Of a stretch of 64,000 nucleotides of DNA, positions 1 through 64,000 are shown one piece after another. A program made the position numbers and the translations under genes. A model generated the notes under the pieces. The model had not been told where the DNA came from and searched no databases. It saw nothing but the letters and a program-made list of their open reading frames with translations. The DNA comes from Amoebophrya sp. A120. Its lineage: Eukaryota; Protista; Dinoflagellata. Position 1 is the first letter of the stretch, and the number at the start of each line of letters is the position of its first letter. The stretch lies in contig CAJINV010000022.1 in assembly GCA_905178155.1 (NCBI GenBank), positions 124,001 through 188,000 on the forward strand. The letters are read 5' to 3'.

Positions 1-2872
1 GCTGGTCCGCAACTCGCCGCTCTTCAAGTACATCGCGTACGATTCTGCTTTGGACGACAACGTGATGAACCAGCACAACCAGACGGAGTTCCGCAACGCG
101 AGCGCGTTCAACAAATTGGAAACCGTGGAGGACAAGGCGTTTCACAACCAGCCGAAGGTGGTGGTGGAAGTGGAGGAGGGCGGGGAGGAAAACGAGGAGC
201 AGGGTGGGACGATCGGCGGGAGGTTGGTCATGCGGAAGAAGAATGAGCAGAAGATGAAGAAGCGGAAGCTTGTCACGCGGAAGGAGTGGGATTTGGTGGT
301 ATGATGGATTTGTCGTAGAAGTTTACGGCTTTGTCGTCCTGATAGTGATGCAACATGCATCCAATGGGATTGGATTCATGCATAATTTGTTGCAGCAATT
401 GATGTTCATCGTTAAGATGTTGATGATGCTATGTGAAACTTTTTCTTCTACGTCGTCATCGGCAAACAAAACATGCCTTCTAAACTCCACCAGGTACTCG
501 ACGAGGGGCACGTGCTGAAGAACCCGCGCACCGCCAAACACTCCGCCGTCGCCTCCATCAAGGCAAAACAGAGAATAATGTGCTCTGGCACCCCTCTGCA
601 GAACAAACTCACCGAACTGCATTCGCTCTTGTCTCTCGTGACCGAGGGCGCCGTGGTCGGCAGCCAAGCTGATTTTAATCGGCGCTTCCGTAAGCCGATG
701 GAGAAGGGCTCGCTAGCGGACTCGACGGAGGAAGAGATCGAGGCGAAAACCAAGGCGGCCAAGCGGTTCAAGGAGGAGTTTTATGGCGTAGTCAAATGTT
801 ACATTCTCAACTGGTACTTACATGATTTGTCATGCAAAAACACTATCACTCTTAACGCTATCAAGCCTTCTCCGCATGACAACTTCTCGACGCGCTAGAT
901 AGCATTATAATAAATATGCTCCAAACCTGTAATGCAAAAGGCGCAACGTTTTCCCTTTCACTTTTGCCATTCTTGCATTACAAATTTTATGTAACAGTTG
1001 AGAATGTCACGTTTGAGAGAGCCATAAGTTTCTGAAGTCGTTTGTGATGCGGCGCAAGAAGGACAGCATCGAGAAGGACATTCCAACGGGGTTTGTCAAG
1101 CGCGAGTTGGAGTACAAGGCCGGCAAGGACCTGCTGGAGGGACACTTGTCGCAAGAGGATCCACAACTTCATGGAGGTGGTGCCGGTGGAAAGCTGAATG
1201 CTGATGCAACCTCTGGCGCTTCTGCTTCCGCGACCTCCTCTTCCTCTGCCGCGGTGAATTCAGTTGTCAAGATGAAAGTGGAAGTTCCGTCCTTGGATGC
1301 GAAAAAGACCGAGGTAGTTCTTTTGCTTGAAGGTTTTGGTATATTCCGAGCAACATTTTGATGATGGGACGATGCCATGCATGATGCAGCTAGTACTTCT
1401 ACTGCGTGACGTCCTTGATGTATGTCTGGTGTGTGGTTGCAATGAAAAACAAGATGTTTTACTCATAGTTTTTTACTCATCACAACTTGTCGAGATCCTC
1501 GTGTGGTGCCCGGTGGTCAAGGACTCCATTCAGGAGAAGATGTACAAAAAAGCTCTCAATACCCGGGATATGCGGCGGCTGTTGCGGGAATTGCAACAAC
1601 AGGGGGAGTTTGGGGAGAACTGGAAGAACGGAAACGCATTGGCGCAGATTGCTAAGCTGAAGCTGCTCTCCAACCACGCAGTGCTGGGACTGAGGAAGCG
1701 CGACCAGGTGCAACTTAGATAGGACTTTTCTTCTTACAGGCTGGCGCGGTCGCCTTCCTGTTATTTGTCGCACAGTCAGCAGTAGACGCTGGGTGAGGAT
1801 GTTTTGCGGAGTTGCAAAGTAAAATGCCGTTACTTGCCAAAACACTTACTCAGAAATGGAACACGGAACTGGGCCCGGATGACGAACTCGACGAGGATAA
1901 GCTGGATCAATCCCCAGAGGGCATTGTCGAGTCCAGCAGCAAGTTTCAGGTGATTCTCCATCTGGTCCAACAGTGGCGGAAAAACCGCGAGAAGTTCGTT
2001 ATCTTCTCGAGCTCAACACAGATGTTAAACTTGCTGGAATACGCCATTTTCGAGCCCCGGAACTACAACGTCCTGCGCCTCGACGGCAGTACAACATCGC
2101 GGGAACGGAAGGACGCGATCCGGAGTTTCCAGGACGAGAAGACGAATCGGTTGATCAACGGAATGCTGCTGTCTACGCGCGCGATGGGTCAGGGGGTGAC
2201 CCTTACTGCTGCCTCGAAGTGTATTATCGTCGACCCGGACTGGAACCCGACGGCGGATGAACAGGCGATGGATCGCATTCACAGAATCGGACAAGACCAG
2301 GACGTCGAAGTCTTCCGGTTGTTCACCAAGAGTTTCATCGAGGAGCACATGTGGTGTTTGCAAACCATGAAACGGATCATCACCAAGTCCGCCTTCGAAA
2401 GTGAGGAACAAAAAAGGTATATTTGTGGTGCCTTGCTGGGAGAAAGAGAATTGTAATGAGGTTAGATGCAGCCGGTTCATCTGGGTAATCAGAATGTCAG
2501 GCTCCTCTTGTCATGCGTGATAGAAAACCGTTACCGTAAAAATTGAAAAACGCTATCAGGTTAATCGCCCAGGCGGATCTGAAGAAGTGCTTCACACTCG
2601 GCCGGGAACCAGCCGCCCACACCTACTGCGAACTGCTGGCGAAAGACGACGGAGTCGCGAAGTCGTTCGCAACGGCGAAAAAATCCGACGAGACCAGCCT
2701 GCTGAAGAAGTGTCTGCTCAGCAACGGGAACACGGTGCTGGACGTGATCAAAAATTCTCCGGACGACGTGGACTTTGGCGACTTGGAAGAGGACGGCAGT
2801 GACGAAGAGGAGAGTGAGGACGAGGACAGCTTTTTGCAGCAGGGGGCGAAGAAAAGGAGGATCGGGATGTAG
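1..2872 (+). CDS. SNF2-family helicase-like ATPase (Rad54/ERCC6-like), 5'-truncated, 6 exons in window
   Basis: Spliced motifs WDLVV|LDEGHVLKN, SGTPLQNKLTEL, LRLDGST, LLSTRAMGQGVTLTAA, DPDWNPTADEQAMDRIHRIGQ. Introns 299-493, 782-1031, 1314-1494, 1708-1853 and 2417-2559 all keep frame; stop at 2872. Confidence 0.9.
299..493 (+). other. GT-AG intron with residual direct repeat
   Basis: GTATGA...CCAG; removal joins WDLV-VLDEGH; GGTA repeated at both junctions. Confidence 0.85.
782..1026. mobile_element. Introner family H
   Basis: TSD AGTTT/AGTTT; ~32-bp TIR TATGGCGTAGTCAAATGTTACATTCTCAACTG; removal gives EEFLKSFVMRR; no GT-AG register. Confidence 0.9.
1314..1494 (+). other. GT-AG intron
   Basis: GAG|GTAG...CGAG|ATC joins KKTE-ILVWCP in frame. 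Confidence 0.8.
1708..1853 (+). other. GT-AG intron
   Basis: CAG|GTGC...TCAG|AAA joins RDQ-KWN in frame. Confidence 0.75.
2417..2559 (+). other. GT-AG intron carrying the introner motif
   Basis: AG|GTAT...TCAG|G joins QKR-LIAQ; contains TTGTCATGC at ~2508. Confidence 0.8.
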
Positions 2873-5490
2873 AGGCATAGACGAGCTGTACGTTGTTTCC
2901 GGAAAGGCTAGAGTGGTTGCGACTTAAACTACACAAAAAATTCGCGAAGTGCAGTGCACCTCGACCTCCCTCGTAGCAGATCTCTTATCGTTTCGCAACA
3001 TCAACATCCTGATGTCCCTGGAACTGAAATTAAGCGCTTAGCACGTTTATTGTAGCTTGTCCATCTGGGAGGTCTGAGAACTGTGCTTTGTTTATGTAAC
3101 TCAATCAATTCGATCACTCTGATCCGCTTTTCCACGACGGGCGACTCTGGTTTACCAGGCCATTTCGGTGTCATCAATGAATCTCGAAAGAACTTGATTT
3201 GTCAAAAAAAATTTTCATCGTGAAGGTCTCCTTGTAAAACTGCTTCCAGAAAAAAACGGTTCCCCAGCATCCAGACTTGTATTGTAGCAGTAGCAGAGCA
3301 AATTATTTACTTAGATTTACTGAAAGTATTGTAAAAGAAGCAGAGCTGCAAGTTAAAAAAGCTTTCGAGAACTACTCCATTCTGAACTACTTGATGACCT
3401 CTTCATGTAAGATTTTAGCTTTGATCTCTTTGTTATCCCACCCTGTCTCGCTTTCGAAACGATGAATGTACTAGAAACAAACCACAGAGAAAAACAGTCC
3501 CTTCCGGTGGCGCGAAATTCTCAACGTCGATTTCACTCTTACAGGCAATTAAATTTTCCGGGGTTCCTTTGTTCGCCAAAGACGAAGATGGTCGACGATC
3601 ATTGACATAGCATTTCCGTGCGAGGTCAAAAGCTGGCTGATGTTTAAATCTGTTCTTTTCCAGCGTCAGAGTTTGTCTTCAGAAATGAAAAGGCCGAGTG
3701 ATTCATAACAGTATTTTCCGGGAGGTCGTAAAAATACCCTGCCTCCTTGAGCGTGATGGATTTGCGTGTGCTCTATGATGCTGAGTAGATAAAAAAAAAA
3801 TATTGTGAGCGGATCACTGAGAAGTTGGAGCAGCTACATGTACGTGACGTTGCAGCACGGTGTAGTGGCGCTTTGAGATTGAGAAATGAATCATAAGCAT
3901 CAACGATTATTACACTAACGCATGGTAGCCAATTAATTTTACGTAGCTATAATGAATCTGGTTGTCAAGAAGAAGAACAAGATGGGGCCGGGCGTTCGCG
4001 ACTCCGTAGCGTTGTTGCTGGCAGCATGTCCTGGATTTTCTGCCGCCGGCGCGCGCACGGTGGGGGTCGGGCCCTGAGGGCGGGCGCCGCCCGGCGTTCG
4101 GCCTTTCGTTTTCGTTTGCTTGGTTCTTGTCCGTCGAGCTGCACTCCGCGGGCCTTGCTTGGTCCTACCCGTCGACGCGGCACACAGGCGAAGCTTCGGA
4201 GGAGCATGCGGCGGGCGGCCGGGTCCTAGATGGTGCAGCCAGCCTTGGAAGCGGGTGCGTTCGCAATGCTGGCCGACGCTTCAGCGCAGGTTCGGAAAAT
4301 TCACTGAATGCGCGACCCATAGACGCAATGCCCTTAAAAACTCTGCTGCGCAGGCGCCCTCCGTGCAGCCGTCTAGCACTTCGGGGAGCTTGGGAAAAAA
4401 GTGCGCCGGCACCTATCAGAACGCGCAGGGCGGAGGGGCTCCCTCAGGCTCGAGCCCCACCGCCCTCAACAACGTGTCGCATCTGCCGAGCTTTGTGAAG
4501 TATGGGGGGCCCTATGGGAACATGCAAAGCGGAAGGTCGTCCAGCTCGACCGCCTTCCAGAACCTGGCCAATTCGGCCGTGGGGCCTGCGTCCAGCTCCA
4601 GCAGGCTGGGGCGCGCTGTGGCAGCCAGTTCGGCGATCTGGATGGATCTTTGACAGCAGAACAAGGGCGCGCGCCGCTTCAATCACGCGCCCGCGTGGCG
4701 CCCCCCCCCCCTCCGGGCGAGAGAGTTGCGCGCCCCGCCGCGCGCATTGGCTTGGTTAGCTTTGACCTAGGGGGCCGGCCCTCGTTTCGGGTTGGCCGGC
4801 TCGCTGGTTTGGCAGAGGCAGCGCTGCCGCTGTCCGAAGGTGCTTGCAGCCACTGCCGCCCCCCTCTTGATTTGGTTCCCAGCCTGACGCCCGCTACCAT
4901 GGCCCCGGCCCGCGCGAGGCGTTTGGGCTCAGTCTGCGTGCCTGCCGCGCCCGCGGGGGCGGACGGGGGCAGTCGGACCGACGCGCCGTCTGGTGCAGCA
5001 ATGTATGTCGCAATGGGGGGCGTGGATCCTGCGATAGTACCGACCCGCAGCGCCGGCCGCACGCGGCAGTGCAACTGCGTACCCGTTTGGCGTAGGCAGG
5101 GCATGGCGACACTATCGCCAGGCGTGATTTGGGCCTTGTCCACTCTCGGCCGAGCCTGTCTGTTTGCAGTCCGATTTGAAAGTCTAGTGTCCCGCCGAGC
5201 CTGTCTGTTTGCAGTCCGATTGGGTCGCCGGACGGCGATTGCGATGTTCTTGCACGAGTAACGAAATCACGAGCACACGTCGTAATGAGTGCCTGAGGAC
5301 GAGGTTGTGTGGAGCGACGGCGACAACTCACTGTCCGACTTTGTATTCTCCCTGCGGTTCTTGCGAGTGCGACGTCGCCAGGCAATATCACGTATAAAGT
5401 GTTTCATTATAACGCAGTGGGTATTTCGTTTTCTACGCGCTCATCGTCATCCGGCGCAAGTCTGCTCTAAATTTTTGAAAGACACCAGAA

Positions 5491-8400
5491 ATGGTCGACC
5501 TTCTCACCGCCACCGGCGCGGTGGTGGGTTCCACCCTGCTGGGCGGCGCGGGGTCCCTGTGGGAATACAACCAGGGCATCTGGCAGTTCGACAAGGCGCA
5601 GCGGCAGAACCAGGTCCACCAGCTGCAGAACATGCGGTGCACGCAGGCCGGTATGTTCCGCGAAGACATCCGAGATCTCTTCGGTTTAACCATCGCGAAA
5701 ATGGACAGCTACTTGACCGTGAACACACTGCAATATGCCTTGCAAAAGTATCATCCTAGTAGAAACGCGCATGACGAATTTGCTCAGCATGACAAATGGA
5801 AACTGTCATGCAGATTTAGCTTGGAAAGGAGATTTGTCTTGCATGATTGCGATTCACACGAGTGCGATGCTTTTGCAATGGATATACAACTCGGGTTCGC
5901 GATCAACCTCTTCTACGACAACGAGTTGTTCAAAGTCGCCCCTTATGTATTGCAAAAATGTCTGGGTCTGGAAGAATGCAACTTGTGATGCTATTTTTGG
6001 AATCCAAAAAAGTCTGTATTGCATGAGCAGCAAGAGTTTTTTTGCTCCGCGGAGAGGGGATTTCTCATGCGGGATAGGCATCAAGATGCCCGCAAAGAAT
6101 TTGTGATGCTGGGGCATACATCACAGACGTCACGGGTCATGCAAAATGTGCATGACAAACCTTGCCATCTCTCAGACCCAGACATTTTTGCATTTCATAC
6201 CCCGACCTGGATTTTCGCCCTTTACGCCCTGTCCGTCGGAGCGTCGGTTTTGTTCTTCGTGCTCTCTATGTGGTACTCGGTTTACGCCTCGATTGCCGCC
6301 CAGTCCTGCACGGTCCGGTGCTTGACGCAAGCGCTCCGCGTTCCGATTCCCCGGGTGGAAGAGTACGCGCACGCGCGGGCGTATGCGACAGACTACGAAT
6401 CCGAGGTGGCGACGGCGTTTCGGCTGCCGTTTCTGCAGAAGCACCGGGCGGGGAGGAGGAAGCCGCTGTTGCATATCCAGGAAAAAACACCCATCCCCAT
6501 CCAATTTTTCGTGCAAAACATGCACCATAAAATCCACTACTTGCCATGCAAATAATGGATGGGGATGGGTGTTTTTTCCTGGATATTGCAGGTCTTCACA
6601 GATATGGTGTTTGGAGGGGGAAAAGATCAAGATGGTGAAAGTCAAAACGGAAGTAGTAAAGCTACGAATTCCACCCAGCAGCACGTCAAAACCGGAGACG
6701 GAACATCAAATGGTAAAAATGGAAAAAATAGTACCATGACAAGTAGATTTAAAAACCTCTTGTCGCCAAAATCTACCCGTTCTACTTCAAAACCACCGGC
6801 AGAGGGGGACCGGTTTGTCCTTCAGTCCCAACTCTCCATACCCCAACTGTGCGCTTCGGACGCGGGGTTCGCACGGGCGGTGGAAGTGGACAAAGAGATT
6901 CTGGGACAAGAGGAAAGTGAGGATGACGACGATAGAGATTCTGACGCCGACCTCCTCGAAGACTCGCCGGTGTCGTCCCCAAATGACCAAAATCGACGTC
7001 CCGATCATCTCACGAAAGACGAAGACGGCGGCCCGGCAAAGATCGCAGTGAGTGAAAGGCCGTTTCAACAGCAAGGGATGGTGAACAATAAAGCGACAAG
7101 ATTCGAGACCACCGAGGGTCATGACAACTCTTCAGATATTAACCACCAGAAGATGAAGACCAAATCTCTACAACTTCGCCGGAGCAACACGACCAAGCGA
7201 ATCCAGAATCGGAATAATAGTAATTTCCACTTTCACTACTTCGACGAGTTCCAAGACCGGTGGCGCGGCTTCGACACGTTAGCGCGAATCTTGATGGGGA
7301 TGGGAACGTATATCCAATGCAAAAGCAAGCATCGTACAACTCGTACTAATTGCAGTGCAGCATGACAGATCTAGCTTCTTAGCTAGTTTAGCATATACAA
7401 ATTGATTCACCTTTTCCTTCTGTGAAAATTGAAATTCGTATATGCTATTTCTACTAGTACTAGCTAGGTAGTACAATGCTTTTCCAATGCATAACGTATC
7501 ACTTACTACAATCAACCGTGTACTACGCGTTAGGTTGGGTGGTTTTCTACAAAAACGAGTATTTGGGCGGATTGATCTACATGGTGTTGCTTACCACGGT
7601 GCAATACTTGTTAACGAAGCTGGAACTGTATTTGAGAAAGTGGGAGGAAGTGAAAATGTTTCTGCTCATCGTCGTTCCACCGGCCTTGAGTTTCCTCATC
7701 GTCATTCTCGCCCACAACGACAATGCGGCGAACAGCACCAATAGTAACCGGGACAGCAAGGAAATTTCCGATGCGGAAAAGTATCTAACCCCGCTCGTGT
7801 TTCTCGCACATTTGATGTACTACAAGGAGCTACTGTGGCTGTCTCCCGCGTTCGGATCGCCCTCGACGAACAATTTTATCAACTGCAAATAAAGTATCGT
7901 ACGTAGTAGTAATTGCAATACAAATTATCTCAGCGTGACAAATGGAATTTGTCATGCTGTTTTGCCTTGGGATGGGGATTTGTAATGCATAACTGCAATT
8001 AGTACGAGTGCGATACTTTTTGCACAGGATAAATTTCCGCGCGACGCAATTCACGGAATTTCTGACCAGCTCGGCGTCGACGTTAGTGAAGGAAAAACAG
8101 ACCACTTTGGATTTGTTTGATAAAAGCGAGGAGATGCTGTTACACGAGATTGTTGAGGAAGATCCGGACGAGATGACGGCTTCTAAACAAGGTGGACGCA
8201 GCAAGAGCCCGCTCACAATGGGCGGGCTGGGAAGCCGCGGTCATTCTGGGTCCTCTGAGGTGCTCGGTGACGGAACAATTGCGGGTGGGAATACAAGTGG
8301 TATTGGCAGTAGTTCTAGAAACTTTGTTGACCAGCAGGCTGTGGGCCTCCACGGTGAAAACAGTAGAGCAAAGGGAGTTACCTTCCAGGAGGAGTCCTCC

Positions 8401-11400
8401 GGGACAAAAGGTCCCGCAGGGCGAGCTGCATCTGCCACTGCTTCATCCGGAAGATCTTCTGTCACTGCAAGAAGTTCCACAGAGCTCTTTCCCGGGCAAG
8501 AGGAACTCGAGCTGCGACTCGCATCCCTGCTCCAACTCTTCAATAGCGAATATGTGACGGCGCAGCTCGACGAAATTCGCTTGTCAGTCGTGGAGCAAGT
8601 GACCGACTCGTTCGCGAAGGCGCAGCAACTCTTGAACACAGTGGAACGGTTGAGGGAAAGCCGGAAGAAAAATAAAGCCGTAGTTGCAACTTTATTTACT
8701 ACAACAGCCGGGATCTTCGGGAACAAGAACAACACTTCTAAAGCCAAAAAGCTAAAAATCGAGAAGAACCGGGCCTACGTCGAGCTTTTCTACTACTCCG
8801 ACCGGGGAATCCCCTTGCCGTACTACGTGAATATCCCGTGCAAAAGTATCGTACTCGTACTAATCGCATTCATGCATTACAAATGTCTTTCTCAAGTTCA
8901 ATACGCATATACAAATTTTATTTCTCATGCTGAGGCAATTTGTATTGCGATTTATACAAGTGCGATACTTTTGCACCGCATAGTGAATCCAGTGTTACAA
9001 CAAACCACCTGGGACAAACCCTTGGACTACAAGCCACCCAATTTGTTCACTTTGCAGCGCGCCGGGAATTTCTTTGCCAAGGCGGTCAGGAACGGGATGG
9101 AAAAGGAGGAGGTTATTTTGAGTACAACTACTCATGTCCGTGATCAAGATCATGCGGGGGACCCCCACGACGACGGCATCAATAGCGCTGAAGCTGGACC
9201 ACACCATAGCGAAGCCGAAGAGGGCGGCACCGGAGCAGGAGGTAGTGCGGTATCCTGTGCAAAAGTATCGTACTCGTATTGCAATCATGCACTACAAATC
9301 TTGTTCTTAAGGTAAATTAGCATTTACAAATTTTATTTCTCATGCTGAGGAAATTTGTAATGCATTTATACGAGTGCGTACTTTTGCAATGCATATGCGG
9401 AATACAGGAACAACAACACTGCCGGCGGTACTACAAACGTGGCTGGTACAAGTACAACCACGAGAGAAGATTTGCTAGACGATGTGAACACGACTGAGCG
9501 GAATGTAGTACTCGCTGCAGACGCTGTGAACATCCAAATCACGACCGCTCAAGAAGAACATCGGACGACTTCTTCCACCGTTAAAAATCAGGGCGAAAAA
9601 ACGTTGACGAAAGCCAAATCCCGATCCATCGTGCGATTCGGCAGCTCTGTTTTCGACGGGACAAACCACTACCTTCACGACGACATGTATGGAACTGCCA
9701 GAATCGAAATCGTCAAAATCGAAATGATTTGTGATGCATAAAATCGATACGAGTTGGAGCCTCAGTTTCCAAGTGGCGCATGACAAATTTCGGGAGCACC
9801 AAAATCCACTCTGTCGCGCTGTTTGGGCAAAGAAGACTGCTCCTGTCATGCTACTCTGGCAGCACATCGTCTTCCCCGAAGCAGGCTTAGAATCGGTCTC
9901 ATTTGCCTGCGCCCCAGCACAGACCTTGCGCGCCCTACATTTTATGCATATGCAAGTTTTTCGATTTTGTCGATTTCGATCCTGACACTCCCATAACATG
10001 TACGACGGTGCGAGCGCGGACGCCTATTTGTATAGCAACACTTCCCAAGCAGCTTTTACGATCGAGGGTCGGCACACGATGAGTGATAGTTTTGACTACA
10101 ACGCGGAGGGTGAAGATAATGGTCCTCATGATCATGATGCAAGAGCTGCAAAAATCATGTCGCCGAACAAACTGATCAAGCACCATATGGCAGTGCACAA
10201 CTCCCCTTCCCCCTCATTTGAATAGCATGAACGGCAATACAAGCATCAGCAAGACTGCCGGATTTGCATCGCAAATTTGCACTGGAGTGTAGTTCTGTTT
10301 GGGCTCCTACCAGAATTTGTCATGCATAATATTGACAGGAGGGAAAGCGTGGATTTGGTATTCTGCATGAGAAATGAGAACGAAGGGGTGTTGTGCACTG
10401 TCATACACCATCTAACCGAGATAGAAGACACGATCCGCACCGTGACGCAGGAAGACGATCCTGAGATGAACGACTCAATTCTGAAGGGAAAACCAAACAA
10501 CACAAGCACAACTGGAGGCAGCAGATCCGTACAACAAAATCGACGCAAACTGGCACAGCAACCCAGTTACATCGTCCGGACTTCTTCTGGCGCGAAGGTT
10601 TCCCATACACCACCACTGCCGCGGACCGCGACGGCGACGAGCTTGCCGAACGCAGTGCCGGAAACGTTCGGGCGGTATTTACCGAAGGTGGTCACGACGC
10701 AACAGAACAAATTCGACCAGGACTTGCCAACAAGAATTTTCCGGATTGGCACCGGAAGTGTTTTCTTTCTCTCTTTCGTCTGCTTCGTGTGGAGTATCCT
10801 CGTGTTGTTCGATTTCTTGAAGGTGGGAGGCAGTGTATCCCGTGGAAATACTGTTTGTTCACTGTGATGGTTTTCTTGCAAGTTTTGCATCACAAGTCTG
10901 TTCTACTTCCTACATCACAGGAATAGACCAAGTTTGCCATGCGAGATTCCTAAGGTGAAACACGCCTACAAATGCATTATCGTGCATGTGTAGCAAGACA
11001 AACACTTTTGCGATGCACTTTATGCACTACAAGTTCTCAGTGAAGCAGTTTTTTCTCGTGATGCAGCGGGAAGCCGACACTGATCCACAACGGCACGACG
11101 CACCAGAGGGATATGTCGTCGGCGAGTCGGTATGCACTGCAAATTGTATTACAAAGCATTGCAAATGAAATTTGTAATGCTGTTTTACGTGAGGAAGGAT
11201 ATTTGTCTTGCATAACAGCAATTACTACGAGTGCGATACTTTTGCAGTGGATAGTCGGGTAATTCGACGTCGGGTCAGGAGGTTGGAGGGGGAGGATGTG
11301 GATTGGGGAATGGAGAGTGGTGATGTCGATGTAGCAGAAGAAATTGCATCACGAACTACAACTGCCGCTGGAAGCAATTCGAATTATGAAAGAGGGCATT

Positions 11401-11954
11401 TCTCTGACTCTGGGAGAAGCGGGAACAAGCTTAGGTTCAAGATTGAGCACCTCGCGGCGCAATTTTGCGACCACCGGAGAAGTATGCTAAGCGCGACAGA
11501 AACATCAGGTGGTTCGGAGACAATGCAGGTTGAACACCAGCAGTTCCAGCAGGCCAACGAAAAGCATCCCCCGACTTCGAAGAAGAGAACAAGTGAGCAA
11601 CTAGTAGTCGTACCACCACGACAAACTCAAATGTGCACAGCAAAGCAAATTCGGAAATACACGCGGCATCTACAGGAGGAGGCTGAGGTGGTGGAGGATG
11701 GGTTTCTGGATTTGCAGGAAATTCAGCGCTATTTGGAAACTAGAAAGGAATCTTTATCGCACGATCATCTATTTGAAGAATCGGCCACAGATGCTGGTTC
11801 TCGAGAAAAAATCGATCTACGAAGAGAGCTTCAGGATATAATACTTCTTGCCGCGAAGCACAAGGAGGTCCAAGAACCAGCCGATAACTCATCCAGTGAA
11901 ATGAATTTAGGGCGTCCACTTACGGCCGACGAAAAAGAACGATCTCGACATTGA
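5491..11954 (+). CDS. Large multipass membrane protein with WW-like motif; 3' exon structure after ~10835 uncertain
   Basis: Nine introner removals chain the ORFs 5491-10835 into one frame. Hydrophobic segments at ~5890, 6210-6300, 7510-7710 and 10760-10820; YYVNPVLQQTTWDKP after splicing. The join to ORF 11208-11954 is not resolved. Confidence 0.7.
5734..5884. mobile_element. Introner family A (in-frame, stop-free)
   Basis: TSD TGCAA/TACAA; TIR TATGCCTTGCAAAAGTATC; 156-nt removal gives NTLQLGFAI. Confidence 0.85.
5944..6199. mobile_element. Introner family B
   Basis: TSD CCCCT/CCCCG; TIR TATGTATTGCAAAAATGTCTGGGTCTG; frame restored. Confidence 0.9.
6474..6585. mobile_element. Introner family C
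   Basis: TSD TTGCA/TTGCA; perfect 30-bp TIR TATCCAGGAAAAAACACCCATCCCCATCCA. Confidence 0.95.
7311..7493. mobile_element. Introner, family A-like (degenerate)
   Basis: TSD ACGTA/ACGTA; TATCCAATGCAAAAGCA...TGCTTTTCCAATGCATA; gives GTYHLLQS. Confidence 0.85.
7877..8031. mobile_element. Introner family A (reverse orientation)
   Basis: TSD AATTT/AATTT; ends GATACTTTTTGCACAGGATA; frame restored. Confidence 0.9.
8832..8982. mobile_element. Introner family A (in-frame, stop-free, splits WW-like motif)
   Basis: TSD GTGAA/GTGAA; TIR TATCCCGTGCAAAAGTATCG. Confidence 0.9.
9251..9395. mobile_element. Introner family A
   Basis: TSD TGCGG/TGCGG; TATCCTGTGCAAAAG...CTTTTGCAATGCATA. Confidence 0.9.
9688..9995. 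mobile_element. Introner family D
   Basis: TSD ACATG/ACATG; TIR TATGGAACTGCCAGAATCGAAATCGTCAAAATCGAAA. Confidence 0.9.
10186..10405. mobile_element. Introner family E
   Basis: TSD CACCA/CACCA; TIR TATGGCAGTGCACAACTCCCCTTC. Confidence 0.9.
10836..11040. mobile_element. Probable degenerate introner, 3' end unclear
   Basis: Begins TATCCCGTGGAAA where the ORF turns non-coding; contains GCATCACAA; no convincing second TSD next to an ATA end. Confidence 0.4.
11131..11253. mobile_element. Introner family A (short)
   Basis: TSD GTCGG/GTCGG; TATGCACTGCAAA...TTTGCAGTGGATA. Confidence 0.85.
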
Positions 11955-12736
11955 ACAAACTTAGCTTGATGGTAAAACAGCTCCGCCTCCGTCAGTTCTA
12001 GGTGCCAGACGAACTATGTTGATCTGGCCACACGGCAGAGCCAGAGGTGTTTTTACTTTGCGTTCTCTTAAATGTCTTGACGATCAAATGAGGAACAGAA
12101 GAAAACGAACTAGTTGCGTTCTAGGATGAAGATTTGGATTCGATCGTGTCTAAAGTTCCAGATAAAAATCGTTGTCAAGCGAGATCAGCTTCAGCCATCG
12201 TCTGCTCCCTTCATTTTTGGTGGTGGAACTACAACAACAAAAACAAATTGAAATGTGATTTTGAAGGACAGATGAACAATGCTAAAGGTCCTCGCCCTTT
12301 GTCGCAGCAGGAGATCTGATCTAGTTCTTACAATGACAAGACTGAAGAAAGATCCGCCCTGTTGAAGGTCTCTCTCGACGGGGGGCCAGGAGATCTTTTG
12401 CGCAATCAGTCGTCTATCTTGCCCCGCGACGTTCACTTCTGAAGGAGTGTTTCATATGATTATGAGGAAACTCAAGCTACAACGACTCTAGTTTACCCTT
12501 ACGAAAACAATTCGCGGCAATTGAAGATGCACCCTCGCAGGCTTAAACTCGTATACTTAGCGGAAAGTTACCAATGACAACTTTTTCGGCGACGACATTT
12601 GAAAACTACGAGCAGAAAAAGTGAATTGTGAGATAAGCTTCATCTCCTTGTCTATCACTGCATCACACGACACGCTACTTCTACTCATCTCCATCCCACT
12701 TTAGTAGAGTTACATCCCTCGACCGCCGGAACAAAA

Positions 12737-13771
12737 ATGCCGCAAGCCCAAGACGTTTTCTTTGCCGGCCGGTCCGACAAGAAGAAGCCGATGCAGAAGC
12801 AAGCCTGCCATGCAGAAACAGCTACAGAAGTGGACGAAGCTACGACTCAACAAACCGACAAGGGCATCAACGCGACAGAGCAAGTGGATGAACCAAAAGC
12901 GAAAGTCCCCACAACTTCCATCTTCGGATCATCTGGCACCAGCAAAAAGAACACGACAACATCATCTTCAGAACGAGCTGACGAGAAGCCAGGAAACGAA
13001 CTCAACAACGTAGGCGCGGGGCTATTGAAATTAGCAGCAGAATTTAACAACGGTGAAGATAGCAGCAGCGAGGACGAAGAAGATCCCGACGGCGAAGATG
13101 ATAGTGAGGAAGAGGATGTTGACGACTCAGAAGAAGAAGACTGCTCCGACGACGATGAAGAAGAAGAAGAAGACAACGTGGAGGAGCTTCTGAAACAGCT
13201 TACCAACGACGAGAAGAAGCAACAGGGGCAGGACCTGCTGAAGCAGAAAGATTTCGAAAATGCTTTGGTTTTCCTCGAGGACATGGAAGAAAGTGCGCAA
13301 AGCGTTTTGGTGTTGTTGCAGATTTTGTCTTGCTACTTCGGTATCGAGGAGCAGGCGAAAAAAGATGAGGAGCTCGAGCCTTTGGGGGAAGAAGATTGGC
13401 AGGACGTGGTGAATTACAGTGAGCGGATCATCGAGACTACTAGTACTACAAGCAGTATGAAAATCAAGCCCGCAACCCCGAAGCAACTGGTGAAAGCTTT
13501 TTTCTACCTGGGGAGTGCGCACTCCGCTTTGGAAGATTTCGAAAATGCGGTGGAAATTCTGCAGAAGGCGCTGAAACAGGACAAGGTCGCGAATGGGGAG
13601 TTGTTGGCCCCGTTGATCCAAGTGGAACTGACGAAGGCGAAGAAACAGCTGGACCAAATGCTGCGAGTGAAAAAGAAGGAATTTTTCAAGACAGAAGAGG
13701 AAAAGCGGAAATTGGAACGAAGGAAAATCAGCGGGAAGAAAGCCTTTAACCCACACTGCCTGAAGCACTGA
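12737..13771 (+). CDS. Intronless TPR-repeat protein with acidic tract (co-chaperone-like TPR)
   Basis: 344-aa ORF; D/E tract; TPR-like EKKQQGQDLLKQKDFENAL and KAFFYLGSAHSALEDFENAVEILQKALKQD. Confidence 0.8.
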   Translation: MPQAQDVFFAGRSDKKKPMQKQACHAETATEVDEATTQQTDKGINATEQVDEPKAKVPTTSIFGSSGTSKKNTTTSSSERADEKPGNELNNVGAGLLKLAAEFNNGEDSSSEDEEDPDGEDDSEEEDVDDSEEEDCSDDDEEEEEDNVEELLKQLTNDEKKQQGQDLLKQKDFENALVFLEDMEESAQSVLVLLQILSCYFGIEEQAKKDEELEPLGEEDWQDVVNYSERIIETTSTTSSMKIKPATPKQLVKAFFYLGSAHSALEDFENAVEILQKALKQDKVANGELLAPLIQVELTKAKKQLDQMLRVKKKEFFKTEEEKRKLERRKISGKKAFNPHCLKH

Positions 13772-14216
13772 TTTGGAAAATTTTTTTTTCTCGGGGGGTC
13801 AGAAAAAGAAAAAGTAGACGGCTACAAGGGAGTTGTCCAACACCACCCCCGCGGTTTCTTTCTTGACAATGACTTCTAGAGAAGATCACGCACCTACCAT
13901 TTGGCTCAGGTTCTCGCATCGAAAAAGATAAAGAAAAAGCGTGTAGCAGTACGGTGGGGCAAATTATGTCCGTGCTGTTGCTGTTGGCAACTACGCACAG
14001 GTTCGACGCGCCGTTTGATGTGTTCTCCAGAATAGCGTTAGCGCTTAAGGACGTACTAGCATGGGTATTACCGATCATTCTGAAGATGATCTAGCATTCG
14101 CTCAAGAAGAACTATCTTTTAAAAGAGAGCTGAACACCACGAGCAGATCCCGAGCTGATTGATCCATTTGGCTTTCAATAGAAAGGATTGGATCCCACGT
14201 ATTTAACGGAAGACCC

Positions 14217-15604
14217 ACCGCCTCCGAGATGATCTGCTCCACGTCGGCTATAGTACGATCTGCGCAGATATCGAAAGAAAAAGTGTTGACGTTACGGTTT
14301 TAAGTTTTTTGGAAAAAAAAAATTTTGGGTGTATGCTGGAGGTATGTTTTTGGTTTGTAAGTCGACCCATTCCCGCTATTCGTTCTCGCGGGACTGCGAC
14401 GAAGCTCGCTTGGTTTGACCTAGCTAGTGCACAAAATATGACGGCGTAGGACTTCGGCGACCGGGGCCGCCCCCTGCCGTGCCTTCTCCTCGCCGCCGGC
14501 TCTTAGATCCGGGCCAGAACGCTCAAACCTCGAACCGTGGCTAAACCTCGGACGTGTGGACCTATGAGCTTGCATCTAGATGGCGTTTCCGCCAGTTCAG
14601 CTCTGTGCGGCTGTGCAAGTTTCCATCTCGGACCTTTTGGCGCCTTTTGTCAAATTTTCTCCATGACTGAAGAAAAGGTGGCACTTTCGAGGATGAGGGA
14701 AATGGGCAAACTTTGGGTACCAAAATGCCCAAAATTTGCAGGCACCCCAAAAACCGTCAACACCTCATCTAGACACTACGGTATGGTCGATCGGGTCTTC
14801 CAGAAGCCTGCTTTTTTGCATGAAATCGACCAAAAAACCGTCAACACCTCATCTAGCCAGCACGCTATGCTCGATTTGCCTGCTCAGAAGGTGCGCTCCC
14901 GTGCCCGCACCGGTTTGAGTGAAGGGAAATGGATCATAGCGTGCTGTCTAGATGAGGCGTTGACGGTTTTTGTGGGATCTGCATTTTTTGGCCTCGAAAT
15001 GGCGTCAAATCATTGATTTTTTCCTCGGATTTTTCCAATTCCCCAAAAAACCGTCAACATCATATCTGGACAGCATGCTAAGGTCCATTTTCCCTCAATA
15101 AAACAGGTCCATCTCCGGCGTCGATCGTTGCGACGCGTTGGTGGGCGGGTCTTGTCAGCAGTGCCGGGGCCCTGGCCCACCGGCTTACAGCCATCATGGC
15201 TCTTGAGCCCGGACAGGGATTGGGCAGCCATTTCAGGGCTTGAAGGGGCGCAATGTTGTGGCGGGGCCTCATAGTTTTCGCACCGTGTGCACTAGCTTCC
15301 TCTCCCAGAGTTTTACCACTTTAGAGCCCCGCAGGGGCAAAGAATGAGGCTGCGCGGCGGCGAGAAAAAAAAAAATTAAAATGATGGTGCTCAGTACCCA
15401 CAAAAATTTTTTTTTCCAAAAACCCGAAAACCGTAACGTCAACACTTTTTCTTATGATAGCAGAGGAGGTTGTTCATCTCCAAGTGCAACAAGTTGCACG
15501 AAAACCCTACCGCCTCCGAGATGATCTGCTCCACGTCGGCTATAGTACGATCTGCGCCACGGAGGTTGTTCATCTGCAAGTGCAACAAGTTGCACGAAAA
15601 CCTA
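14217..15604. repeat. 96-bp tandem repeat (about 2 units) interrupted by a TIR element
   Basis: ACCGCCTCCGAGATGATCTGCTCCACGTCGGCTATAGTACGATCTGCGC at 14217 and ~15509; GGAGGTTGTTCATCT..AAGTGCAACAAGTTGCACGAAAA at 15465 and 15561. Confidence 0.85.
14269..15459. mobile_element. 1.19-kb non-autonomous TIR element (family G), intergenic
   Basis: TSD GCAGA/GCAGA; ~65-bp imperfect TIR TATCGAAAGAAAAAGTGTTGACGTTACGGTTTT; four internal AAAACCGTCAACA..CAT-type repeats, one inverted. Confidence 0.9.
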
Positions 15605-16122
15605 GTGAAAAAATGACAAACGGAAGTAGAAGGGACTACACTAACTACACATTACACAAGCTTGGTCGTGCGCGGAAGCCTGGTCGTGCACGGTACTGAA
15701 GTACCGGCACAATAATTCGACCGGGTCGTCGTGAAGATGTAGCTGACGATCTAGAAAACTGCATGGCTGCTAGAAAAAAGTAGTCGCAGTTTGTTTATTT
15801 AGAACCACGTGCGTAATTTCAATTGAAACTCGAAAAAATAAACTCCGATGTGAAGAATCCCAGAGCGATCTTGCTTTGCTAAATGCCTTTGCCTCTGATC
15901 AACATCATGCTCTTCGACTTCGATTATCGTACTTATTCAGGGCTCTCCAACAAATACTATACACGTTTTTGCTACTATTGACATCTGTTTTTCTCGTAGT
16001 AGAATTTGTTAGGTCAACATTTATTTTGTACAATAATATTTTTTCTATATTTTTATTTACAGCTTTTCAAAATTGTATAATTTCATCCCACTTCACTACC
16101 ACGAAACACTAGACAAAAAAAA

Positions 16123-18678
16123 ATGCTTTTCACGGGCAACAGGAAACAAGGAGGCAAAGTGATGCTTCTCGTCACGAAAGCATTGCTTTACTCTTGCACG
16201 AGCAGCAGCCTGTGTGCGGGGGCCGCGATGTTGCAGTCGGGAACGGGACAGGGGGAGGTCACGAGTCCTGGTCTGGTCGACAAGACGCCTTCTACTACAA
16301 CAGCATTGGTTCTTCCTACTAGAGAGTCTGGAGCGGAGGCTCTTGCTACTACGGACCAGGCCACACAGATGAAACTGCGAGAACTTTTGAGAGACGGTGA
16401 AAGACGTGACGCGCAAAGGAGGGAAGAACGACGAAGAATGGAGGAGAAAGTGCCCCACGAAGTGCAACTACGGCACGAAAAAAAAGCGTTGGTGGTCGTG
16501 CTGTGCATCAAGACTCTTCTGATATTATAACTACAACCTATGTAAACCTTTACCTTCTATTTAAACTTGTATCGTGCTATAAATAAATGCAGCTTATCTG
16601 CTGGGGCTGGTACTCACTGGTAACCGTAACCGGCGCAGATCTCCATGTAGTTGAAAATCAGTTAGCGCAACAACATCGAAGCTTTTTTTCCTTTCATAGA
16701 GGGGTGGTCCCTGTCGATGTGACAAGAGGCGCAAGCAGGAATGGAGGAACGCGAAAGTCGCGTGCAAGGACCGTATCAAGAGGAACCGCCCTGCTCTTCT
16801 CTCGGCCATTATGGCCGTCGTCGCTATCCTCGCGGTAGGACAACAGCAGTGGCCCACAGGATTCGACAGTTCGAAGCTGTTGAACTTCGATTTTCAATCG
16901 CTGCGTGAAGAAGCAGGCCGGAAGATTGCTCAACAGAAATCTATTTGGATGAAATCGGCCTTGGAGCAGGACCACGACGAGGACGGCGCAGGCGAAGTAG
17001 TACTGCGACTCCATCCCAGGAGGGGAACGCCGGTCGACGAGAGGGACTTCATGATGATCAGGCACCAGGTATCCTGAGTGAAGATGTCCCCACACCAGAG
17101 TCAAGATGGGAGATCTGCTAGACAAATCAGCCAGCTTTGGTTGTTTCGCATGACAAGTTTGTCCGCGTAGTGTAATCCTGCTTAGGTAGTTCAGCAGCAT
17201 CACTGATCTAGCTGATCATGCTGATTATAGCATGACAGATTCCAAAACACGAGGGAGTAGAAAACGCCTCTCATGGGGCTCGGCATGAGAAACTTTTTTG
17301 GCATGCAGATTTGCATCACAACTATGGGGTGGGGACGTTTTTACATAGGATACCAGGAACTAGTTTCCCTTTTTACCGGTCCGAACAGTGAGCACGAATG
17401 GAAAAAATTGGCTCAACAGAATACTCCGAACGCCTTTCCTATGGTAGTGTCAGGATCGAAATCGACAATGTTGAAATACAAATAATTTGTGATGCATAAA
17501 ATGGAGTAGCTTTCAACTGGCGCATGACAAATTTGGCTAGAACCGAATTCCAGTTTGTAGTGCTGTTTGGGTAAGAGAGACGCCTTTTGTCATGCTACTT
17601 TAGCAGCCCTATTTCTACTCTTCAACAGGCTTACAATCTGCCTCCCTTGCCTACGCTGCAAGACAGGTATTTTGTGGGTTGCATTTTATGCATCACAAAC
17701 CATTTCAACTTTGAGGATTTCAATCCTGACACTTCCATATTCCCTTCGGCGCAGTTTTTCTTCGACTTTGCCCAATCCGCAATGAAGGCCGCCAGCCATC
17801 TGGATCGTCACATGGGGCCAGTGCGGGGCCACGGGTTGTGGTCCAAAAAGGACCAGGAAATTATGAGCAACGTTGAAAAAATCGGACGTATTTTTGCGGA
17901 GAACCTGAAGCTGCTAAAGGAAAGGAAAGAACTGCTCGAAGCAGAACCGGTGCGGACGAAAACGTGGCAAGTCGTACCTCGAGCGGCACAGCATGGTAAA
18001 AATAAGCTCTTCGCCTTGAGAGAAATCGACACGGAGCTGAAGAAGTTTTTTGACCAACTTCGGCAAATCCTGATTTCAGACCCAGAGCTTCAGCGTCTCC
18101 TCTTCCGGACCGCGATTGACATCGTGAACGACCCGACGATCTCAAATGAGCATCGCGCGGAGCTGCTGCAGCGCCGACATGAACAAACCGGAGAGGAAAA
18201 CAGCCGCGGACTTTTCTTTTCCAGCGTCGCCAGAAACTTTCTAGAGCGTTGCCCGGTCCTCGTGGAGGAGCAAGAGAATCCAACCGCCTTCCGCGACGAC
18301 CTGCAGACGATTGGAAAAGGAGGTCAACGCTTGTTTAGAACTTTCGGTAACGCCAGCAACGGCCGTGCTATAAAAGGACTCCGTAATACAAACGCCAGCA
18401 ATGTGGTGCAGCAGGCCGAGGCAAAAATGATCGCGTGCGAGCCTGTAACTCCCTTAGATTTGCCGGAAAAGATAATGGACGAGTTTTATCTTTCGACGCA
18501 AGAAGGCCACATGCGTGCCGCACCGGAGGACGATACAGCAGAGGGGGCGCAGCAAGTACCAGCGATGCTCGATTCTGACAAGTGGAGTTACACGCGTTGG
18601 GCCAGAAATTCACTGTTAACTATCGTCGCGGCAGGAAGTACCGGATTGGCGGGCGTGCGGTTGATGTCCTCACAGTGA
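16123..18678 (+). CDS. Hypothetical protein with possible N-terminal signal/TM segments, 4 exons
   Basis: ORF chain 16123/16700/17353/17740. First intron probably ~16462-16699 (GT-AG, donor uncertain); two introners restore frame. Confidence 0.65.
17070..17352. mobile_element. Introner family F (TSD supplies GT-AG)
   Basis: TSD CCAGG/CCAGG; TATCCTGAGTGAAGATGTCCCCAC...GTGGGGACGTTTTTACATAGGATA. Confidence 0.9.
17440..17739. mobile_element. Introner family D
   Basis: TSD TTTCC/TTCCC; TATGGTAGTGTCAGGAT...ATCCTGACACTTCCATA; gives NAFPSAQF. Confidence 0.9.
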
Positions 18679-20749
18679 ATATGAAGGCGAGCGCGTATAA
18701 TTTCATTCTTGGGGCGTGTCTGCTCCGATTGGCAGCACGACAAGGAGCGAGTGATGTGTTTCCTTGCGATAAAATCTCCTGGGACCTCCAGTATTGGAAG
18801 CATCATCTTCTGGTAGACATACTTTACTTACTTCAGAAACTGCTTCTGCCGCTCTGAGCATCGTAAGTACGAAGAAAGTTCAATTAGATGCCACGTCATA
18901 CATGTAAGTCGCGGTCAATAGTTTGATCAGCACGTGTGCTGGCCTCATTATATCTCTTTTTTTTTATCAGATGCAAGCATACACCAGCAGCTTATAGCCG
19001 TGTCGCATGATTGCAGCTTTGCGGGGGGTGAAGATTACGTTATCATGTGCTCCTTTTGCTAGGTTTATTTCCTTTCTATAAATATATGCTGTTTTCGTTT
19101 GTATGATTCTTTTCCGGTACAAGTTGAGCTCTACGTTGTAAAATTCTTTTGATTTTATGTATTATGCAAGAAAGTGCAAGAGCTGCCAGCAGTTCCACGA
19201 TTATGCCAGATTTGGTAGTACCGAGGAGCCAATTATATATATTGTATGATTTGATCCACCATTTGCAGCGCGTCCGTAGTTTTGGCAGGAAAATGAATGA
19301 GATGTTGCAAGATGAGATGTTATCAGATTCGTGTCCTGTCCACATCCACGCTACACCAGGATCAGCTCCGGTGTAGTTGGTGGCGTCTCTGTGGCGACGA
19401 CGACGTGGGTTCTTTTGTTTGTCCGGACTCACACCGCACCGTGATGTGGATGAGACCAGATCTACAATTTGATGCACATCGTAAAAATGATCACAAGGAA
19501 GATCTAGATGAACATGGTTCTCGTCATGATCCTTGCTTTATTTGCGATGCATAAAGAAGAAATGTGAATGTGCACACAAGAACCCCACAAATGAAAAAAT
19601 GCCAAGAAAAACAAATTGAGTGGGAATTATGCCCACGATCTCGTGTGTGCTCTGCTGGTTCTTGCTGCATAGTCAAAAAATGATTCTTCATGATGCAGCA
19701 AATGAACATCACGAGCATGATGGCATCTGCAGCTTCTTCCAGAAGAAATTATCCGTGGTCAAAAGAAAAATAGCCGGGTCAAAAAAAAATATTGACTCCG
19801 AGGATCAAATCGGTATGGGAAGTAGAAGCCGAACCGCGAATCATGATCAATCGATCGCGAAGCAAAGTCGGAACAAAATTCTTTCGGTGCCACAGGTCTT
19901 TTTGTCTCGCTTAATCATAGCAGCTCGAATAAATTATACAAACAAATGGAGCCACCTCATTTTCGCCACCTCATTTTCGTGTCTCTCCCGTGACAGGAAG
20001 ATGACAGAGCCGTGGAAGTTGTAGCGTACTTCTATGTGGAAATGTTTACAAACGCATTATCCACCTGCTCATCCTCGTTTTCGTCCACCAACTGCTCCTT
20101 CGTTATAATTTCATTGTGGTGCTGACATAATATGAAGTTGTGAGCGGACGACTTCTGTGTATATGTGAGTATGAGTACTATGTGAAGCCGGCCGCGATGA
20201 TCATTTTTGTGAGACGAGCACTTACTTCTACGTAAGCCGTCAACTACATGGAGGAGTAGCTTTAGCAAAGAAAAGCGCCATACACAGCCAACATAGGTCT
20301 TGTCGCTTTTGGAGGAAGTCGAAGTTGTTTATTTTGAAGTAAGTTTTTTCACAAGAACTAGAAGTATCCCTTTAAAGATATCATTCGTCTAGTTTCGAAG
20401 TGGTAGAAGTAGTTTGAAGTAAGAAAAAAAATCTAGAGGTCGTAAACAAGTGCGCATGGATATGGAAGACATTTACTATCAATATGCCGCTCCGAGGACG
20501 AGCATGTTGGCCTACGTAGTTTTTATTGTAATTTGAAGTTCAGTATTCTTTTTGTTTTCTGGTAAAATAAAGTGCTGCATGAGCAGCTGCCTGTAGACAT
20601 TAAAATCGTGTTTCAAGAAGATGCGAGTAGTCCCCTCAAGCGTAGAAGAAGTACCAGCATTACATTAAACTGAAAGATGCTGGTCTAAGTGCTCGTCGAC
20701 AAAATAACTTTTTTCATCTGACTACATAAAACATACAAAAAAATAAAGT

Positions 20750-23700
20750 ATGAAGATGGAAATCTTCTCACTGCAGCAGCCCACACGAACCCAGCGCATG
20801 GACATCCACCCTCGCTGGCCAATGCGACGATTCCATTCCGCCTGCGCCGCCGGCACACTACATCAACGGACGATGGTGGTATTTGCTGTCTTCGCAGCGA
20901 CCATCGGGTTATACTACTCGTCGTTTCTCAGTCAGCAGCAAGCCGGTGGCTGGATAATTTTGTTCGCCTCTAGCGCACGAGCAGGAGCTCCCCGAGGACA
21001 TCGAGAGCAGCCTCCGACATTTCATGCTTTACAAGAACATCACCAACACTTTTCCCCAGACCCACGGAAAGGACGACCAGGCAACTCCCTCGCTGCTGTT
21101 CATGAAAATAAAGATCCTTACAGGGCGGGGAGGCACTCGCCGGATTCCACCACTGGTGGGAGCAGCACTACGGGGAGCAGTGCAGGCACTTCTAGCGGTG
21201 CTGGATCCTCCTGGTCAAGAATGAGTGACGATGGAGGATCTTATGCACTACGACGAGGACCTGTTCCTGCTTCAGATCAACATCTTTGCCGCGAGCTCTT
21301 TCCAGCTACTTCCGAAGAGAGAGGCTGCGAGCCCGTCATGCAGCGTAGCTGGGATCCACGGGAAGCAAAATGGGGTCAAGCGAGAGACTTTCTGGGAAGA
21401 AGCGACTTCCGAGAAAAGTTGGACGTGGAGGCACTGAAAGAAGAGATAAAAGCGTTGCTGGGAAAGGAAAGCGCTGAGCTAATGGAGCAACTGGGCGGTT
21501 ATCAGCAGTACGAGCACACGAAAAACAAAAATGTTGGAACAAACGGCGAGAAGGAGGAGGAGGAAAACAAGAACAACGATAAAGCGATGCGGGGAATTGT
21601 GCAACGAATGGGCGGGCGCCGAGATGAAGATGACCGGGGGCTGTTCTATCTTGCGCTGAAGGTGATGTTAAAACAGCTGCGCAATTTGATTAAAGAGCAT
21701 CAAAGCCGCTTTGCGTTTCTTATCAGCGGAGACCATTTGCCATACGTGGCGCTGGCAAATTCAAAATCCTCTCGCGCGCCAACAAGCTACCTGGAAGCGC
21801 TGGTACAGACGGGTATGTTTCACATAGCAGATGCAACAGCCGCAGCAAGGTCAACAGAGAAGGAGCGGTATCGAAGGGATTTGCGCCAGTTTTTTCACCT
21901 TTTTCTCGCTGAGGTGTCGCGGCTCAGAGATGAGAGGGTCGTGAGCTCGGGAAGCAGTAGTTCCTATTTGCTTTCGCCGACCATGACCTGCGTGTTGCGC
22001 GGGCTGCGATTCCCGGCCGAGAATTACGAAAAGGGAAGTGGTGATCCAAAGTGCGACGCAGATCATGCAACACGCCCGACCTGCGTGTACCCGCGCTTTG
22101 TCCTTGTGCGTGATTTGTGCGACTTGGAGGGAACAGTTGCAAGAGAAGGCCGCTCGGCGCACGCAAAGCTCGGAGCGCGTGACCGGAACAACAAGTACTT
22201 TAAGGAGGAGCCCCAGGTTTCCGACAGCACAATCGTCGAAACCGTCACGCTATCCTGTGCAAAAGTATCGTACTCGTATGAATGCAAGTCTTGCATTACA
22301 AATCTTTTTGCTAAGGCAAATCCCCATGACAAGTTCCATTTCTCATGCTAAGGAAATTTGTATTGCAATTTATACTACTGCGATACTTTTGCAATGCATA
22401 CACGCCGATCGCCCCGCACTTTCCCCTGTGGGCCGAGGAGCCCGTTCAGCGGCTGCACGCGCGCGCGATTTTCCATGTGGCGTGGGCTGCGGTGAGGCAC
22501 GAGAAGAACATGCATTGGCGCAAGTGCAGCGGGGGCCACCGTCGTTTCACCGGTCTTAATCGGGTCCCGCCGAAGGGCGATAAAATCATTGTGGATGGCC
22601 CGACGAAGGACGCGAAGGTGAAGCAGAAACACCTGTTGGAATGTTTGCCCGGCCTCCTCCTTCGGGCCCGGGAAAAAAAGGAAGTAGAAGGGGTGAAGAA
22701 TGGTGATCCTTGGGTGCAGAGTCCGCTGTTAGACTTATTTCCACAGCGTCTGGACGGCAGGAAAAACCCGCCTGATACCACGTTGGAAGCGGCTTTGGCA
22801 GAGAGTTTGGCAACGAAAAAAAGAAGCGAAAAACAAGAGTTGTTCCGAAAGCTGTTCATGTTCTCCAGCGGTGGGACGAAAAAACAAGAGGCCTGCCTTA
22901 TGAGACGAGTGCACAATCGAAGACATAGACAATATCCCCTGCTTCTCGTTTGTCATGCAAAATTCGTTTGTCATGCAAAATTCCGACGATCTCGATCGCG
23001 ATGATTTGTGCCTGACTTGTCGAAGTAGTATACTTAGTTAGTTAGACGGCAGGCTGGTACAGCACCAGACTCCAATTCCAAACCGTATTTGTATTTAAGT
23101 ACATTCCGTTGTACTACCGGAATTATTCGTCAACATGTAGAACGTCGAAGGTAGGAGCTAGTAGTAGCAATACTTCTCTGCTCTTTTCGTTTCTACTTCT
23201 GATGTTCTTGTGTGCTCAACATGCTCATGCAATGAGTAGAAATCAATAACGAGAACTCGCAGTTGTAGAACGTCGGGGGGCAGGCAGTCTTGTACTTCTC
23301 ACAGTTGTGTACTCGGATACACCTCGACCTGGTTGGCGACTACAAAGATAATAAGGAGTGGAGCTGCTTGATCGACAACGCAGGCCACTGGAATTATGAT
23401 GGAGACGAGTACAACAACCCGTCGTCAGAAGAGGAGGGAGGTGGAGGATCACGTCGGCGGGGTACAGATGGAAGATCTACTTCAGGGAAAACGACACCTT
23501 CTAGTATCGCGGCGGGTCGAAGACAAGGAGGTAGCGGTCCTTCCAGGTCTTCAGGTGGTAGTCGTGGTACCCCCTCGGCGTCCACGAGCGGATCAAGTTC
23601 CAGACAGCGCTGTACTACAACAGGCGAAACGGAAACTACTTCGTCCGGCAGCGAAGGTCGAACCGGCCTCCGTCGGCCAACGATCTTCGTATCGTCTCTG

Positions 23701-26520
23701 CAGATGAATCATCCCACGACTTCATCATCTTCATCATCAACATCTGCACGTGGGCCAACAACATCTTTCCAATACGGCACCAGCACAACTCGTCCGCAGA
23801 ATCCCTTCATTCCCCAGCAGGACGGCGCACCAGGACGTCGGCCTCCGCAGCCTTCTCCTCCACCTCTGGGTGCGACGACGGGTGGACCACAGCTCCAACA
23901 GCGTCTATTTGACGCCCTGCTGCTTGCAACGGTGCTGATGCGTGCGAAATTGCGCGAAGCTGCGTTTTCAACAGCCGGCCCCGGCGAAGTTGCAGCTTCC
24001 CAGACCACCAGAATGGTGATTAATACGTTTCTGGATGTGGGCGGTGTGAGGAACGACAACGATCCACATTCGGCTCTTCAACAGCCAGAAAACTTTCTCG
24101 CGGCAGCGGACGCAGTGGTGGAGTCTTTTTTCGCAACCTATGGATTGCAAATATGTCTGGGTCTGGAAACTTGTGATGCTGAGGCATGGATGAGTTTGGT
24201 GCTTTCAAGTGCAGCCATGCGTGACAAGTTTAGTTGGCGCCGTCTGATGCGTAGCACGCATGACAAGTTCTTGCATCACAAAAGAGTCGCGCGCTTGGTG
24301 GCTATGCAATACAGATTTTTCAGGAATGCAGGACATGCAACACAAGTTCCACCTTTGTTCCAGAGCCAGACATATTTGCAGTTGATACAACCTACGTAAG
24401 ACTCATTTTCGACGCCGATTGGCGGCTGTTGGTGCAACAGTCTACTACTGCTCCCGAGCAAGAAGCGGGACAAGGCGAACTACCGAGCGCCACGCCTCCA
24501 GCTCCTGTTGCTGAAGCTGCTTCTTCTACCAGGAAGAGTTATCGGGACGTTTTGATGTCTGCTGTTGGTGCAGGTAAAGCAGAAGGCCGCGCCCCGACGA
24601 ACAAGGCCAATGCCAAGGCCGCGGCATCAAGTAGAAACGCTGCAGCACCAAAAAGTACTGCCAAGGCAAAAGGCAAAGCCAAGGCAAATCCGAAGCCCAA
24701 GCCCGCGGGCGGAGGGCGGCCAGCTGAGGAAGGATCGTTCGATGACCAGCAAGGACAATATCAAGAAGGGGCCGCGAATACGAATAGTACAACTGAGCCG
24801 AACTCCAACGTCTTCCCCGATGGGGTTTTCGTAGCTGCAGTGGCCGCGCAACAAGGCCTGCAGCGCGGGGTTGAACTTGGCAGCTCCTGGGCACAAGTAC
24901 AACTACCTATCTTCCATTTACTCTCCCTTGTCAACAAACTGCCGGAGCTTGTGCAAGCGTCGCCGTCCTCGTCCCAAGCAGCACAAAGCATGATTTCGAA
25001 CATGCTCGGCTTAGTATCCTGAGTAAAAACGTACCCACACCAGAGTTGTAATGCAGATTTGCAAAGACAGGAAGGCTTGTAATGCGCATCACCATGAGAG
25101 CCATTTCCAATCGTGTTTTGGAATTTGTGATGCTGTGAACAGGATGAGCAGATGAATCTGTGATGCGGCTGCACTTGCTAACCTGCACTACACTGCAGAG
25201 TGCAACTTGTCATGCGTGACTCACAAAACTCCTAGGTTTGTGTTGCAAAATCCCCATCCTGACTCTGGTGTGGGTACGTTTTTACTCAGGATACTTAGTA
25301 GCGCAGCTCGCAGGATACCGCGTTGAACAGATTCGATTTGGTAACAACAACCAACAAGAAGATGAAGACTCAAGTGCTGTCGAACAACTACAAGACGTGG
25401 GGTCCTCGTCGACGTCCTTGGACAGTGGCTTGTCCACTTTTCTGTCCGCAGCGGAGGTTATGAACTGCAAAAGTATCGTATTCGTATAAATGCATTACAA
25501 ATTTCCTCAGCATGAGAAATAAAATTTGTAATGCGGATTCGACTTAACAAAAAGATTTGTAATGCATGATTGCAATACGAATACGATACTTTTGCACAGG
25601 ATAGAGGTGCTCTCCGCTCGAGTCGACGTGCAGGCTCAGGCCCTGCTCGAGGCTCAGACAAGTCGAACTGGTGGTCACCAACGAAGTAGAAGTACAAGGA
25701 GAGCAAGAAGTCGCACACGCTCCAGCAAATCTTCATCCTCACGAGATCGCAGCACATCTTCATCACGAGATCGCAGCAGAGCTTCATCTAGTGGACGACC
25801 TGCGGATCCGAATGCTGTACCGCGGCATGGTCGTCGCCCCACTGTTGGTGGAGGTGGAGTCCCAGCACGCCCCTCGATTGGGCGTGGCGAACAGCGCCTG
25901 AAAGGAAGACGGTCCCGATCTCCTTCCCAGGAGGTCCTGGAGGCCACGACGGCGACGGCCCACGATTTTTATACCACGTCTCCGGTTGAGAGTGATCGTG
26001 AAGATGAAGCACACGACTCGTCCGCGTCCATCGCCGGTGCAGAGTCAGTGGATGGACCGTACGATTTTTACGATGTTGGTGATAAGCAGGGGCATCGCTC
26101 GCGATCACTAAGTCCGGCACCTGTTTCGGTAGGTGGTGCCTCGACCGCTGTCGGCAGCCAGGCGGTGTCATACGTCACCTCGACCGTAGGCAGTTGGCCC
26201 TACGTCGGAGGGAGCAGTAGTAATCCAGGAACAACGAGCGCCTCCTATCCTGAGTAAAAACGTACCCACGACACCAGAGTTGTAATGCAGATTTGCAAAG
26301 ACAGGAAGACTAGTAATGCGCATCCCCATGAGAGCCATTTCCAATCGTGTTTTGGAATTTGTGATGCTGTGAACAGGATGAGCAGATGAATCTGTGATGC
26401 GGCTGCACTTGCTAGCCTGCACTTGTCATGCGTGACTCACAAAGCTCCTAGGTTTGTGCTGCAAAATCCCCATCCTGACTCTGGTGTGGGTACGTTTTTA
26501 CTCCGGACACCTCCTTATGA
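20750..26520 (+). CDS. Large lineage-specific protein (C..GLR(F/Y)P family) with N-terminal TM; may be two genes split at ~22933-23300
   Basis: Introner removals chain 20750-22932 and 23305-26520 (ends ASL*). The link across 22933-23304 is unresolved, but both sides share a frame. Confidence 0.6.
22251..22400. mobile_element. Introner family A
   Basis: TSD CACGC/CACGC; TATCCTGTGCAAAAGTATCG; frame restored. Confidence 0.92.
22933..23319. other. Probable old intron or degenerate introner
   Basis: Starts TATCCCCTGC, tandem TTGTCATGCAAAATTC twice, ends CGGATA; no matching TSD. Confidence 0.4.
24139..24387. mobile_element. Introner family B
   Basis: TSD CAACC/CAACC; gives FATYVRLIF. Confidence 0.92.
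25015..25293. mobile_element. Introner family F (young)
   Basis: TSD CTTAG/CTTAG; perfect 32-bp TIR TATCCTGAGTAAAAACGTACCCACACCAGAGT. Confidence 0.95.
25459..25603. mobile_element. Introner family A (reverse orientation)
   Basis: TSD GAGGT/GAGGT; ends TTTTGCACAGGATA. Confidence 0.92.
26246..26509. mobile_element. Introner family F (near-identical to 25015; ACA end)
   Basis: TSD CCTCC/CCTCC; ends TTTTTACTCCGGACA; lies two codons before the stop. Confidence 0.92.
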
Positions 26521-26929
26521 ATGCGTCAACGATTTCGACTTCGACTCGGGAAGAGTTTTGCCTTTACACGGAACAGAGCGGCCACAGCTGCTGCATAATT
26601 GTAGTGCTGGATGCTGATGTAGAAGAACTACGAATAGTGCACGATGTTTGTACAAATTCAATACATAAACGTTGCACGAAGCTTCCTGCACAAGAAATAT
26701 ATCAGTCACGTCACATTTGCCATTTTCCTAGTTCAGGTGGACGCTTCAACTCTTTGTAAGTATGTACTATGGAGTTCTTGTGTCTCTTCTCTTGAGGTCC
26801 AGGAGGACAACTCGCGATTTGCAGTTTCATGCAAGGAAGATGAATATTTGTGCAACGACTCTATCTGAGCTGCTCCGTCCTGTTGTAAAAAAAACTCTTC
26901 GCGGGCACAACTTTTTGCGATCATACTCA

Positions 26930-27961
26930 ATGATGGGAAGTCCCGAACTTGGAAGGATCAGTTATCCAAAGAAAAAAACCCATCCACATCCAATTTGTCA
27001 TGCAAAAAACGTATAAAATCATGTGTTTGTCATGCAAAAAATGGATGTGGATGGGTTTTTTTCTGTGGATATCAGTTACTCTAATCCTCCAAGCGCGAAG
27101 GCCAGTCCCGAACTTATGGAAGCGTCAGGTTTGAAATCGTCAAAGTTGATATAATTTGTAATGCATAAAGTGCGACACAAAAAGCGACTCTATTGCAGAG
27201 GACCCACGGGAGGCAGATTATACATAGTCCTGGTAAGGGTCAAAAGTTGGATTGCTAACTAGCATGACAGAAGGCAGCTCTTTTGCCCTCAACCGCACGA
27301 CAGACTCGCTTCCAGGAACGGGAAAGTTTGTCATGCGCCGACTACAAACTGTAGGTCTAAACGGTATCCGTTTTATGCATGACAAACTATTTCAACTTTG
27401 ACGATTTCAAACCTGACACATCCATAGAACTCGGAAGGAACATCACAACGACCTCGGGAAGTAGACCTGAACCCTATGGAAGCGTCAGGATTGAAATCGT
27501 CAAAGTTGAAATAGTTTGTGATGCATAAAATGCAACCCACAAAGTGCCTGTCTTGCAGAGTAGGCAAGGGAGGCAGATTGTAAGCCTGTCGAGGGGTAGG
27601 ATCACTGCTGCTAAAGTAGCACGACAAAAGGCGTCTTCCTTACCTAAACAGCATGACAAACTGGATCTCGGCTCTACTCAAATTTGTCATGCGCCGCTTA
27701 GAAATTGGGCTTCCAACTGGTATCGATTTTATGCATTACAAGTTATTTCAACTTTGTCGATTTCAACTCTGACACATCCATAAAGCAGAGCAGATTCTGG
27801 ACATCTCCGAAGCAGAGTCAGAGGCGGAAGATGGTGATAAGCAGGGGCGCTTGCGATCCCTAAGTCCGGCAGCTGCCTCGACCGTTGCCGGGAGCATGGC
27901 GGTGTCCCACGTCACCGGCGCTTCCTCGTCTGCAGCCACCGCTACAGGCACCTTCTTATGA
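26930..27961 (+). CDS. Putative chimeric mini-gene (~90 aa) with three introners
   Basis: Spliced: MMGSPELGRISYSNPPSAKASPELGRNITTTSGSRPE-EQILDISEAESEAEDGDKQGRLRSLSP...GTFL*. Confidence 0.55.
26963..27071. mobile_element. Introner family C
   Basis: TSD TCAGT/TCAGT; empty site in the paralog at ~28798. Confidence 0.95.
27115..27426. mobile_element. Introner family D
   Basis: TSD GAACT/GAACT; empty site in the paralog at ~28836. Confidence 0.93.
27475..27782. mobile_element. Introner family D with mismatched TSD
   Basis: Intact TIRs; flanks AACCC/AAGCA; element+5 nt removal keeps frame. Confidence 0.85.
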
Positions 27962-28388
27962 ATGCGTCAACGACCTCGACTCGGGAAGAGTTTTGCCTTT
28001 ACACGGAACAGAGCGGCCACAGCTGTTGCCATTGTAGTGCTCGATGCTAATGTAGAAGAACTACGAATACACGATGTTTTTGTTTGTAGTTGTACAAATT
28101 CAATACACGACAAACGTTGCGCAAAGCTTCCTGCACAAGAAATAAATCAGCCACGTCACATTAGCCATTTTCCTAGTCCAGGTAGACGCCCCAACGTTTT
28201 GTATGTACTATGGAGTAGTTTTAGGTGTCTCTTCTCTTGAGGTCCAGGACGACAACTCGCGACTTGCAGTTTCAACATGCGAGGAATTATATTTGTGCAA
28301 CGACTCTAGTAACTCTATCTGAGCTGCTCCGACTCCGTCCTGTTGTAAAAAAAAAACTCTTCGCGGGCACTTTTTGCGATCATACTCA

Positions 28389-31300
28389 ATGACGGGAAGT
28401 CCCGATCTCGGAATATCCTGAGTAAAAACGTACCCACACCAGAGTCAGGATGAGGATTTTGCAACACAAACCTAGGAGTTTTGTGAGTCACGCATGACAA
28501 GTTGCACTACTACTGCACCCTAGATCTCCTGCGGCCGTAGCTGCTTGCGGCGACGGTGCAAAGGTTTTCGATGTGGCGCAGTCGGGTATGCATGACAAGT
28601 TGCACTATGCAGTGTAGTGCAGGTTAGCAAGTGCAGCCGCATCACAGATTCGTCTGCTCATCCTGTTCACAGCATCACAAATTCCAAAACACGATTGGAA
28701 TGGCTCTGATGGGGATGCGCATTACAAGTCTTCCTGTCTTTGCAAATCTGCATTACAACTCTGGCGTGGGTACGTTTTTACTCAGGATACGGAAGGATCA
28801 GTTACTCTAATCCTCAAAGCGCGGTGGGCAGTCCCGACCTCGGAAGGAACACAACGACCTCGGGAAGCAGACCTGATGAACCCATGCCTGCTCTTCGTCT
28901 GCATGCAGCAGCCTCGGGAAGCAGACCTGAACCCATGCTGCGACCTCGGGAAGCAGACCTGAACCCAGTGCCTATTCACGGGGCGCAGCAGCAGCAGCAG
29001 CAGCCTAATCTGCAGGCAGGGCAGACAGGTAATATCGTGCAGCAGCACCCGCCAGTTCTAGTAGCGCCGCCGGGAAGTAGTAGTGCTGGTTCCGGTTCAA
29101 TTCCAATTCTTGTGCCCATCCGAGACCCGGTGACGGGGCAAACGGTTTTGTCCCCTCCTTTGGGGTACGAACAAGGTACTCAAAGTCTGATTGTAGGGAT
29201 GCCGGTGAACCACGAGCAGCGGTTAGTCCTCCAACCGGCCCCGGGCACGGCAGGTGGTGTCGCGACCACGGGTCTCAATGTTGTAAACCAGCCGCAGCAG
29301 CAGCAGCAGCAGCAACACCTCCCCCCACACCAGGGCATAAGTAGCCCAATGTCTCCCGAGGAACGTGCCGCTCATCAGGAGTATGTTCAAAACCTGGTCG
29401 AGCGCGACAACGCCCGCCGGGCGGAAATCCAGCGTAATCGTGCACTAGAACGACAGGTAGGAGGACCGCCAGATGAACAAGCTGGGCGGGAAGTCGAAGT
29501 AGAGCCTGCAGGAGCAAATAGACGTGGTCTTGTACTTGCGCTCGCTGGCCGACGTGGCCGACGCGGTCGTCTTCAACCTGCGGAAGTCCAAGAGCGTCCG
29601 GATCCAGTGTCCCGGACGCCCTCGCACAGCCCTGAACGCTGGTTAGGACCAGGCGAGGGTCTTCGCGCCGAGGATTTTCATCCGCATCGGGGCAGAGGCC
29701 GCGTCGGGGCAGAGGCAACACAGCAGGGTGTGCAACAGGAGCTCCAGCAGGGGATGAGCATGGGCGTCATGATGCAGGTGGGTGGCCAAGAAGAAGAAAG
29801 AGGACCTGGGCCTCATCTAGGTCAACAGGCTCCCCCTGCGGTCGTCCCTCCGCCGCCTTACCCCGGGAACCATAATATAATGCACTACCCTTACCCCGGA
29901 CAACTACCCTTACCAATACCACCACCACCTGCTCCAGCAGCGCATGATCAGGAAGGCCAAGGTGCGGCTGCTGGTTTCGTTGGTTATAATCCTGCTGTCC
30001 CAGCAGCAGGGACCTGGGGAGGACCACCAGGGCCAGGAACGAGACAAGAGCAACCACAATGGCCTATAGTTTCCCCGCAAGGTTCCCCGCAAACTATGAC
30101 CACGGCAGGACCCGGAGTTCAAGTTCCTCTTCAACCAGCGGCTCCTGCACCAGGAATTATGCAGCACGGCATCAATTGGCAACAGGTTGCTTCACGACCA
30201 GATCCGTCGCTGATGGGTCCTACCTACGACTACCCGGGAGGTGTCGTGTCTTTTCCATCGGCGTTTGCCGGGTCATTCGCAGGGCCTTCGACGATGAGTT
30301 CTTCACCTGCTTCTATGGGGGCTGCCGAGTTTGGTGGTGCTGGTGGACACTTTGGTGGCGGTTTCGGTCCTGGTCTTGGCCAACCACAACAGCAGTTAAA
30401 TTATATTGCAGGAGAGAAGATGCCACCACAACTACAACCAGGAGTTGTACCTCCACATACTCCACCACAAGTATTTTTCCCTCCTTCTCCACAAATGATG
30501 AGCACCAGCGACTACTTCTTGATGCAGCAGTTGCAACAACGTGGTCAAGGCGGATGTAATATTACCACCACTTCTTCTGCCCCCGGGGGCGGATCTAGTT
30601 CCAGTTCGTCTCATCTCTCCCGACCCGTAGGCGGCGGCCGGGGATCTCCGGATGGTGGAGCGGCGCAAGCAACTTCGGATGGTGTTGGAGCGGCGCACGA
30701 GGGTGGTCCAGGTGATGTCCTGTGGCGGGGCGCCAAAGGTGATGCAAGGAAAAAAGGAAAAGGTGGAAAAGCTGCATCATCATCGAGGACGAGAGAAAAG
30801 CTGAACAAAGAAACAAAATCCGTCGTTGATCCGGACACAGCTGCGCCACAGCAAGAACAGGGTCATGCTCGTGTTGAACCAGGAACAGTATCGCGGCGAC
30901 CTGCGCCTAGATTTGCGATAGAAGCCGTGCAAAGTGCATTGCGGAAAGCTCAGCGCCGACGTCGTAGCCAGGGACTACATGGGTCGTGGCAGCCGGTCCG
31001 CGCGTTGCAATTCTTGCAAAATTGGATCGCTCACCGACCGGAGGCACGATTACTTCGAGAACGAGAGGAGATCGAAAGAGAACTTCAGGCCGGAAATGTA
31101 GTGCCTATCTTGGAACGGATGACCCCCGAGCAATTGGATGCGCAACGGCTCCTCATTTCTTTGCTTGACTCCAGGGCGTGGACGACGGATTTCATTGGCG
31201 CTGTCCTTGAGGATCCTCACTTTGTTCCTCGTCGGGAGCTAACCCCGGAGGAGGATGCAGCCAGTATTTCGCACTTTGAAAACAGTGTCCGCGACGCGTT

Positions 31301-33637
31301 CCAAAGGCGTGGTGACCGCGTGCTACAGACCCCAGGCCTGCGTGAGAGCGATCACGAAGAAGTGGGTCTGCTGCCATGGCTGGAAAGGTTCGCCTTGCGC
31401 GGGACCTCGGGCACAGTTTTCTTCCGGGTGCGCAATTTCTACATCGGCCGCGACGATGGGATCCTCAGAGCCGTGGTGATTACCGGCTTGGAGCCGAGTG
31501 ACGCCTGGCTGCGGGAGGGATTGGACGAGGGCCGGGGGTTCGTGTGGCACCCGGAATACGAGTTGGATCACACGACCGTTTTCCACGCGGAGGACGTGAC
31601 TACAACGGGATACGGAACTTCTACTTCCCGTCGGGAGATACGGTGGAAAATAGCCGACGGGGAGTTCCCGTCCGACACTGCCGAAGCTTGGCAAGAGAAG
31701 CTGCGAGAACAAGCTGAATCGCAACAACGTCCCCGTCCGGGAATCTTGCGCGACCAGGAGCAGCGCGGCGGCGGCCGAGGATCTTCGGATCGTGGACCTG
31801 CGGCTTCAGAAAGTTTTGGACCGGCCAGGGCTTTGGAGGATGAGCCGGGGCGGCCGCGTGCTGGTGCTTCGTTGCCTTCTTCCTCCTCTTCGCGGCCAGG
31901 AAAGAGGGGCGCAGCGCCTTCTCAGATAGGAGAAACACCACCAACAGTAGATCAGCGAGGTCCACCTCTGGCTTATAATTTGGTGCCCATGATCGAGCGC
32001 CGCTTCGTGACGCAACTTCAGCAAAGCTTGGAACCGCTACGACCTGCTCCGGCAGAGGGTAGCATCGCCCCACGACACCGGGAATACGCACCGGACATAG
32101 AGGCGCTCCAGCTCTTTAGAGACTGGATCACGCTTCGGCCGAAGGTGAAGAACAGGCGTCGTCGTGAATCGCGGCGACAGAAGCCCGGCGCCGGCCATCC
32201 GGGAGAAGAACCGCAGCCGCTCCTGGAGCCGATGACCCCCCAGCAGAAGGCCCTACAGAGAGTTTTCATTCGCCTACTCGAAAGCGCCAGGTGGACTGTG
32301 CCTACGACCCGCCCGGCTACCCTCGGAGATGGCGCAGTGAACAAGGGCGAGACGTTGGAAGAGCAAGCCGAAGTCTGGACACAATCCGAGCTGTTGCAAG
32401 ATCGTATTGAGGCTGCGTTCGATAGTTACAACCGTGACACATTTCGGAACAGGTCGGAAAATCATGACGTGCCAGGTCTGCGAGGCCTCGAGACGCTTGC
32501 CCTGGGTGGGGGATTTAGTGGCGGGACTGTAATTTTCGGGGTCCGGAATTTCTATTATGACGAGACAACCGGCACGCGCAGAGCTGTGGTGATGACCGGT
32601 TTGAAGCTATCCTGTGTAAAAACGTCCCCAACTTCCCAGGGTTCTCAAGTAGATGGGGATTTTGCTATAGAAGTCAACAGGTTTTGTGGGTTGTGCATGA
32701 CAAGTTTAGGTTCGCATTGTAATCTTGTTTTGTAGCACTAGCAGGTACTGCAGCCGCATGAGAAACACAGCGCCTTAATATGATCGTGGTGGTAGCATGA
32801 CAAATTCCCAAGCAGCATGAGGAAAAAATGCTCCTCATGTGATTGGGATTGCGCATGTTGAGAAAGAGAAACAACATTTTACTTATGCAGATTTGCATGA
32901 CAACTCGGGGAGGACCATGCGGATGTTTTTCCTCAGGACAGGAACCGCGCAGCCGAGACTTCGCGTGGGGGCCAGAGTACGAGGTGGATCACACGACCGT
33001 GTTCGAAGCTATCGATGAAAAATATCGCGCGGCGACAGCCGGAAGCGAAATTCCACCACGACCACAGCTGTGGTGGAAAAGTAAGCCTGGTGAGTATCAG
33101 TCAGCAGCTGCACGCGAGCTTTACCGTGCGCGGCGGGAGGAAATGAACGCGAGGAGACAACGCGGCGGCGCACAGGATGTAGATCATTCACCGGAACCAG
33201 CAGTCTGGGTCTCACTCCCAGACCATGGGGGTGCTGCGCCTGCGCCTGGTCCACCCCAACGACCGGTGGGGCGTCGACGTCGCGGCGATCTGGATGAGGA
33301 GCTGCAAACAGAGGCCGCACTCCTGGAGTCTTTGGCAGCAGTGCCACGGCAAAACGTGCAAAACCGGTGGCAAGATGTTTGTGACAGCGATAATAATGTT
33401 AGTGACAGCGAAAAGCGAGGTCGTGACAGTGGCGAAGCCGGCGGCGCCGCTGCGTCGTCACATCGAGCCACGAGCCGTCGCGCGTCTCCACTGCGCCGTC
33501 CTCTTCTTGGTACATCGGCGAGCGACGCCGGAGGGGGACCAACTCTCCCCGGGCCGTCGTCGTCGTCGATGCCGCGGCACTCTGCCCGTGGACGCCGTGA
33601 CCCCACTGGGCCCCCAGGAGGGCAGCCACCCTCGTAG
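28389..33637 (+). CDS. Large Q/P/G-rich protein with a duplicated ~230-aa domain, 3 exons
   Basis: MTGSPDLG|RISYSN... joined to the 1331-aa ORF and the last exon; repeat ALQ..(N/D)WI..RP / MTP.Q / GTV.F.VRNFY / RAVV.TGLEP / W.PEYE.DHTTVF occurs twice. Confidence 0.8.
28414..28789. mobile_element. Introner family F (reverse orientation) with internal insertion
   Basis: TSD CGGAA/CGGAA; reverse complement of the 25015 copy plus an 80-bp insert. Confidence 0.93.
32608..32940. mobile_element. Introner family F-like (ACA end)
   Basis: Flanks GAAGC/GGAAC; removal gives VVMTGLEP, matching VVITGLEP in the paralogous repeat. Confidence 0.88.
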
Positions 33638-36600
33638 GGAGGCAGCTGCTGTGGGCGAAGAACCTCACACGGCAGGCCTGTGCGGGCAGTCCCAGTCGAG
33701 TCTGTCGGACCCGGACTGAGTCGAAGATCAGTTGTTTCGGGCGTACGGCTTAAAAGCTTGATGTTGTCCTAGCGGGCGGTCGAAGTAGTGTATAGAAAGT
33801 ATAACAAAGCAGTTTTTCTATTTCTAGCTACTGGTGCAACAATTTCTGGCTCTGCTAATAAAGACCGAGCAGGATAATGATAAAATGAAAGCAGGAGCAT
33901 ATGCAGCCACATATTTTTGTCAGTGTATTTTTCTCTGTAGTAAGATAACATTTCCCGCATGATCGTGATCCTAAAGATGTCTGTAGGCCATCAGCAGGCA
34001 CTCTTCTTCCTGCCTATCTTCATGCCCTCACGACCTCGTACCTCCGCACGTGATACTTTAGGCGCCGTTGCCTTGAGGCTTTCAGAACTTTACGGACCGT
34101 ACAACCCCATGTAACGGCCCCGTTATGTCACAGTATCAACATGTAAAAGTTTAAGTTTTAGAACGAAAATCGATTCGACCGACTTGTTAAAAAAGGATCA
34201 TCTTCGCGACATGGGCAACATTTTGCGTAGACGTGGTGAGACACTTAACCTAGCGTGACCAAATAACGAAAGCACGACACAGAAATGTCTCCGAGGCTGA
34301 CTGTAACTAGACGACCAAATTTCAAAAAACAACAGCAGCACTTCGTGTACAATTCTCGCGAGAACACCACTATACTGACTTTTTTATACATACCTCTTGC
34401 CGCGAGGGGGTTCTTCGCTCTATTCAAACTCAAAGTCTCCTTTCATGTACAATCATTTTCATTTTCCAGCACTGACACTGCCATTTTTTTCATCATTTTC
34501 TGGTACAGGAACACAAAACAGATGTCCGTCAAGAAGCACAAAAAGTGCAGGAGCTGCAACTGCAACATGAACATGTATTGAAGTAAGTAAAAGTAGACCT
34601 CTGTCTAAACCATACAGCAGCTCTGTCTTGAAAGTAGACACAAGATCTTCACAAGGAGAAAAAAATGAGAAAGCTAGTCTTGAGAAGACTATGAACGCGA
34701 AAACCGATCGTGACCGAAAGAGGAAACAAGAGAAATACAAAAATACGTTGTAGTTGTTCTCCCATCGAAACTCGGATCCCCATCCTTCGCCCGTTGGTGG
34801 TGAGTTCGCAGGATGTCAAGTAGAACAAGCTCGTCCACCTCCCGTGCGTCTTGTAGTAAGCTTGCTGTGCTGCGTACAAGCTCCGTGGCCGACGTGCGTC
34901 TTCAGCGAAGTTACTTGTAGATGACCCTATGCATAGATAATTGCGAAGGATTCTGTTTCTCAGTTCTGTTTTTCTGGTTTGTCTCTTTATCTTTGTTTCG
35001 TGTGATGTTGGTTCTCGTCGAGACATCCACTGAAGATGACCAAAAAATGCAGCAAGGTCATCAACATCATGCAGATCGTTCCTACAACTTGAATTGGTGC
35101 GTGATTTGACCACAGAGGAGATTGCAGAAGTACTATAATACTTCTAAGATTTTCGACGTCATTTTTATCACCTTGATTATGAAAATGATGATGTGGCGCA
35201 GCAACATTCTTTCCCAAGCAGTCGGAGCATTTGTGTGACTGTATGCACGACGAGCAGTAATCAGCCAAGAAAGTGTCGAACGGAGCTGATTATAAGGTGG
35301 AAGAATGTGCACTTGTAGTATGAAAAACATGGATCCGCGAGCAAGAAAGGTCGTGCCATTTACATTATATTACATGTACAGAGTTGTATGATCGAGTCCG
35401 TACATTCTAGACGGTTGTACTTACAAGCACAACGGAAAAAAACATCAAATGGAAATGTCAGTCATTCCATGAAGTGCATGTGCATGTGGATGACTTCTTC
35501 CGCGAGCCGGTAGTTGCGTCATTCCGCACCGCTCTTTGCTGCAGTTGCAGTGGATGGATTTGTTCTCAACATCATGCATAAGCATATATGCATTGCAGTT
35601 TAATGCGTTTGCCGTGGTCGTTCTTCCTGTTTCTTCTTCGTGTTTGTGTGGACCTATTCTTCAGGCTCCTTGCCGCCCCCTGGGCAGCACTCCATCTGAT
35701 CATAGTTGTCGGCGATCAACAACAGAAGTATCGGTGGTCTACTTCGCCTTGTTAATAGGCGAGTCGAAGGTGACATTGATCAACATCAACCAAGATCAAC
35801 CTAGATATAGCATTTGGTCTTTTGTTGCGATCGTCAAAAAGCCCACTGACGAGTGGAGGTGATAGGATCTTGTTACTAGTAGCTGCTACTTTATTCCAGT
35901 ATGATCCACCATAACGTTCATTTCGGATCAGTCGTGAAAGAAGTGGAGCGGTGACGCAAGTGCATATGGATATCTTATTCTATAGCTGCAGTCTGAAGAT
36001 CCTGAACTACGACGATCGTGATATTATTGTACTAGCCTAGGAACATGTGTGCATCTGAGGTGAGGGTCGAGCTCTATTTTATTGCGCGATGAACAAGACG
36101 AGGTACAGGATCTCACTATCAGTCTATTGACATCAAGAAAGCAAGGTCGTACGTGACACCCTGTCTCTAGTTGTGGTTCCACAAGATCGAAGAAACTATA
36201 CATAAGCATTGACTTCTCTACTCGACGAGGAGTGTTGCTGCTTTTATCCAAATTTTATCGTAGAGCAAAAAGAATTTTGATTTTCGCCCACCACACTTCT
36301 ACAACCAATAGAGTGACCGAACACAACCTAGTAGACTCAGAAATTTCACTGTTAGCTGCATACAGATGAAGGCAAATAAAGTAAATTTCAGACGCGTATT
36401 TTTAAACAAAAAGTCGATAGTACAACCACAACCTTAGCGCACACCGAAAGAAGACGGTAATCTCTCGGTCTATGGCAGTTGTGCCATCTGTTTGTATGTT
36501 GATGCTAGTACTTTTTTTACATGACGACAGGAATTCCAAAGAATAGAGTCAAAAGCGTATTTTTGTCGCTTTTGAGGAGCACATGAGCGGAGCCGAACGC

Positions 36601-36812
36601 GGACGATCGTAAACAAAAACAGGTCGTGTCTGCAGCTGATGGTCCGACCACTCTACGTTGATTTATTCGACTCCTCCGACGTTCCATCCCCCACTCTCCG
36701 TCTTGGAAATTTGACTCCCACCGGATAAAGATCACTTCAGCAACGTCACTCAGCCGACATCAAATCTTCAAAACAATCGACCCATCTCCAAAACAAGCAA
36801 CCCCGACCGGCC

Positions 36813-39800
36813 ATGATGACGGGGCAGCAAATAAAAGAACTTCCGAAGGCCGCGACGGTCACAAAAAACAAGGCACGACCTTTCTTTCCGCAAGTATCAT
36901 ATTTGTTTTTCCTGCTGGCAGGAGACCTCTTTCAACATCCGACTCCAGAGGACCATACGGGAGGTGGTGGACCACAGGTCGCTCCTCGGGTGAAGAAAAG
37001 GTGCCATGGCAGCAGCTCTCGTGCAGCGAGCGCAGGGAAAATCAAAGACGGGCGAGGCAGAAGCGATAGTTGTGTGTTTGCCGCTTCTCATGTCGGCGAC
37101 GATGAAGAGAGCTTCAGCAGCAATTGTGGTGTTATTTCTGGACACGAACAAGCAGGCAGTAGAGCTAGCACGTGCAGCAAAGCTACTCCGACACGACCTT
37201 CTTCCACCAGCAGCTCATGGCGCAGCAGCTGCACCTCGGGCGGCTACCCGATAGAGGAAAACATCGCCGACGCCGACGGACCAACACGATGCAGTACGGA
37301 TGAAGATCAAGACAGCAACTACGACTTCTGCATATTGGGGAGTGCGACCACCCGTGACGCTCGCGCTGCACACGGCCGGAACCATTTTTCAGGGACGCCT
37401 TCAATTCTTGAATTACCTTCCGAAAGAACGACATCTCACAACACCAGGCGGTCCCAATTATTCGCAGCTGGCTCAATCCTCGGTGTGAACGCGGCGGGTA
37501 CTACTACTTCCGGTGAAGTTCCTATGGACGACGTAGTAGAGGGGTTTTCTGACAACTCCGATCATGAACTACATATGAACTGCAAAAGTATCGTACTCGT
37601 ATAAATGCATATACAAATTTCCTCAGCATGAGAAATAAAATTTGTAATGCTGATTTACCTTAAGAAAAAGATTTGCAATGCATGACTGCAATACGAGTGC
37701 GATAGTTTTGCACAGGATACTACAAGACGAGGAGGGATTTTGTTCCGACGTTTCCGTTGATGATTGCTCCGTCCTATCAAACAAAAAAGTGTTAACCTTA
37801 ACGGTTTTCATGGATTGCAAATATGCATGACAAATTTTGCTTAGCTGCATGCATGCTATGCACGACAAATTTGGGCACGTTTTGTGGTGCGTTACTGCAT
37901 CACAAATTCCGTTCACGTTAACACTTTTTCCTGTGACACGTCCCTTCTTTCTTAAACAGTCCAGCTTCGGCCAGTCCTCCCGATTATTTCGAAGAACAAC
38001 CGAAAAATGGCGATAGTGAAACAGAAAACGAAGATTTTTCCGATACGTTGGAACTGAATGAGCGAGAAGGTGGAGTCGCAGCTTATACAGTGCAGCCTTT
38101 ATCATCATCACGCCGAGCTGCAGGAACGATCACTGGGAGTGGGTTGGTCCTTGATCATGGCGAAATAATTACGCGGCCTTACAAAAACCCGACAAAGGGA
38201 CAAGTGGATCGTCGTCGTACCTTTGGTGCAAAATCTTCTGAGGTCGTGGATCCATCTGTGGGTTCTCCAGGCGAAGATTTCAGCACGACGACCATCGCCA
38301 CGCCCGACGGGATCCAAAGTGGCGAACGCTCGCCGACACCGGGGGACTCGTGTCCAAGTGACTTTTCCACGACGTTGCCGTTCTCTTCTCCGGGTGGGTA
38401 TGCAATAGAAATTTCTGTTATTATATATTTTTATCCCGCAGCACCGGTTGGTACAAAACCAAAGTGCATGACAGGTAGATTTCAATAGATGAAACTTGGT
38501 CTTGGACGTACGGTAGGTAGATACGCACGGAGATAAAAGATTGGCATGTAAGAACATAAAAGTTTTGTTGTCGTACCGCGTGTGGTGCTATGGTAAATCA
38601 ACATTTACTCTTGATACTGATTCGTCGTCGGCAACGCGGGGTGGAGGGGCCGCAGGAGCCACAGTTTCCGATCTTCGCAGACCCTTAGAAGCAAAAAAAT
38701 TTTTTACGACCACGAAGGCCCCTAGTTGTCGTGCCAGTGTTTTATCTTCCTCTGAGGACGAAGCGGGATGCCAAGACGAGTTAACTACAACCGACGCAGG
38801 ACCACGGCCCGCGGTCCCGTCGTCGGGATTTCAAGGACGACAAGAATTTTTACCAAATCCTGCAGCGACAGCGGCCGCCCCAAGGCGAACGCGCACCTCG
38901 AGAAGTAACAAAATAGATGCGGCTCCTTCGAGGAGAAAATCGCCGAGAAAACAAGTGGGAGAAGACAACAAGCCCGGTAGAAGTACTACGGAAATGGTTC
39001 GGAGAGAGTTGCTGCCCGTGTTTGATGATGTCGCGGGAAAAGATGAGCAAGGCGATGATCTTCTTCAACACCAGGAAGAGAACAATCATCAAGAGGCTAC
39101 AACTACTACCAGGGCGGCGAAAGACGCAGCTGTTCTACTATTCCACCAGCAGCAGAAGTGCTCGCGAAAACCGGGACCGAAGGTAGTAGTCCCGCAAGAA
39201 TCTTCTTCTCGCAGAGCCGTGCCGGCTGAGAAGGAAGTAGAGGAAGATGAAGTCACGAGCTTTCTGTGCTCAGACAGATTAGCAGAAAAGACGATCGCCG
39301 CGGAAATTAAACTTGTCATAGCGCAAGAGTTGTCAAGACATCAACCTTCTGACGGGCGGGCACAAGAACAACGCGCGGTAGATCCAGACTCACCGCAAGT
39401 GCAAAGCCGCTGGGTTCCGATTGTGGAAAATTACTTGATGAGCAAGAACGTTGCTGGCGGACGCGGAATGTTCCCGTCGTTCTCGTCGTCGCACTATGCA
39501 CCTTCCGTCAAGTTGCTGGCGATGCTGTTTCTTTTGCAGGTACTCGAGAGGACGTGGGGGGTGGAAGAGTCGATGGGGCAAATTGTCCGTTTCGATAACG
39601 CTCTCTACACGGATGCTTTGACGGTAGACACCTGGACTGCACTATCCTGTGCAAAAGTGTCGTACTCGTAGTAAAAGTAATTGCATTTTTGCATTACAAA
39701 TCTCTTTCTCAAGGTAAATCAGTATTACAAATTTCATTTGTAATGCTGGGCTAATGCAATTTATACGTAGTATCATGTTTTTGCATTGCATATGCACAAA

Positions 39801-42800
39801 ACTCCCGCAAAAAATTTGTTGACCTGTACCAATTCTTCGTGCGTGAAATGGCGACGGTCACGAACATATGAACTGCAAATATGTCTGGGTCTGGAAGAGT
39901 CGTGGCTTGTCATGCACATTTTGCATGACTCATAAAGTCTGTGATGCTGGTGCTAGCATCACAGTTTTTTTGAGAGCTTCTCCATGCTTATTACGCATGG
40001 CAAATGCCCTCTCCGCGTGCCAAGACCTGACTCCTCTTACTGCTCACGCAACACAGATATTTTTACAATCCGCAGACAGCATTACAAGTTCCACTCTTCC
40101 AGACCCAGACACTTTTGCACTTGATAGAACAACGGTGTAGCCATCGACGCAGAGCATTTTCTTCGGCGCAAGAAGAAGGAACTTGAAAAGAAAAAACGAG
40201 CATCTGTGTCGGCAACAAGGAGCATTGTAGAAGGATCGCGTTCGCCTGCAGCCCTGATTAAGACATTTTTCGCAGCTTGGTTGGGCGCAGCTGGAGCAGC
40301 TGCAGCTGCGCCTAGGAACAGTAAACAAGCGACCGCACAATCTTGTTCTTCATCTTCACCAGTAGAGAGTGAAACCACAGCTGCTGGTGTGTTTCATCAA
40401 GAAGAGCAGAGTAGAAGTAGCGCCTCTTCATCCACCGCGGGGCCATGGCCGCAGATCTCACCTTCCAGCGACGACGCGACTCCAGTTGTGCGCTCTCTCG
40501 ACGCACCACCAGCCGCATCAACTACATCCTCTCTGGAGCTGAAGTGCGTGATCGCCGGGCTGCGGTATCCGTATGAACAGGGGCTGCAGGTATATGATAA
40601 ACGGTGGAGTTCGAGCAGATCAGCTAACCCAATCGAGATGTACGTCGCGAGACTTGACTGGGTCTTCGAACTATGGATTGTAAAAATGTCTGGGTCTGGA
40701 AGGTTGGAACTTGTAATGCTGTCTCTGGATTCTGAAAAAATGTGTATTGCATGACCAGCAAGAGGAGTCCAGATTGTGCTACGCTGGGAGGGCGTTTGTC
40801 ATGCGGGAGAGGCATCAGGAAGCCCTCAAAAAATCTGTGATGCTAGCTCTTGCATTACAGGCCTCATGGGTCATGCAAAATATGCATGACAAACCTGGCA
40901 ATCTTCCAGACCCAGACATTTTTACGATCCATACGAACACTGTCTCAATTTTCAGCTTCGGTACACCAAGCTGAACGCCGTGCAGCCTGGAGTCGCGACG
41001 ACGTCGCGTGATTTTTCCTGGAGGTCTGTTTCTGCACAAGAAGAGCACGTATCAAATGCAAATATGTCTGGGTCTGGAAATTTGTGATGCTAAAATGTGG
41101 ATAATGAAAACAATTCCAAATGCGACACAGCATGACAAATTTTCAGAACACTTTCTCCTAGGCAATCCGCATGAGAAACTGCGTCTTTGCATGTACAAAA
41201 GAGGCTGCGACTTCTGTTGGCTATGCAATACAGATTTCCCAGGTATGGAGAGCTAGCATTACAAGTTGCAACCTTTACCTTCCTGACCCAGACATATTTG
41301 CAATGCATCAAGTAGTCTCAATTTTCAGCTCCGGTACACCAAGCTGAACGCCGTGCAGCCTGGGGTCTCGACGACGTCGAGTGATTTATTTTCCTGGTCT
41401 AGTACTTCTGCACAAGAAGAGCACGACCACGACCGTATGGGACGAGATGATGAGCAAATCTTTCCCATCGCGTCGAAGTTCTGGACTTTCGCGGAAGAGA
41501 AAACGGAACTTCTGCAGGCACGGAGCCTTTTCGAAGTGGTCCGGGAGTTTTGGCTCCAGTTTGCGAGGCAAGCGGAGATACCCGGGGGCGCCACGTTGGA
41601 ATATGGTTGGAAAGTACTGAAGGCAGACCTCGACCGCAAGTTGAAAAGTCACATGAGAACCTTCCGATTGCGCGGCCGGAACAAGACAAATGAGGAAACG
41701 AAAAAATGGCAGACGCCCCGAATACCCTTCCACGACCAAAGTAGAAGTAACGGGCTAAAAACTTTGGAAGCAGTGAAACAATCGATGTTCGGGTCAAGCC
41801 AGATGGCACGACACCAGCTGCCGATGACTGAGTCTGGAGATCATGGTGGTCCCTCTGATGTTCATGTCCGAGATGTGCGCAACCTGGTTTCGCAATTCTT
41901 TTCGGAAGATGACCGAAATGTTGGGCGAAGACCCAAAGTCGCCCTGGATCTGGTTTTCGAAAAACCGCAGGAGGTTTTTAAATTTTGGCACGTGGACAGG
42001 CGGGCGAAAGGTAATCCCCGCGACGGGGAGGGAAGCAGCACGGAAGAGTCGTCGTGCGACGACGGCCGCGGCAACAACCCACCCGGCGGGCCTGCAGATG
42101 TTGACGCCACCAAAGCCGGTACAAGAGCTTCGCGGGAAAACAAGCGCCTGAGGGCAACGTTGCGCGGCCGCAGCGGGCAAGGCGGGGCAGGAAAAAGGCC
42201 ACGGAAAAACAACGACAGGTTACAACATCGTGCAGCTGCCCAACAGATAGTACAATCACAATCTGGTGAAGATGATATGATAATCCGTGACCGCCTGCTG
42301 AGGGGTTTGGTTCGCACCATGCGCATGCTTATCAAATGCAAAAGTGTCTGGGTCTGGAAGAATGCAAGTTTGTCATGCTTGTCTGGTATGACTCGAGAAT
42401 CTGTGTTGCATAGGCACGAAAAGGGCCTCTTGTCTGTCATGCAGAAACGCAGTTTGCCATGCGAAAAACGAAACACAAGAGCAGCTCAAAACTTTGTCAT
42501 GCTTGGTTGCGTATTGCAGTGCGCCCACCAGTCACATCTCAGCATCACAAGTTTCCAGACCCAGACACTTTTGCATTTGATAATGCTGGAAAAGGAGCAA
42601 GCCGAGCAAAGACATCGCGAGTTTGTATGGAATTCTCAAATGTTGCATTCTCAACTGTTACATGAATTTGTATTGCAAGAATGGCAAAAGTCAAAGAAGT
42701 GAGGTTGCACTTGTAGCATTACAAATCCCGCACAGATTTGGATGCTGTTTAGCGTTTCCGAAATTCGTCATGCTAAGTAGCTTCATTGTGTGGATGTTGA

Positions 42801-45800
42801 TGCTCATTTTGCATGACAAATCATGTAAACAGTTGAGAATGTAACGTTTGAGAGCGCCATAGTTTGCAGCTTCCCCTTATGATTATCCCGAGGCAGGTGA
42901 AATCGCTCCTTATGCAGAATCGGTGGTCTTGCATCCCGACCCCGAGCATGGTGCGGATACGCTCGAACCTCTGCTCGAGAAAAGAATCGGTGGTCGCCTG
43001 CGTCCCGACCCCGAGCGTGGTGCGGATGCGCTCGACCCTATGCATGGTGCGGTCGACCCTCTGGATGCGATCTTCCGCAGCTTTTGGTGGTTTGGACTAG
43101 AACTAATTTTCTCGACCGAGTGGGACTACGAGTCTGAAGACGAGGACAAAAATTTTACAGCACGACCGATGAGTGCTAGTACCGCGTCTCCTGGAAAAGG
43201 AGCGGAAGATGATCATGCCGACCACGAAACCGGCAACGACGGCGAGACGCTGCGGGCCAAAATGCTGCAGCGATCCGTAATGCCCGAGAGTGCTCGAATA
43301 GTACACATGCCGATTTATGGTCCTGATGGAGATGAAGAAGTAGATCGGAAGCTGATGAATGAAGACGACCTGCGGGAGCTGCTGCGGCAGGCGGAAGCTG
43401 CTGCGGAAGCTGCTGGGGAGACAGCAGTTCGCGAAGTGTGGAATGATATCCGGACTTTGGGGGCCCTCGCCTCCGAACTTCGTTGGCTAGCGGACACCAC
43501 TTTTGAACAAGATCATGACGTTCTTCCGCATGATGAGGTTCTTACAACTAGCGGGACAACAACTGCAGGAGCCGGTGGAGGTGCAGAAGGTACTACTAGA
43601 ACTGCAGCACCAACCGCAGATCTTCAGGGTGAGGGTTCATCCATCCCCGCGGCCGTGCAGTTTGTCCTGAAAACCTTGAATTTCTATCTAAGCCTCGCGG
43701 ATGATCTGGGCGAGCTGGTGAAACTGGAAGTGGTTGAGAAAAACCACGACGACTCGGGGCAGGAGGAAGTGAAGTTGAAGATCTGGAGTTCATCTGGAGA
43801 AGGAGTGGCACAGACATCACAAAATGAAGATTCCGACGATCTTCATGCTGCGCAGGTGGGGCAGGATCTTCAAGAGGCGTCAACGGCATCAAGCGTGGTG
43901 TCGACATTGCACGAGCGAAGTGTGCCACCTGCTGCTGGCGCTTTCAGGAGTGGTCCAACTTCTTGGTCGGCGCAGGCGCAGGGGCTTGTTGCTTCCCAGC
44001 AGCACGGGGGCGCAGCGCCTTCCACGGAAAATATGCCAGCAGAAGCAGCAGCAGGAGGAGGCCCTCAGATTTATTTTCAAGAGAGACAATTCCAGGGGGC
44101 CGCATTGGGCGGTCTGGCAGGCGCCGGAGCACTTGCTCGCGGGCACGGGGCGCGGCCCGGCCCTGTTACAAGTCAGTTCGAGGTTTACGTCGACGAGGAT
44201 GAGGAGGAGGACTCCGTCGCTTATCATGGAGAAAAGTTGTTTGTTTTTCACATCATGCCTTCACAACTTTTCGTATCAAATCTTTGTCATGCGAGGAAGC
44301 AACGATGCATGTGGATCTAGACAGGGAGTAGAAGAGCAGAGTAATTGCCCTAATCGTTGTCTTCCTAGCTTTTTTCTGGAGGATAAAGAGGATCATGAAA
44401 GCCAAAGCGCGAACCAATACTAAATTTGCATGACTCTTTCTCGCAGATTTCCACTTGACACGACACACCCAAATACGTGCAAGTTGATGGCTGCGTTTTT
44501 ACTTACAACTACGTTTTTTCTCGATGATAACGCCGAACCACAACTCCCCGCCATGCCATCGCTAGCAGGTTCGAGCAGCGCCCCCGGCGGTCCGCCAGCT
44601 CCACCTAGCGGCGGCCGGGAAGTAGATGTTGACCCGACGCAGCCCCCACCGCCCGGAGCGACAGGAAAAACACGAACTGCACTACCAGGCGGGCCCGCTA
44701 GTAGTACCCCTTTTAGCTTCAGCACGAAGGATCTACCCGAGAATCAGTTTCCCGTAGAGCAGTCACTGCGCAGAAGTGTCGAACAAGGGCAAGGCCAGCA
44801 TCAGCAGTTCCGTCCAGGTGCAGCCTGGTCTGATTTTGGTTTTGAGCCAGGGACTGCCGGCGACCCACAACGTGCTGCGGACAAAAGACGACCTTTTTTT
44901 TCGAAGGATTATCTCAAGAATGCCCAGTCTCGCCCCGCCACCTCCGAACAGGAGGAAGCATTGACGCAGCATGTGCATGAAGGCGGAGAGGTACAGGAAG
45001 ATGAAAAAATGAAAGAGACACCACCTGCTCCACCAGGCGGTTTCGACCGCGAAACGTCGGAAACCGAAACCATGCTACCTGTCAGTCGTGCAGGCACCTC
45101 GCCGTTCAAGCTGGACGATTTCTCCCCGTCATTCGCAGTTTTGCCGGCGAGTGAAGAACAAGGCTTGGTAGAACAAGCTGTAGTGCCTCAACATCAAAGC
45201 CGCGGTGGGCCGAGAGACTACGGAGCAGTAGAGGACGAGCAGATACCAGCAGTGTCGAAACCAAGTCCAACAACAGATGATGGTGTGACCTCCGGCGCAC
45301 CAGGAAGAACAGAGGCAGCAAGCGTCAGCGGAGGTGGTACTCGTCAGCACGTAACAAGGACCACAGCGGCTCTGGATCATCCACATCTCCACCAAGCCTT
45401 GGGCTCAGTCGCCGAGGAGGGTCAAGACGACCTTCAACTTCACAAGGAGTTCCCAGGGGACGAGGAATCGGGTCGCAGTACAAGCTCGGACGAGGGTTAT
45501 GGCGGGCCGCCTCCAAGAGCGCAAACGATGGTATTTATAGATGCAATGTTGCACGATCTTGATCGCCACAAGTCCATGGGAGCACAAGCCGGATCTTCGG
45601 AAGCGGGCACCGGAAGTCGTTCTGCTGACAAAGAGAACATTCGGAACCGCGCAGCGGTGCAACAAGCGGGACAAGTAGTAGACGAAGCTCCTGCAGCATC
45701 TACTTCGCCTCGCGATGAAGATCTTCGTGTTAGCGATACGAGGCGAGAAGCGACCTCGATGGAGCAGATAGAACAGGGACTGGAGCAGATGCTTATTCAA

Positions 45801-48800
45801 TTGGAGCAGGACGTGATTGGACTATGTGGTCCACCCGGTGGTGACGCAGTGCCGACTGGAGAAGATCATGTTTCCGGGCGTCAGCATGAGGAGATGTTTC
45901 ATCGGGGGACACCAGATTTCGCCCAAACACCAGATCTGGCACGTAATGTAGGAATACAACTCACTTTTGAAGACACGACCACTGCTCTTGGCCAGCAGCA
46001 AGACCAACAGCAGCACTTCAACATCCCGCGGAGTACTAGAGGCGACAAGGAACTACAAGTTGATCATCATCGTGTTCGGCCGCAAGAACGAGCTAAACCA
46101 ACCTCGATAAAGAAGTGCCCGCTGCCGTCGTCCGGTACAAGCTCCCGTTCTAATTCCCCCGGCGGTGCACCGACGGGACACGATTGGACGCCCTCTACTC
46201 AAGCACCAGGGCATATGGAGCTGTCAGGATTGAAATTGACAAAGTTGAACAAAAATTTGTGATGCATATATAAAGTCGAAACCAGTTGTAAGCCAAAGCC
46301 CAATATCCAAGCGGTGCATGATGACAAAATTCGGCACCGTCTAAATCCAGTTTGTCATGCTGTTGAGGGACAGAAGGCGTCTTTTGTCGTGCTGCTTTAG
46401 CAGCTCTATCACAGTCCCCAAACAGGCTGGCAGTCGGCCTCACTTGTCATCCCCGCAAGAGAGGCGCTTCATGCCTTGCAGTTTCTGCATGAGAAATTAT
46501 TTCGACTTTGTCGCTTTCAGTCCTGACGCTTCCATAGGGCAGACTCCCGGGCCGCGAACTGGCGCGCCCAGCCCGCAGCCAAGTCCGCGGGCGGGGAGAT
46601 CGTTTTCACCTGGTCCTGCTGCCCAGCACCGGAGAGTATCTTCCGAAGATGAGGCCGCGGGTAGAAGTCGGGCTAGCAGTAGAGATGATCATGGCCGCGG
46701 GTCAGATGTTGATCATGATGGTAGTTCATCTGGTGATGATTCTGATCCCGGCGGGGACCACGGCGGCCCAAGATCGGCGGCTGCGCGGAGAGCAGCTGAT
46801 TGGGCTCGAGTGCGTAGTTATGAATTGCAAAAGTATCGCATTCGTATAAATGCATTACAAATTTCCTCAGCATGAGAAATGAAATTTGTATATGCGGATT
46901 TGCTTTCAGAAAAAAATTTGTAATGCATTTATCGCAATAGCAATACGAGTACGATACTTTTGCACAGGATAGTAGTATGGACGTCGACCCTATGGACGTT
47001 GACCCGATGATGACAGCACGAAGAAGGATAAGAACAAGTAGAACTCCAGAGGAGCGGACTAGTGCGACTCCTGGTACTTCTGCCACCACAGGTGTGGCGA
47101 TTCTTGGAACTTCGTCGTCTTCCAGCGTAGTTCCTGTTCAACGGCATCAATCAGAACGGGAAGTAGTAGTTCATCCTCTTGGCACTGTCGAAAGGAGAAA
47201 GTTGGCCTCTCCTCGTCCTAGGATTCCCGCCGTGGCGTCGGGAGCTGAAGCGCATAGAGGTGGTCCTGAAGATGTGCTACAACACATAGAATCTCCGTCT
47301 GCCGCGCACTCGACTCAAGCCTCGCCGACGTCGCAATGCTACGGCGGTACGCCGGATCCCACACCGTATCCGAATTCGAAATTCAAATGTATCGGTTAGC
47401 CGCCAGTTGTACTTGTACCCTTCTGAGGCTGATGTTGATGATGTTGGACTTAGTAAATGCACCGGGAATTTTCTGACAAAAAAATATTTTGTGCTGCAGC
47501 TAGAAGATGAGTTGTGTGAAGCAGGTCGCAGATTTTGCAATCGTATCTATATCCATGGTCTGTCCTCTACTGCATGACCATAAATGAGAACAACAATGTC
47601 GAAGTTTAAAAATATCCTGGAACGGCTCAGATTCAGAAGGCGAAACGGCGGTGATAGATATGTTGTTTTTCGTCCTCTTCCATACACTGCAGACTGATTG
47701 GACGTTTCATGTAGATGAGGGGTCGGAGGAGGAGGTACAAGCTGATGTAGAGGCAGCACATATGAACGTGCAAAATGCAAAAGGGGTCAACCTAAACAGA
47801 GAAGTTTTTTTGCTGTTTGGGCAAAAAAACTTTTCATTTTCAGCCGTATTTGCTCGCGCCAGGTGCCCCTTCACCGCGCAATATTGAATGCTGCGAACGT
47901 ATTAAGGTGCCCAAAAACGAATCTGGCTGCCGCGCTCTATCTAGGTTGTCGCAGGCTTTAGCTTTGCGCGGTGCTGCAGTTGAAGCGCTCCTAGAAGGTG
48001 TCTCAACAGGTGGCGCGCGAACCTATATAACGGCGCAACTGCTTGGGCGGTTGAGGTGACACACCTCCGCCGAGGCGCGCCAACTGTGTTTCTCAAGGAG
48101 CTGGCAGCTGGAGGCGCGCCAGCGTTTGCGTTTGCTAACACTCGAAAATCCTCTGCGCAGAGACCGCGCCGCCCAGTCTGCCGCAAAACAACTCCAGAAA
48201 GCGCCCGCGCGAAATTGCTCCTTGAGAGTGTCCAGGATCATCTCCGGACGCAATACAGGCCGCATCCGCATGTGGGAGGGCGCTTAGCCTGGACAGGGGC
48301 TCACGCCGATCACGGAGCTTGCGCGACACATTGGAGCCGACATTTCTCGTCTCCTTTCCTTCTTCGCCGAATGCCGCTCGATGAGAAGAAACTTCTGACT
48401 TTGGGGATTTTTTTGCCGGATTTTGCCAAAACTTCGCCAAAAACCCGGACTTTGCCGAAGTTTTGGCAAAATCCGGCAAAAAAATCGCCAAAGTGAGAAG
48501 ATTCTTCTCATTGAGCGGCATTCGGCGAACGGGGAAGGGAGAGGTGAGACCTCTGCTACATTGTGCCGGGCAAGCTCCGGGATGTCCGAACCCCGGGCCA
48601 GGATTAACCCTTTTCCGCATGTGGATGCACTCTGGCTCGCGTCCGAGAATAGCTCTGGACATTTCCCCGGCAACCCGCGGAGCAACTCCGCAAGGGAGCT
48701 CGCTGGAGTTGCTTTGCGGTAGATTGGGTTGGCCGGTCTCTGCGAGAGGGCGCTTCGAAAATTAGATCAGGAGGCTGATGCAACTGCAGCGGCCATCACG

Positions 48801-51800
48801 CTTGACTTGCTTGAGAGGCACAGCTGGCGCGCCACGAGTGAGATGCGTCATCCCAACCGCCCAGCGAGTTGCGTCTTTAAGTTGCCGCACCACACGCAGA
48901 TGCGCGCTGCGGGATCGCGCCAGCTGTGGCACTGCGCAAGGCCTGCGACCACCTCTAACACGACAATCAGTCTTGTTTTTGCGCAACCTAACACGCGCAA
49001 CTCGATCCACTATCGCGCGGAGAAGGGGCAGCTGGTGCCGGCAAATACGCCCGAAAATGAAAAGTTTTTTTGCCCAAACAACGAAAAAACTTCTCTGTTT
49101 AGGTTGACCCCTTTTGCATTTTGCACGTTCATAGCAGCACATGATGACAACTACAGAGCGGAAACAAGACCTGCTCCTGTAACGGGAGCACTACAGCCCC
49201 CTGATTATAGAGACGCTCACGCAAGCAGCAGCAGCGGTGCAGTGTGTGAAAAAGATCCATCCCGCGTTTCGACCACTGCGCCGCACCAAGAAGCTGCTGT
49301 CCAACAACGGAGCAGAGCCAGCGTTGTAGCTGCAGAGCAACCTCATTTGGTGACGCAGGTTGTAGCGAGCCGACCACAAACTCTTGACCCGCCACCGCCT
49401 CCGGCGGCACCGGCACCGCACCTCCAGGGAGAGCCCGGGGCTGTTGAACGTGTTGTTGCGCCCGCCCGGACAGTCGAACAGCGACAGCAGGACGCACGCG
49501 ACAGGCTGGAAACATTGGCGCAGGCGACGATTCCTGACTTTTTCCGTCTGTTAGAAGCCGCCGCCGCCGACGGCCTGATAACCCACGAGCAAAAGCAGTC
49601 ACGCGTGAAAGATTTAGAAGGAAGGCTAAAGCACGTTCGCACATGGCGGTCTCACCACGAAGACCCGGAGAAGCTAATGGTCCAAATTGCCAGGTTGAGG
49701 AGGCCGCCATCCTACATCCACGACATCCTGGACACCGAAGAAGATATTGGGCGAGGCGCGCTACTGCAAGTAAAATATTGGACGGGCTACATTGCATGGA
49801 AGCGCGGTCGCCCCCGCGGGCCCGACGTAGAGGACAGTGCGATCATCAGTCTGGGGCATGACATAGTGCTGCAGAACCAAATTTTGAACGTTCTGCGAGA
49901 CGAAGTGCCAGCAGTTGTGCCTCTGACGCACTCGGAGCGAGAATTTCGTCTTTTCTGGGACGAGCGACAGCATCATCTCGACCAGGGTCGATTTACCCCA
50001 GCGACAACTGACGACCAGCTCCGTCGGCAGCTAAGGCAGCTAATAGGTGGCTCTGAACTAGATGTTCAGAACATCCTCGCGGAGCACCTCAGGCGGCAAA
50101 GGGGCCTACAAGACAAACTGGTTCTCATTCTACTAGAGCGGCCAACCGCGCTACGTGTACTGGATGAAAGAGCAACAGAACAACCGATGTACATGAACGC
50201 CCTGCACGCCGTTCTGGAGCGTGACCTCGCAGCTCAAGCCGCAGCCGCGACACAGGAATCTACACAGGAGGAATCACAGGCCGCAGAAGAACAACCTTTG
50301 GTAACTACGCAGGTTGTGGCGGACCGACCGCAACAAACACCTGAGGACCCGCCACCCCCGTTGGGTGCACCAGCAGCGCCGCCCCAGGAACAACAATCGG
50401 GGGCAAGTGTTGTTTCCTCGGCGCCAGGCGGGCCGATGACGCCACAGTTCGGTGCAGCTGGGACATCAAGTGCAAGACAAGTAGGAGAACTCAATGCAGA
50501 ACCTCCTGAAGAGGAGCAACCTCCGCCTCCTTTTGAGGCCCTAGAAAACCGAGCGGCTCCTGGATTAGGGGAAGATGAGGTTGGGGCGTCGAGGTCCACC
50601 TCCACCACCCCCTACGACTTAGAGAGAGAGGAACGACGACAGCAGGAGGCACGCTCGAGGCTGCAGGAATTGATGCAGACGACCATACCTGGCTGTATCC
50701 GTCTGGCAGCAGCCGCCGCCACCGACGGCTTGATAGGTGACGAGCAAAAGCAGAACAGTGCGAAATATTTCGAAGACAGTCTCGCGATCGTTCGCAGATT
50801 TCATGAAGAGTTCGCAGACCACCTCCACCCGGAAGCGGACCCCCGAAGCAAGACCATCCGGGAGTTACTGGACCGGGAAGAACAGACGGTGCGAGACGGG
50901 GTGGTAGAGTTTATAAGAGTATGGACAGATCACATAGTGGAGTGGCGACGCCGCGTACGCGAGGCAAAAATGCACGCCTCTGTTGTACAGCCCGCTGCAG
51001 GAGGTTCCTCTTCTGAGACAGGAGCAAGAACTGCAATTGTGGAACTTCTACCTGTGGACGAGGACAGCACGAGTCTAGGGCACGACGTCATGCTGCAGAA
51101 CCAACTTTTGGAGATTCTGCGATACCAAGTGCCACCATCTCGGTATCGCAACATGCGGTCAGAGCAAGAATTCCGTCGGCTCTGGGACGAGCGAGAGCAG
51201 CTTTGCGACCAGGGTCGAGCCACCCGCGCGATAGATGAGACCAATCTGCGTAGGCAGCTGCGAGCTCCAGTAGATGAACACAACACTGCAGAACACCTCA
51301 GGCGGCAAAGGGACCTACAAGACCAAATTTCTTTCCTTCTGCTGCACCGGCCACATGCGCTGGTCGTACTGGCGACAAGAGGAACAGAAATACCGACGTA
51401 CATGAACACCGTGGACGCCATTCTGGACCGACGTTGGCTCGCGGCCCAACGCGCAGGCACGACACAGGGATCCCAGGCCGCTGCTGCATCAGCGGCCGCC
51501 CCGTCGGCTGGCGGGATGCTGCTCTGCAGGAGAATCGTCCTCTTCTGCATCTTCAGTGCGAGCTCTGATGAAGACGAGGACGGCAAAGCAAAGCTGAAGA
51601 CGCAGTTGTCTGGCGCTCGTGCAATTGACATTGAAGTAGAAAAAAAAATAAAGATGGTAGAAAGCCTGCCCGTAGGTGAGGAAACAGCAACGAACTTGAT
51701 ACAGCAGATTAATCTCCGGGGGAGACAAATGCGGCATATTGATCTGGACCTCAGAAAGGATAAATATCAAAGACCCGGAGAAACTGTTGACACGTTTTTC

Positions 51801-54800
51801 TTTGGACTACTGGAAATCGGACGACTTGACGCCGAATATCAAAAGCTGCGGGACCTGGCTTCGAGCGAAAAATACAAGGTTTACATTTCCGACGACAACC
51901 TCGACGCCGACCCGCGGACGGTCACTGCTGAAGAAAATGGCATTGGCATTCACCCTGCTAACCTCGCTATGCCAGAAAAAAACCGTGTGAGTGTAAGTCT
52001 GTAGTGCGAAGTATGCAGGGGGCTGGGCGGACAGTTACACTTGTCATTCTGGCCAGCCATACACATACCAGCGCCCTCGCTTCATTCGTGTTCTCCTTCT
52101 CGCGTACTCACCGTGCATGAGAGGAATTCTCTGTCATGCAGAGCAGATAATAATTTGTCATGCTCATGTTGTTGATGTCTATGGCACGACCCCGAGGCAC
52201 CTATAAATGATACTACGATTTCTAGCACAGTGGTTTATTTTTTCTTGTATACTCGCGCAGGCCAGGTGTCTACTGATGTCGATGTGGATTGGAAAGGTTC
52301 TACCAACCGAGCAGGCGGGCGCAGGGTCAAGAACAAGAACTGGCGATTCATCTTCAAGCGCAGCAGGACCAACTGACGCATCAGCGACGGAAGATGATAT
52401 TAGAACCATCGGCAGCTGCTCAAGCGATGACGACGGACCGGATGACGACAGCACTGACGTCAGCACACCGGAATTGTTGAAAAAACAGATTATTCAACTG
52501 GGGAAAGAAATGCGGCTCGTTGATATGAAGATCGGCGACCTTGCGGCAGATGTGAACGAGAAACAGATGAGAAAGGTAGAAGAAAAAATTGAAGAGAGAA
52601 AAGATGGGACGAGATGGAGTCCGAACTATATGTGGAAGCTCGTGAAGGCACAAAGAGAGTTCTCAGTACAGCTATTGGAACTTGCAAAGCGCGACCGCAA
52701 GTACCAAAAGCTGCGGGACCTGGCTGCAAGCGGAACATACAACATTCCTGACGACGACCTCGACGATGACCCGCGGAAGTCTGATGCTTCGATATTTTCG
52801 CGGATTCATTTTCTCGCGAATGCGAGGGCCGCCTACGGGGAAGTGACCGGAATTGCCTCACGACCAACCGAGCAGGCGAGCGCAGAGTCAAGAACTGGCG
52901 CTTCCTCAACTGCAGCACCAGGACGGCCTGCCGCATCTTCAGCGACGAATGCAGCTGCTCCTGGAGCAGGGGAAGATGTTGAACTACGTGTAACGTCCAG
53001 CACGTCACCAGGCCCTACAGTCGAACAGAAACAACGACGGCAGAAGGCACGCGACAGGCTGGAAACATTGTCGCAGGCGACCATGCCGGACTTTATTCGT
53101 CTGGCAGAAGCCGCCGCTGCCGACGGCCTAATAACCACCGAGTATCAAATGCAAGTATATCTGGGTCGTCTGGATGAAACTTATGATGCAAACCAGGAAA
53201 AAATAACGGACGCGCTGTAAAAATATTACGCGGCCATGCATGACATAGGTTTTGAGCAGCTACGTGTTGCGTATTTCGCATGGCAGAATGCGCAGATTTT
53301 GCATGAGACAAGGACGATCTGTCAGTTTGCAGCTACGAATGACAGAGTTCCGAGTCATGTCAGAGTCAGACGAGCATGACAAAAATAAATCTTGCAATGT
53401 TCCAGACCCAGACATATTTGCAATTGATACTGAGCAAAAGCGCACGTTTGTGGAGTATTTGGAACAACAACTCGCGAACTTTCGCAGAGCGCATCAAGTG
53501 TGGGAATTCTCGGAAGCAACACTGTCACGAGCCGATTTCGAGGACATCCTGGACCAGGAAGAAAAGGCTGTGCGGCGGACGGTGCTACAGGGGATAAAAC
53601 AATGGACGGAGCTCATAATGGTGCAGCGAATCAAGATCCACCAAGCACACGAAGCAGCACTTCCGCGCTCTTCTCTCGCACAGCCCGCACCAGCAGGGGC
53701 TTCCTCTTCTGATACAGGAGCAACTGCAGTTGCGGCACCGGCGGCGGAGGACAGTGCGAGTCTGGGGCATGACGTAGTGCTGCAGAATCAAATTTTGAAC
53801 GTTCTGCGAGAACAAGTGCCACCAGCTCTGCCTCTAACGCAGTCGGAGCAAGAATTCCGTCGTCTCTGGGACGAGCGAGAGCGTCTTTGCGACCAGGGCC
53901 GAGCAAGCCGTGCGACAACTGATAACGACATGCGGAGCTGGCAACTAACAGGCTTACTAGAAGATGATCACAGCACGACCGCGCCGGATGAACAACACCT
54001 CAGGCGACAGAGAGACCTGCAAGACCAGATGGTGTTGCGTCTACTATGGCGGCCAAATGCCCTGGATGTACTGGACGAAAGATCAACAACAGAGCTACCG
54101 ATGTGCCAGCACACCCTGTTTGCCATTCGGGTCCGTTCCCCCGCGGCCGTGCAGCAGGTGCAGGCACAGCAGCCTGCAAGCGCAGGATCAAGAGCGGGCG
54201 CTTCCTCGAGTGCAGCAGGACCACCTGCCGCATCAGCGACGGAGGCTAGTAGGAAGACTCGCCCAGCACAGGAGGAAGAGGAAGACGTAAATCTACTTCA
54301 CCAAGGAAGTGGTGGTGAATCTAGTAGTACCTTCTCTTCACCGCCACGCCAGGGTAGACAACTACCACCGGGGGATCCTGTTTCTTCGGCGCCAGATCAT
54401 GCTGGGCCGATGACGCCACAGTTCGGTCGTGCAGCGGGGGAAAGAAGAACAAGCGCAAGTTCATCTTCACAGCCTCGAGATGAACTACCGCCTCATGATG
54501 CTTCGTCGGGGGCACGGGCAGCAGGCGGTGGTACAATTTCTGCCGGAGGAATTGAGGCCGGTGCCGGAGATGAAAACACTGCAGCAGGAGCTCCTGCTGC
54601 TCTGGGTCTGGTTCCGTCGTCCTCAACTACTGCTCCTGGTGCTTCGGGTCCAGAACCAGAAGAACTACCTCAGCCTGGTCGACTACGATCACTGGTTCTA
54701 GGACCACCGAAAGTGGACCAGCATGATGTCGACCACCAGGGCCAGCAAATAAAGCAGCACCGCGGAGGCTTGTATTCGTTGGCTGGGCCGATGACGCCAC

Positions 54801-57800
54801 AGTTCGGGCGCGCAGCGGCGGGAAGAATAAGCGCAACTTCATCTTCACAGCCTGCTCGAGATGAACTACCGCCTGATGCTTTATCGGGGGTTGCAGGCGG
54901 TGGATCTTCTACTTCGAGAGCAGATGGCGCAGGAGCGCACCAGAACATCAACCCTAGTGCCACTGCTACTGCTGCTCCGCCGCAGTCGCTACTGCAACAA
55001 GGCGGGCTTCGGGCTGCGCTCACTGCGTCGCCGGTCATCGAAGGCACGCCAGCGCCGCCGTACCGAGAAGAGCAACTTAGAGGAGGAGCAATAGCCCCCT
55101 CTTTGCAGGAAGAAGGTCTCGGTCTGCTCTCGCACCCACCTTATAGTTCCGCAACAGCAATACGCGAAGGAGTTGTTATAATAGATGAAGGCCCAGGTGG
55201 TACTAGTAGCTCGTTGTTCATCCCGTCTGGGCATGGTTCTGCAGGAGCTCTGGCAGCCAGTGCCGCGACGTTTTACCCAGAGCCAACGTTTTACCCAGAG
55301 CCACCATATCCCACTTCTAGGGACGGTCTTGATCCTCAACCGCTTTATTCCTCCGACCGCCCGCAGCTGTATCATGGCGCCCGGGTAGACCTAGATGACC
55401 CTACCCACCCCATCAACCAACCATTAGATCCAGAGCCCGCGCGGGGACGAGGCGTAGTTCAAATCGCCCGTTCCCGCGGTAGCAGCGTGGACTCGATGCA
55501 GGAATTACATGGCGGCAACTATAGCGGGATTAAGACCGCGGATTACACGTCGTCCACAGTGTCGCCGGCGACTGCGGGCGGAATTGTTTCGCCGTCTACG
55601 GTATCGCCACTATCAAGCGCAAATATGATGTTAGTCATCCAGAGCCAGTTTGGTTTTGAAAGATGAAGGGGTTGTTGAGTATTATAAGTTCTGTGTGATC
55701 TTGCTGTTTCGCCTTTGGCTTTGCATCATTCGAAGCGAGGAACACCGACCGCACTTTGATTTTTACCGACTGGGACTGGTGCTCTGGTATTACTAACATC
55801 CTACTTGCCGAGTGCATACCCATCCACTGTTGTGATAGGAGACGTCGACGCTAGGGGAAGGAGTCCTTCTCCCGAGGACGCACGACCGCTGGAGGTTCTT
55901 CTCGACCCGCACGACACAGGACAAGAACCACAGCACCAACAACCCCCACCCGCACGACCTGCTCTTTTAGCTGGTCAGCAGCACCAGCGCCATCAATTCT
56001 CCCCACATGCTGCAGAATTTCGTCCGGGGATGGTTTCTCATGGGGCGGTGGCAGCCCCGCAGGAGCAAACACCCCAAGGAGAACTACATGTAGGACAACT
56101 AGTGCAGCCACCTGCAGCAGGTGGGAGTACTCCAGCGATGGCTCTGCAGCCAATACTAGGCAACATGTCCAATGCAACAGCCTCCGACTACCATCAATAT
56201 GCAGCCCCGAACTACGTCTATCCGAGCCCGTATCCAGGTTCTTGGGGCTCGCCGTTGAGTGCAGCTGGAACGAGCTTTTATCCCCAGCAGGAGCTGCAGG
56301 AGCAGCAGCTGCAGCAAGAAGCACTACAATACTTTGCAGCTCCCGAGCTGCAACAACTACAACACGAGACAGGCACTGCTTATTCCCCAATGATGTTCTC
56401 ACCTATGGTCCCGCCGCCGCAGGGAGGTTACAATCAAGGTCATCAAGCTGCTCAAGCCGCAGGACATCTTCAACTAGGTCAGCAACAAATGCAGCAGCAA
56501 ATGCAGCAGCAGCAAATGGTGCAGCAGCCGCCCATCATGGGTTTCATGCAGCCGATGATGAGTCAGAGTCCGATGTCTACTTTCAATGTTGTGCAGCCTA
56601 TGATGCAGCAGCAGCAGCACCTTTACCAGCCACAGATGCAGATGCCTCAACCGCAGCAGGTTGCTGCACCGACGCAGATGCAGCAGCACCAGCAGGTTGT
56701 TTTTCCGGAAGCTGGTGCTACGTCAACACCGATGCACTCTCAGCAGCAAGAAGGCATTCGCCAAGGCCAACAAACGGCTGCGACTGATGAGTCACAGCTT
56801 GCTTCTGCTATGAGCGTGCACAACACCCCCTCATTTCAGGGACATGAACATGTCATCTAGCAACACAACTACTAACAACCTGCGAGGAGATGTGCTGTAG
56901 CTTTCGAATGACAGATGATCCACACCCAGGCTTTATTTGTACAGTTTGGGCTTCCAGAACTTGTCATGCAATGCCCAGATAGGATTTAGATTTTGCATTT
57001 TGGATGTGGAGTCGTGAGCAGGAACAGGATGAGAGGGAGTTGTGCACTTTCATACCGGGTGGTGCTGCGCCCCCGCCAAACCGCGAGCGCGCCAACCCCA
57101 ACGTTTGGAAGGGAGTCCCCGCGCAAATATCGTTACTGGCCGCGGGATATCTTGTGCAAAAGTATCGTAGTCATATAAATGCAAGACTTGCATTACAAAT
57201 CCTTTTCGTAGGGTAAATTCGCATTACAAATTTCATTTCTCATGCTGAGGGAATTTGTCATGCATTTATACGAGTGCGATACTTTTGCAGTTCATACGGG
57301 AGCCGCCGCCAGCGGAGGCAAGGAAGCACAAGGCCGGTTTCCAAGGACGCCTAAATTTGGAAAACGAGGTGACTCGTCGAAGAAGACCACCAGCGGTCCA
57401 GTAGATTCGGACGACGAGCAGAGCCCCGCCGCGAGTAGCTCAACGTTTGCCCGCGTTCCAGAGGACCCATCTTCTCCTTCTTCTTCGCCAAACAGGCCGA
57501 TTGCAGAGCAGCGCAGATCGTCTCCCCAACGCCAAATAGAGCAGGTTGAGGAGTTTGAGTTTCCGACCCGCGGCCGAGGTGGAGGTGGTCTGTTCGGGTT
57601 CCTGCATGATAGAGGTCGCGTAGAAGCGACCCAGGATCCTACCCAAGCGACTGGCTCTGGGACACTTCATGGCGTTGGAGGAGGTGCTAGTAGCTCTTCG
57701 TCGGCCCTTCCTATAGCCGGTGTACAGGCGGAGCAAGAGCAACAGCGAGAAGAACAAGAACGCCCGCACGAGAACCAGGAGACGCAACGCCTGCTGGAAC

Positions 57801-58499
57801 GAGTGCTGCAGAGCCAGGACGATTACAGAGAAAGCAATTTCCCTGGTTTCCTAGAAGCCGGTCGCGAAAGAAAACGAGAAATATTGAGACAATTCGAGTC
57901 ACATCTATGAAAGCCTCAGGTTGGAAATCCTCAAAGTGAAAATAATTTGTAATGCAAAAAAACGACTCCAGTTGGAGCACCGTTTCTAGTCGGCGCATGA
58001 CAAATTTTCCGGGCACTCAAAACGTGTCTGTCATGCTAGTTAGGCAAAGGGGTGCCCTTCTCTCATGCTAATCAGCAGCCTAATTCTGAACCCGTAGAAG
58101 CACAATAGTCGGCCTCCATTGCGTTCTCTGCAATACAGTCTTTTTGGTGCCGCATTTCATGCGTCACAAATTATTTCCACGTTGAGGATTTCCATTCTGA
58201 GGGTGTCATAACATCTCCGAGGCACTGGCATGCTCCGGAAGGTTTTACAAGCCCAGAGGAATAAGGAGGCGCATCAGCAGCGAGAGCAGCGAGAACGAGA
58301 AGTTAACTTGAGTGCAGCACGAACGAGAACTGACGAGCGAGTGCAACGAGAAATCGTGGAAAGACAAAGAGCAAAGCAGCGGAGGAGTCTGAGTGTGGGT
58401 GCGGAGCCTAGGTCTACTGCGCTGGGGCGAGGAGAGCACGAGGAAGAAGAACCCGCGGCCGAGGTCGTCGAATCTGATGCGGAAACGTATTGGAAATGA
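36813..58499 (+). CDS. Giant lineage-specific protein (~5,240 aa if all 20 introners are spliced), with internal helical repeats
   Basis: Twenty successive element removals each land in the frame of the next ORF (21,687 - 5,973 = 15,714 nt). Weakest joins are at 38399, 41050, 55624 and 56809. Confidence 0.65.
37574..37719. mobile_element. Introner family A (reverse orientation)
   Basis: TSD CTACA/CTACA. Confidence 0.92.
37775..37938. mobile_element. Introner family G (ACA end)
   Basis: TSD CGTCC/CGTCC; TATCAAACAAAAAAGTGTTAAC...GTTAACACTTTTTCCTGTGACA. Confidence 0.9.
38399..38616. mobile_element. Degenerate introner
   Basis: TAT...GATA; flanks GTGGG/CTGAT; GCATGACAG inside; element+5 keeps frame. 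Confidence 0.5.
39643..39792. mobile_element. Introner family A
   Basis: TSD TGCAC/TGCAC. Confidence 0.92.
39867..40126. mobile_element. Introner family B
   Basis: TSD GAACA/GAACA. Confidence 0.92.
40672..40933. mobile_element. Introner family B
   Basis: TSD CGAAC/CGAAC. Confidence 0.92.
41050..41309. mobile_element. Introner family B between duplicated exons
   Basis: Family B TIRs, ends GCATC; no 5-bp TSD; flanked by a ~110-bp duplication. Confidence 0.8.
42330..42582. mobile_element. Introner family B (in-frame, stop-free)
   Basis: TSD ATGCT/ATGCT; perfect TIR TATCAAATGCAAAAGTGTCTGGGTCTGGAA. Confidence 0.93.
42626..42861. mobile_element. Introner family H (opposite orientation to 782)
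   Basis: TSD GTTTG/GTTTG; TIR shared with 782-1026. Confidence 0.92.
44222..44529. mobile_element. Introner, singleton
   Basis: TATCATGGAGAAAA...TTTTCTCGATGATA; flanks TCGCT/ACGCC; frame restored. Confidence 0.75.
46214..46536. mobile_element. Introner family D
   Basis: TSD GGGCA/GGGCA. Confidence 0.92.
46819..46971. mobile_element. Introner family A (reverse orientation)
   Basis: TSD GTAGT/GTAGT. Confidence 0.92.
47367..47684. mobile_element. Degenerate introner, singleton
   Basis: TAT...CATA; TSD CACCG/CACTG; frame restored; TIR weak. Confidence 0.65.
47761..49133. mobile_element. 1.37-kb foldback (palindromic) element within coding sequence, 8-bp TSD
   Basis: TSD GCAGCACA twice; ~120-bp TIR starting TATGAACGTGCAAAATGCAAAAGGGGTCAACCTAAACAGAGAAG; symmetry axis at ~48447; removal gives VEAAHDDNY. 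Confidence 0.93.
51968..52251. mobile_element. Introner, singleton
   Basis: TSD CTCGC/CTCGC; TATGCCAGAAAAAAACC...GGTTTATTTTTTCTTGTATA. Confidence 0.85.
53143..53429. mobile_element. Introner family B
   Basis: TSD CCGAG/CTGAG; removal gives GLITTEQK, matching the uninterrupted repeat GLITHEQK. Confidence 0.92.
55624..55803. mobile_element. TIR intron without apparent TSD
   Basis: TATGATGTTAGTCATCCAGAGC pairs with GCTCTGGTATTACTAACATCCTA; 180-nt removal keeps frame. Confidence 0.65.
56809..57054. mobile_element. Introner family E
   Basis: TIR TATGAGCGTGCACAACACCCCCTCAT; flanks TCTGC/CCGGG diverged; element+5 keeps frame. Confidence 0.8.
57148..57296. mobile_element. Introner family A
   Basis: TSD CGGGA/CGGGA. 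Confidence 0.92.
57906..58210. mobile_element. Introner family D-like
   Basis: TSD ACATC/ACATC; TIR TATGAAAGCCTCAGGTTGGAAATCCTCAA. Confidence 0.9.
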
Positions 58500-60546
58500 A
58501 CTCTGTCGAGCGGACTGGCGTAATCTGGCAGGATGGAGCCAGTCGTGAACTCCGAAGTCGAGCGGTGTCTTCACGACCGAACGTTTTTATACAACAGAGA
58601 AAGCATGCATCATTCTTAAGCGAGCGACTTTTTTACGGCTGTAATATTGTCCACCGAGAAAGAACATATAACGCGAGAGCCAAAACTGTGCTCCCTTTCG
58701 GGGCAGATAGAGATTTTTACGATAACAGCGACACTAGCATGTGTTGCCTAGCAAAACAAGAGCGACCACCTTGTCACTGAACAGGTTTTGTCGGTGACGT
58801 ACTTTTGATGACTTCATCTAGAGCTAGCATACCATTGAATACAAACGAGGAACGTGTAAAGCGTTAGCGCGACGCTTGTCGCTTCCACAAGAGGCGGACA
58901 AGGCGCAAACGGCTTTTGAGATAAAAAAATGCAATTGAGGATATGAGATGAGACTTGTAAACCAGAACTAGCTACAATTTGTATAATTTATCTTCTACGA
59001 TTTTCATGCAGCAGCACGCGGCACTTCGCTCGTGTGTGATGCAACCACCGGCGGCATAAAGCACTTTTGCAGTAGCAGTGCCACCGTGTGTGTTTTCTTC
59101 TATTCATGTACTTTATGAAAAGAAGGACAGACGCTAATTTTTCGAACACAATTCAATGAGGCTACGTGGCCTCATCGGGCTTGAACTGGACACCGCAACG
59201 GTGCAGCTTTTGCAAAGACTTTGGGCAAGACTAGAAACAAGGCAACACCAACAGATTTGTTTCACTGAGGAAAGAAGTAGAAGGAGAAAAAGGAGCAGTA
59301 GAAAAAGCAGAAATCGAGGCTCTTCTACTGCACAGCACAACAATAGCAGATCGCGATTTTTCGTCAAAATCGCAACCGTGTTGCGTTGTTAGGAGGTCTT
59401 GCGGCGACGCTGCAAATTGAAAATTTTCTTGATCTCTACAGCACAAGAATGTCAAGATCGCGTGCTCGGCAACATGTTTACGTGAAATAAAGATGATGTC
59501 GTGCTGAGCGGCTAGAGTAAATTTGTGGAGCTAACACGCTCATCAAGAGCAGGATGGAGGATTGGGATACAACTTACTTACTGCTATATGTACCTCGATC
59601 ATGTGCCTGGATCGAAATCAATTGGTGAACCGATTAGCTTGATTGTATGTTTGAATTGGTGGTAGAACATTGTACCAGCTGCAAAGACACGCAAGGAGCG
59701 ACTTCTTTGAGCTACGATCTTCATCTTCAGTTCGATAATGTTGGTGGTCCCGGGAAAGAATAAAAATGTGAAATTTCACGGTGCAGTTGCCATCTTCGCA
59801 GCTGCTACAGATCATCGTCGATCTTTGGCGGATCATGAAATCGTCATCGTGATCGTGGTTGTAGTATGTGGAGTGATTACAGTGAGTTTGTTTCCCAAGT
59901 TACACAGAACAGGCTGACAGATATGTCACGAGGACCAGCATATGGTCCTATTATATGTTGCGTAGTGTCACCTTTAGGCTAACTGAAGCAAGTGTGTTTC
60001 TATATTGAAGTTTATCAAGAACACTGTGAAAGTCGTTTATCTAGTTCCTCGTTTACAGAAGTTATTTGATCTTCCTAGTACTGTAAGTGAATGAGAATGA
60101 TAGAGTCCTTGTTCGAGTTAGGAGCTGTGAAGCTGTCGCACATGATATGTCCACCAGCTCCTCCGAAATATTCTTCTCCACGTCTTTAGAAATTTAGGAT
60201 TACCCCGCAAGGAAAACACGTATTGGACGCACTATAGCTTCTAGCTTTACTACGTCTACAATTTACCCGCGTCGTAATGCCCACCTCCCAAGTGCTTGAC
60301 ATAGTCTCGATCTGGTCGTGTTGTGTCTTGTAAATCCAACCTTAAATGTCATATCATATTGTAGTTGAAGTACCTGAAGTTATATCACATCGACGCCTCG
60401 TGTAGGCGCGCGACCCGTTCTTCTATGAAAGGGAAATGCGACCACCTCTCCCACGGGATATGTTGTAAAACTAAAAGTACCACCACGTAATACCTAGGAC
60501 GATAGTGCCTTGTCGGTTTTGCATATTACAAGATACAAACGACAGT

Positions 60547-63500
60547 ATGTCGCGGTTCCCTCCAGCAAAAAGTATTCCAAAATGGCTTTACCTGTGCGCG
60601 GTTACAATACAGCGGTCTGTCTTCTCCGCGGCGCCAGCTGCTGCCCCAGGAGCCATTCCTCAGACACCCTTTTCGCCAAATCCCCGCACAGGAGGAGGAA
60701 CGCGACGAGAGGACAGGGGAAAAGAAAAAGTCCAGTATCAATGTCGTGCCGCAGACCACGATTTTTCAGCTCTTTCTGGACAAATGGAAGCCATGTCAAT
60801 CGGAGGAAACGGAAAGGCAAGAGGACCAGAGGCTGCACAACATCCTCTCATCGAGTCCTTGAGAAGCATGTCGCTTGGATCTGGTGGAAAGACAGAAGCG
60901 AAAACTGCTACGCCGAGTTATATTGCATCATCGATGATACAACCCAGCAGTTGTTGCACCAGTGTGCAACACGACGCTAAGCCGGCTTCTCCCTTCCCCT
61001 GGCCGACCGAGTACCACGATGGATGGTGATGAGCTTTTCAACATGTCCAGAGACGTGCTCGAATTGGTGCGCAACCTGATTTTACAAGAGACGCACGCCA
61101 TTTTTTCCTGCGCGGCAGAAGGTCCTGGTTTTGTAGACAAGGCGTTGGCGTACGAGCGAACAATGCGGTCGGCGGTTTTGTCCAATTTGGAAAAAGTTAG
61201 CAGCCAGTCGTATCAGGGGAAGAGAAATATTAAGGGGATAGCACAGGAAAAGGACATGGATAGTATCAAGCGCCGAAAAGTTGCTGTGCTGTCAGCTGCA
61301 GAAGAAGGATATCAAACTCAACAACTCCTGGTGATCCGCGCCCGGTTGCTGGCCCTCCTTGTCTTCACCGACATCCGGCGGTTTATGTTTGAAACGGCAA
61401 AACATTGGTCAGACGAAACGCGGGAACAGTATCGCTGCCGAGAACCGTCGAAAGGACATTTGCTTGAGCTATTGCGGGAATTGACGAGGGAAGATGAAGC
61501 GATGACTAATCGTCCGGGGAATGCTAGCCGCGATACACCAAGGCCAATCATCAGCCAAATGTTGAATTTTCTCGCCGAGGAAGTGCGAGAGGTCGGGGAA
61601 AATCGAAACGCGAGCAACGGCGTGAAGCGGCTCGTAAGTGAGCAAGATGGTATTGATCACGTGCGGGCGGCAGCGTTGCGGGAGAAAGACAAAGAAGCTA
61701 CAACATGTTATCCACCGTCTTCAAGTAGTTCTTCTGCTGCAACGACCGCGTCCACGGCGGCGTCTTCTAATTCCGGTGGGTCAACATCTGCTGGCTCAGG
61801 CTCAGCATCCGTTGCTTCTTCACACCCTTCTGCACGAGCAGATACGATCACCTATGACGACTACATGGAAAAAACGTTGGAATACACAACCCGACAGCTC
61901 GGTGTAGCTTTTCGAAAATTCGCCTCAACCCCGATGCGGTGCGCTTTAGCGGGCTTGCGCTACCCGCATGAACTCCATGAAACAACAGTTGCAGTGTCAC
62001 CCGACCGAGCCTGGCTGTACCGGGTGCTTTGGGCGCTCACGCACTGCGCGCCAGCGAGAGTCGCGCAGGGGAAAACAGAGTATGACAAGCTGGTGCAGAA
62101 AACGGGTGGTCTGCCTTCGCCGGATGCGTACCGGTACGCCAAACTCGGGGCAGAAGTGGTGGACGACGAGGACGAGGACGATGATGATGCGCGTTTTCCT
62201 GACAAGGAGTTGAACAGATCCAAATCATTTTCAGCGTCATCCGGAGGAGCAAATAGAGCAATGACAGCATTCAATATCGCTGGTGGTCCAGCACTTGATG
62301 TTCCTCCCACAGAAATAACATCAAAAGAAGACCGCGCGAACATCAAGCACCACAACCACAAGCCACGTCTGAAGTTCAAAGTAGCTCCCCGATTTTGGAC
62401 CTTTCAATCAGAACCGCTTCCGCACTTTCACAGCAGGCTGGTGTTCGAGCTAGCAAGGGCTGACGCGGTGAAGCAGGCAAAGCTGAAAATGGAGAGAAGT
62501 AGTAGAAGCTGCCAACCGGGGAGCTGCAAACGAGGTGGAGTAAAAGGGGGTCTTTCCGATAGTTCGCGAGCACGTACTTCTAAAAGAAGAAGCCACGACG
62601 GGCAAGACGAAGACGACGATGTAGAAAAAAACGAGCCATTCCTGGTCAACACCCTGAAAGACGCGGTGCGGGGGATAAAGCTGAGGCCCGCACAATCGTC
62701 GACGTTCGTGGGCCCGCTGTGGATTAACTCTGCACAGCGCCAGGGTGAATCTCAGGAGCCAGCACAGGTAGAAAAGTTTATCACTGCAGCCCTGCAGAAC
62801 GACATTTCCTCTCGCCCCGAACAGGATCCGCGCCGCATGCAGCTGAAGAAAGCGCTGCAAAACATTCGGAACTTCTACGAGTCGGATTTTGGTGTGCCAC
62901 GAGAATTTTTACAGCCAACAGGAGGCCAACGCGACGCGGAGCAAGCATCTGCTACTTCAGCTCCACAAAAAACGAAGAAAGAAAAAGACTTTGAGATCAA
63001 CATGACTATCGACGCCAACTGCGTGAAAAAGCGGCTTGCCTGGTGGGATCGCTTACGCACGTTGGACGACGATTATAAGCGAGATCCCACCAGTGAAGAT
63101 TCGTCGGGAAATGAGAAAGACAACCTGGAGCAGCGGTTTTTGCGAGCCAAATTTGAACAGGAACAGGGAATCAAGCGAGGCAAGCGCATGATCCAGGCGA
63201 CCATTCGGCAACAGCAGGAAAATAATGGTGGTTCTCGCCGTCGACAGCGTCAGGTGGACGAGGACTTTTTATTGTCGCACCAGAGAACAACTACCACTGT
63301 GTTCGCCGCCGCGTTCTACCGAGACGACCGATCAGGCATTCGTGCGGTTTTGCTGCGAGCCTTGTTCCAGGTCGTAAAAGAGATACGCACCGGGATCACA
63401 GATAACATTGAGTGGGTCGGTATCCACTGCAAATCTGTCTGGGTCTGGAAGATGGGCGGGAAAGTTGTTTGTCATGCAAATTGTCCATGTTGGCCCGCGA

Positions 63501-64000
63501 TGCCTGTGAGACGACCTGCTCCAGCTTCACAGCTTTCGCGAAGGCTTGCCCATGGTCATGCCTATCCTGCACGAGAAAAATAAAATGCCATCTCCGAGGG
63601 GCAAAAATCTGAGTGCTTTTGTTGCTCATGTTGCAGAAGTACAGGTTTTTTTATGATCGACAGTTGGAGGAATCACAAATCCCATAATTCTACTTTCCCG
63701 ACCCAGACGTATGAGAAAAAGCAGCACTTGTATGCACATCCGAGAAAAGATTTCGAGACACAGAAGCGAATCGAAACAACAAGGATAGCATGCGTGAATG
63801 AATGAATGAATGACCCAGACGTATTTGCAATGCATAGGCGGCACGGAGCTACATAACGGAGCAGCACTTCGACGAAAAGTTTTTGCACAGATTGCCACAC
63901 TATCAAATGTAAAAATGTCTGGGTCTGGAAGAATGCGCGATTTGTCATGCAGCTTTTCCATGGCCCATGAGCCCAGGAATGCGGGACCTAGCATGACAGA
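60547..64000 (+). CDS. Lineage-specific protein (C..GLRYP family), 3'-truncated by the window
   Basis: 873-aa ORF 60962-63583, plus a probable first exon from ATG 60547 and exon 63842-63900. Confidence 0.7.
60919..60971. mobile_element. Possible minimal 53-bp introner
   Basis: TATATTGCA...TGCAACA; flanks CGAGT/CGACG; 58-nt removal fixes the frame offset between the two ORFs. Confidence 0.4.
63421..63836. mobile_element. Introner family B with nested insertion
   Basis: TSD GTCGG/GGCGG; TATCCACTGCAAATCTGTCTGGGTC...GACCCAGACGTATTTGCAATGCATA. Confidence 0.88.
63713..63811 (+). mobile_element. Short retroposon-like insertion
   Basis: 13-bp direct repeat GACCCAGACGTAT on both sides; (TGAA)4 at the 3' end. 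Confidence 0.55.
63901..64000. mobile_element. Introner family B, truncated by window end
   Basis: TATCAAATGTAAAAATGTCTGGGTCTGGAA. Confidence 0.85.

Follow-up and report, generated by a model that had tools for sequence, protein, structure and literature searches.

Introners of Amoebophrya sp. A120 with a uniform 5-bp target duplication, removal of the element plus five nucleotides and a one-sided target triplet

The window analyzed here, that is, the whole stretch of 64,000 nt, is densely populated with insertions that carry TAT...ATA ends, lie between copies of a 5-bp target site duplication (TSD) and are lost from transcripts and gene models together with five further nucleotides. We consider it fairly probable that these are the published gene-less TAT..ATA introners of this organism, that several transposases, each reading a triplet on one side of its target, inserted them, and that a relaxed spliceosome placed by the element ends removes them. 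Direct repeats of 5 bp, TAT inverted repeats and RNA-validated non-canonical removal were already reported by Farhat 2021 (PMC7789003). New beside that work are the uniformity of the 5-bp TSD, the removal of element+5, one cut inside the TSD and a family-specific triplet on one side of the insertion. The question concerns tens of thousands of A120 introns without splice signals.

Element catalogue and host genes

The window was scanned for any 5-mer followed by TAT...ATA and the same 5-mer, with 30 local Markov simulations as background. The TAT..ATA class gave 34 cases against 3.7 +/- 2.5 simulated, and the same-5-mer scan gave 14 against 7.7 for TAT..ACA, 9 against 6.3 for TGT..ATA and 14 against 13.7 for TGT..ACA. 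After curation 45 complete elements remain in the catalogue, between 109 and 1373 nt long and 12,577 nt together, which agrees with the roughly 45 of the original prediction. The two TSD copies match at 5/5 positions in 31 elements, at 4/5 in six, at 3/5 in five, at 2/5 in two and at 0/5 in one. Every element starts with TAT, and the 3' end is ATA in 40, ACA in three and ATG and ATC in one each; these three are tolerated besides ATA. The apparent asymmetry in conservation between the two ends (45/45 TAT, 40/45 ATA) was not repeated in 108 strand-called elements elsewhere and was discarded. The terminal base counts match the A120 inverted repeat motif of Farhat 2021 (TAT, seven variable nucleotides and at least three A), and the annotated proteins P0001 and P0003 are 100% identical to A120 proteins; both results confirm that the inserts are the published A120 introners, as had been supposed.

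Eight families were distinguished. All have the TAT..ATA ends and the 5-bp TSD in common, and position -13 is mostly a T. They are repeated families, with the depth of the DNA-like run X1 reaching about 9e4 over element bins as against about 28 in unique bins, and they are present in both orientations within plus-strand genes. Most elements are predicted to fold end to end. No match was obtained in an Rfam search, and scans of viral contigs yielded 0, 2 and 0 matches, both of them chance matches of 17-23 nt.

The first element (F240, 782..1026, TSD AGTTT/AGTTT) lies in a SNF2 helicase gene. Host gene A (5491..11954, plus strand) encodes P0001, an annotated protein of 1458 aa, and its 11 introns all equal element+5. 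They are the F150 copies at 5734..5884 (TSD TGCAA/TACAA, mismatch synonymous), 7877..8031 (AATTT), 8832..8982 (GTGAA), 9251..9395 (TGCGG) and 11131..11253 (GTCGG), the F250 copy at 5944..6199 (CCCCT/CCCCG, mismatch synonymous; TTG at -13..-11), F110 at 6474..6585 (TTGCA), a single element at 7311..7493 (ACGTA), F305 at 9688..9995 (ACATG; TAC at -13..-11), F220 at 10186..10405 (CACCA) and F228 at 10836..11063 (CAGTG/CAGCG; 3' end ATG). Further on, a long element of 1191 nt (14269..15459, TSD GCAGA) gave no Pfam match in the 3 ORFs scanned. Copies of F280 were located at 17070..17352 (CCAGG; TGA at -13..-11), 25015..25293 (CTTAG), 26246..26509 (CCTCC; 3' end ACA), 28414..28789 (CGGAA; in opposite orientation to 25015) and 32608..32940 (GAAGC/GGAAC; 3' end ACA), of F305 at 17440..17739 (TTTCC/TTCCC; TAC at -13..-11), 27115..27426 (GAACT) and 27475..27782 (AACCC/AAGCA), of F150 at 22251..22400 (CACGC) and 25459..25603 (GAGGT), of F250 at 24139..24387 (CAACC) and of F110 at 26963..27071 (TCAGT).

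Host ORF B (36813..47399, plus strand, about 2,600 codons) spans 12 elements: F150 copies at 37574..37719 (CTACA), 39643..39792 (TGCAC) and 46819..46971 (GTAGT), F250 copies at 39867..40126 (GAACA), 40672..40933 (CGAAC), 41050..41309 (without TSD, 0/5; 3' end ATC) and 42330..42582 (ATGCT), F240 at 42626..42861 (GTTTG), F305 at 46214..46536 (GGGCA; TAC at -13..-11), single elements at 37775..37938 (CGTCC; 3' end ACA) and 44222..44529 (TCGCT/ACGCC), and an eroded element at 38399..38616 (TSD 2/5; terminal inverted repeat, TIR, 11/26). Removal of element+5 keeps the frame at 38399 and at 41050. Host ORF C (47660..58499, plus strand, about 2,650 codons) spans seven: a palindromic element of 1373 nt at 47761..49133 with a 129-nt TIR and an 8-bp flanking duplication (GCAGCACA), a single element at 51968..52251 (CTCGC), F250 at 53143..53429 (CCGAG/CTGAG), an eroded element at 55611..55818 (TSD 3/5; TIR 7/26), F220 at 56809..57054 (TCTGC/CCGGG, 2/5), F150 at 57148..57296 (CGGGA) and F305 at 57906..58210 (ACATC). 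The weak members 55611 and 38399 were retained on the strength of their ends and frame. Exons of ORF C (lengths 1650-4710 only) and of ORF B gave no match in protein searches. The last complete element (63421..63836, GTCGG/GGCGG) has F250-type ends, and the 5' end of an F250 element (63901..64000), cut by the window end, is not among the 45.

Removal of element+5

Once element+5 is taken out, 43 of the 45 elements fall in closed ORFs of at least 150 codons, in accord with the original claim that such removal restores the frame. Of the other two, 63421 lies in an 880-codon ORF that runs off the end of the window, and 14269 is in frame within a short minus-strand ORF. The longest ORF has 2,674 codons with +5, against 1,302-1,362 with +4, +3 or +0, and random mixes of +3, +4 and +5 gave a longest ORF of 1,526 codons on average and 2,558 at most (200 trials). 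Since the frame fixes the extra length modulo 3 only, the value of five comes from RNA and annotation. Annotated introns equal element+5 in the 12 of 12 cases checked (11/11 in P0001, 1/1 in P0003), and RNA contigs agree at three window elements, so the gap length predicted for transcripts was found in both. In an X3 contig, 379 nt separate 7304 from 8032, which is 727 - (183+5) - (155+5), and the elements at 7311 and 7877 are both absent. In X5 a joint at 56809 (56806->57058) skips 251 nt, or 246+5, with a 1-nt overlap, and retains three or four bases of the left TSD across a TSD that matches at 2/5 positions. The cut thus falls inside the TSD at this joint; the position is based on one contig of depth 2.6 and one gene model, that of the 338-nt annotated intron at 32608, which keeps at least two left-TSD bases.

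Runs X3 to X6 represent one sample, and our guess that they are RNA is supported by one canonical GT-AG intron (2417..2559, plus strand), seen as a 143-nt gap in X3 and serving as the control for spliced RNA. Between 38250 and 57130 an RNA contig of X3-X6 bridges one of 15 elements, the other 14 (41050 and 47761 included) being without cover and giving no evidence either way. The raw RNA runs X9 and X10 placed 1 and 4 reads, apparently come from another strain and are uninformative on expression.

A hairpin flanked by direct repeats is a known recipe for false introns, and the removals might be artifacts of template switching by reverse transcriptase within pseudogenes. We find this hardly credible, as the ORFs remain open over as many as 12 elements, the spliced path is assembled into a contig of 3,867 nt with a depth of 16.8, the element at 56809 is removed without a direct repeat and the hosts include a SNF2 helicase gene. 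Precise, IES-like excision at the DNA level in the life stage that expresses the genes, by recombination between TSD copies, would suit the TIR/TSD anatomy. It is nevertheless quite unlikely: X1 retains the elements (one record spans 7311), the 56809 joint has a 1-nt overlap only at a 2/5 TSD, and the frame rule persists where the TSD is eroded. The first of these points is limited by the unstated life stage of X1 and by the listing of 15 of 509 joints, all of them repeat noise from X1.

Among the elements with a TSD of 3/5 or less, the frame is open with +5 in 13 of 27, whereas +3/+4 leaves it open in 13 of 54 (p 0.04). Removal thus survives loss of the repeat, which indicates that the element ends set the cut. 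As had been noted from the sequence, a GT-AG register is generally lacking: the GT/GC..AG ends of U2 introns do not characterize the set, a GT..AG pair being possible within the TSD registers of 2/45 elements (17070 and 25459; this count predates the final 10836 end). No dinucleotide rule was found at any register in the 45 window elements, and the TSDs showed no AG/GT-type base bias either in the window or in the strand-called elements of a second assembly. In that assembly single TSD mismatches were synonymous in 18 of 28 cases, against at most 43% expected under a fixed cut (p 0.017), and with longer flanks in 13 of 20 (p 0.03). This excess suggests a register that slides within the TSD, which is hard to obtain from independent choice of 5' and 3' splice sites and so counts against a relaxed spliceosome; crossover anywhere in the TSD during IES-like excision would explain it as well.

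A relaxed spliceosome is still, in our judgment, the likeliest remover. According to Farhat 2021 (PMC7789003), the major spliceosome of A120 is nearly complete, U1 was not detected and the minor spliceosome is absent. Owing to the symmetry of the TIRs, either orientation would present N-UAU-S as the 5' end and a U-tract followed by AUA as the 3' end. Both cuts would lie inside the TSD copies, and where four left bases are kept the donor would read N|UAU(G/C), canonical-like with only the first G freed; the chemistry of removal is likewise conjectural. Alternatively, a non-spliceosomal, structure-directed endonuclease might cut with a 5-nt stagger across the TIR stem in a register that may slide within the TSD, and a ligase join the exons, a scheme that has been put forward for the nonconventional introns of euglenids. 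We regard this as rather doubtful, even though most elements fold end to end, a GT-AG-like rule is absent at all registers, element orientation is irrelevant, the synonymous excess suggests that both TSD copies reach mRNA, U1 is undetected in A120 (PMC7789003) and in Euglena introns the cuts keep a fixed distance from a paired motif (PMC12501133). Against it, the arms fail to pair at positions 4-7 in most copies of F150 and many of F250, several folds leave the terminal 3 bp open, and a modified spliceosome handles the non-canonical MITE-derived introns of Fritillaria (PMC13326754, PMC11282704). Compared with shuffled arms, positions 4-7 paired no better in F250 and worse in F150, with 0.17 at positions 4, 6 and 7. 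As these positions are often unpaired, a hairpin and symmetric linear signals in the TIR are equally compatible with the data. Of the proposal that excision is measured from the TIR stem, then, the dispensability of GT-AG and of an intact repeat stands, the unpaired arm positions speak against the stem, and stem and linear signals are not discriminated.

With the length of the TSD (5 bp), the length removed (element+5) and the place of the cut (within the TSD) all following one geometry, elements with mismatched TSDs become natural reporters of the cut register, and the register read per molecule from RNA could tell a relaxed spliceosome and a structure-cutting enzyme apart.

Target triplet and transposon origin

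The second assembly contributed 311 elements, 260 with enough flank and 108 with a strand and frame call (179 and 130 under relaxed settings). Under the relaxed settings the caller, tried on 39 window sites overlapping the set on which it was trained, made 37 calls, all of them correct. An exact 5-bp duplication was found in 235/311 elements, one of 6 bp in 1/311 and one of 8 bp in 0/311. TA..TA termini were present at each end in 294/311, and TGT at the 5' end in 3/311. Empty paralogous sites were identified for 53143 (in two paralogous repeats of the protein, at about 49580 and 50735) and for 26963 (near 28795). With TIRs, a constant TSD and empty sites all observed, the origin of the elements as MITEs is supported.

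Motif tests were limited to the 314 sites that have complete flanks and a TSD matching at no fewer than 4/5 positions. In the 628 symmetrized half-sites, T occupies position -13 in 51% (p 2e-66) and G position -11 in 49% (p 2e-32), and T-Y-G is the triplet of the two largest families, F150 and F250. At 132 of 169 sites of F250, the largest family, T-N-G occurs on either side, as against 2-18% (about 11%) at 25 other offsets, and in the window alone at 13 of 18. The sides are nearly exclusive: both in 9, left in 65, right in 58 and neither in 37 of the 169 sites (OR 0.09, p 4e-11), and orienting the sites raises the motif to 81% T and 88% G. The motif does not depend on how the element is oriented (73 vs 68 of 169). 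Apparently, TAC is the triplet of F305 and TGA that of F280, on 16 and 36 sites. The original description of the TSD as arbitrary therefore holds for the TSD itself and fails for the target at 11-13 bp.

The triplet lies in exon sequence and is accompanied by a skew in reading phase, as an exonic splicing signal or a codon artifact would be. This reading is very unlikely, because on the sense strand TNG upstream and CNA downstream occur about equally often (31 vs 28 of 71), transcription direction being without effect, and the triplet is restricted to one offset and differs between families. The skew, which had been entertained as a signature of splicing, was rejected as such, since the target triplet explains it without splicing (48% predicted; observed in 41/71 for the TNG families and 12/37 for the others).

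Family-specific triplets suggest several related enzymes. In the mechanism that we favor, a transposase dimer would grip the TIRs, one subunit would read the family triplet 11-13 bp from the cut, and the dimer would cut with a 5-nt stagger and insert the element in either orientation. It is likely that several related integrase-type transposases mobilize the introners, the class being suggested by ends and TSD only. The prediction of MITEs of one transposase class is thus borne out as to MITEs and partly as to the class: ends and TSD are shared, and the triplet differs by family. No transposase was found; among 168 loci, three long cases included, no autonomous element shares the TIR, and seven ORFs scanned from two long elements (14269 and 47761) had no Pfam match. 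L023 505-1608, taken up as a candidate autonomous copy, was rejected as an F305 copy with an internal nested insert. Farhat 2021 likewise reports no putative transposase in A120 (PMC7789003). The triplet is a likely fingerprint by which transposases could be found and assigned, and among eukaryotic DNA transposons such a way of choosing targets would be unusual.

A wider reading is put forward only tentatively: an integrase-type superfamily not described before, with a PAM-like, family-specific triplet on one side at a fixed spacing of 10 bp, and signal-free removal defined by geometry, with coupled cuts that slide in the TSD. If true, any insertion, in either orientation, would be a scarless intron from birth.

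Comparison with known systems

The A120 introners of Farhat 2021 (PMC7789003) have the same TAT + 7 nt + AAA inverted repeat motif and belong to the same organism by protein identity. They were described with direct repeats of 3-5 nt that straddle the exon/intron border, as the 5-bp TSD does here at 56809 (a 5-bp example is in the Fig. S19 legend), variable in length and position, and with inverted repeats 1-5 nt from the splice sites; RNA supported their non-canonical removal and they were likened to MITEs. Here, by contrast, the TSD is uniformly 5 bp and removal is element+5. That study argues against general mobilization by transposases, whereas the elements here show a family-specific one-sided triplet. 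The sequence of insertion sites is not treated in its main text, and a triplet 11-13 bp from the TSD on one side was not found in print. In 32 of the 58 A120 rows of Gozashti 2025 (PMC12130899), 24 are classed as 'TIR DNA' of superfamily 'Unknown'; these 32 rows contain no common 5-bp rule or flanking motif. The lengths match ours (about 106, 149, 260, 278, 305 and 1191 nt), the automated TSD calls are 2-6 nt as against a uniform 5 bp here, and one A120 family has TIRs together with LTR-integrase-like homology.

The nearest superfamily with TA..TA termini is IS3EU/GingerRoot (PMC10045372, PMC6839031), which has TIRs and an unbiased TSD as here, but a TSD that is usually 6 bp; the cited accounts describe no flanking triplet for it. 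Its transposase is an IS3/integrase-like DDE enzyme, the window elements being compared by termini and TSD alone. Among Ginger2/TDD elements, TDD-4/5 make 5-bp TSDs, as here, with an integrase-like DDE enzyme, but they have TGTNR termini and an AT-rich RTATAY target in place of TAT termini and an arbitrary TSD (PMC2836005). Introns of Fritillaria borealis and Euglena also combine transposon-like TIRs and TSDs with boundaries outside GT-AG (PMC13326754, PMC11282704, PMC12501133). However, Fritillaria prefers AG-AC/AG-AT ends and keeps U1 (PMC13326754, PMC11282704), and Euglena nonconventional introns use CAG/CTG (PMC12501133), whereas no dinucleotide preference was seen here. Finally, in retroviral integration a symmetric average can mask a motif of one half-site, as in our data; the retroviral motifs are weak and near the cut, whereas the introner triplet is strong, 11-13 bp off and on nearly exclusive sides (PMC10547254).

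Geometry of the introners

A scan of the window for TAT...ATA stretches bounded by identical 5-mers gave 34 cases, where 3.7 were expected; the pattern is genuine and well over the chance level. Scans for terminal inverted repeats (TIRs) and terminal profiles, with one annotation-based correction, yielded 45 complete elements totalling 12,577 nt, whose target-site duplication (TSD) was perfect in 31, matched at 4/5 bases in six and at 3/5 or less in eight. Similarity and shared termini placed 37 of them in eight families (F250 among others), and same-family members occurred in both orientations within plus-strand genes. Removal of each element with one TSD copy (element+5) opened ORFs of 1,462, 1,531, 2,625 and 2,674 codons spanning 11, 2, 12 and 7 elements, respectively, whereas uniform removal with +0, +3 or +4 gave at most 1,362 codons. 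A GT..AG register within the TSD was possible in only 2/45. The original prediction of TSD-flanked TAT...ATA insertions that restore the frame as element+5, generally with no GT-AG register, was thus borne out.

The same families were present in another assembly, from which 168 loci (582 kb with overlaps) were drawn by TIR pattern and the elements anchored on TIR positions 8-30. Among 311 distinct elements the TSD was perfect in 235 and matched at 4/5 in 42, an exact 6-bp duplication occurred once and an 8-bp one never, and TAT starts and ATA ends were each found in 294. Frames opened again at +2, +5 and +8 only; for elements with eroded TSDs, +5 left the frame open in 13/27 compared with 13/54 for +3/+4. 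Where a strand could be called (108 elements), the two ends were conserved to the same degree.

The largely palindromic element at 47761-49133 (1373 nt, TAT..ATA, 129-nt TIR, 133-nt inner hairpin) is flanked by the 8-bp duplication GCAGCACA instead of 5 bp, and the frame is kept with +5 and with +8. Element 41050 has no TSD and ends in ATC, yet keeps the frame with +5; around it an exon segment of ~110 nt is duplicated in tandem (40934-41430). Another tandem duplication, of a gene end plus a gene start (26500-28900), carries different elements at different sites in its copies and yields filled/empty site pairs. The long element at 14269-15459 (1191 nt, perfect TSD) lies, in frame, within a short ORF on the minus strand, and depth in the DNA-like run X1 indicates several genomic copies. 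The surrounding ORF contains a tandem-duplicated segment that may be ubiquitin-like. Other hosts include an SNF2-family helicase gene (473-2870) with canonical introns plus one introner, a TPR protein gene (12737-13771) and two low-complexity plus-strand ORFs of ~2,600 codons each, B (36813-47399) and C (47660-58499), for which exon-based protein searches (restricted to lengths 1650-4710 for ORF C) returned no matches; ORF C has three diverged ~180-aa repeats.

Removal from RNA

The elements are present in run X1. Run X3 behaves as RNA, since the canonical intron 2417-2559 is spliced out, and in an X3 contig 379 nt separate window positions 7304 and 8032, i.e. the genomic 727 minus (183+5) and (155+5). 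A single contig of run X5 (depth 2.6; bridging contigs for 1/15 elements of that stretch) connects 56806 directly with 57058 and leaves out 246+5 nt, the junction being ambiguous by one base. Its TSD copies are mismatched (TCTGC/CCGGG) and three or four left-copy bases are kept in the mRNA, so the cut lies within the TSD and no repeat is required. An exon query returned P0001, a 100% identical protein labelled Amoebophrya sp. A120 (1458 aa; 5491-11954, plus strand), and a second gene (intron at 32608) likewise returned the 100% identical A120 protein P0003. In their gene models, which are the annotators' pipeline output and not reads, introns equal element+5 in 11/11 (P0001) and 1/1 (P0003). 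The P0003 intron requires at least two left-TSD bases to be kept, and the K of P0003 where the paralogous repeat has E fits left-copy use. The predicted gap of element+5 was accordingly found at three elements in contigs and in 12/12 gene-model introns.

Removal has the length element+5, irrespective of orientation, and both GT-AG and the repeat are dispensable; the gene models tolerate the 3' ends ATG and ACA. The proposal that the cut is measured from the TIR stem is only partly supported. Folding along the full length is seen for most elements, yet pairing at arm positions 4-7 does not exceed that of shuffled arms in F250 and falls below it in F150, so conservation does not centre on a clean stem end. 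With four left-TSD bases kept, the donor would read N|UAU(G/C), which resembles canonical donors, and the A-run of the TIR would supply a U-tract close to the 3' cut in either orientation. Because of these features and the Fritillaria precedent for spliceosomal handling of MITE-derived non-canonical introns (PMC13326754, PMC11282704), we consider a relaxed spliceosome the probable agent. Of single TSD mismatches in the window 5/6 were synonymous, which prompted a test in the second assembly; there 18/28 were synonymous, where a fixed cut would give 43% at most (p 0.017), and 13/20 in a further count (p 0.03), a result that depends on the mutation model. These counts hint, suggestively only, that both TSD copies reach the mRNA in a sliding register, which would count against a relaxed spliceosome. 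Endonuclease-ligase removal of the Euglena kind (PMC12501133) is the less probable, though credible, route. A relaxed spliceosome remains our preferred reading of the chemistry. About half of the TIR ends (e.g. of 25015 and 22251) read TATCC(T), which resembles the U12 donor consensus. The minor spliceosome is reported absent in A120 (PMC7789003), and this likeness is probably a coincidence.

A one-sided target triplet

The TSD had been regarded as arbitrary. This holds for its own bases, as neither the TSD nor the bases adjoining it show a preference in reconstructed empty sites, but not for the wider target: counted from the TSD, T occurs at -13 in 51% and G at -11 in 49% of 314 symmetrised sites. 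In F250, T-N-G was found on either side in 132/169 sites, compared with 2-18% at 25 other offsets, and mostly on one side alone (65 left, 58 right, 9 both, 37 neither; p 4e-11); after orienting, the motif is T 81%, Y 81%, G 88%. The window alone gave T-N-G at 13/18 sites of F150 and F250. At the same distance, F305 apparently prefers TA(C) (16 sites) and F280 TGA (36 sites). Since the triplet follows neither element orientation (73 vs 68) nor transcription (31 vs 28 of 71), it is an insertion preference at the DNA level. The reading-phase skew predicted from it was 48%, and 41/71 was observed. No such triplet appeared in literature searches or in term look-ups within Farhat et al. 2021 and Gozashti et al. 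2022.

Relation to known elements

The observation is confirmed, and the introner class itself is already published. For A120, Farhat et al. 2021 (PMC7789003) give inverted repeats that begin with TAT and continue with seven variable bases and then three or more A, along with direct repeats of 3-5 nt, and report U1 as undetected and the minor spliceosome as absent; their supplement legends mention a 5-bp direct repeat and inverted repeats 1-5 nt from splice sites, and the figures may show further geometry. Gozashti et al. 2025 (PMC12130899) assign 24 of the 32 A120 families considered here (58 in all) to TIR DNA transposons of unknown superfamily, and their family 103 equals the element at 14269-15459 in length (1191 nt). 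The elements and their removal were therefore known; the additions here are the uniform geometry, the cut within the TSD and the family-specific one-sided triplet, which render open questions testable.

The original prediction of MITEs of a single transposase class stands as to their MITE-like nature, but the common T at -13 with family-specific neighbouring bases points to several related enzymes. Neither the window nor the 168 second-assembly loci yielded an autonomous copy. In one of these loci (L023, 505-1608) an F305 copy is interrupted by a GC-rich insert, an element nested in an introner. In most families, unrelated ones included, a short motif resembling TTTGTCATGC / GCATGACAAA was seen, a candidate for a transposase binding site that they have in common. 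Judged from their sequences, the introners appear to work like integrase-superfamily MITEs while belonging to neither known group: they share TA..TA ends with IS3EU/GingerRoot, whose own TSD is 6 bp rather than 5 bp (PMC10045372, PMC6839031), and 5-bp TSDs with TDD-4/5, whose own ends are TGT rather than TAT (PMC2836005).

Follow-up and report, generated by a model that had tools for sequence, protein, structure and literature searches.

A conserved nine-nucleotide motif with fixed spacing in Amoebophrya A120-type introners, a putative subterminal transposase site

In a 64,000-nucleotide stretch of the Amoebophrya sp. A120 genome (contig CAJINV010000022.1, positions 124,001 to 188,000; hereafter the window), the word TTGT[CGA]ATGC recurs on both strands within short elements bounded by terminal inverted repeats (TIRs) and 5-bp target site duplications (TSDs), which are A120-type introners. 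The evidence supports a common, selected cis-element, as a sequence-only reading of the window had proposed; that reading offered either a transposase site or an excision signal as its role. We put the probability that a shared transposase uses the motif as a subterminal site at about one half.

Both the mobility of A120-type introners and their splicing in the absence of GT-AG ends are open questions according to the accessible part of PMC7789003. One word with a fixed geometry in all families could be used to pull down the protein involved, to screen for an autonomous element and to mark fossil introners among ordinary introns. If the motif is a transposase site, one enzyme serves many differently ended families; a host splicing signal would instead represent a new way of defining introns.

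Distribution of the motif

The window contains 90 exact sites, 41 as GCAT[GTC]ACAA and 49 as the reverse complement, against a chance expectation of 2.04 ± 1.24 (maximum 6) in 100 dinucleotide shuffles of the window, and the fourth middle-base variant, GCATAACAA, has 0 occurrences there. Forty short TIR elements, totalling 9,098 bp, hold 84 of these sites (9.2/kb), and 38 of the 40 have at least one (Table 1). Eight other introns (1,593 bp) hold 3, the sites at 52155 and 2508 lying inside GT-AG introns without TIRs, and the remaining 53,309 bp hold 3 (0.06/kb). The recurrence across introner families and the rarity in exons and intergenic DNA, the latter previously judged by eye, are thus confirmed, as is the lack of the motif in the two elements longer than 1 kb (L1 and L2), which holds even at 1 mismatch. 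The positions cited earlier were exact for 827, 975, 5787, 8874, 6101, 6150, 9729, 9778, 10317, 28492, 26995 and the singleton at 44284, while three needed small corrections (25036 to 25046, 37826 to 37825, and 52136 to 52155, position 52131 holding a variant with 1 mismatch).

Table 1. Elements, introns and motif sites in the window. '<' denotes TTGTVATGC and '>' GCATBACAA on the + strand; numbers of sites refer to the motif.
Feature	Positions	Strand	Sites and remarks
Family H introner	782..1026		827(<), 874(>), 975(>); RNA joint 776->1027
GT-AG intron without TIR	2417..2559	+	2508 exact, plus two with 1 mismatch; all '<'; RNA joint
Family A introner	5734..5884		5787
Family B introner	5944..6199		5983, 6101, 6150
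Family C introner, spliced	6474..6585		one 1-mismatch site, no exact site
Diverged family A introner, spliced	7311..7493		one 1-mismatch site, no exact site
Family A introner, spliced	7877..8031		7949, 7980
Family A introner	8832..8982		8874
Family A introner, spliced	9251..9395		9355; orientation opposite to 7877 copy
Family D introner, spliced	9688..9995		9729, 9778
Family E introner, spliced	10186..10405		10317
Decayed TIR element, non-canonical splicing	10836..11066		10887 and five 1-mismatch sites
Family A introner	11131..11253		11172
L1, 1,191-bp intergenic element	14269..15459		5-bp TSD, G-like TIR, no motif
Decayed TIR element	16469..16698		no site at <=1 mismatch; spliced in three runs
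Family F introner, spliced	17070..17352		17148, 17313, both '>'
Family D introner, spliced	17440..17739		four sites
Family A introner	22251..22400		22293
Two '<' sites 18 bp apart	22950..22976	+	near gene end, outside any called element
Family B introner	24139..24387		three sites
Family F introner	25015..25293		four '<' sites
Family A introner	25459..25603		three sites
Family F introner	26246..26509		three sites
Family C introner	26963..27071		tandem sites 26995, 27027 (32 bp apart)
Family D introner	27115..27426		three sites
Family D introner, TSD decayed	27475..27782		four sites
Family F introner	28414..28789		five '>' sites; orientation opposite to 25015 copy
Diverged family F introner	32608..32940		three sites
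Family A introner	37574..37719		37642
Family G introner	37775..37938		37825, 37897
Family A introner	39643..39792		two sites
Family B introner	39867..40126		two sites
Family B introner	40672..40933		three sites
Family B introner, TSD decayed	41050..41309		three sites
Family B introner	42330..42582		three sites
Family H introner	42626..42861		two sites
Predicted intron without clear TIR pair	44222..44424	+	44284; boundaries uncertain
Family D introner	46214..46536		two exact sites
Family A introner	46819..46971		two sites
L2, 1,373-bp foldback element	47761..49133		TAT ends, 8-bp flanking repeat, no motif
Predicted GT-AG intron without TIR	51987..52260	+	52155 exact, plus two with 1 mismatch; all '<'
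Family B introner	53143..53429		53374
Family E introner, TSD decayed	56809..57054		56961
Family A introner	57148..57296		three sites
Family D introner	57906..58210		two sites
Extended family B introner	63421..63836		63469
Family B introner, cut by window end	63901..64000		63942

A motif-blind search of the window and 542 kb of a second assembly yielded 373 elements, namely 355 members of 11 families and 18 singletons. The 5-bp TSD was a condition of the element finder, having first been noticed by eye in the window before the finder was used; among family B elements defined by TIR alone, it was perfect in 110 of 126. The elements are TIR/TSD insertions found in both orientations, with 2–7 motif copies each, and summed DNA-contig depth reaches 134,616 over element bins versus about 28 in unique bins. 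Each of the 22 consensus ends starts T-A/G-T-C/G (TAT in 21), and A stands at positions 11–14 in 16–20 of them. The earlier description of the families' TIRs as unrelated was therefore overstated: all consensus ends start alike, the TSD is common to all families, and some family pairs keep internal homology after masking.

In the 12.7 kb of intergenic DNA, 0 of 39 short elements were found, and hence there is no unspliced control. L1 has internal repeats of its own that echo its TIR, and its region shows no RNA depth over 14422–15675; L2 interrupts a reading frame. Viral contigs gave 0 matches to the family A and B TIR patterns, and the 29 loci there that match the tandem-motif pattern include none homologous to the elements.

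Conservation and spacing

At up to 1 mismatch, the motif is present in 372 of the 373 motif-blind elements versus 62 of 363 shuffled ones, and its enrichment persists when family homology is taken out, since all 11 family consensuses carry it with each family counted once. Nor do the families look like descendants of one element in which the motif is no better kept than its surroundings: in all 9 families with n>=6 (9 of 9), column identity is 0.85–0.94 in the motif versus 0.64–0.82 in the flanks, and after masking no homology remains in 45 of 55 family pairs. The other 10 pairs keep some homology at z>2.5 (4 of 55 pairs show internal homology at p<=0.01), and families A and I have a whole cassette in common. 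Private changes number 135/5485 in the motif versus 1221/21088 at other non-CpG sites, so that the motif changes at about half the rate of neighbouring positions; the excluded middle base occurs in only 4 of 786 sites. The extended form reads W-T-T-T-G-T-[CGA]-A-T-G-C.

The arrangement of the sites is also constrained. Same-strand pairs lie 30–33 bp apart in 9 of 11 families, with unrelated spacers, and the flanks of the consensus tandem pairs are identical at only 6–10 of 20 positions, for which reason a recent duplication as their origin was rejected. The first site stands at +32–34 or +40–44 from an end (for family B, 55 ends at +33, 226 at +40–42 and 11 at +34–39), and 661 of 726 element ends have a site no more than 56 nt away. 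The terminal 14-mer itself contains a site at only 2 of 22 consensus ends (A left and K left), so it was rejected as a degenerate form of the motif. These spacings fit DNA helical phasing, as judged from about 14 partly related family ends and from Rayleigh figures that, being based on hand-picked modes and periods of 9–12, are descriptive only.

A putative site for a shared transposase

Under the reading that we favour, all these non-autonomous families would be copied by one transposase system, which itself or through a cofactor would dock at the motif in double-stranded DNA. This reading draws on the near-universal presence of the motif in the elements, its constraint and spacing, the lack of strand bias in young copies, the lack of covariation between facing sites, splicing in elements or introns without it, and the precedent of known subterminal binding. 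Protein subunits would bind the motif array on one face of the helix, with pairs three turns apart, and would bring the ends together before inserting the element with a 5-bp stagger, which is typical of integrase-type DDE enzymes. Only copies with intact arrays would leave daughters, and this could keep the motif in both orientations. Splicing would be specified mainly by the ends, where N|TAT may mimic a GTAT 5′ site and the cut may fall 4 nt past the right TIR, and any help from the motif in splicing would be secondary.

The motif appears to track the mobility system, because the two TAT elements with 8-bp TSDs (L2 and L018:1612-2134) both lack it. L1 speaks against a transposase site, because it lacks the motif despite its 5-bp TSD and G-like TIR. 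The proposal is also weakened by the finding of a transposase domain in 0 of 87 ORFs (82 of 155 long locus ORFs and 5 window ORFs), in agreement with Farhat et al., who report none in A120 in the portion of PMC7789003 available. No autonomous partner with matching ends and repeats was found in the 542 kb plus the window, and no candidate was found for a protein that binds the motif.

Splicing and alternative explanations

RNA contigs show that 9 of 13 testable short elements in positions 1–18800 are removed precisely, at non-canonical boundaries and together with one TSD copy; the splice runs come from one sample, with the tool label 'RNA?', and also skip 4 GT-AG introns. The intron 16468–16702 fixes the splice register at -1/+4 relative to its element, and this element is skipped in three runs at exon depth. 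It has no site within 1 mismatch, and the motif is thus not an obligatory excision signal. The 1708 intron has no motif at up to 2 mismatches.

A host role in splicing is a less probable reading. Read on the transcript as UUGUVAUGC, the motif could be an intron-definition or splicing-enhancer element, placed some 25–50 nt from the 5′ splice site within the intron and frequently repeated about 32 nt further on. It would help a spliceosome without a recognisable U1 snRNA to find non-canonical ends, and its presence on both strands of introners would allow splicing in either orientation. In the available text of PMC7789003, U1 is described as undetected in A25 or A120, and a comparison of the window with Rfam returned no RNA family and no snRNA.

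Support for such a signal comes from introns without TIRs, in which sites cluster nearer the 5′ end and lie on the sense strand in a ratio of about 2:1. In 102 predicted introns without TIRs or family homology there are 10 exact sense sites versus 1 antisense (0.5 and 0.6 expected), a sense excess that was also seen at up to 1 mismatch (21 versus 7) and that argues against a transposase site, because neutral fossils should be symmetric; coding DNA shows no enrichment (2 and 7 versus 2.6 and 2.8 expected). Among 88 GT-AG introns without inverted repeats, 10 of 23 sense sites fall at +24..50, where permuted words give 1.08, and strand-called orphan sites are 21 sense versus 9 (p=0.043). Exact tandem pairs 31–33 apart also occur without family homology (L031, L079, L061, L032, L034), and L1, the one 5-bp-TSD element without the motif, is intergenic. 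However, the intron set consists of our own noisy HMM predictions, and the bias is weaker in one filter (23 versus 16, both about 3.7-fold enriched, one intron being counted twice for its two strands). Of the 36 'unique' introns with a motif, 4 can be recognised as fossils, and comparable counts could arise from decayed copies of families outside the sample. The 9:0 count obtained after fossil removal is post hoc and was not used as a test.

The introners themselves also argue against a host splicing signal. Young copies show no strand asymmetry, whether in motif orientation (128 versus 134), exact sites (282/769 versus 268/751) or private changes (55/2214 versus 46/2044, p=0.69), a test of limited power, since no more than about one in four private changes must have arisen after insertion (TSD divergence of about 1.4% per copy versus 5.8%). 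Furthermore, 47 of 48 A/K copies have no sense site at +27–50, yet family A is spliced both ways; the F copy at 17070 is spliced though its exact sites are '>' only; and the motif-less element is spliced. A more ambitious version is doubtful. In a lineage without recognisable U1, the 9-mer would be the code by which the host itself defines introns, and a factor occupying two sites 32 nt from each other would gauge how far away the junction lies, whether the intron is GT-AG or non-canonical. Thousands of transposons would have become harmless introns because both of their strands carried this code, and their fossils would make up many of the 'canonical' GTAT introns.

It is improbable that a host DNA-binding or chromatin protein binds the phased array as a co-transcriptional intron mark or as a bending cofactor in transposition. 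It would account for the strand-blind constraint, the helical phasing and the both-orientation sites in TIR-less introns, with no shared transposase needed, and the motif may resemble an HMG-box or Sox-Oct-type composite site. Intergenic enrichment is small, however (3 and 4 exact sites versus 1.2 and 1.0), the sense excess would be unexplained, and there is no candidate protein.

It is very improbable that the motif has no function and simply survives from one ancestral element, or that it is just one arm of internal RNA hairpins: the terminal features common to all families, the residual homology of 10 of 55 pairs and the A–I cassette are in its favour, as is the pairing of sites in predicted folds (0.64–0.82 versus 0.53–0.64 for other inner bases), but the reduced rate of change, the excluded base and the keeping of spacer length without spacer sequence speak against it. 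Facing sites show no compensatory covariation, as middle-base pairing is seen in 45 of 155 cases in family B (68.3 expected), 5 of 14 in D (5.2) and 4 of 11 in H (5.4), and pairing between sites is rare within families F and K (2 of 36 and 0 of 6); a hairpin-only role was therefore rejected, and the motif is sequence-specific rather than merely a stem.

Comparison with known systems

Among known intronic words are the branch point yUnAy, PUF sites of the UGU type and the RBFOX site GCAUG. Both orientations of the motif hold a central UnAy, as branch points do. Unlike branch points and enhancers, the motif is fixed at eight positions whichever strand it lies on, and it shows no strand preference in young copies, which also lack the 3′ preference of branch points. 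A branch point recognised by standard U2 is disfavoured, since the excluded base would pair best with the standard U2 sequence.

Ginger-like and other integrase-type transposons resemble the elements in having TIRs with a short TSD. The Ginger terminus is TGT, whereas consensus ends here have TAT in 21 of 22 cases and TGT in 1. The motif resembles the subterminal repeats of miniature inverted-repeat elements (MITEs) in having several copies near both ends that are conserved above their flanks. According to the accessible sections of PMC12130899, family 38 of A120 is a TIR element with Copia/Gypsy-like ORFs and a candidate mobiliser, and is without Ginger termini and TSDs.

The published A120 introners agree with those of the window. 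Their inverted repeats start with TAT, followed by about 7 variable bases and an A-stretch (available parts of PMC7789003 and PMC12130899), and short direct repeats of 3–5 nt over the exon-intron junction, non-canonical splicing and repeated families are described in the former; in our data this direct repeat proves to be a 5-bp TSD, with splicing in the -1/+4 register. Family lengths are also alike, at about 106, 149, 160, 252–260, 305 and 1,191 bp, among 19 of the 58 rows listed for A120. The portions of both papers available describe terminal inverted and direct repeats, with no common internal motif or spacing rule, and we found no published report of the motif.

In the accessible text of PMC1636448, transposases bind subterminal repeats cooperatively, and rice mariner-like, Sleeping Beauty, pogo, hAT and CACTA elements are cited for subterminal binding. 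The repeats of Emigrant/Lemi1 described there resemble the motif, as non-autonomous TIR elements carry several short copies of them in either orientation, some tens of bp inward from the ends. Known subterminal repeats match part of the TIR, and those of Emigrant/Lemi1 copy the 3′ half of their own TIR, whereas one word here spans 11 families with different inner TIRs and only 2 of 22 ends hold a site, which weakens the transposase reading. Unlike MITE repeats, moreover, the motif has a length-conserved partner at 31–33 bp and occurs in TIR-less introns too. Its anatomy, with same-strand pairs 30–33 bp apart and first sites at +32–34 or +40–44, is new.

Elements and their detection

The genes in the window are eukaryotic, all read as + strand, and are broken up by short elements with terminal inverted repeats (TIRs) and 5-bp target-site duplications (TSDs); a strand classifier assigned 32 of the 35 window elements to + and left three uncalled. 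Contigs of a second assembly were fetched with the family-B TIR pattern, giving 163 loci (541,655 bp merged, none overlapping the window) in which family B is over-represented by design. A motif-blind element finder, which gave no hit in 398 kb of shuffled sequence, called 373 elements, 35 of them in the window, forming 11 families (A to K) and 18 singletons. None of 39 short elements lies in the 12.7 kb of intergenic window DNA (p ~2e-5 under uniform insertion, with estimated gene limits); insertion or retention of short elements is strongly exon-biased.

Features of the window (plain coordinates) and of second-assembly (L018 to L065) or viral-collection (L165, L175) sequences
Position	Feature	Observation
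1708	Intron	Spliced, no motif
3900-5270	GC-rich intergenic block	Unlike surroundings, no RNA depth; possibly another mobile element
6474; 7311	Elements	Spliced, one degenerate site each
10835-11067	RNA joint	Ends three bases short of the usual register; AG two bases downstream unused
14209-14265 / 15500-15557	Longer duplication	Flanks L1
14269-15459	L1, long element	5-bp TSD
16467-16703	RNA joint (intron 16468-16702)	Runs from one base before left TIR to four after right TIR
16469-16698	Element	Spliced, no motif
26508-26954 / 27949-28413; 40903-41049 / 41279-41425	Local gene-sequence duplications	Beside introner clusters
26510-28850	Gene segment	Perhaps rearranged or broken
40679-40720	RNA match	A few X5/X6 reads match family B TIR and first motif, two differences; exons uncovered
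47761-49133	L2, long element	72%-identical foldback within coding frame; second class (8-bp repeat, TAT-ended, motif-less)
L018:1612-2134	Element	Same class as L2; seemingly nested inside another element
L054; L061:3739-4039; L062:2807-3076; L065	Repeated family	Extra, motif-bearing, missed by the finder
L165:2990-3170; L175	AT-rich contigs	Dense TGTCATG cluster beside short direct repeats; no homology to introners

A conserved and regularly spaced internal word

The sequence-only reading had noted the word GCAT[GTC]ACAA in introner families with supposedly unrelated TIRs, and its recurrence is borne out: word and complement (TTGTVATGC) are found at 90 places in the window, where 2.04 would be expected, and all 11 family consensuses contain the word. 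It is also as rare elsewhere as had been claimed, with 84 of the 90 sites inside 40 short TIR elements, three in other introns and three in the remaining 53 kb, and it is indeed absent from both L1 and L2, the elements longer than 1 kb. Over the window and the second-assembly loci, sites number 8.6/kb inside elements versus 0.9/kb outside, where 330 of 411 sit in element-homologous DNA. An exact site is found in 349 of the 373 elements, and one with at most one mismatch in 372, as against 62 of 363 shuffled ones. When words were ranked over the consensuses, the runners-up were nearly all shifted or one-mismatch forms of the motif, whose longer consensus reads A-T-T-T-G-T-[C>G>A]-A-T-G-C (middle T in 4 of 786 sites).

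With the motif masked, 45 of the 55 family pairs align no better than shuffles, while A-I, E-F, D-J and E-K still align (p<=0.01), so that the families are partly related; B has no partner. The unrelatedness of the TIRs was overstated, as the family ends have TAT, an A-tract and TSD length in common. The possibility that the motif is no more conserved than its neighbours is contradicted, as its columns exceed the flanks in all nine families tested, and trees give motif/other change ratios of 0.19-0.49 for internal branches and 0.48-0.64 for terminal ones. Facing sites show no covariation, so the constraint is on sequence and not on pairing. The internal word is under selection and is more than inherited.

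Sites are also regularly placed. A same-strand pair lies 30-33 bp apart in 9 of the 11 families (28 in H, 35 in G), with unrelated spacers. The first inward TTGTVATGC is at +32-34 or +40-44 (one J end has it at +55), with family B divided between +33 and +40-42, and in families A and K the sites face the opposite way. Three turns of B-DNA span 31.5 bp, and from about 14 partly related ends we infer that the spacing reflects helical phasing.

Splicing of the elements

The RNA evidence comprises contigs of three "RNA?" runs from one sample, matching the window nearly letter for letter. Among the joints listed, these skip four GT-AG introns, 9 of the 13 short elements in 1-18800 and two decayed elements; per short element, the skipped stretch is the element plus one TSD copy, and once the elements are deleted in silico the second gene regains a frame of 3,660 nt. 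All 11 element-type joints are compatible with 5′ cleavage one base ahead of the TIR and 10 of 11 with 3′ cleavage four bases beyond it, and one joint (16467-16703) pins this register. The resulting N|TAT therefore resembles GTAT, the commonest start among predicted GT-AG introns (22 of 87), many of which may be fossil introners. Several predicted introns, in the window and the loci, start with GTATAG and not GTAAGT. An element and an intron lacking the motif are both spliced, so the motif is not an excision signal needed for removal.

Candidate functions

We propose, with a probability of about 0.5, that the motif is a subterminal site of a transposase system. Element orientation in genes is balanced (128 vs 134, families with one-sided arrays included), and in young copies the sites are equally intact in either transcript-reading direction, a comparison in which weak strand selection could go undetected because as few as about a quarter of the private changes may have arisen after insertion. 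Together with motif-less splicing and the absence of the motif from both 8-bp-TSD elements, these observations favour a DNA-level site linked to one mobility system. Against this reading, L1, which carries its own internal TIR-like repeats, inverted and direct, echoing its TIR, or its ancestor moved without the motif. No transposase was found among 87 ORFs, namely 82 of the 155 long ORFs of the second-assembly loci and five of the window.

A host splicing element is a less probable function, opposed by the motif-less splicing and the strand-equal young copies. Its support comes from introns without family homology, in which the motif is enriched, mostly on the sense strand. In this HMM-predicted set, three of four RNA-verified GT-AG introns were exact and both decayed non-canonical ones misplaced. 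Sense and antisense exact sites number 10 vs 1 in 102 introns (after removal of 151 of 253 candidates that were TE-like, repeated or had short flanks), 4 vs 1 in 42 strict introns (relaxed, 21 vs 7) and 6 vs 2 in 88 introns without inverted repeats (relaxed, 23 vs 16), where sense sites concentrate at +24-50. Of 59 non-coding orphan sites, 30 could be assigned a strand, 21 of them sense and 9 antisense; the list takes in a single exonic site as well as some elements that went unrecognised. Fossil elements can supply motif sites in TIR-less introns: 4 of 36 motif-bearing introns retain residual element homology, and simulated 20-25% decay loses most inverted repeats and leaves 0.15-0.25 exact sites per element. 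The strand excess, however, is not predicted by fossil origin and counts against the mobility-system reading. Dual use, by transposase system and host splicing, is possible and is counted within those two readings. That the word instead binds a host DNA-binding factor is improbable, and a functionless relic is more so, since motif positions change less than others (private changes, 0.025 vs 0.058).

Relation to described introners

The motif is undescribed in the literature searched by its four spellings and by topic, a search with most subscription journals outside it. It is not found in the available text of PMC7789003, whose figures S14, S19 and S25 might show it, nor described in the accessible parts of PMC12130899, PMC9860276, PMC11282704 and PMC12787238; a universal, spaced internal word thus appears to be unreported. 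At 1,191 bp, L1 is exactly as long as fam103 of A120 (27 copies) in the available portion of the PMC12130899 supplement. The elements themselves are of a known kind, their anatomy agreeing with the description of A120-type Amoebophrya introners in the portion of PMC7789003 available to us.

Follow-up and report, generated by a model that had tools for sequence, protein, structure and literature searches.

Inverted-repeat elements inserted in either orientation into coding exons of Amoebophrya sp. A120 are, with high confidence, removed at the RNA level, without regard to orientation and at one register, in the window analyzed here (the whole 64,000-nt stretch). The elements were already known; the fixed register, the splicing of both element orientations, and the dispensability of the direct repeat differ from their published description, and a fixed register of A120 introners was not found in the literature searched. 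The fuller statement, that an altered spliceosome lacking U1 likely removes these miniature inverted-repeat elements with 5-nt duplications by cutting 1 nt before and 4 nt after them, stands evenly balanced when taken as a whole.

Element families and their orientation

A relaxed finder for inverted-repeat inserts returned 42 candidates in the window, versus 9, 3, and 4 in three block-shuffled windows. Four candidates (20206, 39672, 59479, and 61228) were dropped and two (39643 and 41050) added by eye, and 16469 joined the set only after RNA contigs had been placed, giving 41 elements. These ranged from 109 to 416 nt and had no coding capacity; T was found at +2 in 41/41, A at +3 in 41/41, T at +4 in 40/41, and ATA at the 3′ end in 36/41. 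Nearly all were bordered by a 5-nt direct repeat, perfect or with one or two mismatches, and paralogous empty sites carried the 5-mer in a single copy. Inverted ends, a target duplication of fixed length, the lack of coding capacity, and insertion in either orientation identify them as MITEs, while TAT inverted ends, a direct repeat of 3-5 nt at the border, repeated families, removal from transcripts, and non-GT-AG ends are the published features of Amoebophrya A120 introners.

Orientation was judged on internal sequence, with 25 nt trimmed from each element end. Both orientations were seen in + strand coding exons for five TAT…ATA families with 5-nt target duplications, which upheld the preliminary description for families A, F, and H (TAT stands at the start of all 13 coordinates that it named) and added families D (4:2) and G (3:5). 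Family A was split 6:6 in the window, forward at 8832, 9251, 22251, 39643, 57148, and 7311 and reverse at 7877, 25459, 37574, 46819, 5734, and 11131; for example, 9251 and 37574 had an identity of 0.93 reversed versus 0.66 forward. The second assembly gave 37:24 for this family, with no clear orientation bias (p=0.12). In family F, 25015 and 26246 ran against 28414 (reverse score 325 versus -19), whose orientation was shared by 17070 and 32608, and in family H, 42626 was opposite to 782 (scores 155 versus 43). All 41 elements lay inside + strand reading frames after deletion of the element plus 5 nt, and none of the 41 was intergenic in the window (P ~1e-6 under uniform placement). Every gene of the window is on the + strand.

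Removal from transcripts at one register

The evidence consisted of four runs of transcript-like contigs and one DNA-like run, all joints coming from assembled contigs of one sample. All 13 covered elements were skipped in the transcript-like contigs as the element plus 5 nt, and together with one old intron they gave 14 joints across the four runs:

5491..11954, +, host gene, 1458 codons once 11 element-introns are removed; untemplated A tail at 11979
5733..5888, +, intron, family A reverse, element 5734-5884; 156 nt skipped in 4/4 runs; duplication mismatch at position 2, 0 to 3 nt upstream allowed
5943..6203, +, intron, family G, element 5944-6199; 261 nt skipped in 4/4 runs; duplication mismatch at position 5, at least 1 nt upstream required
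6473..6589, +, intron, family B, element 6474-6585; 117 nt skipped in 2/4 runs
7310..7497, +, intron, diverged family A forward, element 7311-7493; 188 nt skipped in 4/4 runs; whole in DNA-like contig 6559-7958
7876..8035, +, intron, family A reverse, element 7877-8031; 160 nt skipped in 4/4 runs; internal CAG at -9 unused
8831..8986, +, intron, family A forward, element 8832-8982; 156 nt skipped in 4/4 runs
9250..9399, +, intron, family A forward, element 9251-9395; 150 nt skipped in 4/4 runs
9687..9999, +, intron, family D, element 9688-9995; 313 nt skipped in 4/4 runs
10185..10409, +, intron, element 10186-10405; 225 nt skipped in 4/4 runs
10835..11067, +, intron, element 10836-11063; 233 nt skipped in 4/4 runs; duplication mismatch at position 4, at most 1 nt upstream allowed
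11130..11257, +, intron, short family A reverse, element 11131-11253; 128 nt skipped in 4/4 runs
16468..16702, +, old intron, decayed inverted ends 16469-16698; 235 nt skipped in 3/4 runs, no sliding
17069..17356, +, intron, family F, element 17070-17352 (same orientation as 28414); 288 nt skipped in 3/4 runs; the common register falls on GT..AG
17439..17743, +, intron, family D, element 17440-17739; 305 nt skipped in 2/4 runs; duplication mismatch at position 3, at most 2 nt upstream allowed

The contig coordinates summed without letters between the pieces (472 = 287+185 and 57 = 57; in another run, 916 = 520+361+35). Intergenic depth in the transcript-like contigs was zero, an A tail in them was not templated, and a GT-AG intron was likewise skipped. 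Retention of any one of 9 of the 11 introns of the host gene leads to an early stop. Within this one gene, three forward and three reverse copies of family A were all joined as the element plus 5 nt, which bears out the orientation-blind removal suggested earlier; this RNA comparison was made for family A, and families F and H were compared both ways by sequence and frame.

Because the DNA-like run retains the elements, programmed DNA-level excision like that of ciliate IESs, which the preliminary description had offered as one reading, is very improbable, as is a form of it limited to one life stage. Excision would fit the transposon anatomy and the restored pre-insertion sequence, and a rare empty site could be missed in the joint table of the single DNA-like run, which is dominated by repeat ends. 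This run, however, was unbroken across element borders: the eight DNA-like pieces listed had even depth (25 to 39) and no mismatches, and of the 15 elements in the stretch, 8 had borders that these pieces crossed with 31 nt or more on either side. The search for empty sites in genomic DNA proposed earlier thus met, among these listed pieces, elements present at even depth, and the skipped forms occurred in RNA-like contigs with zero intergenic depth and an A tail. A 5-nt staggered cut in DNA would give (0,5) or (5,0), and neither is compatible with 5944 and 10836.

All 14 joints fitted a single register, exon^N-TAT…ATA-NNNN^exon, in which the cuts lie 1 nt ahead of the element and 4 nt behind it. 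Five of the 14 introns were informative, four through imperfect duplications and one through a junction without repeat; the upstream lengths that they allow, {0-3}, {1-5}, {0,1}, {-1..2}, and {1}, intersect only at 1, and still do so when the last set is left out. Only 16468..16702, which has no direct repeat and an unambiguous CT..GG junction, fixes the register by its own junction. Since no forward copy of family A has an informative duplication, the register is not directly fixed for that orientation. The first intron base was free (C12 A10 G10 T9 among 41 elements), as was the last; GT..AG fell at the common register in 1 of 40 introns and in 1 of the 14 RNA-shown ones. GT-AG pairs 1 to 3 nt from the used sites were bypassed, including one 1 nt shorter in 10835..11067 and an in-frame one 3 nt shorter in 11130..11257, although GT-AG introns exist in the same genome.

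A register varying with element polarity or family, for example (1,4) versus (4,1), with the five introns agreeing by luck, is improbable. Room for it is left by the few informative joints, one of them decisive alone, and by the published A120 table, in the accessible part of which 8 of 9 predominant classes end A-N while starting N-T, as a mixture or mixed strand calls could give. Nevertheless, the mirror register (4,1) was excluded by four of the five informative introns, which are of different families (about 1 in 16 if polarity decided), and the joint of 17070 is GT..AG exactly at (1,4). T also stands at +2 in all nine published A120 classes, a point weakened by aligner placement inside repeats.

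Further introns are predicted, with the grounds given for each:

781..1030, +, predicted intron, family H, element 782-1026, SNF2-type helicase gene; frame restored, a later exon matching Helicase_C
22250..22404, +, predicted intron, family A forward, element 22251-22400; orientation and frame; zero RNA cover over the exons of this gene
25014..25297, +, predicted intron, family F, element 25015-25293; orientation and frame
25458..25607, +, predicted intron, family A reverse, element 25459-25603; orientation and frame
26245..26513, +, predicted intron, family F, element 26246-26509; frame; followed by a predicted 1-nt exon (26514) and old intron 26515-26929
26962..27786, +, three predicted introns, elements 26963-27071, 27115-27426, and 27475-27782; sites empty, with one 5-mer copy, in duplicated segment 28791-28940
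28413..28793, +, predicted intron, family F inverted, element 28414-28789; orientation and frame; a paralogous site near 26942 is empty
37573..37723, +, predicted intron, family A reverse, element 37574-37719; orientation and frame
39642..39796, +, predicted intron, family A forward, element 39643-39792; orientation and frame
42625..42865, +, predicted intron, family H, element 42626-42861, inverted relative to 782; orientation and frame
46818..46975, +, predicted intron, family A reverse, element 46819-46971; orientation and frame
47760..49137, +, predicted intron, 1373-nt element 47761-49133; 129-nt TAT..ATA inverted arms, 8-nt duplication
53142..53433, +, predicted intron, family G, element 53143-53429; two paralogous sites, near 49582 and 50737, are empty
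57147..57300, +, predicted intron, family A forward, element 57148-57296; orientation and frame
20747..33637, +, host reading frame, 3013 codons, after removal of every element-intron and of the old rule-following introns 22898-23323, 26515-26929, and 27956-28388
36729..58499, +, host reading frame, 5252 codons, after removal of every element-intron, the large element, a predicted GT-AG intron, and the old rule-following introns 38398-38620, 55623-55841, and 56808-57058

Two decayed elements were chosen by their ends and then tested, and the 3013- and 5252-codon frames were complete at the (1,4) register (chance 1 in 3 each). For the 1373-nt element, the cut rule predicts one extra codon retained in the mRNA; one ORF stretch of it, searched against Pfam, gave no match.

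Spliceosome or hairpin enzyme

Two conventional intron classes were rejected. A canonical U2 intron, judged by GT/GC-AG terminal dinucleotides, does not fit the single GT..AG case at the common register among the 14 RNA-shown introns, nor the random first base. A U12-type intron was considered as about half of the ends read TATC; it is opposed by a first base that is free, by ends other than AC/AG, and by the reported absence of U11/U12.

An altered spliceosome would act on elements inserted at the DNA level by a transposase working in trans. The register would be set by the direction of transcription rather than by element polarity, and the inverted ends would offer identical signals in both orientations, UAU[CG] at +2..+5 being read, probably by U6 and U5, as the donor GUAU[CG] minus its G. 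The terminal hairpin would join the ends in place of U1 and U2AF, and the 3′ cut would fall at a fixed distance from an adenosine of the terminal AUA (-7 or -5), not from an AG. The two orientations do not exclude a spliceosome, because the inverted ends show a TAT[CG] start and a [CG]ATA end either way. The earlier premise that directional spliceosomal signals forbid this arrangement therefore falls before mirror-image ends, and two-way spliceosomal introners are described, in the accessible part of one study, from Polarella and Aureococcus (bioRxiv 2020.10.14.339549).

Counted for the spliceosome, three of the five GT-AG introns of the window (one RNA-shown, four predicted) begin GTAT. T at +2 was constant in all 266 elements (41 from the window, 225 from a second assembly), with T changed nine times at +4 and seven times at -6. 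The stem base was predicted to be nearly open in 16468 (0.00), 8832 (0.07), and 7311 (0.17), all still removed as the element plus 5 nt, and 16468 was demonstrably removed at the common register. According to the portions of the reports available, A120 has U2, U4, U5, and U6, with U1 and snRNP27 not detected (PMC7789003), and loss of SNRNP27K accompanies +4U donors (PMC10581693).

Against a spliceosome stand the random first intron base and the bypassed GT-AG pairs beside the used sites. The 103 perfect duplications of the second assembly showed no G excess at +1 (28, versus 38 at the mirror position) and a small AG excess at the end (11, versus 4 at the mirror position and 7 elsewhere). In a normal spliceosome, the first and last intron bases pair in step 2. 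Hairpins of -42 to -160 kcal/mol were predicted, and such strong hairpins would mask splice signals. The constancy of +2U is also accounted for by a required terminal base pair, and three of the four changes at -5A, the pairing partner of +2, were to G, with the wobble pair kept. The special status of -7A is weak (one change, versus three at +3 and four at -5). Asymmetry of the ends gave p=0.19 for 135 ORF-called elements and p=0.05 for 225 elements of the second assembly, and p=0.003 when pooled, in a pool that includes the window set that suggested the test.

It is possible, if somewhat doubtful, that the same RNA-level rule is executed by a separate non-spliceosomal machine, a euglenid-like hairpin enzyme. 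On the model proposed for euglenid nonconventional introns, the base of the terminal hairpin would be the point from which an endonuclease measures (1 unpaired 5′ nt and 4 unpaired 3′ nt), and a ligase would join the exons. Free first and last intron bases, disregard of an AG 1 to 3 nt away, the dispensable direct repeat, terminal pairs predicted with high probability in most elements, an internal GCATNACA motif that is strand-neutral (49 versus 53 matches), and the lack of clear orientation bias in family A point this way, and a precedent comes from euglenids, for which the accessible reports describe circular products and an offset from the stem that is fixed (PMC12501133, PMC11282704). The symmetric, structure-guided removal proposed in the preliminary description may survive in its second half, as inverted ends are predicted to pair in most copies, while the lopsided (1,4) register is not symmetric. 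Such an enzyme is, however, at odds with correct removal of the three elements with a predicted open stem base, with the match of the inverted-repeat start to the donor consensus seen in the window's GT-AG introns, and with pair-breaking changes (+4 T>C, -6 T>C) that exceed wobble-keeping ones at the same pairs; no candidate enzyme was identified, and the 1/4 offset is unlike that of euglenids. That tens of thousands of introns are spliced from mRNA by a second pathway independent of the spliceosome, an alveolate convergent counterpart of the euglenid one, may be put forward only tentatively. If such a pathway exists, exons would be ligated regardless of exon sequence or insert orientation, and silencing without trace would await every TAT…ATA element that carries a 5-nt duplication.

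One fixed register turns seemingly random splice sites into a single rule and indicates where a branch point, circle junction, or cleavage product should be sought. It explains how insertion into coding exons can be harmless in either orientation, since the 5-nt duplication, split 4+1, restores the gene exactly. Either outcome would be surprising to specialists, whether the spliceosome proves not to depend on which bases begin and end the intron or another splicing machine is at work, and the cut rule would correct gene annotation in the Amoebophrya lineage.

Comparison with known systems

Ciliate IESs are transposon-derived inserts in coding exons, removed without regard to orientation from DNA, whereas the window elements were retained in the DNA-like run (one run). 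Introners of Polarella glacialis and Aureococcus anophagefferens are, as far as described in the accessible text, likewise derived from DNA transposons, inserted in either orientation, and flanked by target duplications, with G[TCA]-AG sites supplied by the element or the duplication and a register varying with dinucleotide position (bioRxiv 2020.10.14.339549); the window elements need no terminal dinucleotide, and their register is fixed. MITE-derived non-GT/AG introns are also shared with Fritillaria borealis, where they are credited, in the portions available, to a changed U2 spliceosome, a precedent for the spliceosomal reading (PMC11282704; bioRxiv 2025.08.15.670264; PMC13326754). The Fritillaria splice sites described there are the inverted-repeat ends, preferably AG-AC and AG-AT, while those of the window lie outside the element in arbitrary target sequence.

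Nonconventional introns of euglenids share a MITE-like origin, terminal pairing, free ends, and a lopsided stem offset (accessible parts of PMC12501133 and PMC11282704), as well as sliding junctions resolved by non-sliding cases, with a parallel in diplonemids (accessible part of PMC12621601). Paired ends, free borders, and a fixed offset were all found here, the pairing being predicted, and weak in some copies. The euglenid motif, CAG at +4..6 with CTG at -8..-6, was not found here; in the window elements, TAT occupies +2..4 and ATA -7..-5. The euglenid lineage is unrelated, and its introns are reported to yield circular products.

The introner elements of A120 itself, about 30,000 repeated elements, were described by Farhat et al. 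in 2021, who, in the accessible text, termed the borders variable or unknown and left the splicing mechanism open (PMC7789003). Shared with the window elements are inverted repeats that start TAT and hold an A run farther inside, direct repeats of 5 bp, non-canonical ends, a length of ~240 nt, co-oriented genes, a proposed hairpin, and a U1 that was not found. In the part of that paper available, "orientation" refers to genes only, whereas here both element orientations were spliced at one register.

Elements of the window, their orientation and placement

A relaxed search for TAT…ATA inverted-repeat, MITE-like inserts with 5-nt duplications returned 42 candidates in the window versus 9, 3, and 4 in shuffled windows; four were dropped and three added by eye, giving a final set of 41 elements, here named by start coordinate. 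All positions at which the preliminary description had placed inserts proved to be element starts, each with a 5-nt repeat, TAT[CG]…[CG]ATA, and the same 5 nt again. Its claim that families A, F, and H lie both ways round was borne out by orientation calls on internal sequence (6:6, 2:3, and 1:1, respectively), and the same kind of call placed two more families, D (4:2) and G (3:5), in both orientations. The 5-nt repeat is a target-site duplication, since empty sites of five elements, located in duplicated segments of the window, hold a single copy of the 5-mer. The genes of the window are all on the + strand; 41 of 41 elements are in reading frames that close once the element and 5 nt are removed. 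Intergenic DNA (14 kb) holds none of the 41, for which P would be about 1e-6 under uniform placement; a genic bias is known for many introners (PMC9860276). An Rfam search of the window gave no match.

Probable removal from RNA at a common register

The DNA-like run X1 behaves as DNA, its eight listed long pieces having a depth of 25 to 39 and zero mismatches and including intergenic DNA, and of the 15 elements in that stretch these listed pieces cross the borders of 8, reaching 31 nt or more to either side. Repeats crowded the joint table of X1, which may still hold rare empty sites. The RNA-like contigs X3 to X6 behave as RNA, with a GT-AG intron skipped, zero depth between genes, and an untemplated A tail at 11979; they are assembled contigs of one sample, provisionally graded "RNA?". 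In X3 to X6, all 13 elements in covered genes are skipped as element plus 5 nt, and the other 3 of the 16 catalogued elements within the stretch compared (22251, 24139, and 25015) belong to a gene at 20.7 to 33.6 kb that lacks exon cover and supplies no negative evidence. The raw RNA runs X9 and X10 gave 116 and 5 reads, on element ends only. Excision at the DNA level, which the preliminary description had entertained, does not agree with the listed X1 pieces, which cross element borders, or with the presence of the skipped forms in RNA-like X3 to X6, and it is highly improbable. One gene skips family A in both orientations (forward, 7311, 8832, and 9251; reverse, 5734, 7877, and 11131), and for family A, to which this comparison applies, neither orientation was left unspliced or used cryptic sites, in keeping with the preliminary description.

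Where the 5-nt duplication is perfect, the junction is free to slide, and four imperfect duplications limit this freedom: the upstream bases allowed are 0 to 3 at 5734, 1 to 5 at 5944, 0 or 1 at 10836, and at most 2 at 17440, so that a value of 1 is the sole fit to all four. The fourteenth joint (16467 to 16703), which lacks a repeat and cannot slide, removes a decayed element together with exactly 1 preceding and 4 following bases. The rule is exon^N-TAT…ATA-NNNN^exon, register (1,4), which is lopsided and does not need the direct repeat; the gene is restored because 4 + 1 bases of the duplication remain. At this register 17070 reads GT..AG, and frames of 3013 and 5252 codons are completed by two more decayed elements, which had been selected on their ends before the test; the old introns (decayed elements following the same rule) at 26515, 27956, 38398, and 55623 came from frame-filtered lists and are not independent tests. 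We infer that the offset tracks the direction of transcription and not element polarity, the mirror register (4,1) being excluded by four of the five informative introns, which are all on the + strand and include no forward copy of family A. In the published Table S4, T stands at +2 in all nine predominant A120 splice classes and A-N endings occur in eight (PMC7789003); these classes agree with the register and lend it weak support, which is lessened by aligner placement inside repeats and by the eight A-N endings. A mixture of registers rather than a single one is improbable. As a lead only, TT-NN starts give +2U/+3A in strains A120 and A25, where the TT may reflect aligner placement at the edge of the inverted repeat.

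Other features of the window (+ strand for genes and introns)
1-2869, +, end of an SNF2-type helicase gene with a Helicase_C match (E 5e-23)
3900-5400, intergenic GC-rich (about 60%) stretch with open frames and low RNA-like depth; no Pfam match in the one frame tested
12737-13768, +, intronless gene with a weak TPR match
14255-15473, intergenic element of ~1.2 kb with 79-nt inverted arms, repeated sequence on its flanks, and raised depth in X1
26514, +, predicted 1-nt exon between the family F intron 26245-26513 and the old intron 26515-26929; the frame holds only with this base retained
40934-41424, +, exon duplication spanning the chimeric intron 41049-41313, whose ends lack a matching duplication; the frame fits element plus 5 nt
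47761-49133, 1373-nt element in a coding exon; its TAT..ATA inverted arms are 129 nt long, further inverted repeats are nested inside, and the target duplication is 8 nt
49400-54100, +, coding module in three diverged tandem copies inside the 5252-codon reading frame; no named relatives
63901-64000, partial family G element that starts at 63901 and runs past the window end

The element at 47761-49133 is a second transposon type with the same ends as the small elements, and applying the register rule to it would keep one extra codon in the mRNA. An annotated protein spanning the junction at its 8-nt duplication was found among 0 of 7634 candidates, and another search gave one 189-aa fragment, away from the junction. 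The raised X1 depth at 14255-15473 suggests a multicopy transposon of another type.

Signals and candidate machinery

Counted from intron ends at register (1,4), the first intron base is random, and 103 perfect duplications in the second assembly, another public assembly with related element copies, revealed no clear enrichment of G at +1 or of AG at the end. GT..AG pairs near the used borders are passed over, 1 nt off at 10836 and 3 nt off in frame at 11131. Across 266 elements the T at +2 was never altered, versus nine alterations of T at +4 and seven of T at -6; the constant +2 T fits a sequence signal and also a required closing base pair. Pairing of +2 with -5 is predicted in most elements, and several removed copies are predicted to do without it. 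An end-asymmetry test on an independent set gave p=0.19 (135 elements) and p=0.05 (225 elements), and a special A at -7 is weakly supported. In the GT-AG introns 299-493, 1708-1853, 2417-2559, and 47389-47714 (one shown by RNA, the rest predicted), A occurs at -5 or -6, and in 1314-1494 it does not; this hints that branch and acceptor lie close together, as is proposed for the elements.

The internal motif GCATNACA / TGTNATGC, common to unrelated families (e.g., 25015-25293 and 28414-28789), has a density of about 5 per kb on either strand of the elements, against 0.1 per kb in exons. Because GCATNACA is equally frequent on both strands of the elements, it is nondirectional, and spliced copies carry it on just one strand or the other (3/0 at 17070 and 0/2 at 7877); a directional branch signal was ruled out on these grounds, and the motif is possibly a binding site for a transposase or host protein. 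Membership in the U12-type introns was likewise rejected.

An element with inverted-repeat ends presents an identical start and end whichever way it lies, and the occurrence of two orientations therefore does not rule out a directional machine. The premise of the preliminary description, that it speaks against directional signals, is not supported, and two-way spliceosomal introners have been published (bioRxiv 2020.10.14.339549). The remover that we propose is an altered, U1-less spliceosome, to which we give about an even chance. TAT[CG] at +2 to +5 matches the donor minus its G for three of the five GT-AG introns of the window; for A120, U2, U4, U5, and U6 are reported as present and U1 and snRNP27 as undetected (PMC7789003), and +4U donors are described as accompanying SNRNP27K loss (PMC10581693). 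A close rival is a proposed euglenid-like pathway in which a hairpin guides cutting and ligation; it is favored by the free terminal bases of the introns and by the ignored AGs near borders, and we regard it as a tentative but serious possibility.

Relation to known introners

The element families recur in the second assembly, with up to 92% identity for A and 79 to 87% for F, H, D, G, and B, and, after removal, 226 of its 242 elements lie inside a frame of 100 or more codons; the window and the second-assembly loci have no exons in common. Among the 80 loci listed in a metagenome scan with the family A end (L001 to L080), all were contigs of one assembly.

Two-way introners are already known in other algae, and the elements and the hairpin idea have been published for Amoebophrya. 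The splice position was called variable and unknown in a 2021 figure legend (PMC7789003) and "highly variable" in later reviews (PMC11282704 and PMC11453091). Neither a fixed register nor two-way splicing was found described for Amoebophrya in the open literature, including the available text of PMC12130899, PMC9860276, PMC12005148, and PMC12787238, and the figures of PMC7789003 may show a preferred offset. The feature is real, a known element class with an apparently unreported splicing rule. Like the introners described for A120 (PMC7789003), the elements have inverted repeats starting with TAT, direct repeats of 3 to 5 nt, and mostly non-GT-AG ends, a likeness that makes an A120-type host probable; Fritillaria provides a precedent for reading them as substrates of an altered spliceosome.

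Follow-up and report, generated by a model that had tools for sequence, protein, structure and literature searches.

A 1.19-kb gene-less element between genes of Amoebophrya sp. A120 shares its ends with a 160-bp introner family and is probably its non-autonomous sister

The window analysed here, a stretch of 64,000 nucleotides from Amoebophrya sp. A120 (contig CAJINV010000022.1, positions 124,001 to 188,000; 51% GC, with its long reading frames on the plus strand), contains, at window positions 14269-15459, a non-coding element of 1191 bp that is bounded by terminal inverted repeats (TIRs). This 1.19-kb element and a family of 160-bp introners have an end, not an interior, in common, and it is probable that both are non-autonomous passengers of a single inferred transposase. 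Because the mirror-image ends and the 5-base scar are alike in the two, one enzyme is likely to have moved both as DNA. The element is best read as a long, gene-less, non-autonomous sister of the introner, rather than as its parent.

The first-pass annotation had described an element at these positions with TIRs and a 5-bp target site duplication (TSD), GCAGA, and both features hold. The left TIR (14269-14333, plus strand) is 65 bp long, with its outer 33 bp common to the 160-bp family, and is mirrored by the right TIR (15395-15459, minus strand). The two ends agree at 31 of the 33 outer bases and are 87.7% identical across 65 bp, and their tips read TATCG and TATCA, placing them in the TAT..ATA class. 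Two plus-strand copies of GCAGA, at 14264-14268 and 15460-15464, directly abut the left and right ends. It is by these ends and this duplication, without a protein family or relative, that the element is delimited.

The insertion interrupts a 96-bp repeat that consists of two units only. Unit 1 is split into a left part (14215-14263) and a right part (15465-15506), and unit 2 (15507-15602; all on the plus strand) had been proposed in the first pass as a near-empty site. This is confirmed by the fit: when the element is excised together with 5 bases, the rejoined unit 1 is identical to unit 2 at 91 of 96 positions, and excision with any other number of bases from 0 to 10 leaves only 56-66 of 96. 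Of the five mismatches, three are in the duplicated 5-mer itself (GCAGA versus GCCAC), which makes this a near-empty rather than an identical site. The comparison is with a paralogous 96-bp unit, not with an allele, and the 5-bp duplication is directly demonstrated in this way for one long copy, that at 14269-15459. The 96-bp duplication corresponds to 32 codons, and across the empty site one frame per strand is open; neither of these two frames matches a Pfam family.

The reading frames bear out the intergenic placement proposed earlier, as the element starts 498 bp past the stop of the upstream frame and ends 664 bp ahead of the first ATG of the next. The upstream neighbour is a stop-to-stop frame (12632-13771, plus strand) in which a TPR repeat scores slightly below the Pfam cut-off (E 4e-6), and the downstream neighbour is a gene of no known family (16081-18678, plus strand) whose introners at 17070 and 17440 are spliced out. 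In run X5, presumed to be RNA, a contig joins exons over these 283- and 300-bp elements with skips of 288 and 305 bases, that is, the element plus 5, and it is for these two families only that splicing is demonstrated. Contigs from X5 cover 12540-13908, including the upstream frame, and the sequence from 15947 on. There is no X5 cover at 14083-14269 or 15579-15765 and no flank cover in runs X4 and X6, although contigs of this kind cannot show absence. Eight of twelve runs were aligned to the window; two of them, the raw RNA runs X10 and X11, yielded one read and none, and evidently do not contain the organism. At other long copies, contigs run uninterrupted from the flank through the end and into the interior, which suggests that these copies are present unspliced or as DNA.

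Several side observations concern the same neighbourhood. The upstream X5 contig ends (13908) within a short stretch, 13895-13910, which we take to resemble the spliced leader of dinoflagellates in its 3' portion; the resemblance is probably due to chance. A 235-base intron with CT..GG ends, at 16468-16702, is spliced in X5 and lies outside the catalogue of inverted-end elements described below. At 17070-17352, three DNA contigs of run X1 join the right end of the 283-bp family back to its left end, and these end-to-start joints are head-to-tail copies or circles. A further twelve contigs join the end of the 283-bp family to the start of the 17440 family, with a different spacer.

The partner of the 1.19-kb element is a 164-bp introner-type element of the same end type at 37775-37938, which has CGTCC on both sides (hairpin z -4.0). 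The end of the 1.19-kb element is identical to that of 37775 in 28 of 34 columns, with one gap, and not one of 20,000 shuffles attained the resulting score of 26.5, even when the first 14 bases were held constant. The 15-nt core AAAAAGTGTTRACST occurs four times in the 64 kb, against 0.06 expected, and all occurrences lie at the four ends of these two elements. Among the 62 ends of other window elements, the 37775 pair scores 26.5 and 24.5 and the remaining 60 score 19 or less. Given that the 37775 ends outscore the rest, that no shuffle attains their score and that the core is confined to four ends, the likeness exceeds the start common to all these elements, and the shared TIR noted in the first pass is real. 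The 37775-37938 element would itself be an intron, judging from the reading frame restored upon its removal with 5 bases: cutting out 37775-37938 and 37574-37719, with 5 bases each, leaves a 286-codon open frame.

A search pattern built on the four ends retrieved eight loci (L001-L008) in metagenome contigs. Loci L002-L008 (records JACKZZ01) hold nine copies of the 37775 short family, which are 76-91% identical to 37775. The 18 ends of these copies average 26.0, in comparison to an average of 16.3 and a maximum of 22.5 for 82 other ends. Of these 18, 11 had been selected by the search pattern itself; of the seven unselected ends, six score 24.5-26.0 and one scores 19. In ten short-family copies, the 5-bp duplication is exact in seven, retained at four of five bases in two and at three of five in one. 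The remaining locus, L001, was rejected as a chance match with one end only; the frame beside it is presumably nitrilase-like. Searches with the end patterns gave no match in viral contigs or genome contigs, and only short copies elsewhere; the 1.19-kb element matched nothing among plasmids. Two copies in L008 are unusual. The 160-bp family copy at 7881-8030 has one end resembling that of a 210-bp family, possibly through an exchange of ends between families, and the copy at 5424-5587 has an extra TAT between flank and end, with flanks that then match at four of five bases.

Beyond the ends, the long and short elements have nothing in common. At each end about 34 bases are alike and the similarity goes no further; in the interior none of the nine short copies resembles the 1.19-kb element, all nine local scores (17-24) falling within the shuffle maxima of 23-28. 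With about 34 end bases common and the interior unrelated, the short family is not a deletion product of the 1.19-kb element. Among 22 frames of at least 40 aa in the element, none exceeds the Pfam cut-off, and substituting 16 majority letters yields no frame that is usefully longer. No transposase domain was found in the 122 window frames of at least 120 aa and three shorter pieces, or in 62 frames of the related loci. Two candidate coding remnants were set aside. A Zn_ribbon_ISL3 match in a 64-aa minus-strand frame (E 0.0036, under the cut-off, in one of 55 queries) has no true relatives, its three protein hits being unrelated and repeat-inflated (two are SEA-domain proteins), and a 150-aa plus-strand frame has no protein relatives.

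In the first pass, the element had been offered as a candidate link to the parent transposon of the introners, a proposal that is not supported, given the lack of any interior match and of a transposase domain. The parent reading is also opposed by a colinear relative of the same size, record 9 of run X4, which aligns over 1000 bases with 358 letters for 357 and 90 for 89. The accompanying proposal, that the same system transposes at the DNA level outside genes, does stand apart from that link. Insertion as DNA outside a coding frame is well founded: the similarity of the ends is specific, several copies with different flanks exist, and a duplication of 5 bp is established by comparison with the near-empty unit. 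As expected of a non-autonomous TIR DNA transposon, the element has TIRs, a duplication seen against an empty site and dispersed copies, and has no transposase frame.

Evidence for dispersal comes from contigs of other sequencing runs. Contig depth is 197-261 on the element versus 42 on its flanks in run X2, and 98-131 versus 26-31 in X1; the two runs represent one sample, which may be the one the window comes from, and contig depth is a rough guide only. There are about five near-identical copies, together with single-depth relatives that are 82-86% alike. Among the loose ends listed for X2, those at 14267 (two contigs), 15459 (two) and 15460 (one) lead into other flanks. In addition, two 151-base pieces from a marine metagenome (X9) match the element at 99%. 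A left flank in X4 ends with CAGGA, the same five bases with which a loose right end in X2 starts; this may represent a second 5-bp duplication of the long element, the two runs not necessarily showing one copy. Among the joints listed, in DNA-type and RNA-type contigs, those of X4, X5 and X6 included, none skips the whole element as excision would.

Some of the related copies differ in detail. A variant long copy in X4 and X5, followed over 14269-15430, has 3-base insertions at 14427 and 15302 and a 10-11-base deletion near 15352. It is absent from the X1 and X2 columns, stops 29 bases before the right end and has near-identical flank sequence on both sides, as if it too lay within a duplication. 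Over 15386-15436, X2 and X6 contain a relative of the long element with one extra end base typical of the short family, that is, an intermediate end.

These copies bear on the possibility that the 1.19-kb element arose by internal deletion from an autonomous transposon that persists in this genome, has its ends and subterminal sequence in common with the element, and carries the transposase in longer copies. Intact ends and young copies (14 differences per 901 bases between the 14269-15459 copy and the collapsed contigs) are what such an origin would leave, and about 13% of 79 aligned contigs continue into unlike sequence. A published A120 introner family of 808-810 bp, family 38, also retains integrase-like similarity. 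However, the loose ends listed inside the element in X2 are short, at 19-40 letters, the nearly whole relative in X4 has equal spacing, and there is no coding remnant, the Zn_ribbon_ISL3 match having led to unrelated proteins only. A deleted copy is therefore regarded as unlikely.

The interior of the 1.19-kb element contains echoes of its own ends. Four repeats of about 50 bp, in the order forward, forward, reverse, forward, lie at 14746-14796 (R1, plus), 14830-14880 (R2, plus), 14923-14971 (R3, minus) and 15043-15093 (R4, plus). Each corresponds to the inner portion of the TIR with a 6-base gap and with the outer tip missing. Their cores, at 14749, 14833 and 15046 on the plus strand and 14959-14971 on the minus strand, number four against 0.14 expected, in agreement with the three direct and one inverted echoes first reported. 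R3 is the mirror image of R1 about the centre of the element (z 12), and further out there is a 12-bp perfect subterminal inverted pair (14422-14433, plus; 15286-15297, minus). About 25 bases common to all four repeats are absent from the ends. The pattern of internal repeats has no match in viral contigs or in the eight loci retrieved by the end pattern, and an Rfam match to mir-5984 (44 bits, cut-off 95) is the hairpin formed by R2 and R3. As the inner part of the end without its tip, R1-R4 are candidate extra binding sites for a transposase.

The same repeats might instead be leftovers of an element built from ends, either a fold-back that has decayed or end fragments nested in one another, and not binding sites at all. 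The R1/R3 mirror suits this origin, as does a weak similarity of the arms at element positions 71-330 (its score was reached by 3 of 200 shuffles). A true fold-back of 1373 bp with TAT..ATA ends exists at 47761, and relatives of the 1.19-kb element differ in the repeat cluster, with joints skipping 75 and 98 bases. The arms at element positions 201-460, on the other hand, are no more similar than shuffles, so that symmetry beyond the ends and the centre is unsupported and a whole-element fold-back for 14269-15459 was rejected, and the bases shared by R1-R4 are missing from the ends from which they would have come. We consider construction from ends improbable; it concerns the origin of the element and is compatible with movement in trans.

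The other inverted-end elements of the window place this pair in a wider system. A strict scan gave 39 inverted-end pairs, from which eight were dropped as the insides of two copies and 31 kept; with 47761-49133 added from a looser scan, the catalogue comprises two long elements and 30 short ones, the latter measuring 109-416 bp. Almost all begin with TAT[G/C], have a mirrored end and are flanked by a 5-bp direct repeat, and about eight end types can be distinguished. The catalogue for L002-L008 (60 rows, minus 12 for L004/L005 overlap duplicates and cross-copy pairs, plus two copies) adds 50 short elements to these 30. Across the resulting 80, the 5-bp duplication is exact in 63 and has no base preference, and 157 of 160 ends are TA and three are TG, the two classes that the catalogue permitted.

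A motif internal to the short elements, TGT[ACG]ATGC, is present in 29 of 30 in the window and 49 of 50 in L002-L008 (78 of 80), across end types, at a density of 12 sites per kb. It was derived from the short elements of the window; those of L002-L008 are additional members of these families and do not count as independent lineages. Neither long element (14269, 47761) contains the motif, against 14 sites expected at the rate of the short elements and fewer than one at background. It often lies 30-52 bases inside an end, facing inward at 67 of 160 ends and outward at 45 of 160, and this presence on either strand suggests a role at the DNA level rather than as a splice signal. The second long element, the fold-back at 47761-49133, has 517 of 707 arm columns identical, TAT..ATA ends and an exact 8-bp direct repeat, GCAGCACA; it lies within a coding frame that reopens on its removal with 8 or 5 bases. 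The long frames at 48723-55666 contain three diverged protein-block repeats of no known family.

Cut-and-paste movement by a DDE enzyme supplied in trans fits the long family-specific ends, the constant TAT tip, the exact 5-bp duplication in 63 of 80 elements and the lack of target preference. Such a transposase would bind the family-specific inner part of the end, cut at TAT..ATA and integrate at a 5-bp stagger without preference for any sequence. Short members inserted in exons would then be removed from RNA together with one copy of the duplication; the long member sits between genes. The arrangement resembles miniature inverted-repeat transposable elements (MITEs) and other non-autonomous TIR elements in its ends and duplication, its lack of genes, its several copies and its reliance on an enzyme in trans. 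It departs from MITEs in that the 1.19-kb element is longer than the short families found here, has a low copy number and contains a cluster of internal end-like repeats.

As for the identity of the enzyme, an integrase-like transposase in the neighbourhood of GingerRoot/IS3EU, Ginger2/TDD or IS481EU is moderately favoured, and a neighbourhood rather than a family is named because no candidate fits wholly. The comparison draws on the available portions of six papers (PMC7789003, PMC12130899, PMC10045372, PMC2836005, PMC6839031 and PMC11282704), and what follows is limited to those portions. GingerRoot/IS3EU elements are described as having termini that read TA..TA or, in a minority, TG..CA, a target without base specificity and rare longer duplications, and as having mostly 6-bp duplications, ends of 100-150 bp, lengths of 3.9-12.9 kb and a DDE frame (PMC6839031; PMC10045372). 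The TA..TA termini agree with the 157 TA and three TG among 160 ends and the single 8-bp duplication observed here, whereas the 5-bp duplication (in place of 6 bp), the 65-bp ends and the missing frame do not. TDD-4 and TDD-5 make 5-bp duplications, and Ginger ends read TGTNR (PMC2836005; PMC10045372), so that Ginger2/TDD agrees in its 4-5-bp duplication and differs from the TATCG and TATCA tips. The ends of IS481EU, TNT..AYA, accommodate TAT..ATA, but its duplications of about 4, 15 or 25 bp (PMC10045372) depart from the 5 bp found here in a search that ranged up to 10 bp.

A different possibility is that no dedicated transposase exists, and that these elements borrow the integrase of an LTR retrotransposon or are copied through RNA, as in the 'copy-paste' reading of Farhat et al. 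In the part of that study available to us, no transposase is reported in A120 and LTR retrotransposons are present (Farhat et al., 2021; PMC7789003). Moreover, a 5-bp duplication is also what most LTR elements produce, sequence similar to Copia and Gypsy occurs in family 38, and three of the 160 ends are TG. Yet the sharing is confined to long, family-specific inverted ends that recur in the interior of the element, as would suit a protein that reads DNA ends, and about eight such end types occur in the window. Self-comparison of the 1.19-kb element revealed neither a poly(A) tail nor a direct terminal repeat, and it lies outside coding frames. A borrowed integrase or RNA copying is accordingly very unlikely, and a trans-acting transposase that recognises the ends is preferred.

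The same portion of PMC7789003 states that family-specific inverted-repeat motifs were not detected and that general mobilisation by a transposase was ruled out, in an analysis of RNA-validated introns of 40-1000 bp. The elements of the window match the A120 introners described there in their TAT start, the run of A after about seven bases and direct repeats of 3-5 bp, and the window matches in its co-oriented genes and GC content. Unlike those introners, the 1.19-kb element is longer and lies outside coding frames, and one end type is specific to it and its short family. More recently, most A120 introners have been classed as TIR elements, one of them Ginger-like (Gozashti et al., 2025; PMC12130899, as far as available). 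This is family 38, entered in Dataset S2 as Ginger with '5-bp TSD, TA/TA Termini'. Like the 1.19-kb element, it combines TA..TA termini and a 5-bp duplication with inverted ends of about 50 bp, five copies and a size above that of common introners. It is, however, intronic, 808-810 bp long and equipped with Copia/Gypsy-like frames, a similarity that is lacking in the 1191 bp of the element described here. Family 103 of the same dataset, compared by description only, has a consensus of 1191 bp, equal in length to the 1.19-kb element; it has 27 intronic copies and a 16-bp end, and these differences in end length and copy number argue against identity. The end motifs were not found in the 12 of 14 supplementary files of PMC12130899 that this comparison covers. 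No published account of TGT[ACG]ATGC, or of a long element that lies between genes and partners an A120 introner, was found in the available parts of a literature that included few subscription papers, and figures S19-S25 of PMC7789003 may show the motif.

Amoebophrya A120 carries tens of thousands of non-canonical introns, and its genome paper, which found no transposase, doubted that one drove their spread. One tentative reading is that the introns are modular, with family-specific ends, recognised by an undescribed GingerRoot/IS3EU-like transposase lineage that makes 5-bp duplications, attached to the common TGT[ACG]ATGC module; in that case the 1.19-kb element would be the bare, non-intron form of one end type, and its ends a working hook for the transposase that eluded earlier studies. 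The gain over previous work is moderate, since in PMC12130899 most A120 introners are already assigned to the TIR elements, and one to a Ginger-like class. Nevertheless, an element that lies between genes with the end of an introner and a 5-bp TSD is direct evidence that such ends insert as DNA without being an intron. The ends of the 1.19-kb element offer a concrete probe for the enzyme, with the prediction that it would be an integrase-like DDE transposase acting on TAT..ATA termini with a 5-bp duplication.

Follow-up and report, generated by a model that had tools for sequence, protein, structure and literature searches.

A spliced introner at the junction of an in-frame tandem duplication in an Amoebophrya gene, and its likely role in making it

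We describe an in-frame tandem duplication in one gene of Amoebophrya sp. A120, the junction of which is held by a spliced introner that is also its likely maker; we put a rough probability of 0.7 on this reading as a whole. Because the supposed intergenic spacers are spliced as introns and an NCBI protein of Amoebophrya A120 (P0001) reads both copies, the case is an in-frame exon duplication within a single gene, with a predicted product of about 2,200 amino acids. Throughout, "the window" refers to the whole stretch of 64,000 nucleotides that was analysed, and positions are counted from its first letter.

Results

The host gene and its duplicated unit

The long host gene (23704..33637, + strand) is predicted to encode 2221 amino acids from its first ATG once 11 introns are taken out, its frame being open when each intron is cut 1 nt before and 4 nt after the terminal inverted repeat (TIR) of the element (the −1/+4 rule). 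P0001 gives a stop-free reading from 25790 to 29123 through both copies in one frame; it is a gene model, and the same RNA data may underlie it. RNA-type contigs span 25781 to about 29300, a second protein (P0002) matches the 3′ part of the gene, and beyond this cover the extent of the gene is predicted from the open frame. The product is low in complexity and matched no Pfam family in any of four pieces. A HMMER search for relatives of P0001 over 1.84 billion representatives returned P0001 alone, and a scan of JGI metagenomes confirmed none of 594 pattern hits.

Six of the 12 listed sequencing runs were compared (X1, X3, X5, X8, X9, and X10). X3, X5, and X8, none of which is on record as RNA, are taken as RNA by guess, the intron-skipping joint described below being missing in the DNA run; this RNA-type support comprises three runs from two samples of one study. 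X1 is identical to the window letter for letter and possibly its source, and is not independent. X10, raw RNA under the same species label, contributed a single matching read and is uninformative, and X9, an estuary metagenome, contributed a 195-nt piece equal to 28022-28216 and nothing across the junction.

An earlier note on this DNA had claimed a tandem duplicate, and this is borne out. After removal of the young elements, each together with one 5-bp repeat, 26029..27474 (copy 1, + strand; an exon end, an old intron, short exons, and three young introners) aligns to 27802..28883 (copy 2, + strand). The first exon part carries 24/158 substitutions, the middle 24/389, and the last exon part 9/111; the duplicated old introns differ by 6.2%, and divergence since the copies split is ~3% per copy. 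Ahead of copy 2 lies a spacer of 16-19 nt (27783..27801, + strand), mostly exonic and without detectable homology to copy 1: in the comparison with copy 1 and its upstream exon, 431 of 2000 shuffles aligned equally well. The spacer was not found elsewhere in the window, where its best other match was 13/16.

Each copy contains an old decayed introner that now serves as an intron. In copy 1 this is 26516..26925 (flanks CTCCT/CTCAA, 3/5), which P0001 skips; in copy 2 it is 27957..28384 (flanks CTTCT/CTCAA, 2/5), within an intron of 27956-28388 that has the ends TT..CA and is cut 1 nt before and 4 nt after the TIR. The degenerate TIR of both outscores 1000 of 1000 shuffles, and the overall fold of the copy 2 intron is not above expectation (z = −0.08). 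Position 27955 is joined to 28389 without slack in X3, X5, and X8 (3/3 runs of this type), a joint absent in the DNA run (0/1). For copy 1, a 620-nt RNA-type contig starting at 25781 has exactly the length predicted after splicing with the old intron removed. No further member of this old family was matched at 85%, a setting at which copy 1's own contig also failed to match.

Introner differences between the two copies

Four young introners distinguish the copies. Three occur in copy 1 only, namely a family A element with repeat CCTCC (26246..26509), a 109-bp element with repeat TCAGT (26963..27071), and a family D element with repeat GAACT (27115..27426), each with a TIR, a 5/5 direct repeat, and an empty site in copy 2. 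The fourth, an inverted family A element with a 98-nt internal insert and repeat CGGAA (28414..28789; TIR, 5/5 direct repeat), occurs in copy 2 only; its site is empty in copy 1, and it is spliced, the RNA loose end behind 28413 resuming at 28795 in 3/3 RNA-type runs. The alignment thus agrees with the claim that the first three are missing from copy 2 and the last from copy 1, and the proposed minimum of four gains or precise losses after the duplication stands as four differences since the copies split. Removal of 26246, 26963, and 27115 from the mRNA is judged by the length of the 620-nt contig together with P0001. The least clean empty site is that of 26246, where the left flank aligns poorly and the 5-mer has one mismatch; this element was inserted in the old intron's left flank, so that either an exon of 1 nt (26514) is predicted to remain or the intron is a compound one.

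Gains are likelier than precise losses, given the intact 5/5 repeats, the high copy number of the families, and a divergence of 2.5-3.5% among the three family A copies vs 6.2% between the duplicated introns. The four filled/empty pairs would then be ordinary insertions into exons, later than the duplication. The claim of very rapid intron turnover concerns a local rate, four gains in about 600 exon bases vs 0.74 elements per kb in the window as a whole. All five young elements, including the junction element at 27475, have a TIR that begins TAT, and they are repeated in the genome, with relatives in the window and a summed contig depth of 10^4 to 10^5 vs about 45 for unique DNA.

The element at the junction

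The junction is occupied by a family D introner (27475..27782) with flanks AACCC/AAGCA (3/5), which is excised in frame together with 5 flanking bases. Its TIR hairpin is strong (z = −8.05), P0001 reads across it, and in X3 and X5 the loose RNA sequence ahead of 27786 is that of 27443-27472, from which X8 departs at one letter. Homology to copy 1 stops 0 nt from its left TIR, an exact abutment that upholds the earlier description of a family D element with non-matching flanks at the switch point. Homology to copy 2 becomes visible 19 nt past the right TIR. This right breakpoint, with 16-19 unaligned nt, is not exact as aligned and counts against a transposition reading. In favour of that reading, the sequence after the element differs from copy 2's continuation after the same site. 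Neither outer end of the duplication (26029, 28883) has an element, the junction element being the sole copy, a pattern expected of alternative transposition, in which one or both outer breakpoints are free of a cognate element. As for its age, at least three sites in its 308 bp differ from 96-99% of the family depth, and five differences from an X9 contig lie at 27600-27606; this is compatible with a divergence of ~3% in each copy after they separated.

A second element with unmatched flanks (41050..41309, 0/5) sits at another tandem-duplication junction, between 40942-41049 and 41315-41425. In the sequence the frame is open across it and 5 nt remain unaligned on the right; none of five candidate proteins across it was confirmed. 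Among 40 elements surveyed in the window, with 2 kb examined on each side, 2 of 4 with flanks matching at ≤3/5 lie at such a junction, as against 0 of 36 with ≥4/5; 27475 was chosen for its junction look, and without it the pattern is 1/3 vs 0/36. A 5/5 direct repeat is present in 31/40.

Because 27475 abuts the end of copy 1 and a second unmatched-flank element lies at a duplication junction, we consider the junction to be probably the product of aberrant transposition. Each end of the element would have been joined to a target site of its own, whether in one step by hybrid or sister-chromatid transposition or through an adjacent deletion following a larger duplication; consequently, one flank would be the end of copy 1 and the other not, and the outer ends would be element-free. 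The splicing machinery, measuring from the TIR ends and ignoring the direct repeat, would then treat the junction as a clean intron and keep the duplicated exons in frame. Tandem duplication by transposition has a precedent in PMC3744419. In PMC7789003, putative transposases are reported in A25 only and none in A120, and PMC12130899 traces A120 introners in part to TIR DNA transposons.

The best surviving alternative, which we regard as unlikely, is that slippage or break repair made the duplication without an element and a family D copy was inserted later, its 5-bp repeat then decaying by two changes. A 3/5 match such as that at 27475 is reached by random 5-mers in 10.8% of draws and, on sequence grounds, can be plain decay; 32608-32940 exemplifies this, with 3/5 flanks within a repeat and not at a junction. 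Insertion density is high locally, and other tandem repeats of the window (14209-15602, 42916-43043) have no element at the junction. Later insertion nevertheless requires a hit no more than a few bases from the left breakpoint as well as two changes, when 5/5 is the rule in the window, and the 0/5 flanks of 41050 are unreadable as decay. The chance that an element lies no more than 20 nt from a particular point is 1.5% at window density; it rises to 5-23% at local density and to that extent counts against transposition.

Slightly less probable still is unequal homologous recombination involving a pair of family D copies, one at either end of the unit, possibly on two haplotypes, with the filled/empty pairs as older allelic differences. 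Family D is very abundant, and a hybrid element with unmatched flanks is what such an exchange would leave. On one chromosome, however, it is expected to leave three element copies, at both ends and the junction (PMC3744419), which were not found, and the lack of an element at either outer end speaks against a simple homologous recombination of two elements. No hybrid switch is visible inside 27475 against five other family D copies, a number at which the comparison is uninformative.

The proposed mini-gene and the third copy

The earlier note had read 26930-27961 as a chimeric mini-gene, and as the main product a stand-alone gene of this kind between two others is refuted: the frame exists on paper if the old introns are kept, and one X8 contig that retains the old intron's end unspliced suggests that intron-retaining RNA may exist, but both stops (26518-26520, 27959-27961) lie within spliced introns, P0001 reads through, and the 620-nt contig begins upstream of the supposed start. 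The reading went wrong because an old intron was mistaken for intergenic DNA. Separate upstream and downstream genes are not borne out, P0001 having no stop over its whole span, and in place of transcripts of the mini-gene all three RNA-type runs show the 27955-28389 joint; no start and stop of its own were found in mature RNA. Of the suggested introner-mediated exon shuffling, the element at the switch point stands, but exons of the same gene are joined, not those of two genes.

The stretch 27799..28428 (+ strand) is letter-for-letter identical to a third copy outside the window, which follows other upstream sequence. This third copy of the second unit is present in both DNA and RNA contigs, and we counted it against our preferred explanation. 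In a 713-nt X1 contig, 227 nt match and 486 do not, and the same 30 loose letters precede the third copy in X1, X3, and X5. These upstream letters have no match within the window, and against copy 1's upstream exon 1102 of 2000 shuffles are as good. Neither they nor the spacer align to that exon in a way that would order donor and recipient. Contig depth is 85-87 over this stretch vs 42-50 on the flanks and copy 1. No protein for the third copy was found among proteins of 101-2000 aa; lying behind foreign transcribed sequence, it may be a real chimeric gene.

Haplotype mis-assembly, which the earlier note had raised, is very improbable: none of the listed DNA pieces extends over the duplicated stretch in full and the third copy amounts to an assembly graph branch at 27799, as expected of two haplotypes set in tandem through a repeat, but spliced RNA-type contigs bridge the junction in 3/3 runs, and contig depth over copy 1 equals that of the flanks (42-48 vs 42-50) rather than half.

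The splice register

Where the flanks do not match, the cut becomes visible: it falls 1 nt ahead of the TIR and 4 nt beyond it; GT-AG is absent, and the direct repeat is not needed. The −1/+4 rule gives P0001 exactly, the other five registers fail, and the rule also predicts the length of the 620-nt contig. A single intron determines the register uniquely, and the others fit (27475 permits −1/+4 or −2/+3, and 32608 permits 4/6 registers). Direct RNA-type evidence of removal exists for 27475, 27957, and 28414, and there are no fixed end dinucleotides among the 11 introns of the host gene. We infer that the machinery takes its distances from the ends of the TIR (N-TAT on the 5′ side, ATA-NNNN on the 3′ side) and ignores the direct repeat.

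Discussion

The elements described here resemble the introner elements of Amoebophrya A120 (Farhat et al. 2021, PMC7789003): the inverted repeats start with TAT, the direct repeats are 5 bp long, the ends are not GT-AG, and the elements are high-copy and spliced out of mRNA. The junction element and the two old introns lack a full border direct repeat (3/5; 3/5 and 2/5) and are introner-derived variants rather than canonical members. According to that study, more than 60% of Amoebophrya introns lack GT-AG, U1 is apparently missing, and perfect 5-bp repeats mask the cut site; splice sites are described there as lying at variable distances from the hairpin (1-5 nt), with an unknown border, whereas here the cut is fixed for one intron, two introns are spliced without need of the repeat, and elements sit at duplication junctions.

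Comparable junctions are described in PMC3744419 for maize Ac/Ds reversed-ends transposition and Drosophila P hybrid element insertion, where an element end likewise lies at the duplication junction and elements are fewer than recombination predicts. The units here are about 0.1 and 1.1 kb vs 8 kb to 5 Mb in those cases. Unlike them, the outer ends are element-free, the element is non-autonomous without a known transposase, and the element at the junction doubles as an intron, giving an in-frame exon duplication.

In the nonconventional introns of euglenids (reviewed in PMC11282704), too, the ends are non-canonical and a TIR stem stands at a fixed distance from them, with frequent TSD-like repeats and a likely MITE origin. 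Their offsets are +4 to +6 and −8 to −6, with purine/pyrimidine ends, whereas here they are +2 and −5 and the end bases are free; in a further difference, an old intron here is cut although its predicted fold has no terminal stem. Introners of other eukaryotes (Gozashti et al. 2022, PMC9860276) share the DNA-transposon-like intron gain, the enrichment in genes, and the removal of one TSD that restores mRNA length, but those families bring or co-opt near-canonical splice sites, while the A120 elements here have no fixed end dinucleotides. We found no report of a fixed register or of introner-made duplications in literature searched by title and abstract start, a coverage outside which most subscription journals fall.

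In practical terms, old introners resemble intergenic DNA at this locus and yield false stops and false mini-genes. Introners with unmatched flanks act as natural mutants that expose the cut site, and they point to a constant distance from the TIR ends, to which the repeat would contribute nothing. Should elements of this kind also mark the junctions of duplications, introners would reshape proteins besides adding introns. It is possible, though we hold it with somewhat less than even confidence, that a ruler on the TIR ends (1 nt before TAT, 4 nt after ATA), blind to the target repeat, cuts the non-GT-AG introners of A120 in general, that aberrant junctions thereby become clean introns, that tens of thousands of introners form an engine of exon duplication and exon fusion, and that the third copy is perhaps a real chimeric gene. 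If this is true, the introner engine would help drive the rapid protein evolution of this parasite.

A tandem duplication within one gene

The spacers read as intergenic within the duplicated unit (copy 1, 26029-27474; copy 2, 27802-28883) start with TATGA and finish with TCATA, and the degenerate TIR of both outscores 1000 of 1000 shuffles. Each of three runs taken to be of RNA type (X3, X5 and X8, two samples of one study; contigs aligned to 27768-28428) yielded a joint that connects 27955 to 28389 with zero slack and is absent from the DNA run X1. The spacers are not intergenic DNA but decayed introners, or old introns, at 26516-26925 (copy 1) and 27957-28384 (copy 2). The element at 28414 is spliced out in the same runs, as is the family D introner between the copies (27475-27782), for which the loose end ahead of 27786 corresponds to 27443-27472 (one letter differs in X8). 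Moreover, the predicted spliced length of 25781-27828 (620 nt) equals that of the X3 contig spanning those ends, and P0001, a partial Amoebophrya protein of 364 aa, runs from 25790 to 29123. The chimeric mini-gene that the earlier note had proposed at 26930-27961 is therefore abandoned: both of its stops are intronic, the spacer is skipped in all three RNA-type runs, and P0001 crosses both copies. One X8 contig retains the end of the old intron and may represent pre-mRNA, DNA or retention. With cuts placed 1 nt before and 4 nt after the TIR (-1/+4), the reading frame stays open over 2221 codons (23704-33637); outside about 25781-29300 we infer that it belongs to this single gene. Both proteins matching the locus carry the NCBI name Amoebophrya sp. 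A120, and a metagenome scan, HMMER and Pfam yielded no homologs outside this strain.

Filled and empty sites in the two copies

With young elements and one repeat each taken out first, 26029-27474 aligns with 27802-28883; differences fall at 24 of 158 sites in the first exon part, where gaps are many, 24 of 389 (6.2%) in the middle part, and 9 of 111 in the last exon part. The alignment bears out that elements 26246, 26963 and 27115 are confined to copy 1 and 28414 to copy 2. All four have a perfect repeat, and the empty site in the other copy holds a single repeat copy, least cleanly at 26246. Of the claim that at least four gains or precise losses followed the duplication, the four differences stand; gains are likelier than precise losses, given the very high abundance of these families and the differences of 2.5-3.5% among the family A elements 25015, 26246 and 28414, which are less diverged than the duplicated introns. 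All four elements lie in exons, though 59% of the unit consists of old introns (probability by chance 0.03). Overall, the earlier note was confirmed in part as observation and supported in part as interpretation.

Several other features of the unit were observed. The duplicated exon (26029-26244 versus 27802-27955) is about 15% diverged against about 6% for the duplicated intron, and thus the faster; its differences mostly change amino acids, in an alignment that is gapped, low-complexity and uncertain. Between the old introns, 9 of 13 indels have lengths divisible by three (binomial p = 0.009) despite the region being non-coding, possibly reflecting mutation bias. A young introner in an old intron's flank (26245-26929) predicts a 1-nt exon at 26514, or else forces ordered or compound splicing. 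Inside the 28414 element is a 98-nt insert bordered by a short duplication, a pattern that aborted gap repair can leave. The three family A copies lie within 3.8 kb (25015-28789) at 96.5-97.5% identity, and their clustering suggests local hopping.

Elements of 100-400 bp that have inverted TAT..ATA ends and are flanked by 5-bp direct repeats are numerous throughout the window and match the A120 introners described in the accessible part of PMC7789003. Flanks of 40 two-ended elements match at 5/5 positions in 31, 4/5 in five, 3/5 in two, 2/5 in one and 0/5 in one, in a census that favours intact TIRs and does not count the two old introns. The longest TIR element (1191 bp, 14269-15459, repeat 5/5) sits in the first copy of a tandemly repeated unit roughly 100 bp long (14209-15602), giving a further filled/empty pair. 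Region 49329-54890 contains multiple repeat units, 70-86% identical, with introners 51968 and 53143 in one unit and missing from paralogous units. Element 56809-57054 (flanks 2/5), with no duplication within 2 kb, is a candidate for adjacent deletion and another candidate site for reading the splice register; one more element begins at 63901-64000, truncated by the window edge.

Origin of the junction

Homology in copy 1 extends right up to the left TIR of the 27475 element (0 nt between them), and in copy 2 it begins at most 19 nt past the right TIR, so a family D element with non-matching flanks (AACCC/AAGCA, 3/5) does lie at the switch point, as the earlier note had it. Its left flank is identical to the empty site in copy 2, and the sequence after the element differs from that after the empty site. 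A second, in-frame tandem duplication of about 110 bp (40942-41049 versus 41315-41425; 4 mismatches in 105 aligned bases) has the same layout, an unmatched-flank element (41050-41309, 0/5) between tandem copies, and taking out that element plus 5 gives a predicted frame of 1450 codons. The pattern occurs at 2 of 4 poor-flank against 0 of 36 good-flank elements, or 1 of 3 poor-flank elements leaving aside 27475, the ascertained case. The 5-mers after the two junction elements are alike (AAGTA at 41050, AAGCA at 27475), possibly by chance.

Such a junction would be the signature of alternative transposition, as in maize Ac/Ds and P elements in the available part of PMC3744419; here, unlike there, the junction element doubles as a working intron. 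Introners and this class of rearrangement are both known, and we did not find the combination described. That the element made the junction is probable (roughly 70%), either by what would be alternative transposition or by adjacent deletion following a larger duplication. This reading is weakened because the spacer after the right TIR is unaligned, and no transposase is known, which also counts against it. It is further weakened by two points that favour a later chance insertion of 27475 at the junction, which we consider unlikely: local insertion density puts coincidence at 5-23%, and a family A-like older element (32608-32940) has flanks of 3/5 away from any junction. Two repeated domains occur there (31531, 32952); this older element lies in the second, and the empty site in the first identifies its flanks as a decayed repeat. 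Duplication by recombination between elements is quite unlikely, as neither outer end of the unit carries an element.

Haplotypes stacked by mis-assembly, the refutation the earlier note had foreseen, are argued against by two observations: three RNA-type runs contain the junction in spliced form, and copy 1 has full depth (42-48 versus 42-50 on the flanks). A third copy is present: a 713-nt DNA contig of X1 matches 27799-28025 and continues upstream into 486 unrelated letters; the same upstream letters occur in RNA-type contigs of X3 and X5 and were not found within the window. It is identical to copy 2 over 27799-28428 (X1, X3, X5). Contig depth, which is not copy number, is 85-87 across 27996-28428, with a contig mean of 56.8 against 56.7 expected with one part doubled; an 8.8-kb DNA contig beginning at 28763 has single depth. 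The third copy's junction letters contain a 12-nt tandem repeat, such as templated break repair can leave.

Splice register

Perfect repeats conceal the cut site of an introner; unmatched flanks leave it readable. In the old intron of copy 2 (flanks 2/5), the cuts fall 1 nt ahead of the TIR and 4 nt beyond it, giving ends TT..CA; the 27475 element fits -1/+4 or the neighbouring register, and the 32608 element agrees with -1/+4 yet permits four of six registers. Applied to all seven introns, -1/+4 reproduces P0001 exactly and the other five registers leave 1-2 residues wrong, a uniqueness that rests on the copy 2 old intron and on a protein that may derive from the same RNA. In the accessible part of PMC7789003, the position of A120 introner splice sites is described as variable, lying 1-5 nt away from the inverted repeat. 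The available portions of the literature, mostly other than subscription journals and including PMC12130899, PMC11282704 and PMC9860276, describe neither a fixed A120 register nor introner-made exon duplications.

No end dinucleotide is common to the gene's 11 introns, and base counts at intron ends are partly preset by the search pattern. A strong hairpin is predicted for the young element 27475 (z = -8.05); the old intron has no hairpin excess (z = -0.08), yet is cut. Splicing may follow a ruler anchored at the TAT and ATA ends. The motif N-TAT-G/C looks like a donor whose first base is free, and an A lying at -5 or -7 might serve as branch point at a fixed distance. The locus also offers a readable register for a splicing system so far unexplained.

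Follow-up and report, generated by a model that had tools for sequence, protein, structure and literature searches.

A 1373-nt foldback transposon within a gene of the marine parasite Amoebophrya sp. A120 is missing from two contigs of probable RNA origin, in which the cuts lie 1 nt outside its 5′ end and 4 nt outside its 3′ end (−1/+4); it is likely removed by fixed-distance splicing that ignores both the surrounding direct repeat and the GT-AG rule. Analysis of the window (the whole stretch of 64,000 nucleotides) directly showed the element, its 8-bp repeat, a joint skipping 1378 nt that two contigs carry, and four further elements that fit the same register. The excision of tens of thousands of non-canonical introns in A120 poses a recognized question, since Farhat et al. 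(PMC7789003) report most spliceosome proteins as present but U1 snRNA as not detected.

Table 1. Features of the foldback element, its host gene and the comparator elements (positions within the window)
Feature	Position	Strand	Remarks
Comparator, old TAT..ATA element	47367..47684	+	Flanks CACCG/CACTG; joint 47365|47689 (X4); fits −1/+4 or 0/+5
Upstream exon, host gene	47689..47759	+	71 nt; X4 contig 10; both joins leave the frame open
Left copy, 8-bp direct repeat	47753..47760	+	GCAGCACA; 7 nt kept in exon, 47760 removed with intron
Intron as removed	47760..49137	+	1378 nt, AT..AG ends, unambiguous joint; X4 depth 3.8, X5 depth 3.9
Non-coding foldback TIR element	47761..49133	.	1373 nt; TAT...ATA ends
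Left terminal inverted repeat	47761..47889	+	First 50 nt perfect
Conserved central hairpin	48309..48583	.	133-nt arms, 85% complementary, 9-nt loop 48442-48450; apex in run X6 contig 24
Right terminal inverted repeat	49005..49133	-	Other flank attached here, run X4 (loose end 49133)
Right copy, 8-bp direct repeat	49134..49141	+	GCAGCACA; first 4 nt removed with intron, last 4 exonic
Downstream exon start, per joined contigs	49138..49250	+	Open frame continues to about 51966
Comparator	53143..53429	+	Flanks CCGAG/CTGAG; assuming loss of element + 5 nt, fits +2 to +5; pieces start 53432 (X4, X5)
Comparator	55611..55818	+	Flanks GCCAC/CCCAT; fits +1 to +4; adjacent pieces 55606|55820 (X4)
Comparator	56809..57054	+	Flanks TCTGC/CCGGG (2/5 alike); inferred join −1/+4 or −2/+3; piece ends 56806, 85-nt gap (X4, X5)

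The element opens with TATGAAC, closes with GTTCATA and is flanked on each side by an exact copy of GCAGCACA; exact 8-nt repeats at comparable spacing occur at 584 of 10,016,720 position pairs in this window. The original prediction of a palindrome with TAT...ATA ends and an 8-bp repeat was exact in its coordinates, and its further estimates, a terminal inverted repeat (TIR) of about 120 bp and inner self-complementarity with an axis near 48447 at the midpoint, agree with what we measured: terminal arms of 129 nt (91% complementary) and central arms (48309-48441 and 48451-48583) with their axis at 48446 versus a midpoint of 48447. An alignment of the left half with the reversed right half has 504 matching columns out of 709 (71%) over the whole length, at a score of 763 compared with 183 for the highest of 50 shuffles; the middle is complementary at only 60–65%, with indels. 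G-U pairing rescues 40 versus 45 of 159 mismatches, i.e., no transcribed-strand bias, a tandem-repeat scan returned a single 12-nt doublet, and the 14 Rfam matches were all generic hairpins below the gathering score. The RNA hairpin of about 680 bp is a prediction only. Because the arms differ by 29%, lie in separate DNA contigs (47927-48435 and 48457-49030), and are joined across the apex by a 66-nt DNA-type contig (48413-48479, run X6), the element is real and not the fold-back assembly artifact that had been considered beforehand. Among the listed contigs none spans the whole element; the flank contigs enter it by 29–30 nt, the bar for bridging being 31 nt, and run X1, which supplies DNA contigs, may be the source of this window itself.

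That the palindrome acts as an intron was borne out by its absence from the contigs of runs X4 and X5, which cross the site as probable RNA, contrary to the concern that no transcripts might span it. Both carry the joint 47759|49138 (both=0), with sides of 71 + 89 nt (X4) and 51 + 113 nt (X5), and both skip 1378 nt, not 1381; of 144 registers tried on this joint, −1/+4 alone reproduces it. X4 and X5 represent one sample and contigs of depth ~4 rather than reads, and their RNA status is a software guess, none of the runs listed as containing the stretch being recorded as RNA; since low-depth contigs drop rare forms, a minor 1381-nt product could be missed. The joint is absent from runs X3 and X6, the X1 DNA contigs pass 47759/47760 and 49137/49138 unbroken and without differences, and matches in the raw RNA run X7 were confined to the repeat family at 57906-58210, with none on the host gene.

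Removal of 1378 nt adds one codon to the host gene (VEAA-P-HDDNY, proline). The predicted 1381-nt join, VEAAH-DDNY, is correct as in-frame arithmetic but is not the join seen, and a 1378-nt cut flush at the 5′ end would read VEAAQH..; as 1378 and 1381 are both in frame, selective loss of frameshifted transcripts does not account for the use of 1378. One X4 contig carries two joins in cis, lacking 47366-47688 as well, and its doubly joined stretch is free of stops over 207 codons (the two remaining frames contain 15 and 10). Pfam found no domain above cut-off in the host open reading frame (element or host frame: one weak match, E 0.02), protein searches with the host gene returned no annotated product across the joint, with the window's own 50436-51002 as sole match, and a protein search with another gene of the window gave no match.

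Of the 32 scored TAT...ATA elements in the window, 30 are flanked by a 5-bp repeat whose copies differ at no more than one position; these elements correspond to the introners published for A120. Among the joints listed, all five informative joins are compatible with −1/+4, and the four comparators by themselves intersect at this register only (approximately p = 0.05 if registers varied evenly), the joins of the 53143 and 56809 elements being inferred from piece ends or gap lengths and not from listed joints. The 56809 element, whose repeats have largely decayed, appears to lose exactly itself plus 5 nt. Under −1/+4 the five introns end in AT-AG, GT-CT, GT-GA, CT-CA, and CT-GG, and the following exons begin with C, G, G, T, and G, without a purine rule. 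Given these varied ends and the single register of elements with decayed repeats, the cut site is dictated by neither AG nor the direct repeat. The foldback element shares its excision system with the 5-bp-repeat elements, as had been proposed, and the natural test that its 8-bp repeat was said to offer, direct repeat versus fixed 5-nt offset, was decided for the fixed offset.

We infer that the 1 + 4 = 5 nt taken from the target correspond to the usual 5-bp target duplication, by which ordinary insertions would be removed without a trace; an 8-bp insertion would leave 3 nt, the proline codon, and would survive because 8 and 5 agree modulo 3. Less firmly, the cutter may be a relaxed U2-type spliceosome for which N-UAU(G/C) would stand in for positions +1 to +5 of the 5′ splice site, with G dispensable, and which would find the 3′ site by counting 4 nt from the terminal AUA, in either orientation since TAT is present at both ends. 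The usual U2-type GT (GC)...AG ends are lacking in the foldback intron and its neighbors alike, and ordinary GT-AG introns read from protein P0001 start with GTAT in two of four cases. TAT(G/C) is found at 73 of 74 element ends, a partly circular count as the catalog pattern demanded TAT(G/C). By pairing with each other, the terminal repeats would draw the intron ends together, and the long hairpin would be dispensable, given that elements of 110–320 nt are cut alike. Somewhat better than an even chance is given to the broader claim that the ~30,000 TAT-type introners of A120 share one code, N-TAT(G/C)...(G/C)ATA-NNNN, that takes no account of GT, AG, or the direct repeat, with a host ruler that fits the 5-bp stagger of the dominant transposase. 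The rule may hold for TAT elements only, since A120 family 65 (8–9-bp repeat, GG/CC ends) has different splice positions (Gozashti, PMC12130899).

The same geometry could arise outside the spliceosome, from a nuclease and ligase guided by structure (resembling tRNA splicing, or the system that removes euglenid nonconventional introns) and measuring from the base of the terminal stem, an unlikely alternative. It would suit the unconserved end dinucleotides, the terminal pairing in all 31 folded elements (first with last 30 nt, 9–30 expected pairs), the U1 snRNA undetected in A120 according to Farhat et al. (PMC7789003), and the fact that the machinery for the nonconventional introns of Euglena is itself unknown. 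However, the register stays constant across elements whose stems do not share one exact base: the predicted pairing probability of the terminal TAT/ATA is ≤0.03 in three of seven RNA-supported short elements, and position 4 is complementary in just 20 of 37 elements. Moreover, the sub-terminal TGCAAAA of the foldback element is displaced by one base and the cut still tracks TAT/ATA.

Taken alone, the joint 47759|49138 also fits a choice of AG, since the removed piece closes with CAG. A local, near-canonical AT-AG choice, available because the 8-bp repeat supplies CAG 4 nt beyond the element, would involve no general ruler and registers that vary elsewhere; Table S4 of Farhat et al. (PMC7789003) has AT-AG as one of the more frequent end pairs of A120, and Polarella introners take sites from the repeat. 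We regard this as improbable, as four more joins show the same register with 3′ ends CT, GA, CA, and GG, and AG occupies the −1/+4 3′ position in only 4 of 25 perfect-repeat elements, yet the element plus 5 nt is lost wherever RNA covers them. The 47367 element likewise skips a GT...CAG option 4 nt further on, although that product is out of frame and could be degraded.

Strong hairpins between direct repeats are prone to template switching, and with a guessed RNA nature and low depth, a reverse-transcriptase jump over the hairpin, a misassembled contig, or an allele that is empty or has lost the element has to be considered. Such an artifact or DNA event is highly improbable: the joint lacks microhomology (both=0), which argues against a reverse-transcriptase origin, a repeat-guided jump would delete 1381 nt, the identical joint recurs in two runs, two joins occur in cis on one contig, and X1 DNA is unbroken at both cut sites, with no joint in X3 and X6. 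Removal guided by the direct repeat and restoring the pre-insertion sequence (1381 nt) would be in frame and would suit perfect 5-bp repeats, where the element and one repeat are lost (e.g., 57900|58211), but is barely credible given the 1378 nt missing from both contigs that cross the site and the decayed-repeat elements that still lose the element plus 5 nt.

Interior contigs have depths of 97.7 and 88.2 versus 21–31 in the flank contigs, which points to about 3–4 near-identical copies. None of 15 Pfam frame scans of the element exceeded the cut-off, i.e., no transposase gene and no hAT transposase was found inside it, an exact-pattern scan of metagenome contigs for the element terminus gave 0 matches, and 19 metagenome-contig matches to its center were attributed to chance, all alignments being ≤28 nt. 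A Merlin origin fits the 8-bp duplication, but Merlin termini are GG..CC and the ends here TA/TA. The P superfamily requires CA/TG termini with an 8-bp duplication (Dataset S2, PMC12130899), which the TA/TA ends do not match, and Mutator/foldback (MULE) elements fit in the long TIR and the 8 bp but not in the GG/CC termini, judged by A120 family 65. IS3EU/GingerRoot shares the TA..TA termini but not the 6-bp duplication (8 bp here, 5 bp in the neighbors). A second transposase class, as originally invoked, goes unsupported: a single 8-bp site is visible with both flanks, and the ends, TATGAACG-TGCAAAA, differ from the TATGAAC-TGCAAAA of the window's 5-bp families by one added base, placing TAT and AAAA 8 nt apart, one more than in those families. 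The letters of the 8-bp repeat would equally result from a 5-bp duplication combined with a 3-nt slip of GCA, and one family, IS481EU, can produce several repeat lengths (PMC10045372). The foldback element was likely moved in trans, either by the transposase that serves the 5-bp TAT families or by one closely related to it. TA..TA termini are shared with IS3EU/GingerRoot and with the A120 “Ginger” family 38 (PMC10045372, PMC12130899); IS3EU and GingerRoot make 6-bp duplications, in contrast to the 8 bp and absent encoded transposase here, and the family-38 kind (5-bp TSD, TA/TA termini; Dataset S2, PMC12130899) is the likely mobilizer of the window's elements.

A120 introners (PMC7789003, PMC12130899) likewise have inverted repeats starting with TAT, a run of at least three A about 7 nt on (8 nt in the foldback element), and a direct repeat, lack a transposase, are repeated in the genome, and are cut from RNA with non-canonical ends. 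The foldback element differs in length (1373 nt versus the 40–1000 nt analyzed by Farhat et al.), in being palindromic throughout (inverted repeats described there as 8–20 nt; families marked palindromic in Dataset S2, PMC12130899, measure 106–165 nt), and in its 8-nt repeat (3–5 nt described, although Fig. S21 of Farhat et al. plots 3–8 nt). On repeat length, we file it as a variant and not a plain member of the A120 introners; none of the 58 A120 family rows in Dataset S2 combines ~1.37 kb with these features. The introner papers leave the border variable or unknown, whereas here it is fixed at −1/+4. Table S4 of Farhat et al., in which each of nine A120 end pairs has N-T on its 5′ side, was rejected as support for −1: when random 5-bp repeats are put through a BLAT-type sliding rule, the counts of family 2 are recovered (r 0.95 and 0.94), and the published dinucleotide counts are no independent support for −1/+4.

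The nonconventional introns of Euglena (Nomura et al. 2025, PMC12501133) also combine non-GT-AG ends, paired termini, and a transposon-like origin with cuts placed at a defined spacing from a short motif at each end, the 3′ spacer being the longer; spacers of 3 nt and 5 nt were tested there by knock-in. The Euglena code is N3-CDG ... CHG-N5-6|R (3 + 5 nt), compared with N-TAT(G/C) ... (G/C)ATA-N4 (1 + 4 nt) here, and the foldback intron, starting A-TATG and ending CATA-GCAG, lacks its signature; the likeness is convergent, as Euglena belongs to a different supergroup. In Polarella glacialis and Aureococcus (10.1101/2020.10.14.339549, PMC9860276), TIR elements also act as introns, with 4- and 8-nt duplications in one genome and some insertions that add codons, but they need G-start 5′ and AG 3′ sites from the element or repeat, whereas no end letters are fixed here. 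Fritillaria borealis introns, as described in PMC11282704 and 10.1101/2025.08.15.670264, share a MITE origin, TIR plus TSD, and non-canonical ends and are removed by a modified U2 spliceosome; their mostly AG-AC/AG-AT ends lie within the terminal repeats, in contrast to both cuts here, which lie outside, in the duplicated target.

True introner borders, masked by the 5-bp repeat, have been called unknown, and the 8-bp foldback element breaks this ambiguity to give the exact code −1/+4. This argues that these introns are not reverse-transcription artifacts. It also suggests that alignment accounts for most of the splice-site variety reported and that a single fixed-distance rule likely governs the cutting of the thousands of odd A120 introns. 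Such a code would allow gene models to be corrected and tolerable transposon insertions in exons to be predicted. If it holds, such insertions in either orientation, up to near-double-stranded RNA of at least 1.4 kb, would become clean introns, coding DNA would tolerate duplications of 5, 8, or 11 bp only, and, after Euglena (3 + 5 = 8), this would be a second independent splicing code molded to a transposase cut. The window also holds a 1191-nt element, whose length matches A120 family 103.

In contigs of X4 and X5, two sequencing runs of one sample that we guess to be RNA, position 47759 is joined to 49138, which skips the long foldback TAT...ATA element of the host gene as a stretch of 1378 nt with the ends AT..AG. 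No letter at the joint fits both sides, its depth is 3.8 and 3.9, and it is absent from runs X3 and X6. The original prediction that the element appears to act as an intron agrees with these contigs, and the natural test that it proposed, repeat-guided removal versus a fixed 5-nt offset, came out at 1378 nt, i.e., from 1 nt before the TAT end to 4 nt after the ATA end (−1/+4), which alone among 144 register combinations yields the joint. The join as originally written (1381 nt, VEAAH-DDNY) gives way to VEAA-P-HDDNY, which is longer by one codon than the empty site. Because removal of 1378 nt and of 1381 nt both keep the frame, surveillance cannot have selected between the two, and the direct repeat therefore does not guide removal of the long element. 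The X4 contig carries a second join, 47365 to 47689, and with both joins made 207 stop-free codons run from 46976. Within the host gene at 49470-54147, a unit of several hundred codons recurs in three diverged copies, and protein searches with this gene gave no Pfam match and no outside relative.

Coordinates of the long element, of four comparators with decayed repeats and of the host gene repeats
Feature	Coordinates	Description	Registers allowed	Basis
Foldback element (long element)	47761-49133	1373 nt; starts TATGAAC, ends GTTCATA		
Apex loop	48442-48450	9 nt		
Comparator	47367-47684		−1/+4 or 0/+5	listed joint
Comparator	53143-53429		+2 to +5	start of a contig piece, two runs; element + 5 assumed
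Comparator	55611-55818		+1 to +4	adjacent contig pieces
Comparator	56809-57054		−1/+4 or −2/+3	piece end and 85-nt gap, two runs
Host gene repeats	49470-50260, 50624-51472, 53017-54147			

Perfect 5-bp repeats hide the register, which can be read where the repeats have decayed, as in the comparators (in the flanks of the one at 56809, 2 of 5 letters are alike). The informative joins, at least five including the long element, are all those readable among the 24 contig pieces listed, and −1/+4 fits five of five among these pieces. The four comparators intersect at −1/+4 only (p of about 0.05 if registers varied evenly). Under this register their intron ends are GT-CT (47367), CT-CA (55611), GT-GA (53143) and CT-GG (56809), so the AG of the long element's intron is likely incidental. 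We consider the −1/+4 ruler itself highly probable on five joins from low-depth contigs of one sample, evidence that is clear in direction and thin in amount. The value of the long element is that it reveals a splicing rule masked in standard 5-bp elements. An additional test case for the ruler is the element at 27475-27782, which has no flanking repeat, yet leaves an open frame after removal of the element plus 5 nt.

As 1 + 4 nt equals the standard 5-bp duplication, usual insertions would vanish from the mRNA under such a ruler. The distances seem to be counted from the terminal motif more than from the base of the stem, which speaks against the main rival, cutting by a stem-guided nuclease: terminal pairs have a predicted probability of at most 0.03 in three of seven RNA-supported short elements, 20 of 37 elements have complementary bases at position 4, and in the long element a TGCAAAA box displaced by one base leaves the cut relative to TAT/ATA. 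The first and last 30 nt are always partly paired in the predictions. N-UAU(G/C) would place U, A, U and G at +2 to +5 of the 5′ splice site; GTAT opens two of the four ordinary introns of the helicase gene in the window, and Yarrowia, Giardia and Trichomonas are known to keep the branch point at a fixed distance from the 3′ site (PMC2483917). Given the ruler, we lean towards a relaxed U2-type spliceosome as the cutter.

BLAT applies a motif-favouring sliding rule at ambiguous intron borders. It was among the tools used for the A120 gene models. When applied to random 5-bp repeats and compared with 16-class dinucleotide counts, the sliding rule reproduces those of family 2 (9716 introns; Dataset S2, PMC12130899) with r 0.95 for 5′ ends and 0.94 for 3′ ends. 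The published counts are thus neither for nor against the −1/+4 rule, and alignment ambiguity may explain much of the published splice-site variety.

The TAT...ATA elements catalogued in the window agree with the A120 introners described by Farhat et al. (PMC7789003), which have inverted repeats beginning with TAT, seven freer bases and three A, and direct repeats of 3-5 nt, in an analysis limited to introns of 40-1000 nt. On these grounds the organism is likely Amoebophrya A120 or a close relative. Earlier publications describe A120 introners, palindromic families of short length and codon-adding introners (PMC12130899, PMC9860276), and the 58 A120 rows of Dataset S2 (PMC12130899) include no family near 1.37 kb with the long element's features. 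The closest way of working is that of the Euglena nonconventional introns, with 3-nt and 5-nt spacers proven by knock-in, but the long element lacks their signature as described there (PMC12501133); Fritillaria was compared as well, by way of a review (PMC11282704) and a preprint (10.1101/2025.08.15.670264). No mention of a fixed −1/+4 register turned up in the literature searched.

Whether a separate transposase made the 8-bp repeat, as first proposed, has no bearing on the splicing result, and we regard this origin as possible but somewhat doubtful. The repeat is an exact 8-mer, the shape of the element is distinct, 4- and 8-nt classes coexist in Polarella (10.1101/2020.10.14.339549), and A120 holds a family with an 8-9-bp repeat (Dataset S2, PMC12130899). 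However, the ends are almost equal to those of the 5-bp families, P and Mutator termini do not match them, TA..TA ends are the mark of IS3EU/GingerRoot and IS481EU yields several duplication lengths in one family (PMC10045372), A120 family 38 is annotated as 5-bp, TA/TA (Dataset S2, PMC12130899), and a 5-bp duplication with a 3-nt GCA slip produces identical letters.

A fold-back artefact is excluded since the arms differ by 29% with indels, and the long element is real. One X6 contig spans the apex. In run X1 each arm has its own contig, 47927-48435 (depth 97.7) and 48457-49030 (depth 88.2, 5 differing letters), while flank contigs with depths of 30.9 and 25.8 enter the ends by 29 and 30 nt without differences, just below the bridging threshold; X1 may be the window's own source. 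The depth ratio suggests about 3-4 near-identical copies, and in X4 the right end is joined to a different flank; what moves is therefore likely the diverged palindrome as a whole.

The predicted palindrome with an 8-bp target site duplication is borne out by its ends, by GCAGCACA on each side, and by the alignment of half against half (504 of 709 columns; score 763 versus at most 183 in 50 shuffles). Among the 10,016,720 pairs of window positions spaced 1300-1459 nt apart, 584 show an exact 8-nt repeat. Arm complementarity is 100% over nt 1-50, falls to 82% up to nt 130 and to 60-65% mid-arm, and reaches 75% and 90% near the apex, and folding predicts a single long imperfect hairpin (−857.6 kcal/mol, a value without shuffle control at such length). 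This identity pattern, high at ends and apex and low in between, points to conversion or repair close to the loop, or else to some function of the apex. Fifteen Pfam frame scans inside the element gave no family above the cut-off, and Rfam gave sub-threshold hairpins only. The right arm (48723-49133) holds 137 stop-free codons in the downstream exon's frame, probably by chance.

Of 38 catalogue rows printed, the 32 with a score of at least 26 were analysed: 25 have an exact 5-bp repeat, five have one mismatch in five, one is the long element, and one, probably a mispairing, has no repeat. The six dropped rows comprise four with an exact 5-bp repeat, one whose 7-nt repeat lies between pieces of two elements, and one without any repeat. 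A second long TAT...ATA element (14269-15459, 1191 nt) has an exact 5-bp repeat and partial palindromy only (336/624 columns), and its length equals that of A120 family 103 (Dataset S2, PMC12130899). Introners are nested and duplicated at 26246-28790. Raw RNA run X7 covers the window only at 57906-58210, a repeat family, where 247 reads start near 58097 and then run into a different flank. Their 5′ part presumably derives from a template-switch adapter, as its appearance suggests, and transcripts at another locus or strain would then begin within a copy of this family. The 3′ portion of an SNF2-type helicase gene (P0001, 1-2869) has an introner in addition to its four ordinary GT-AG introns, so a single gene carries both kinds.
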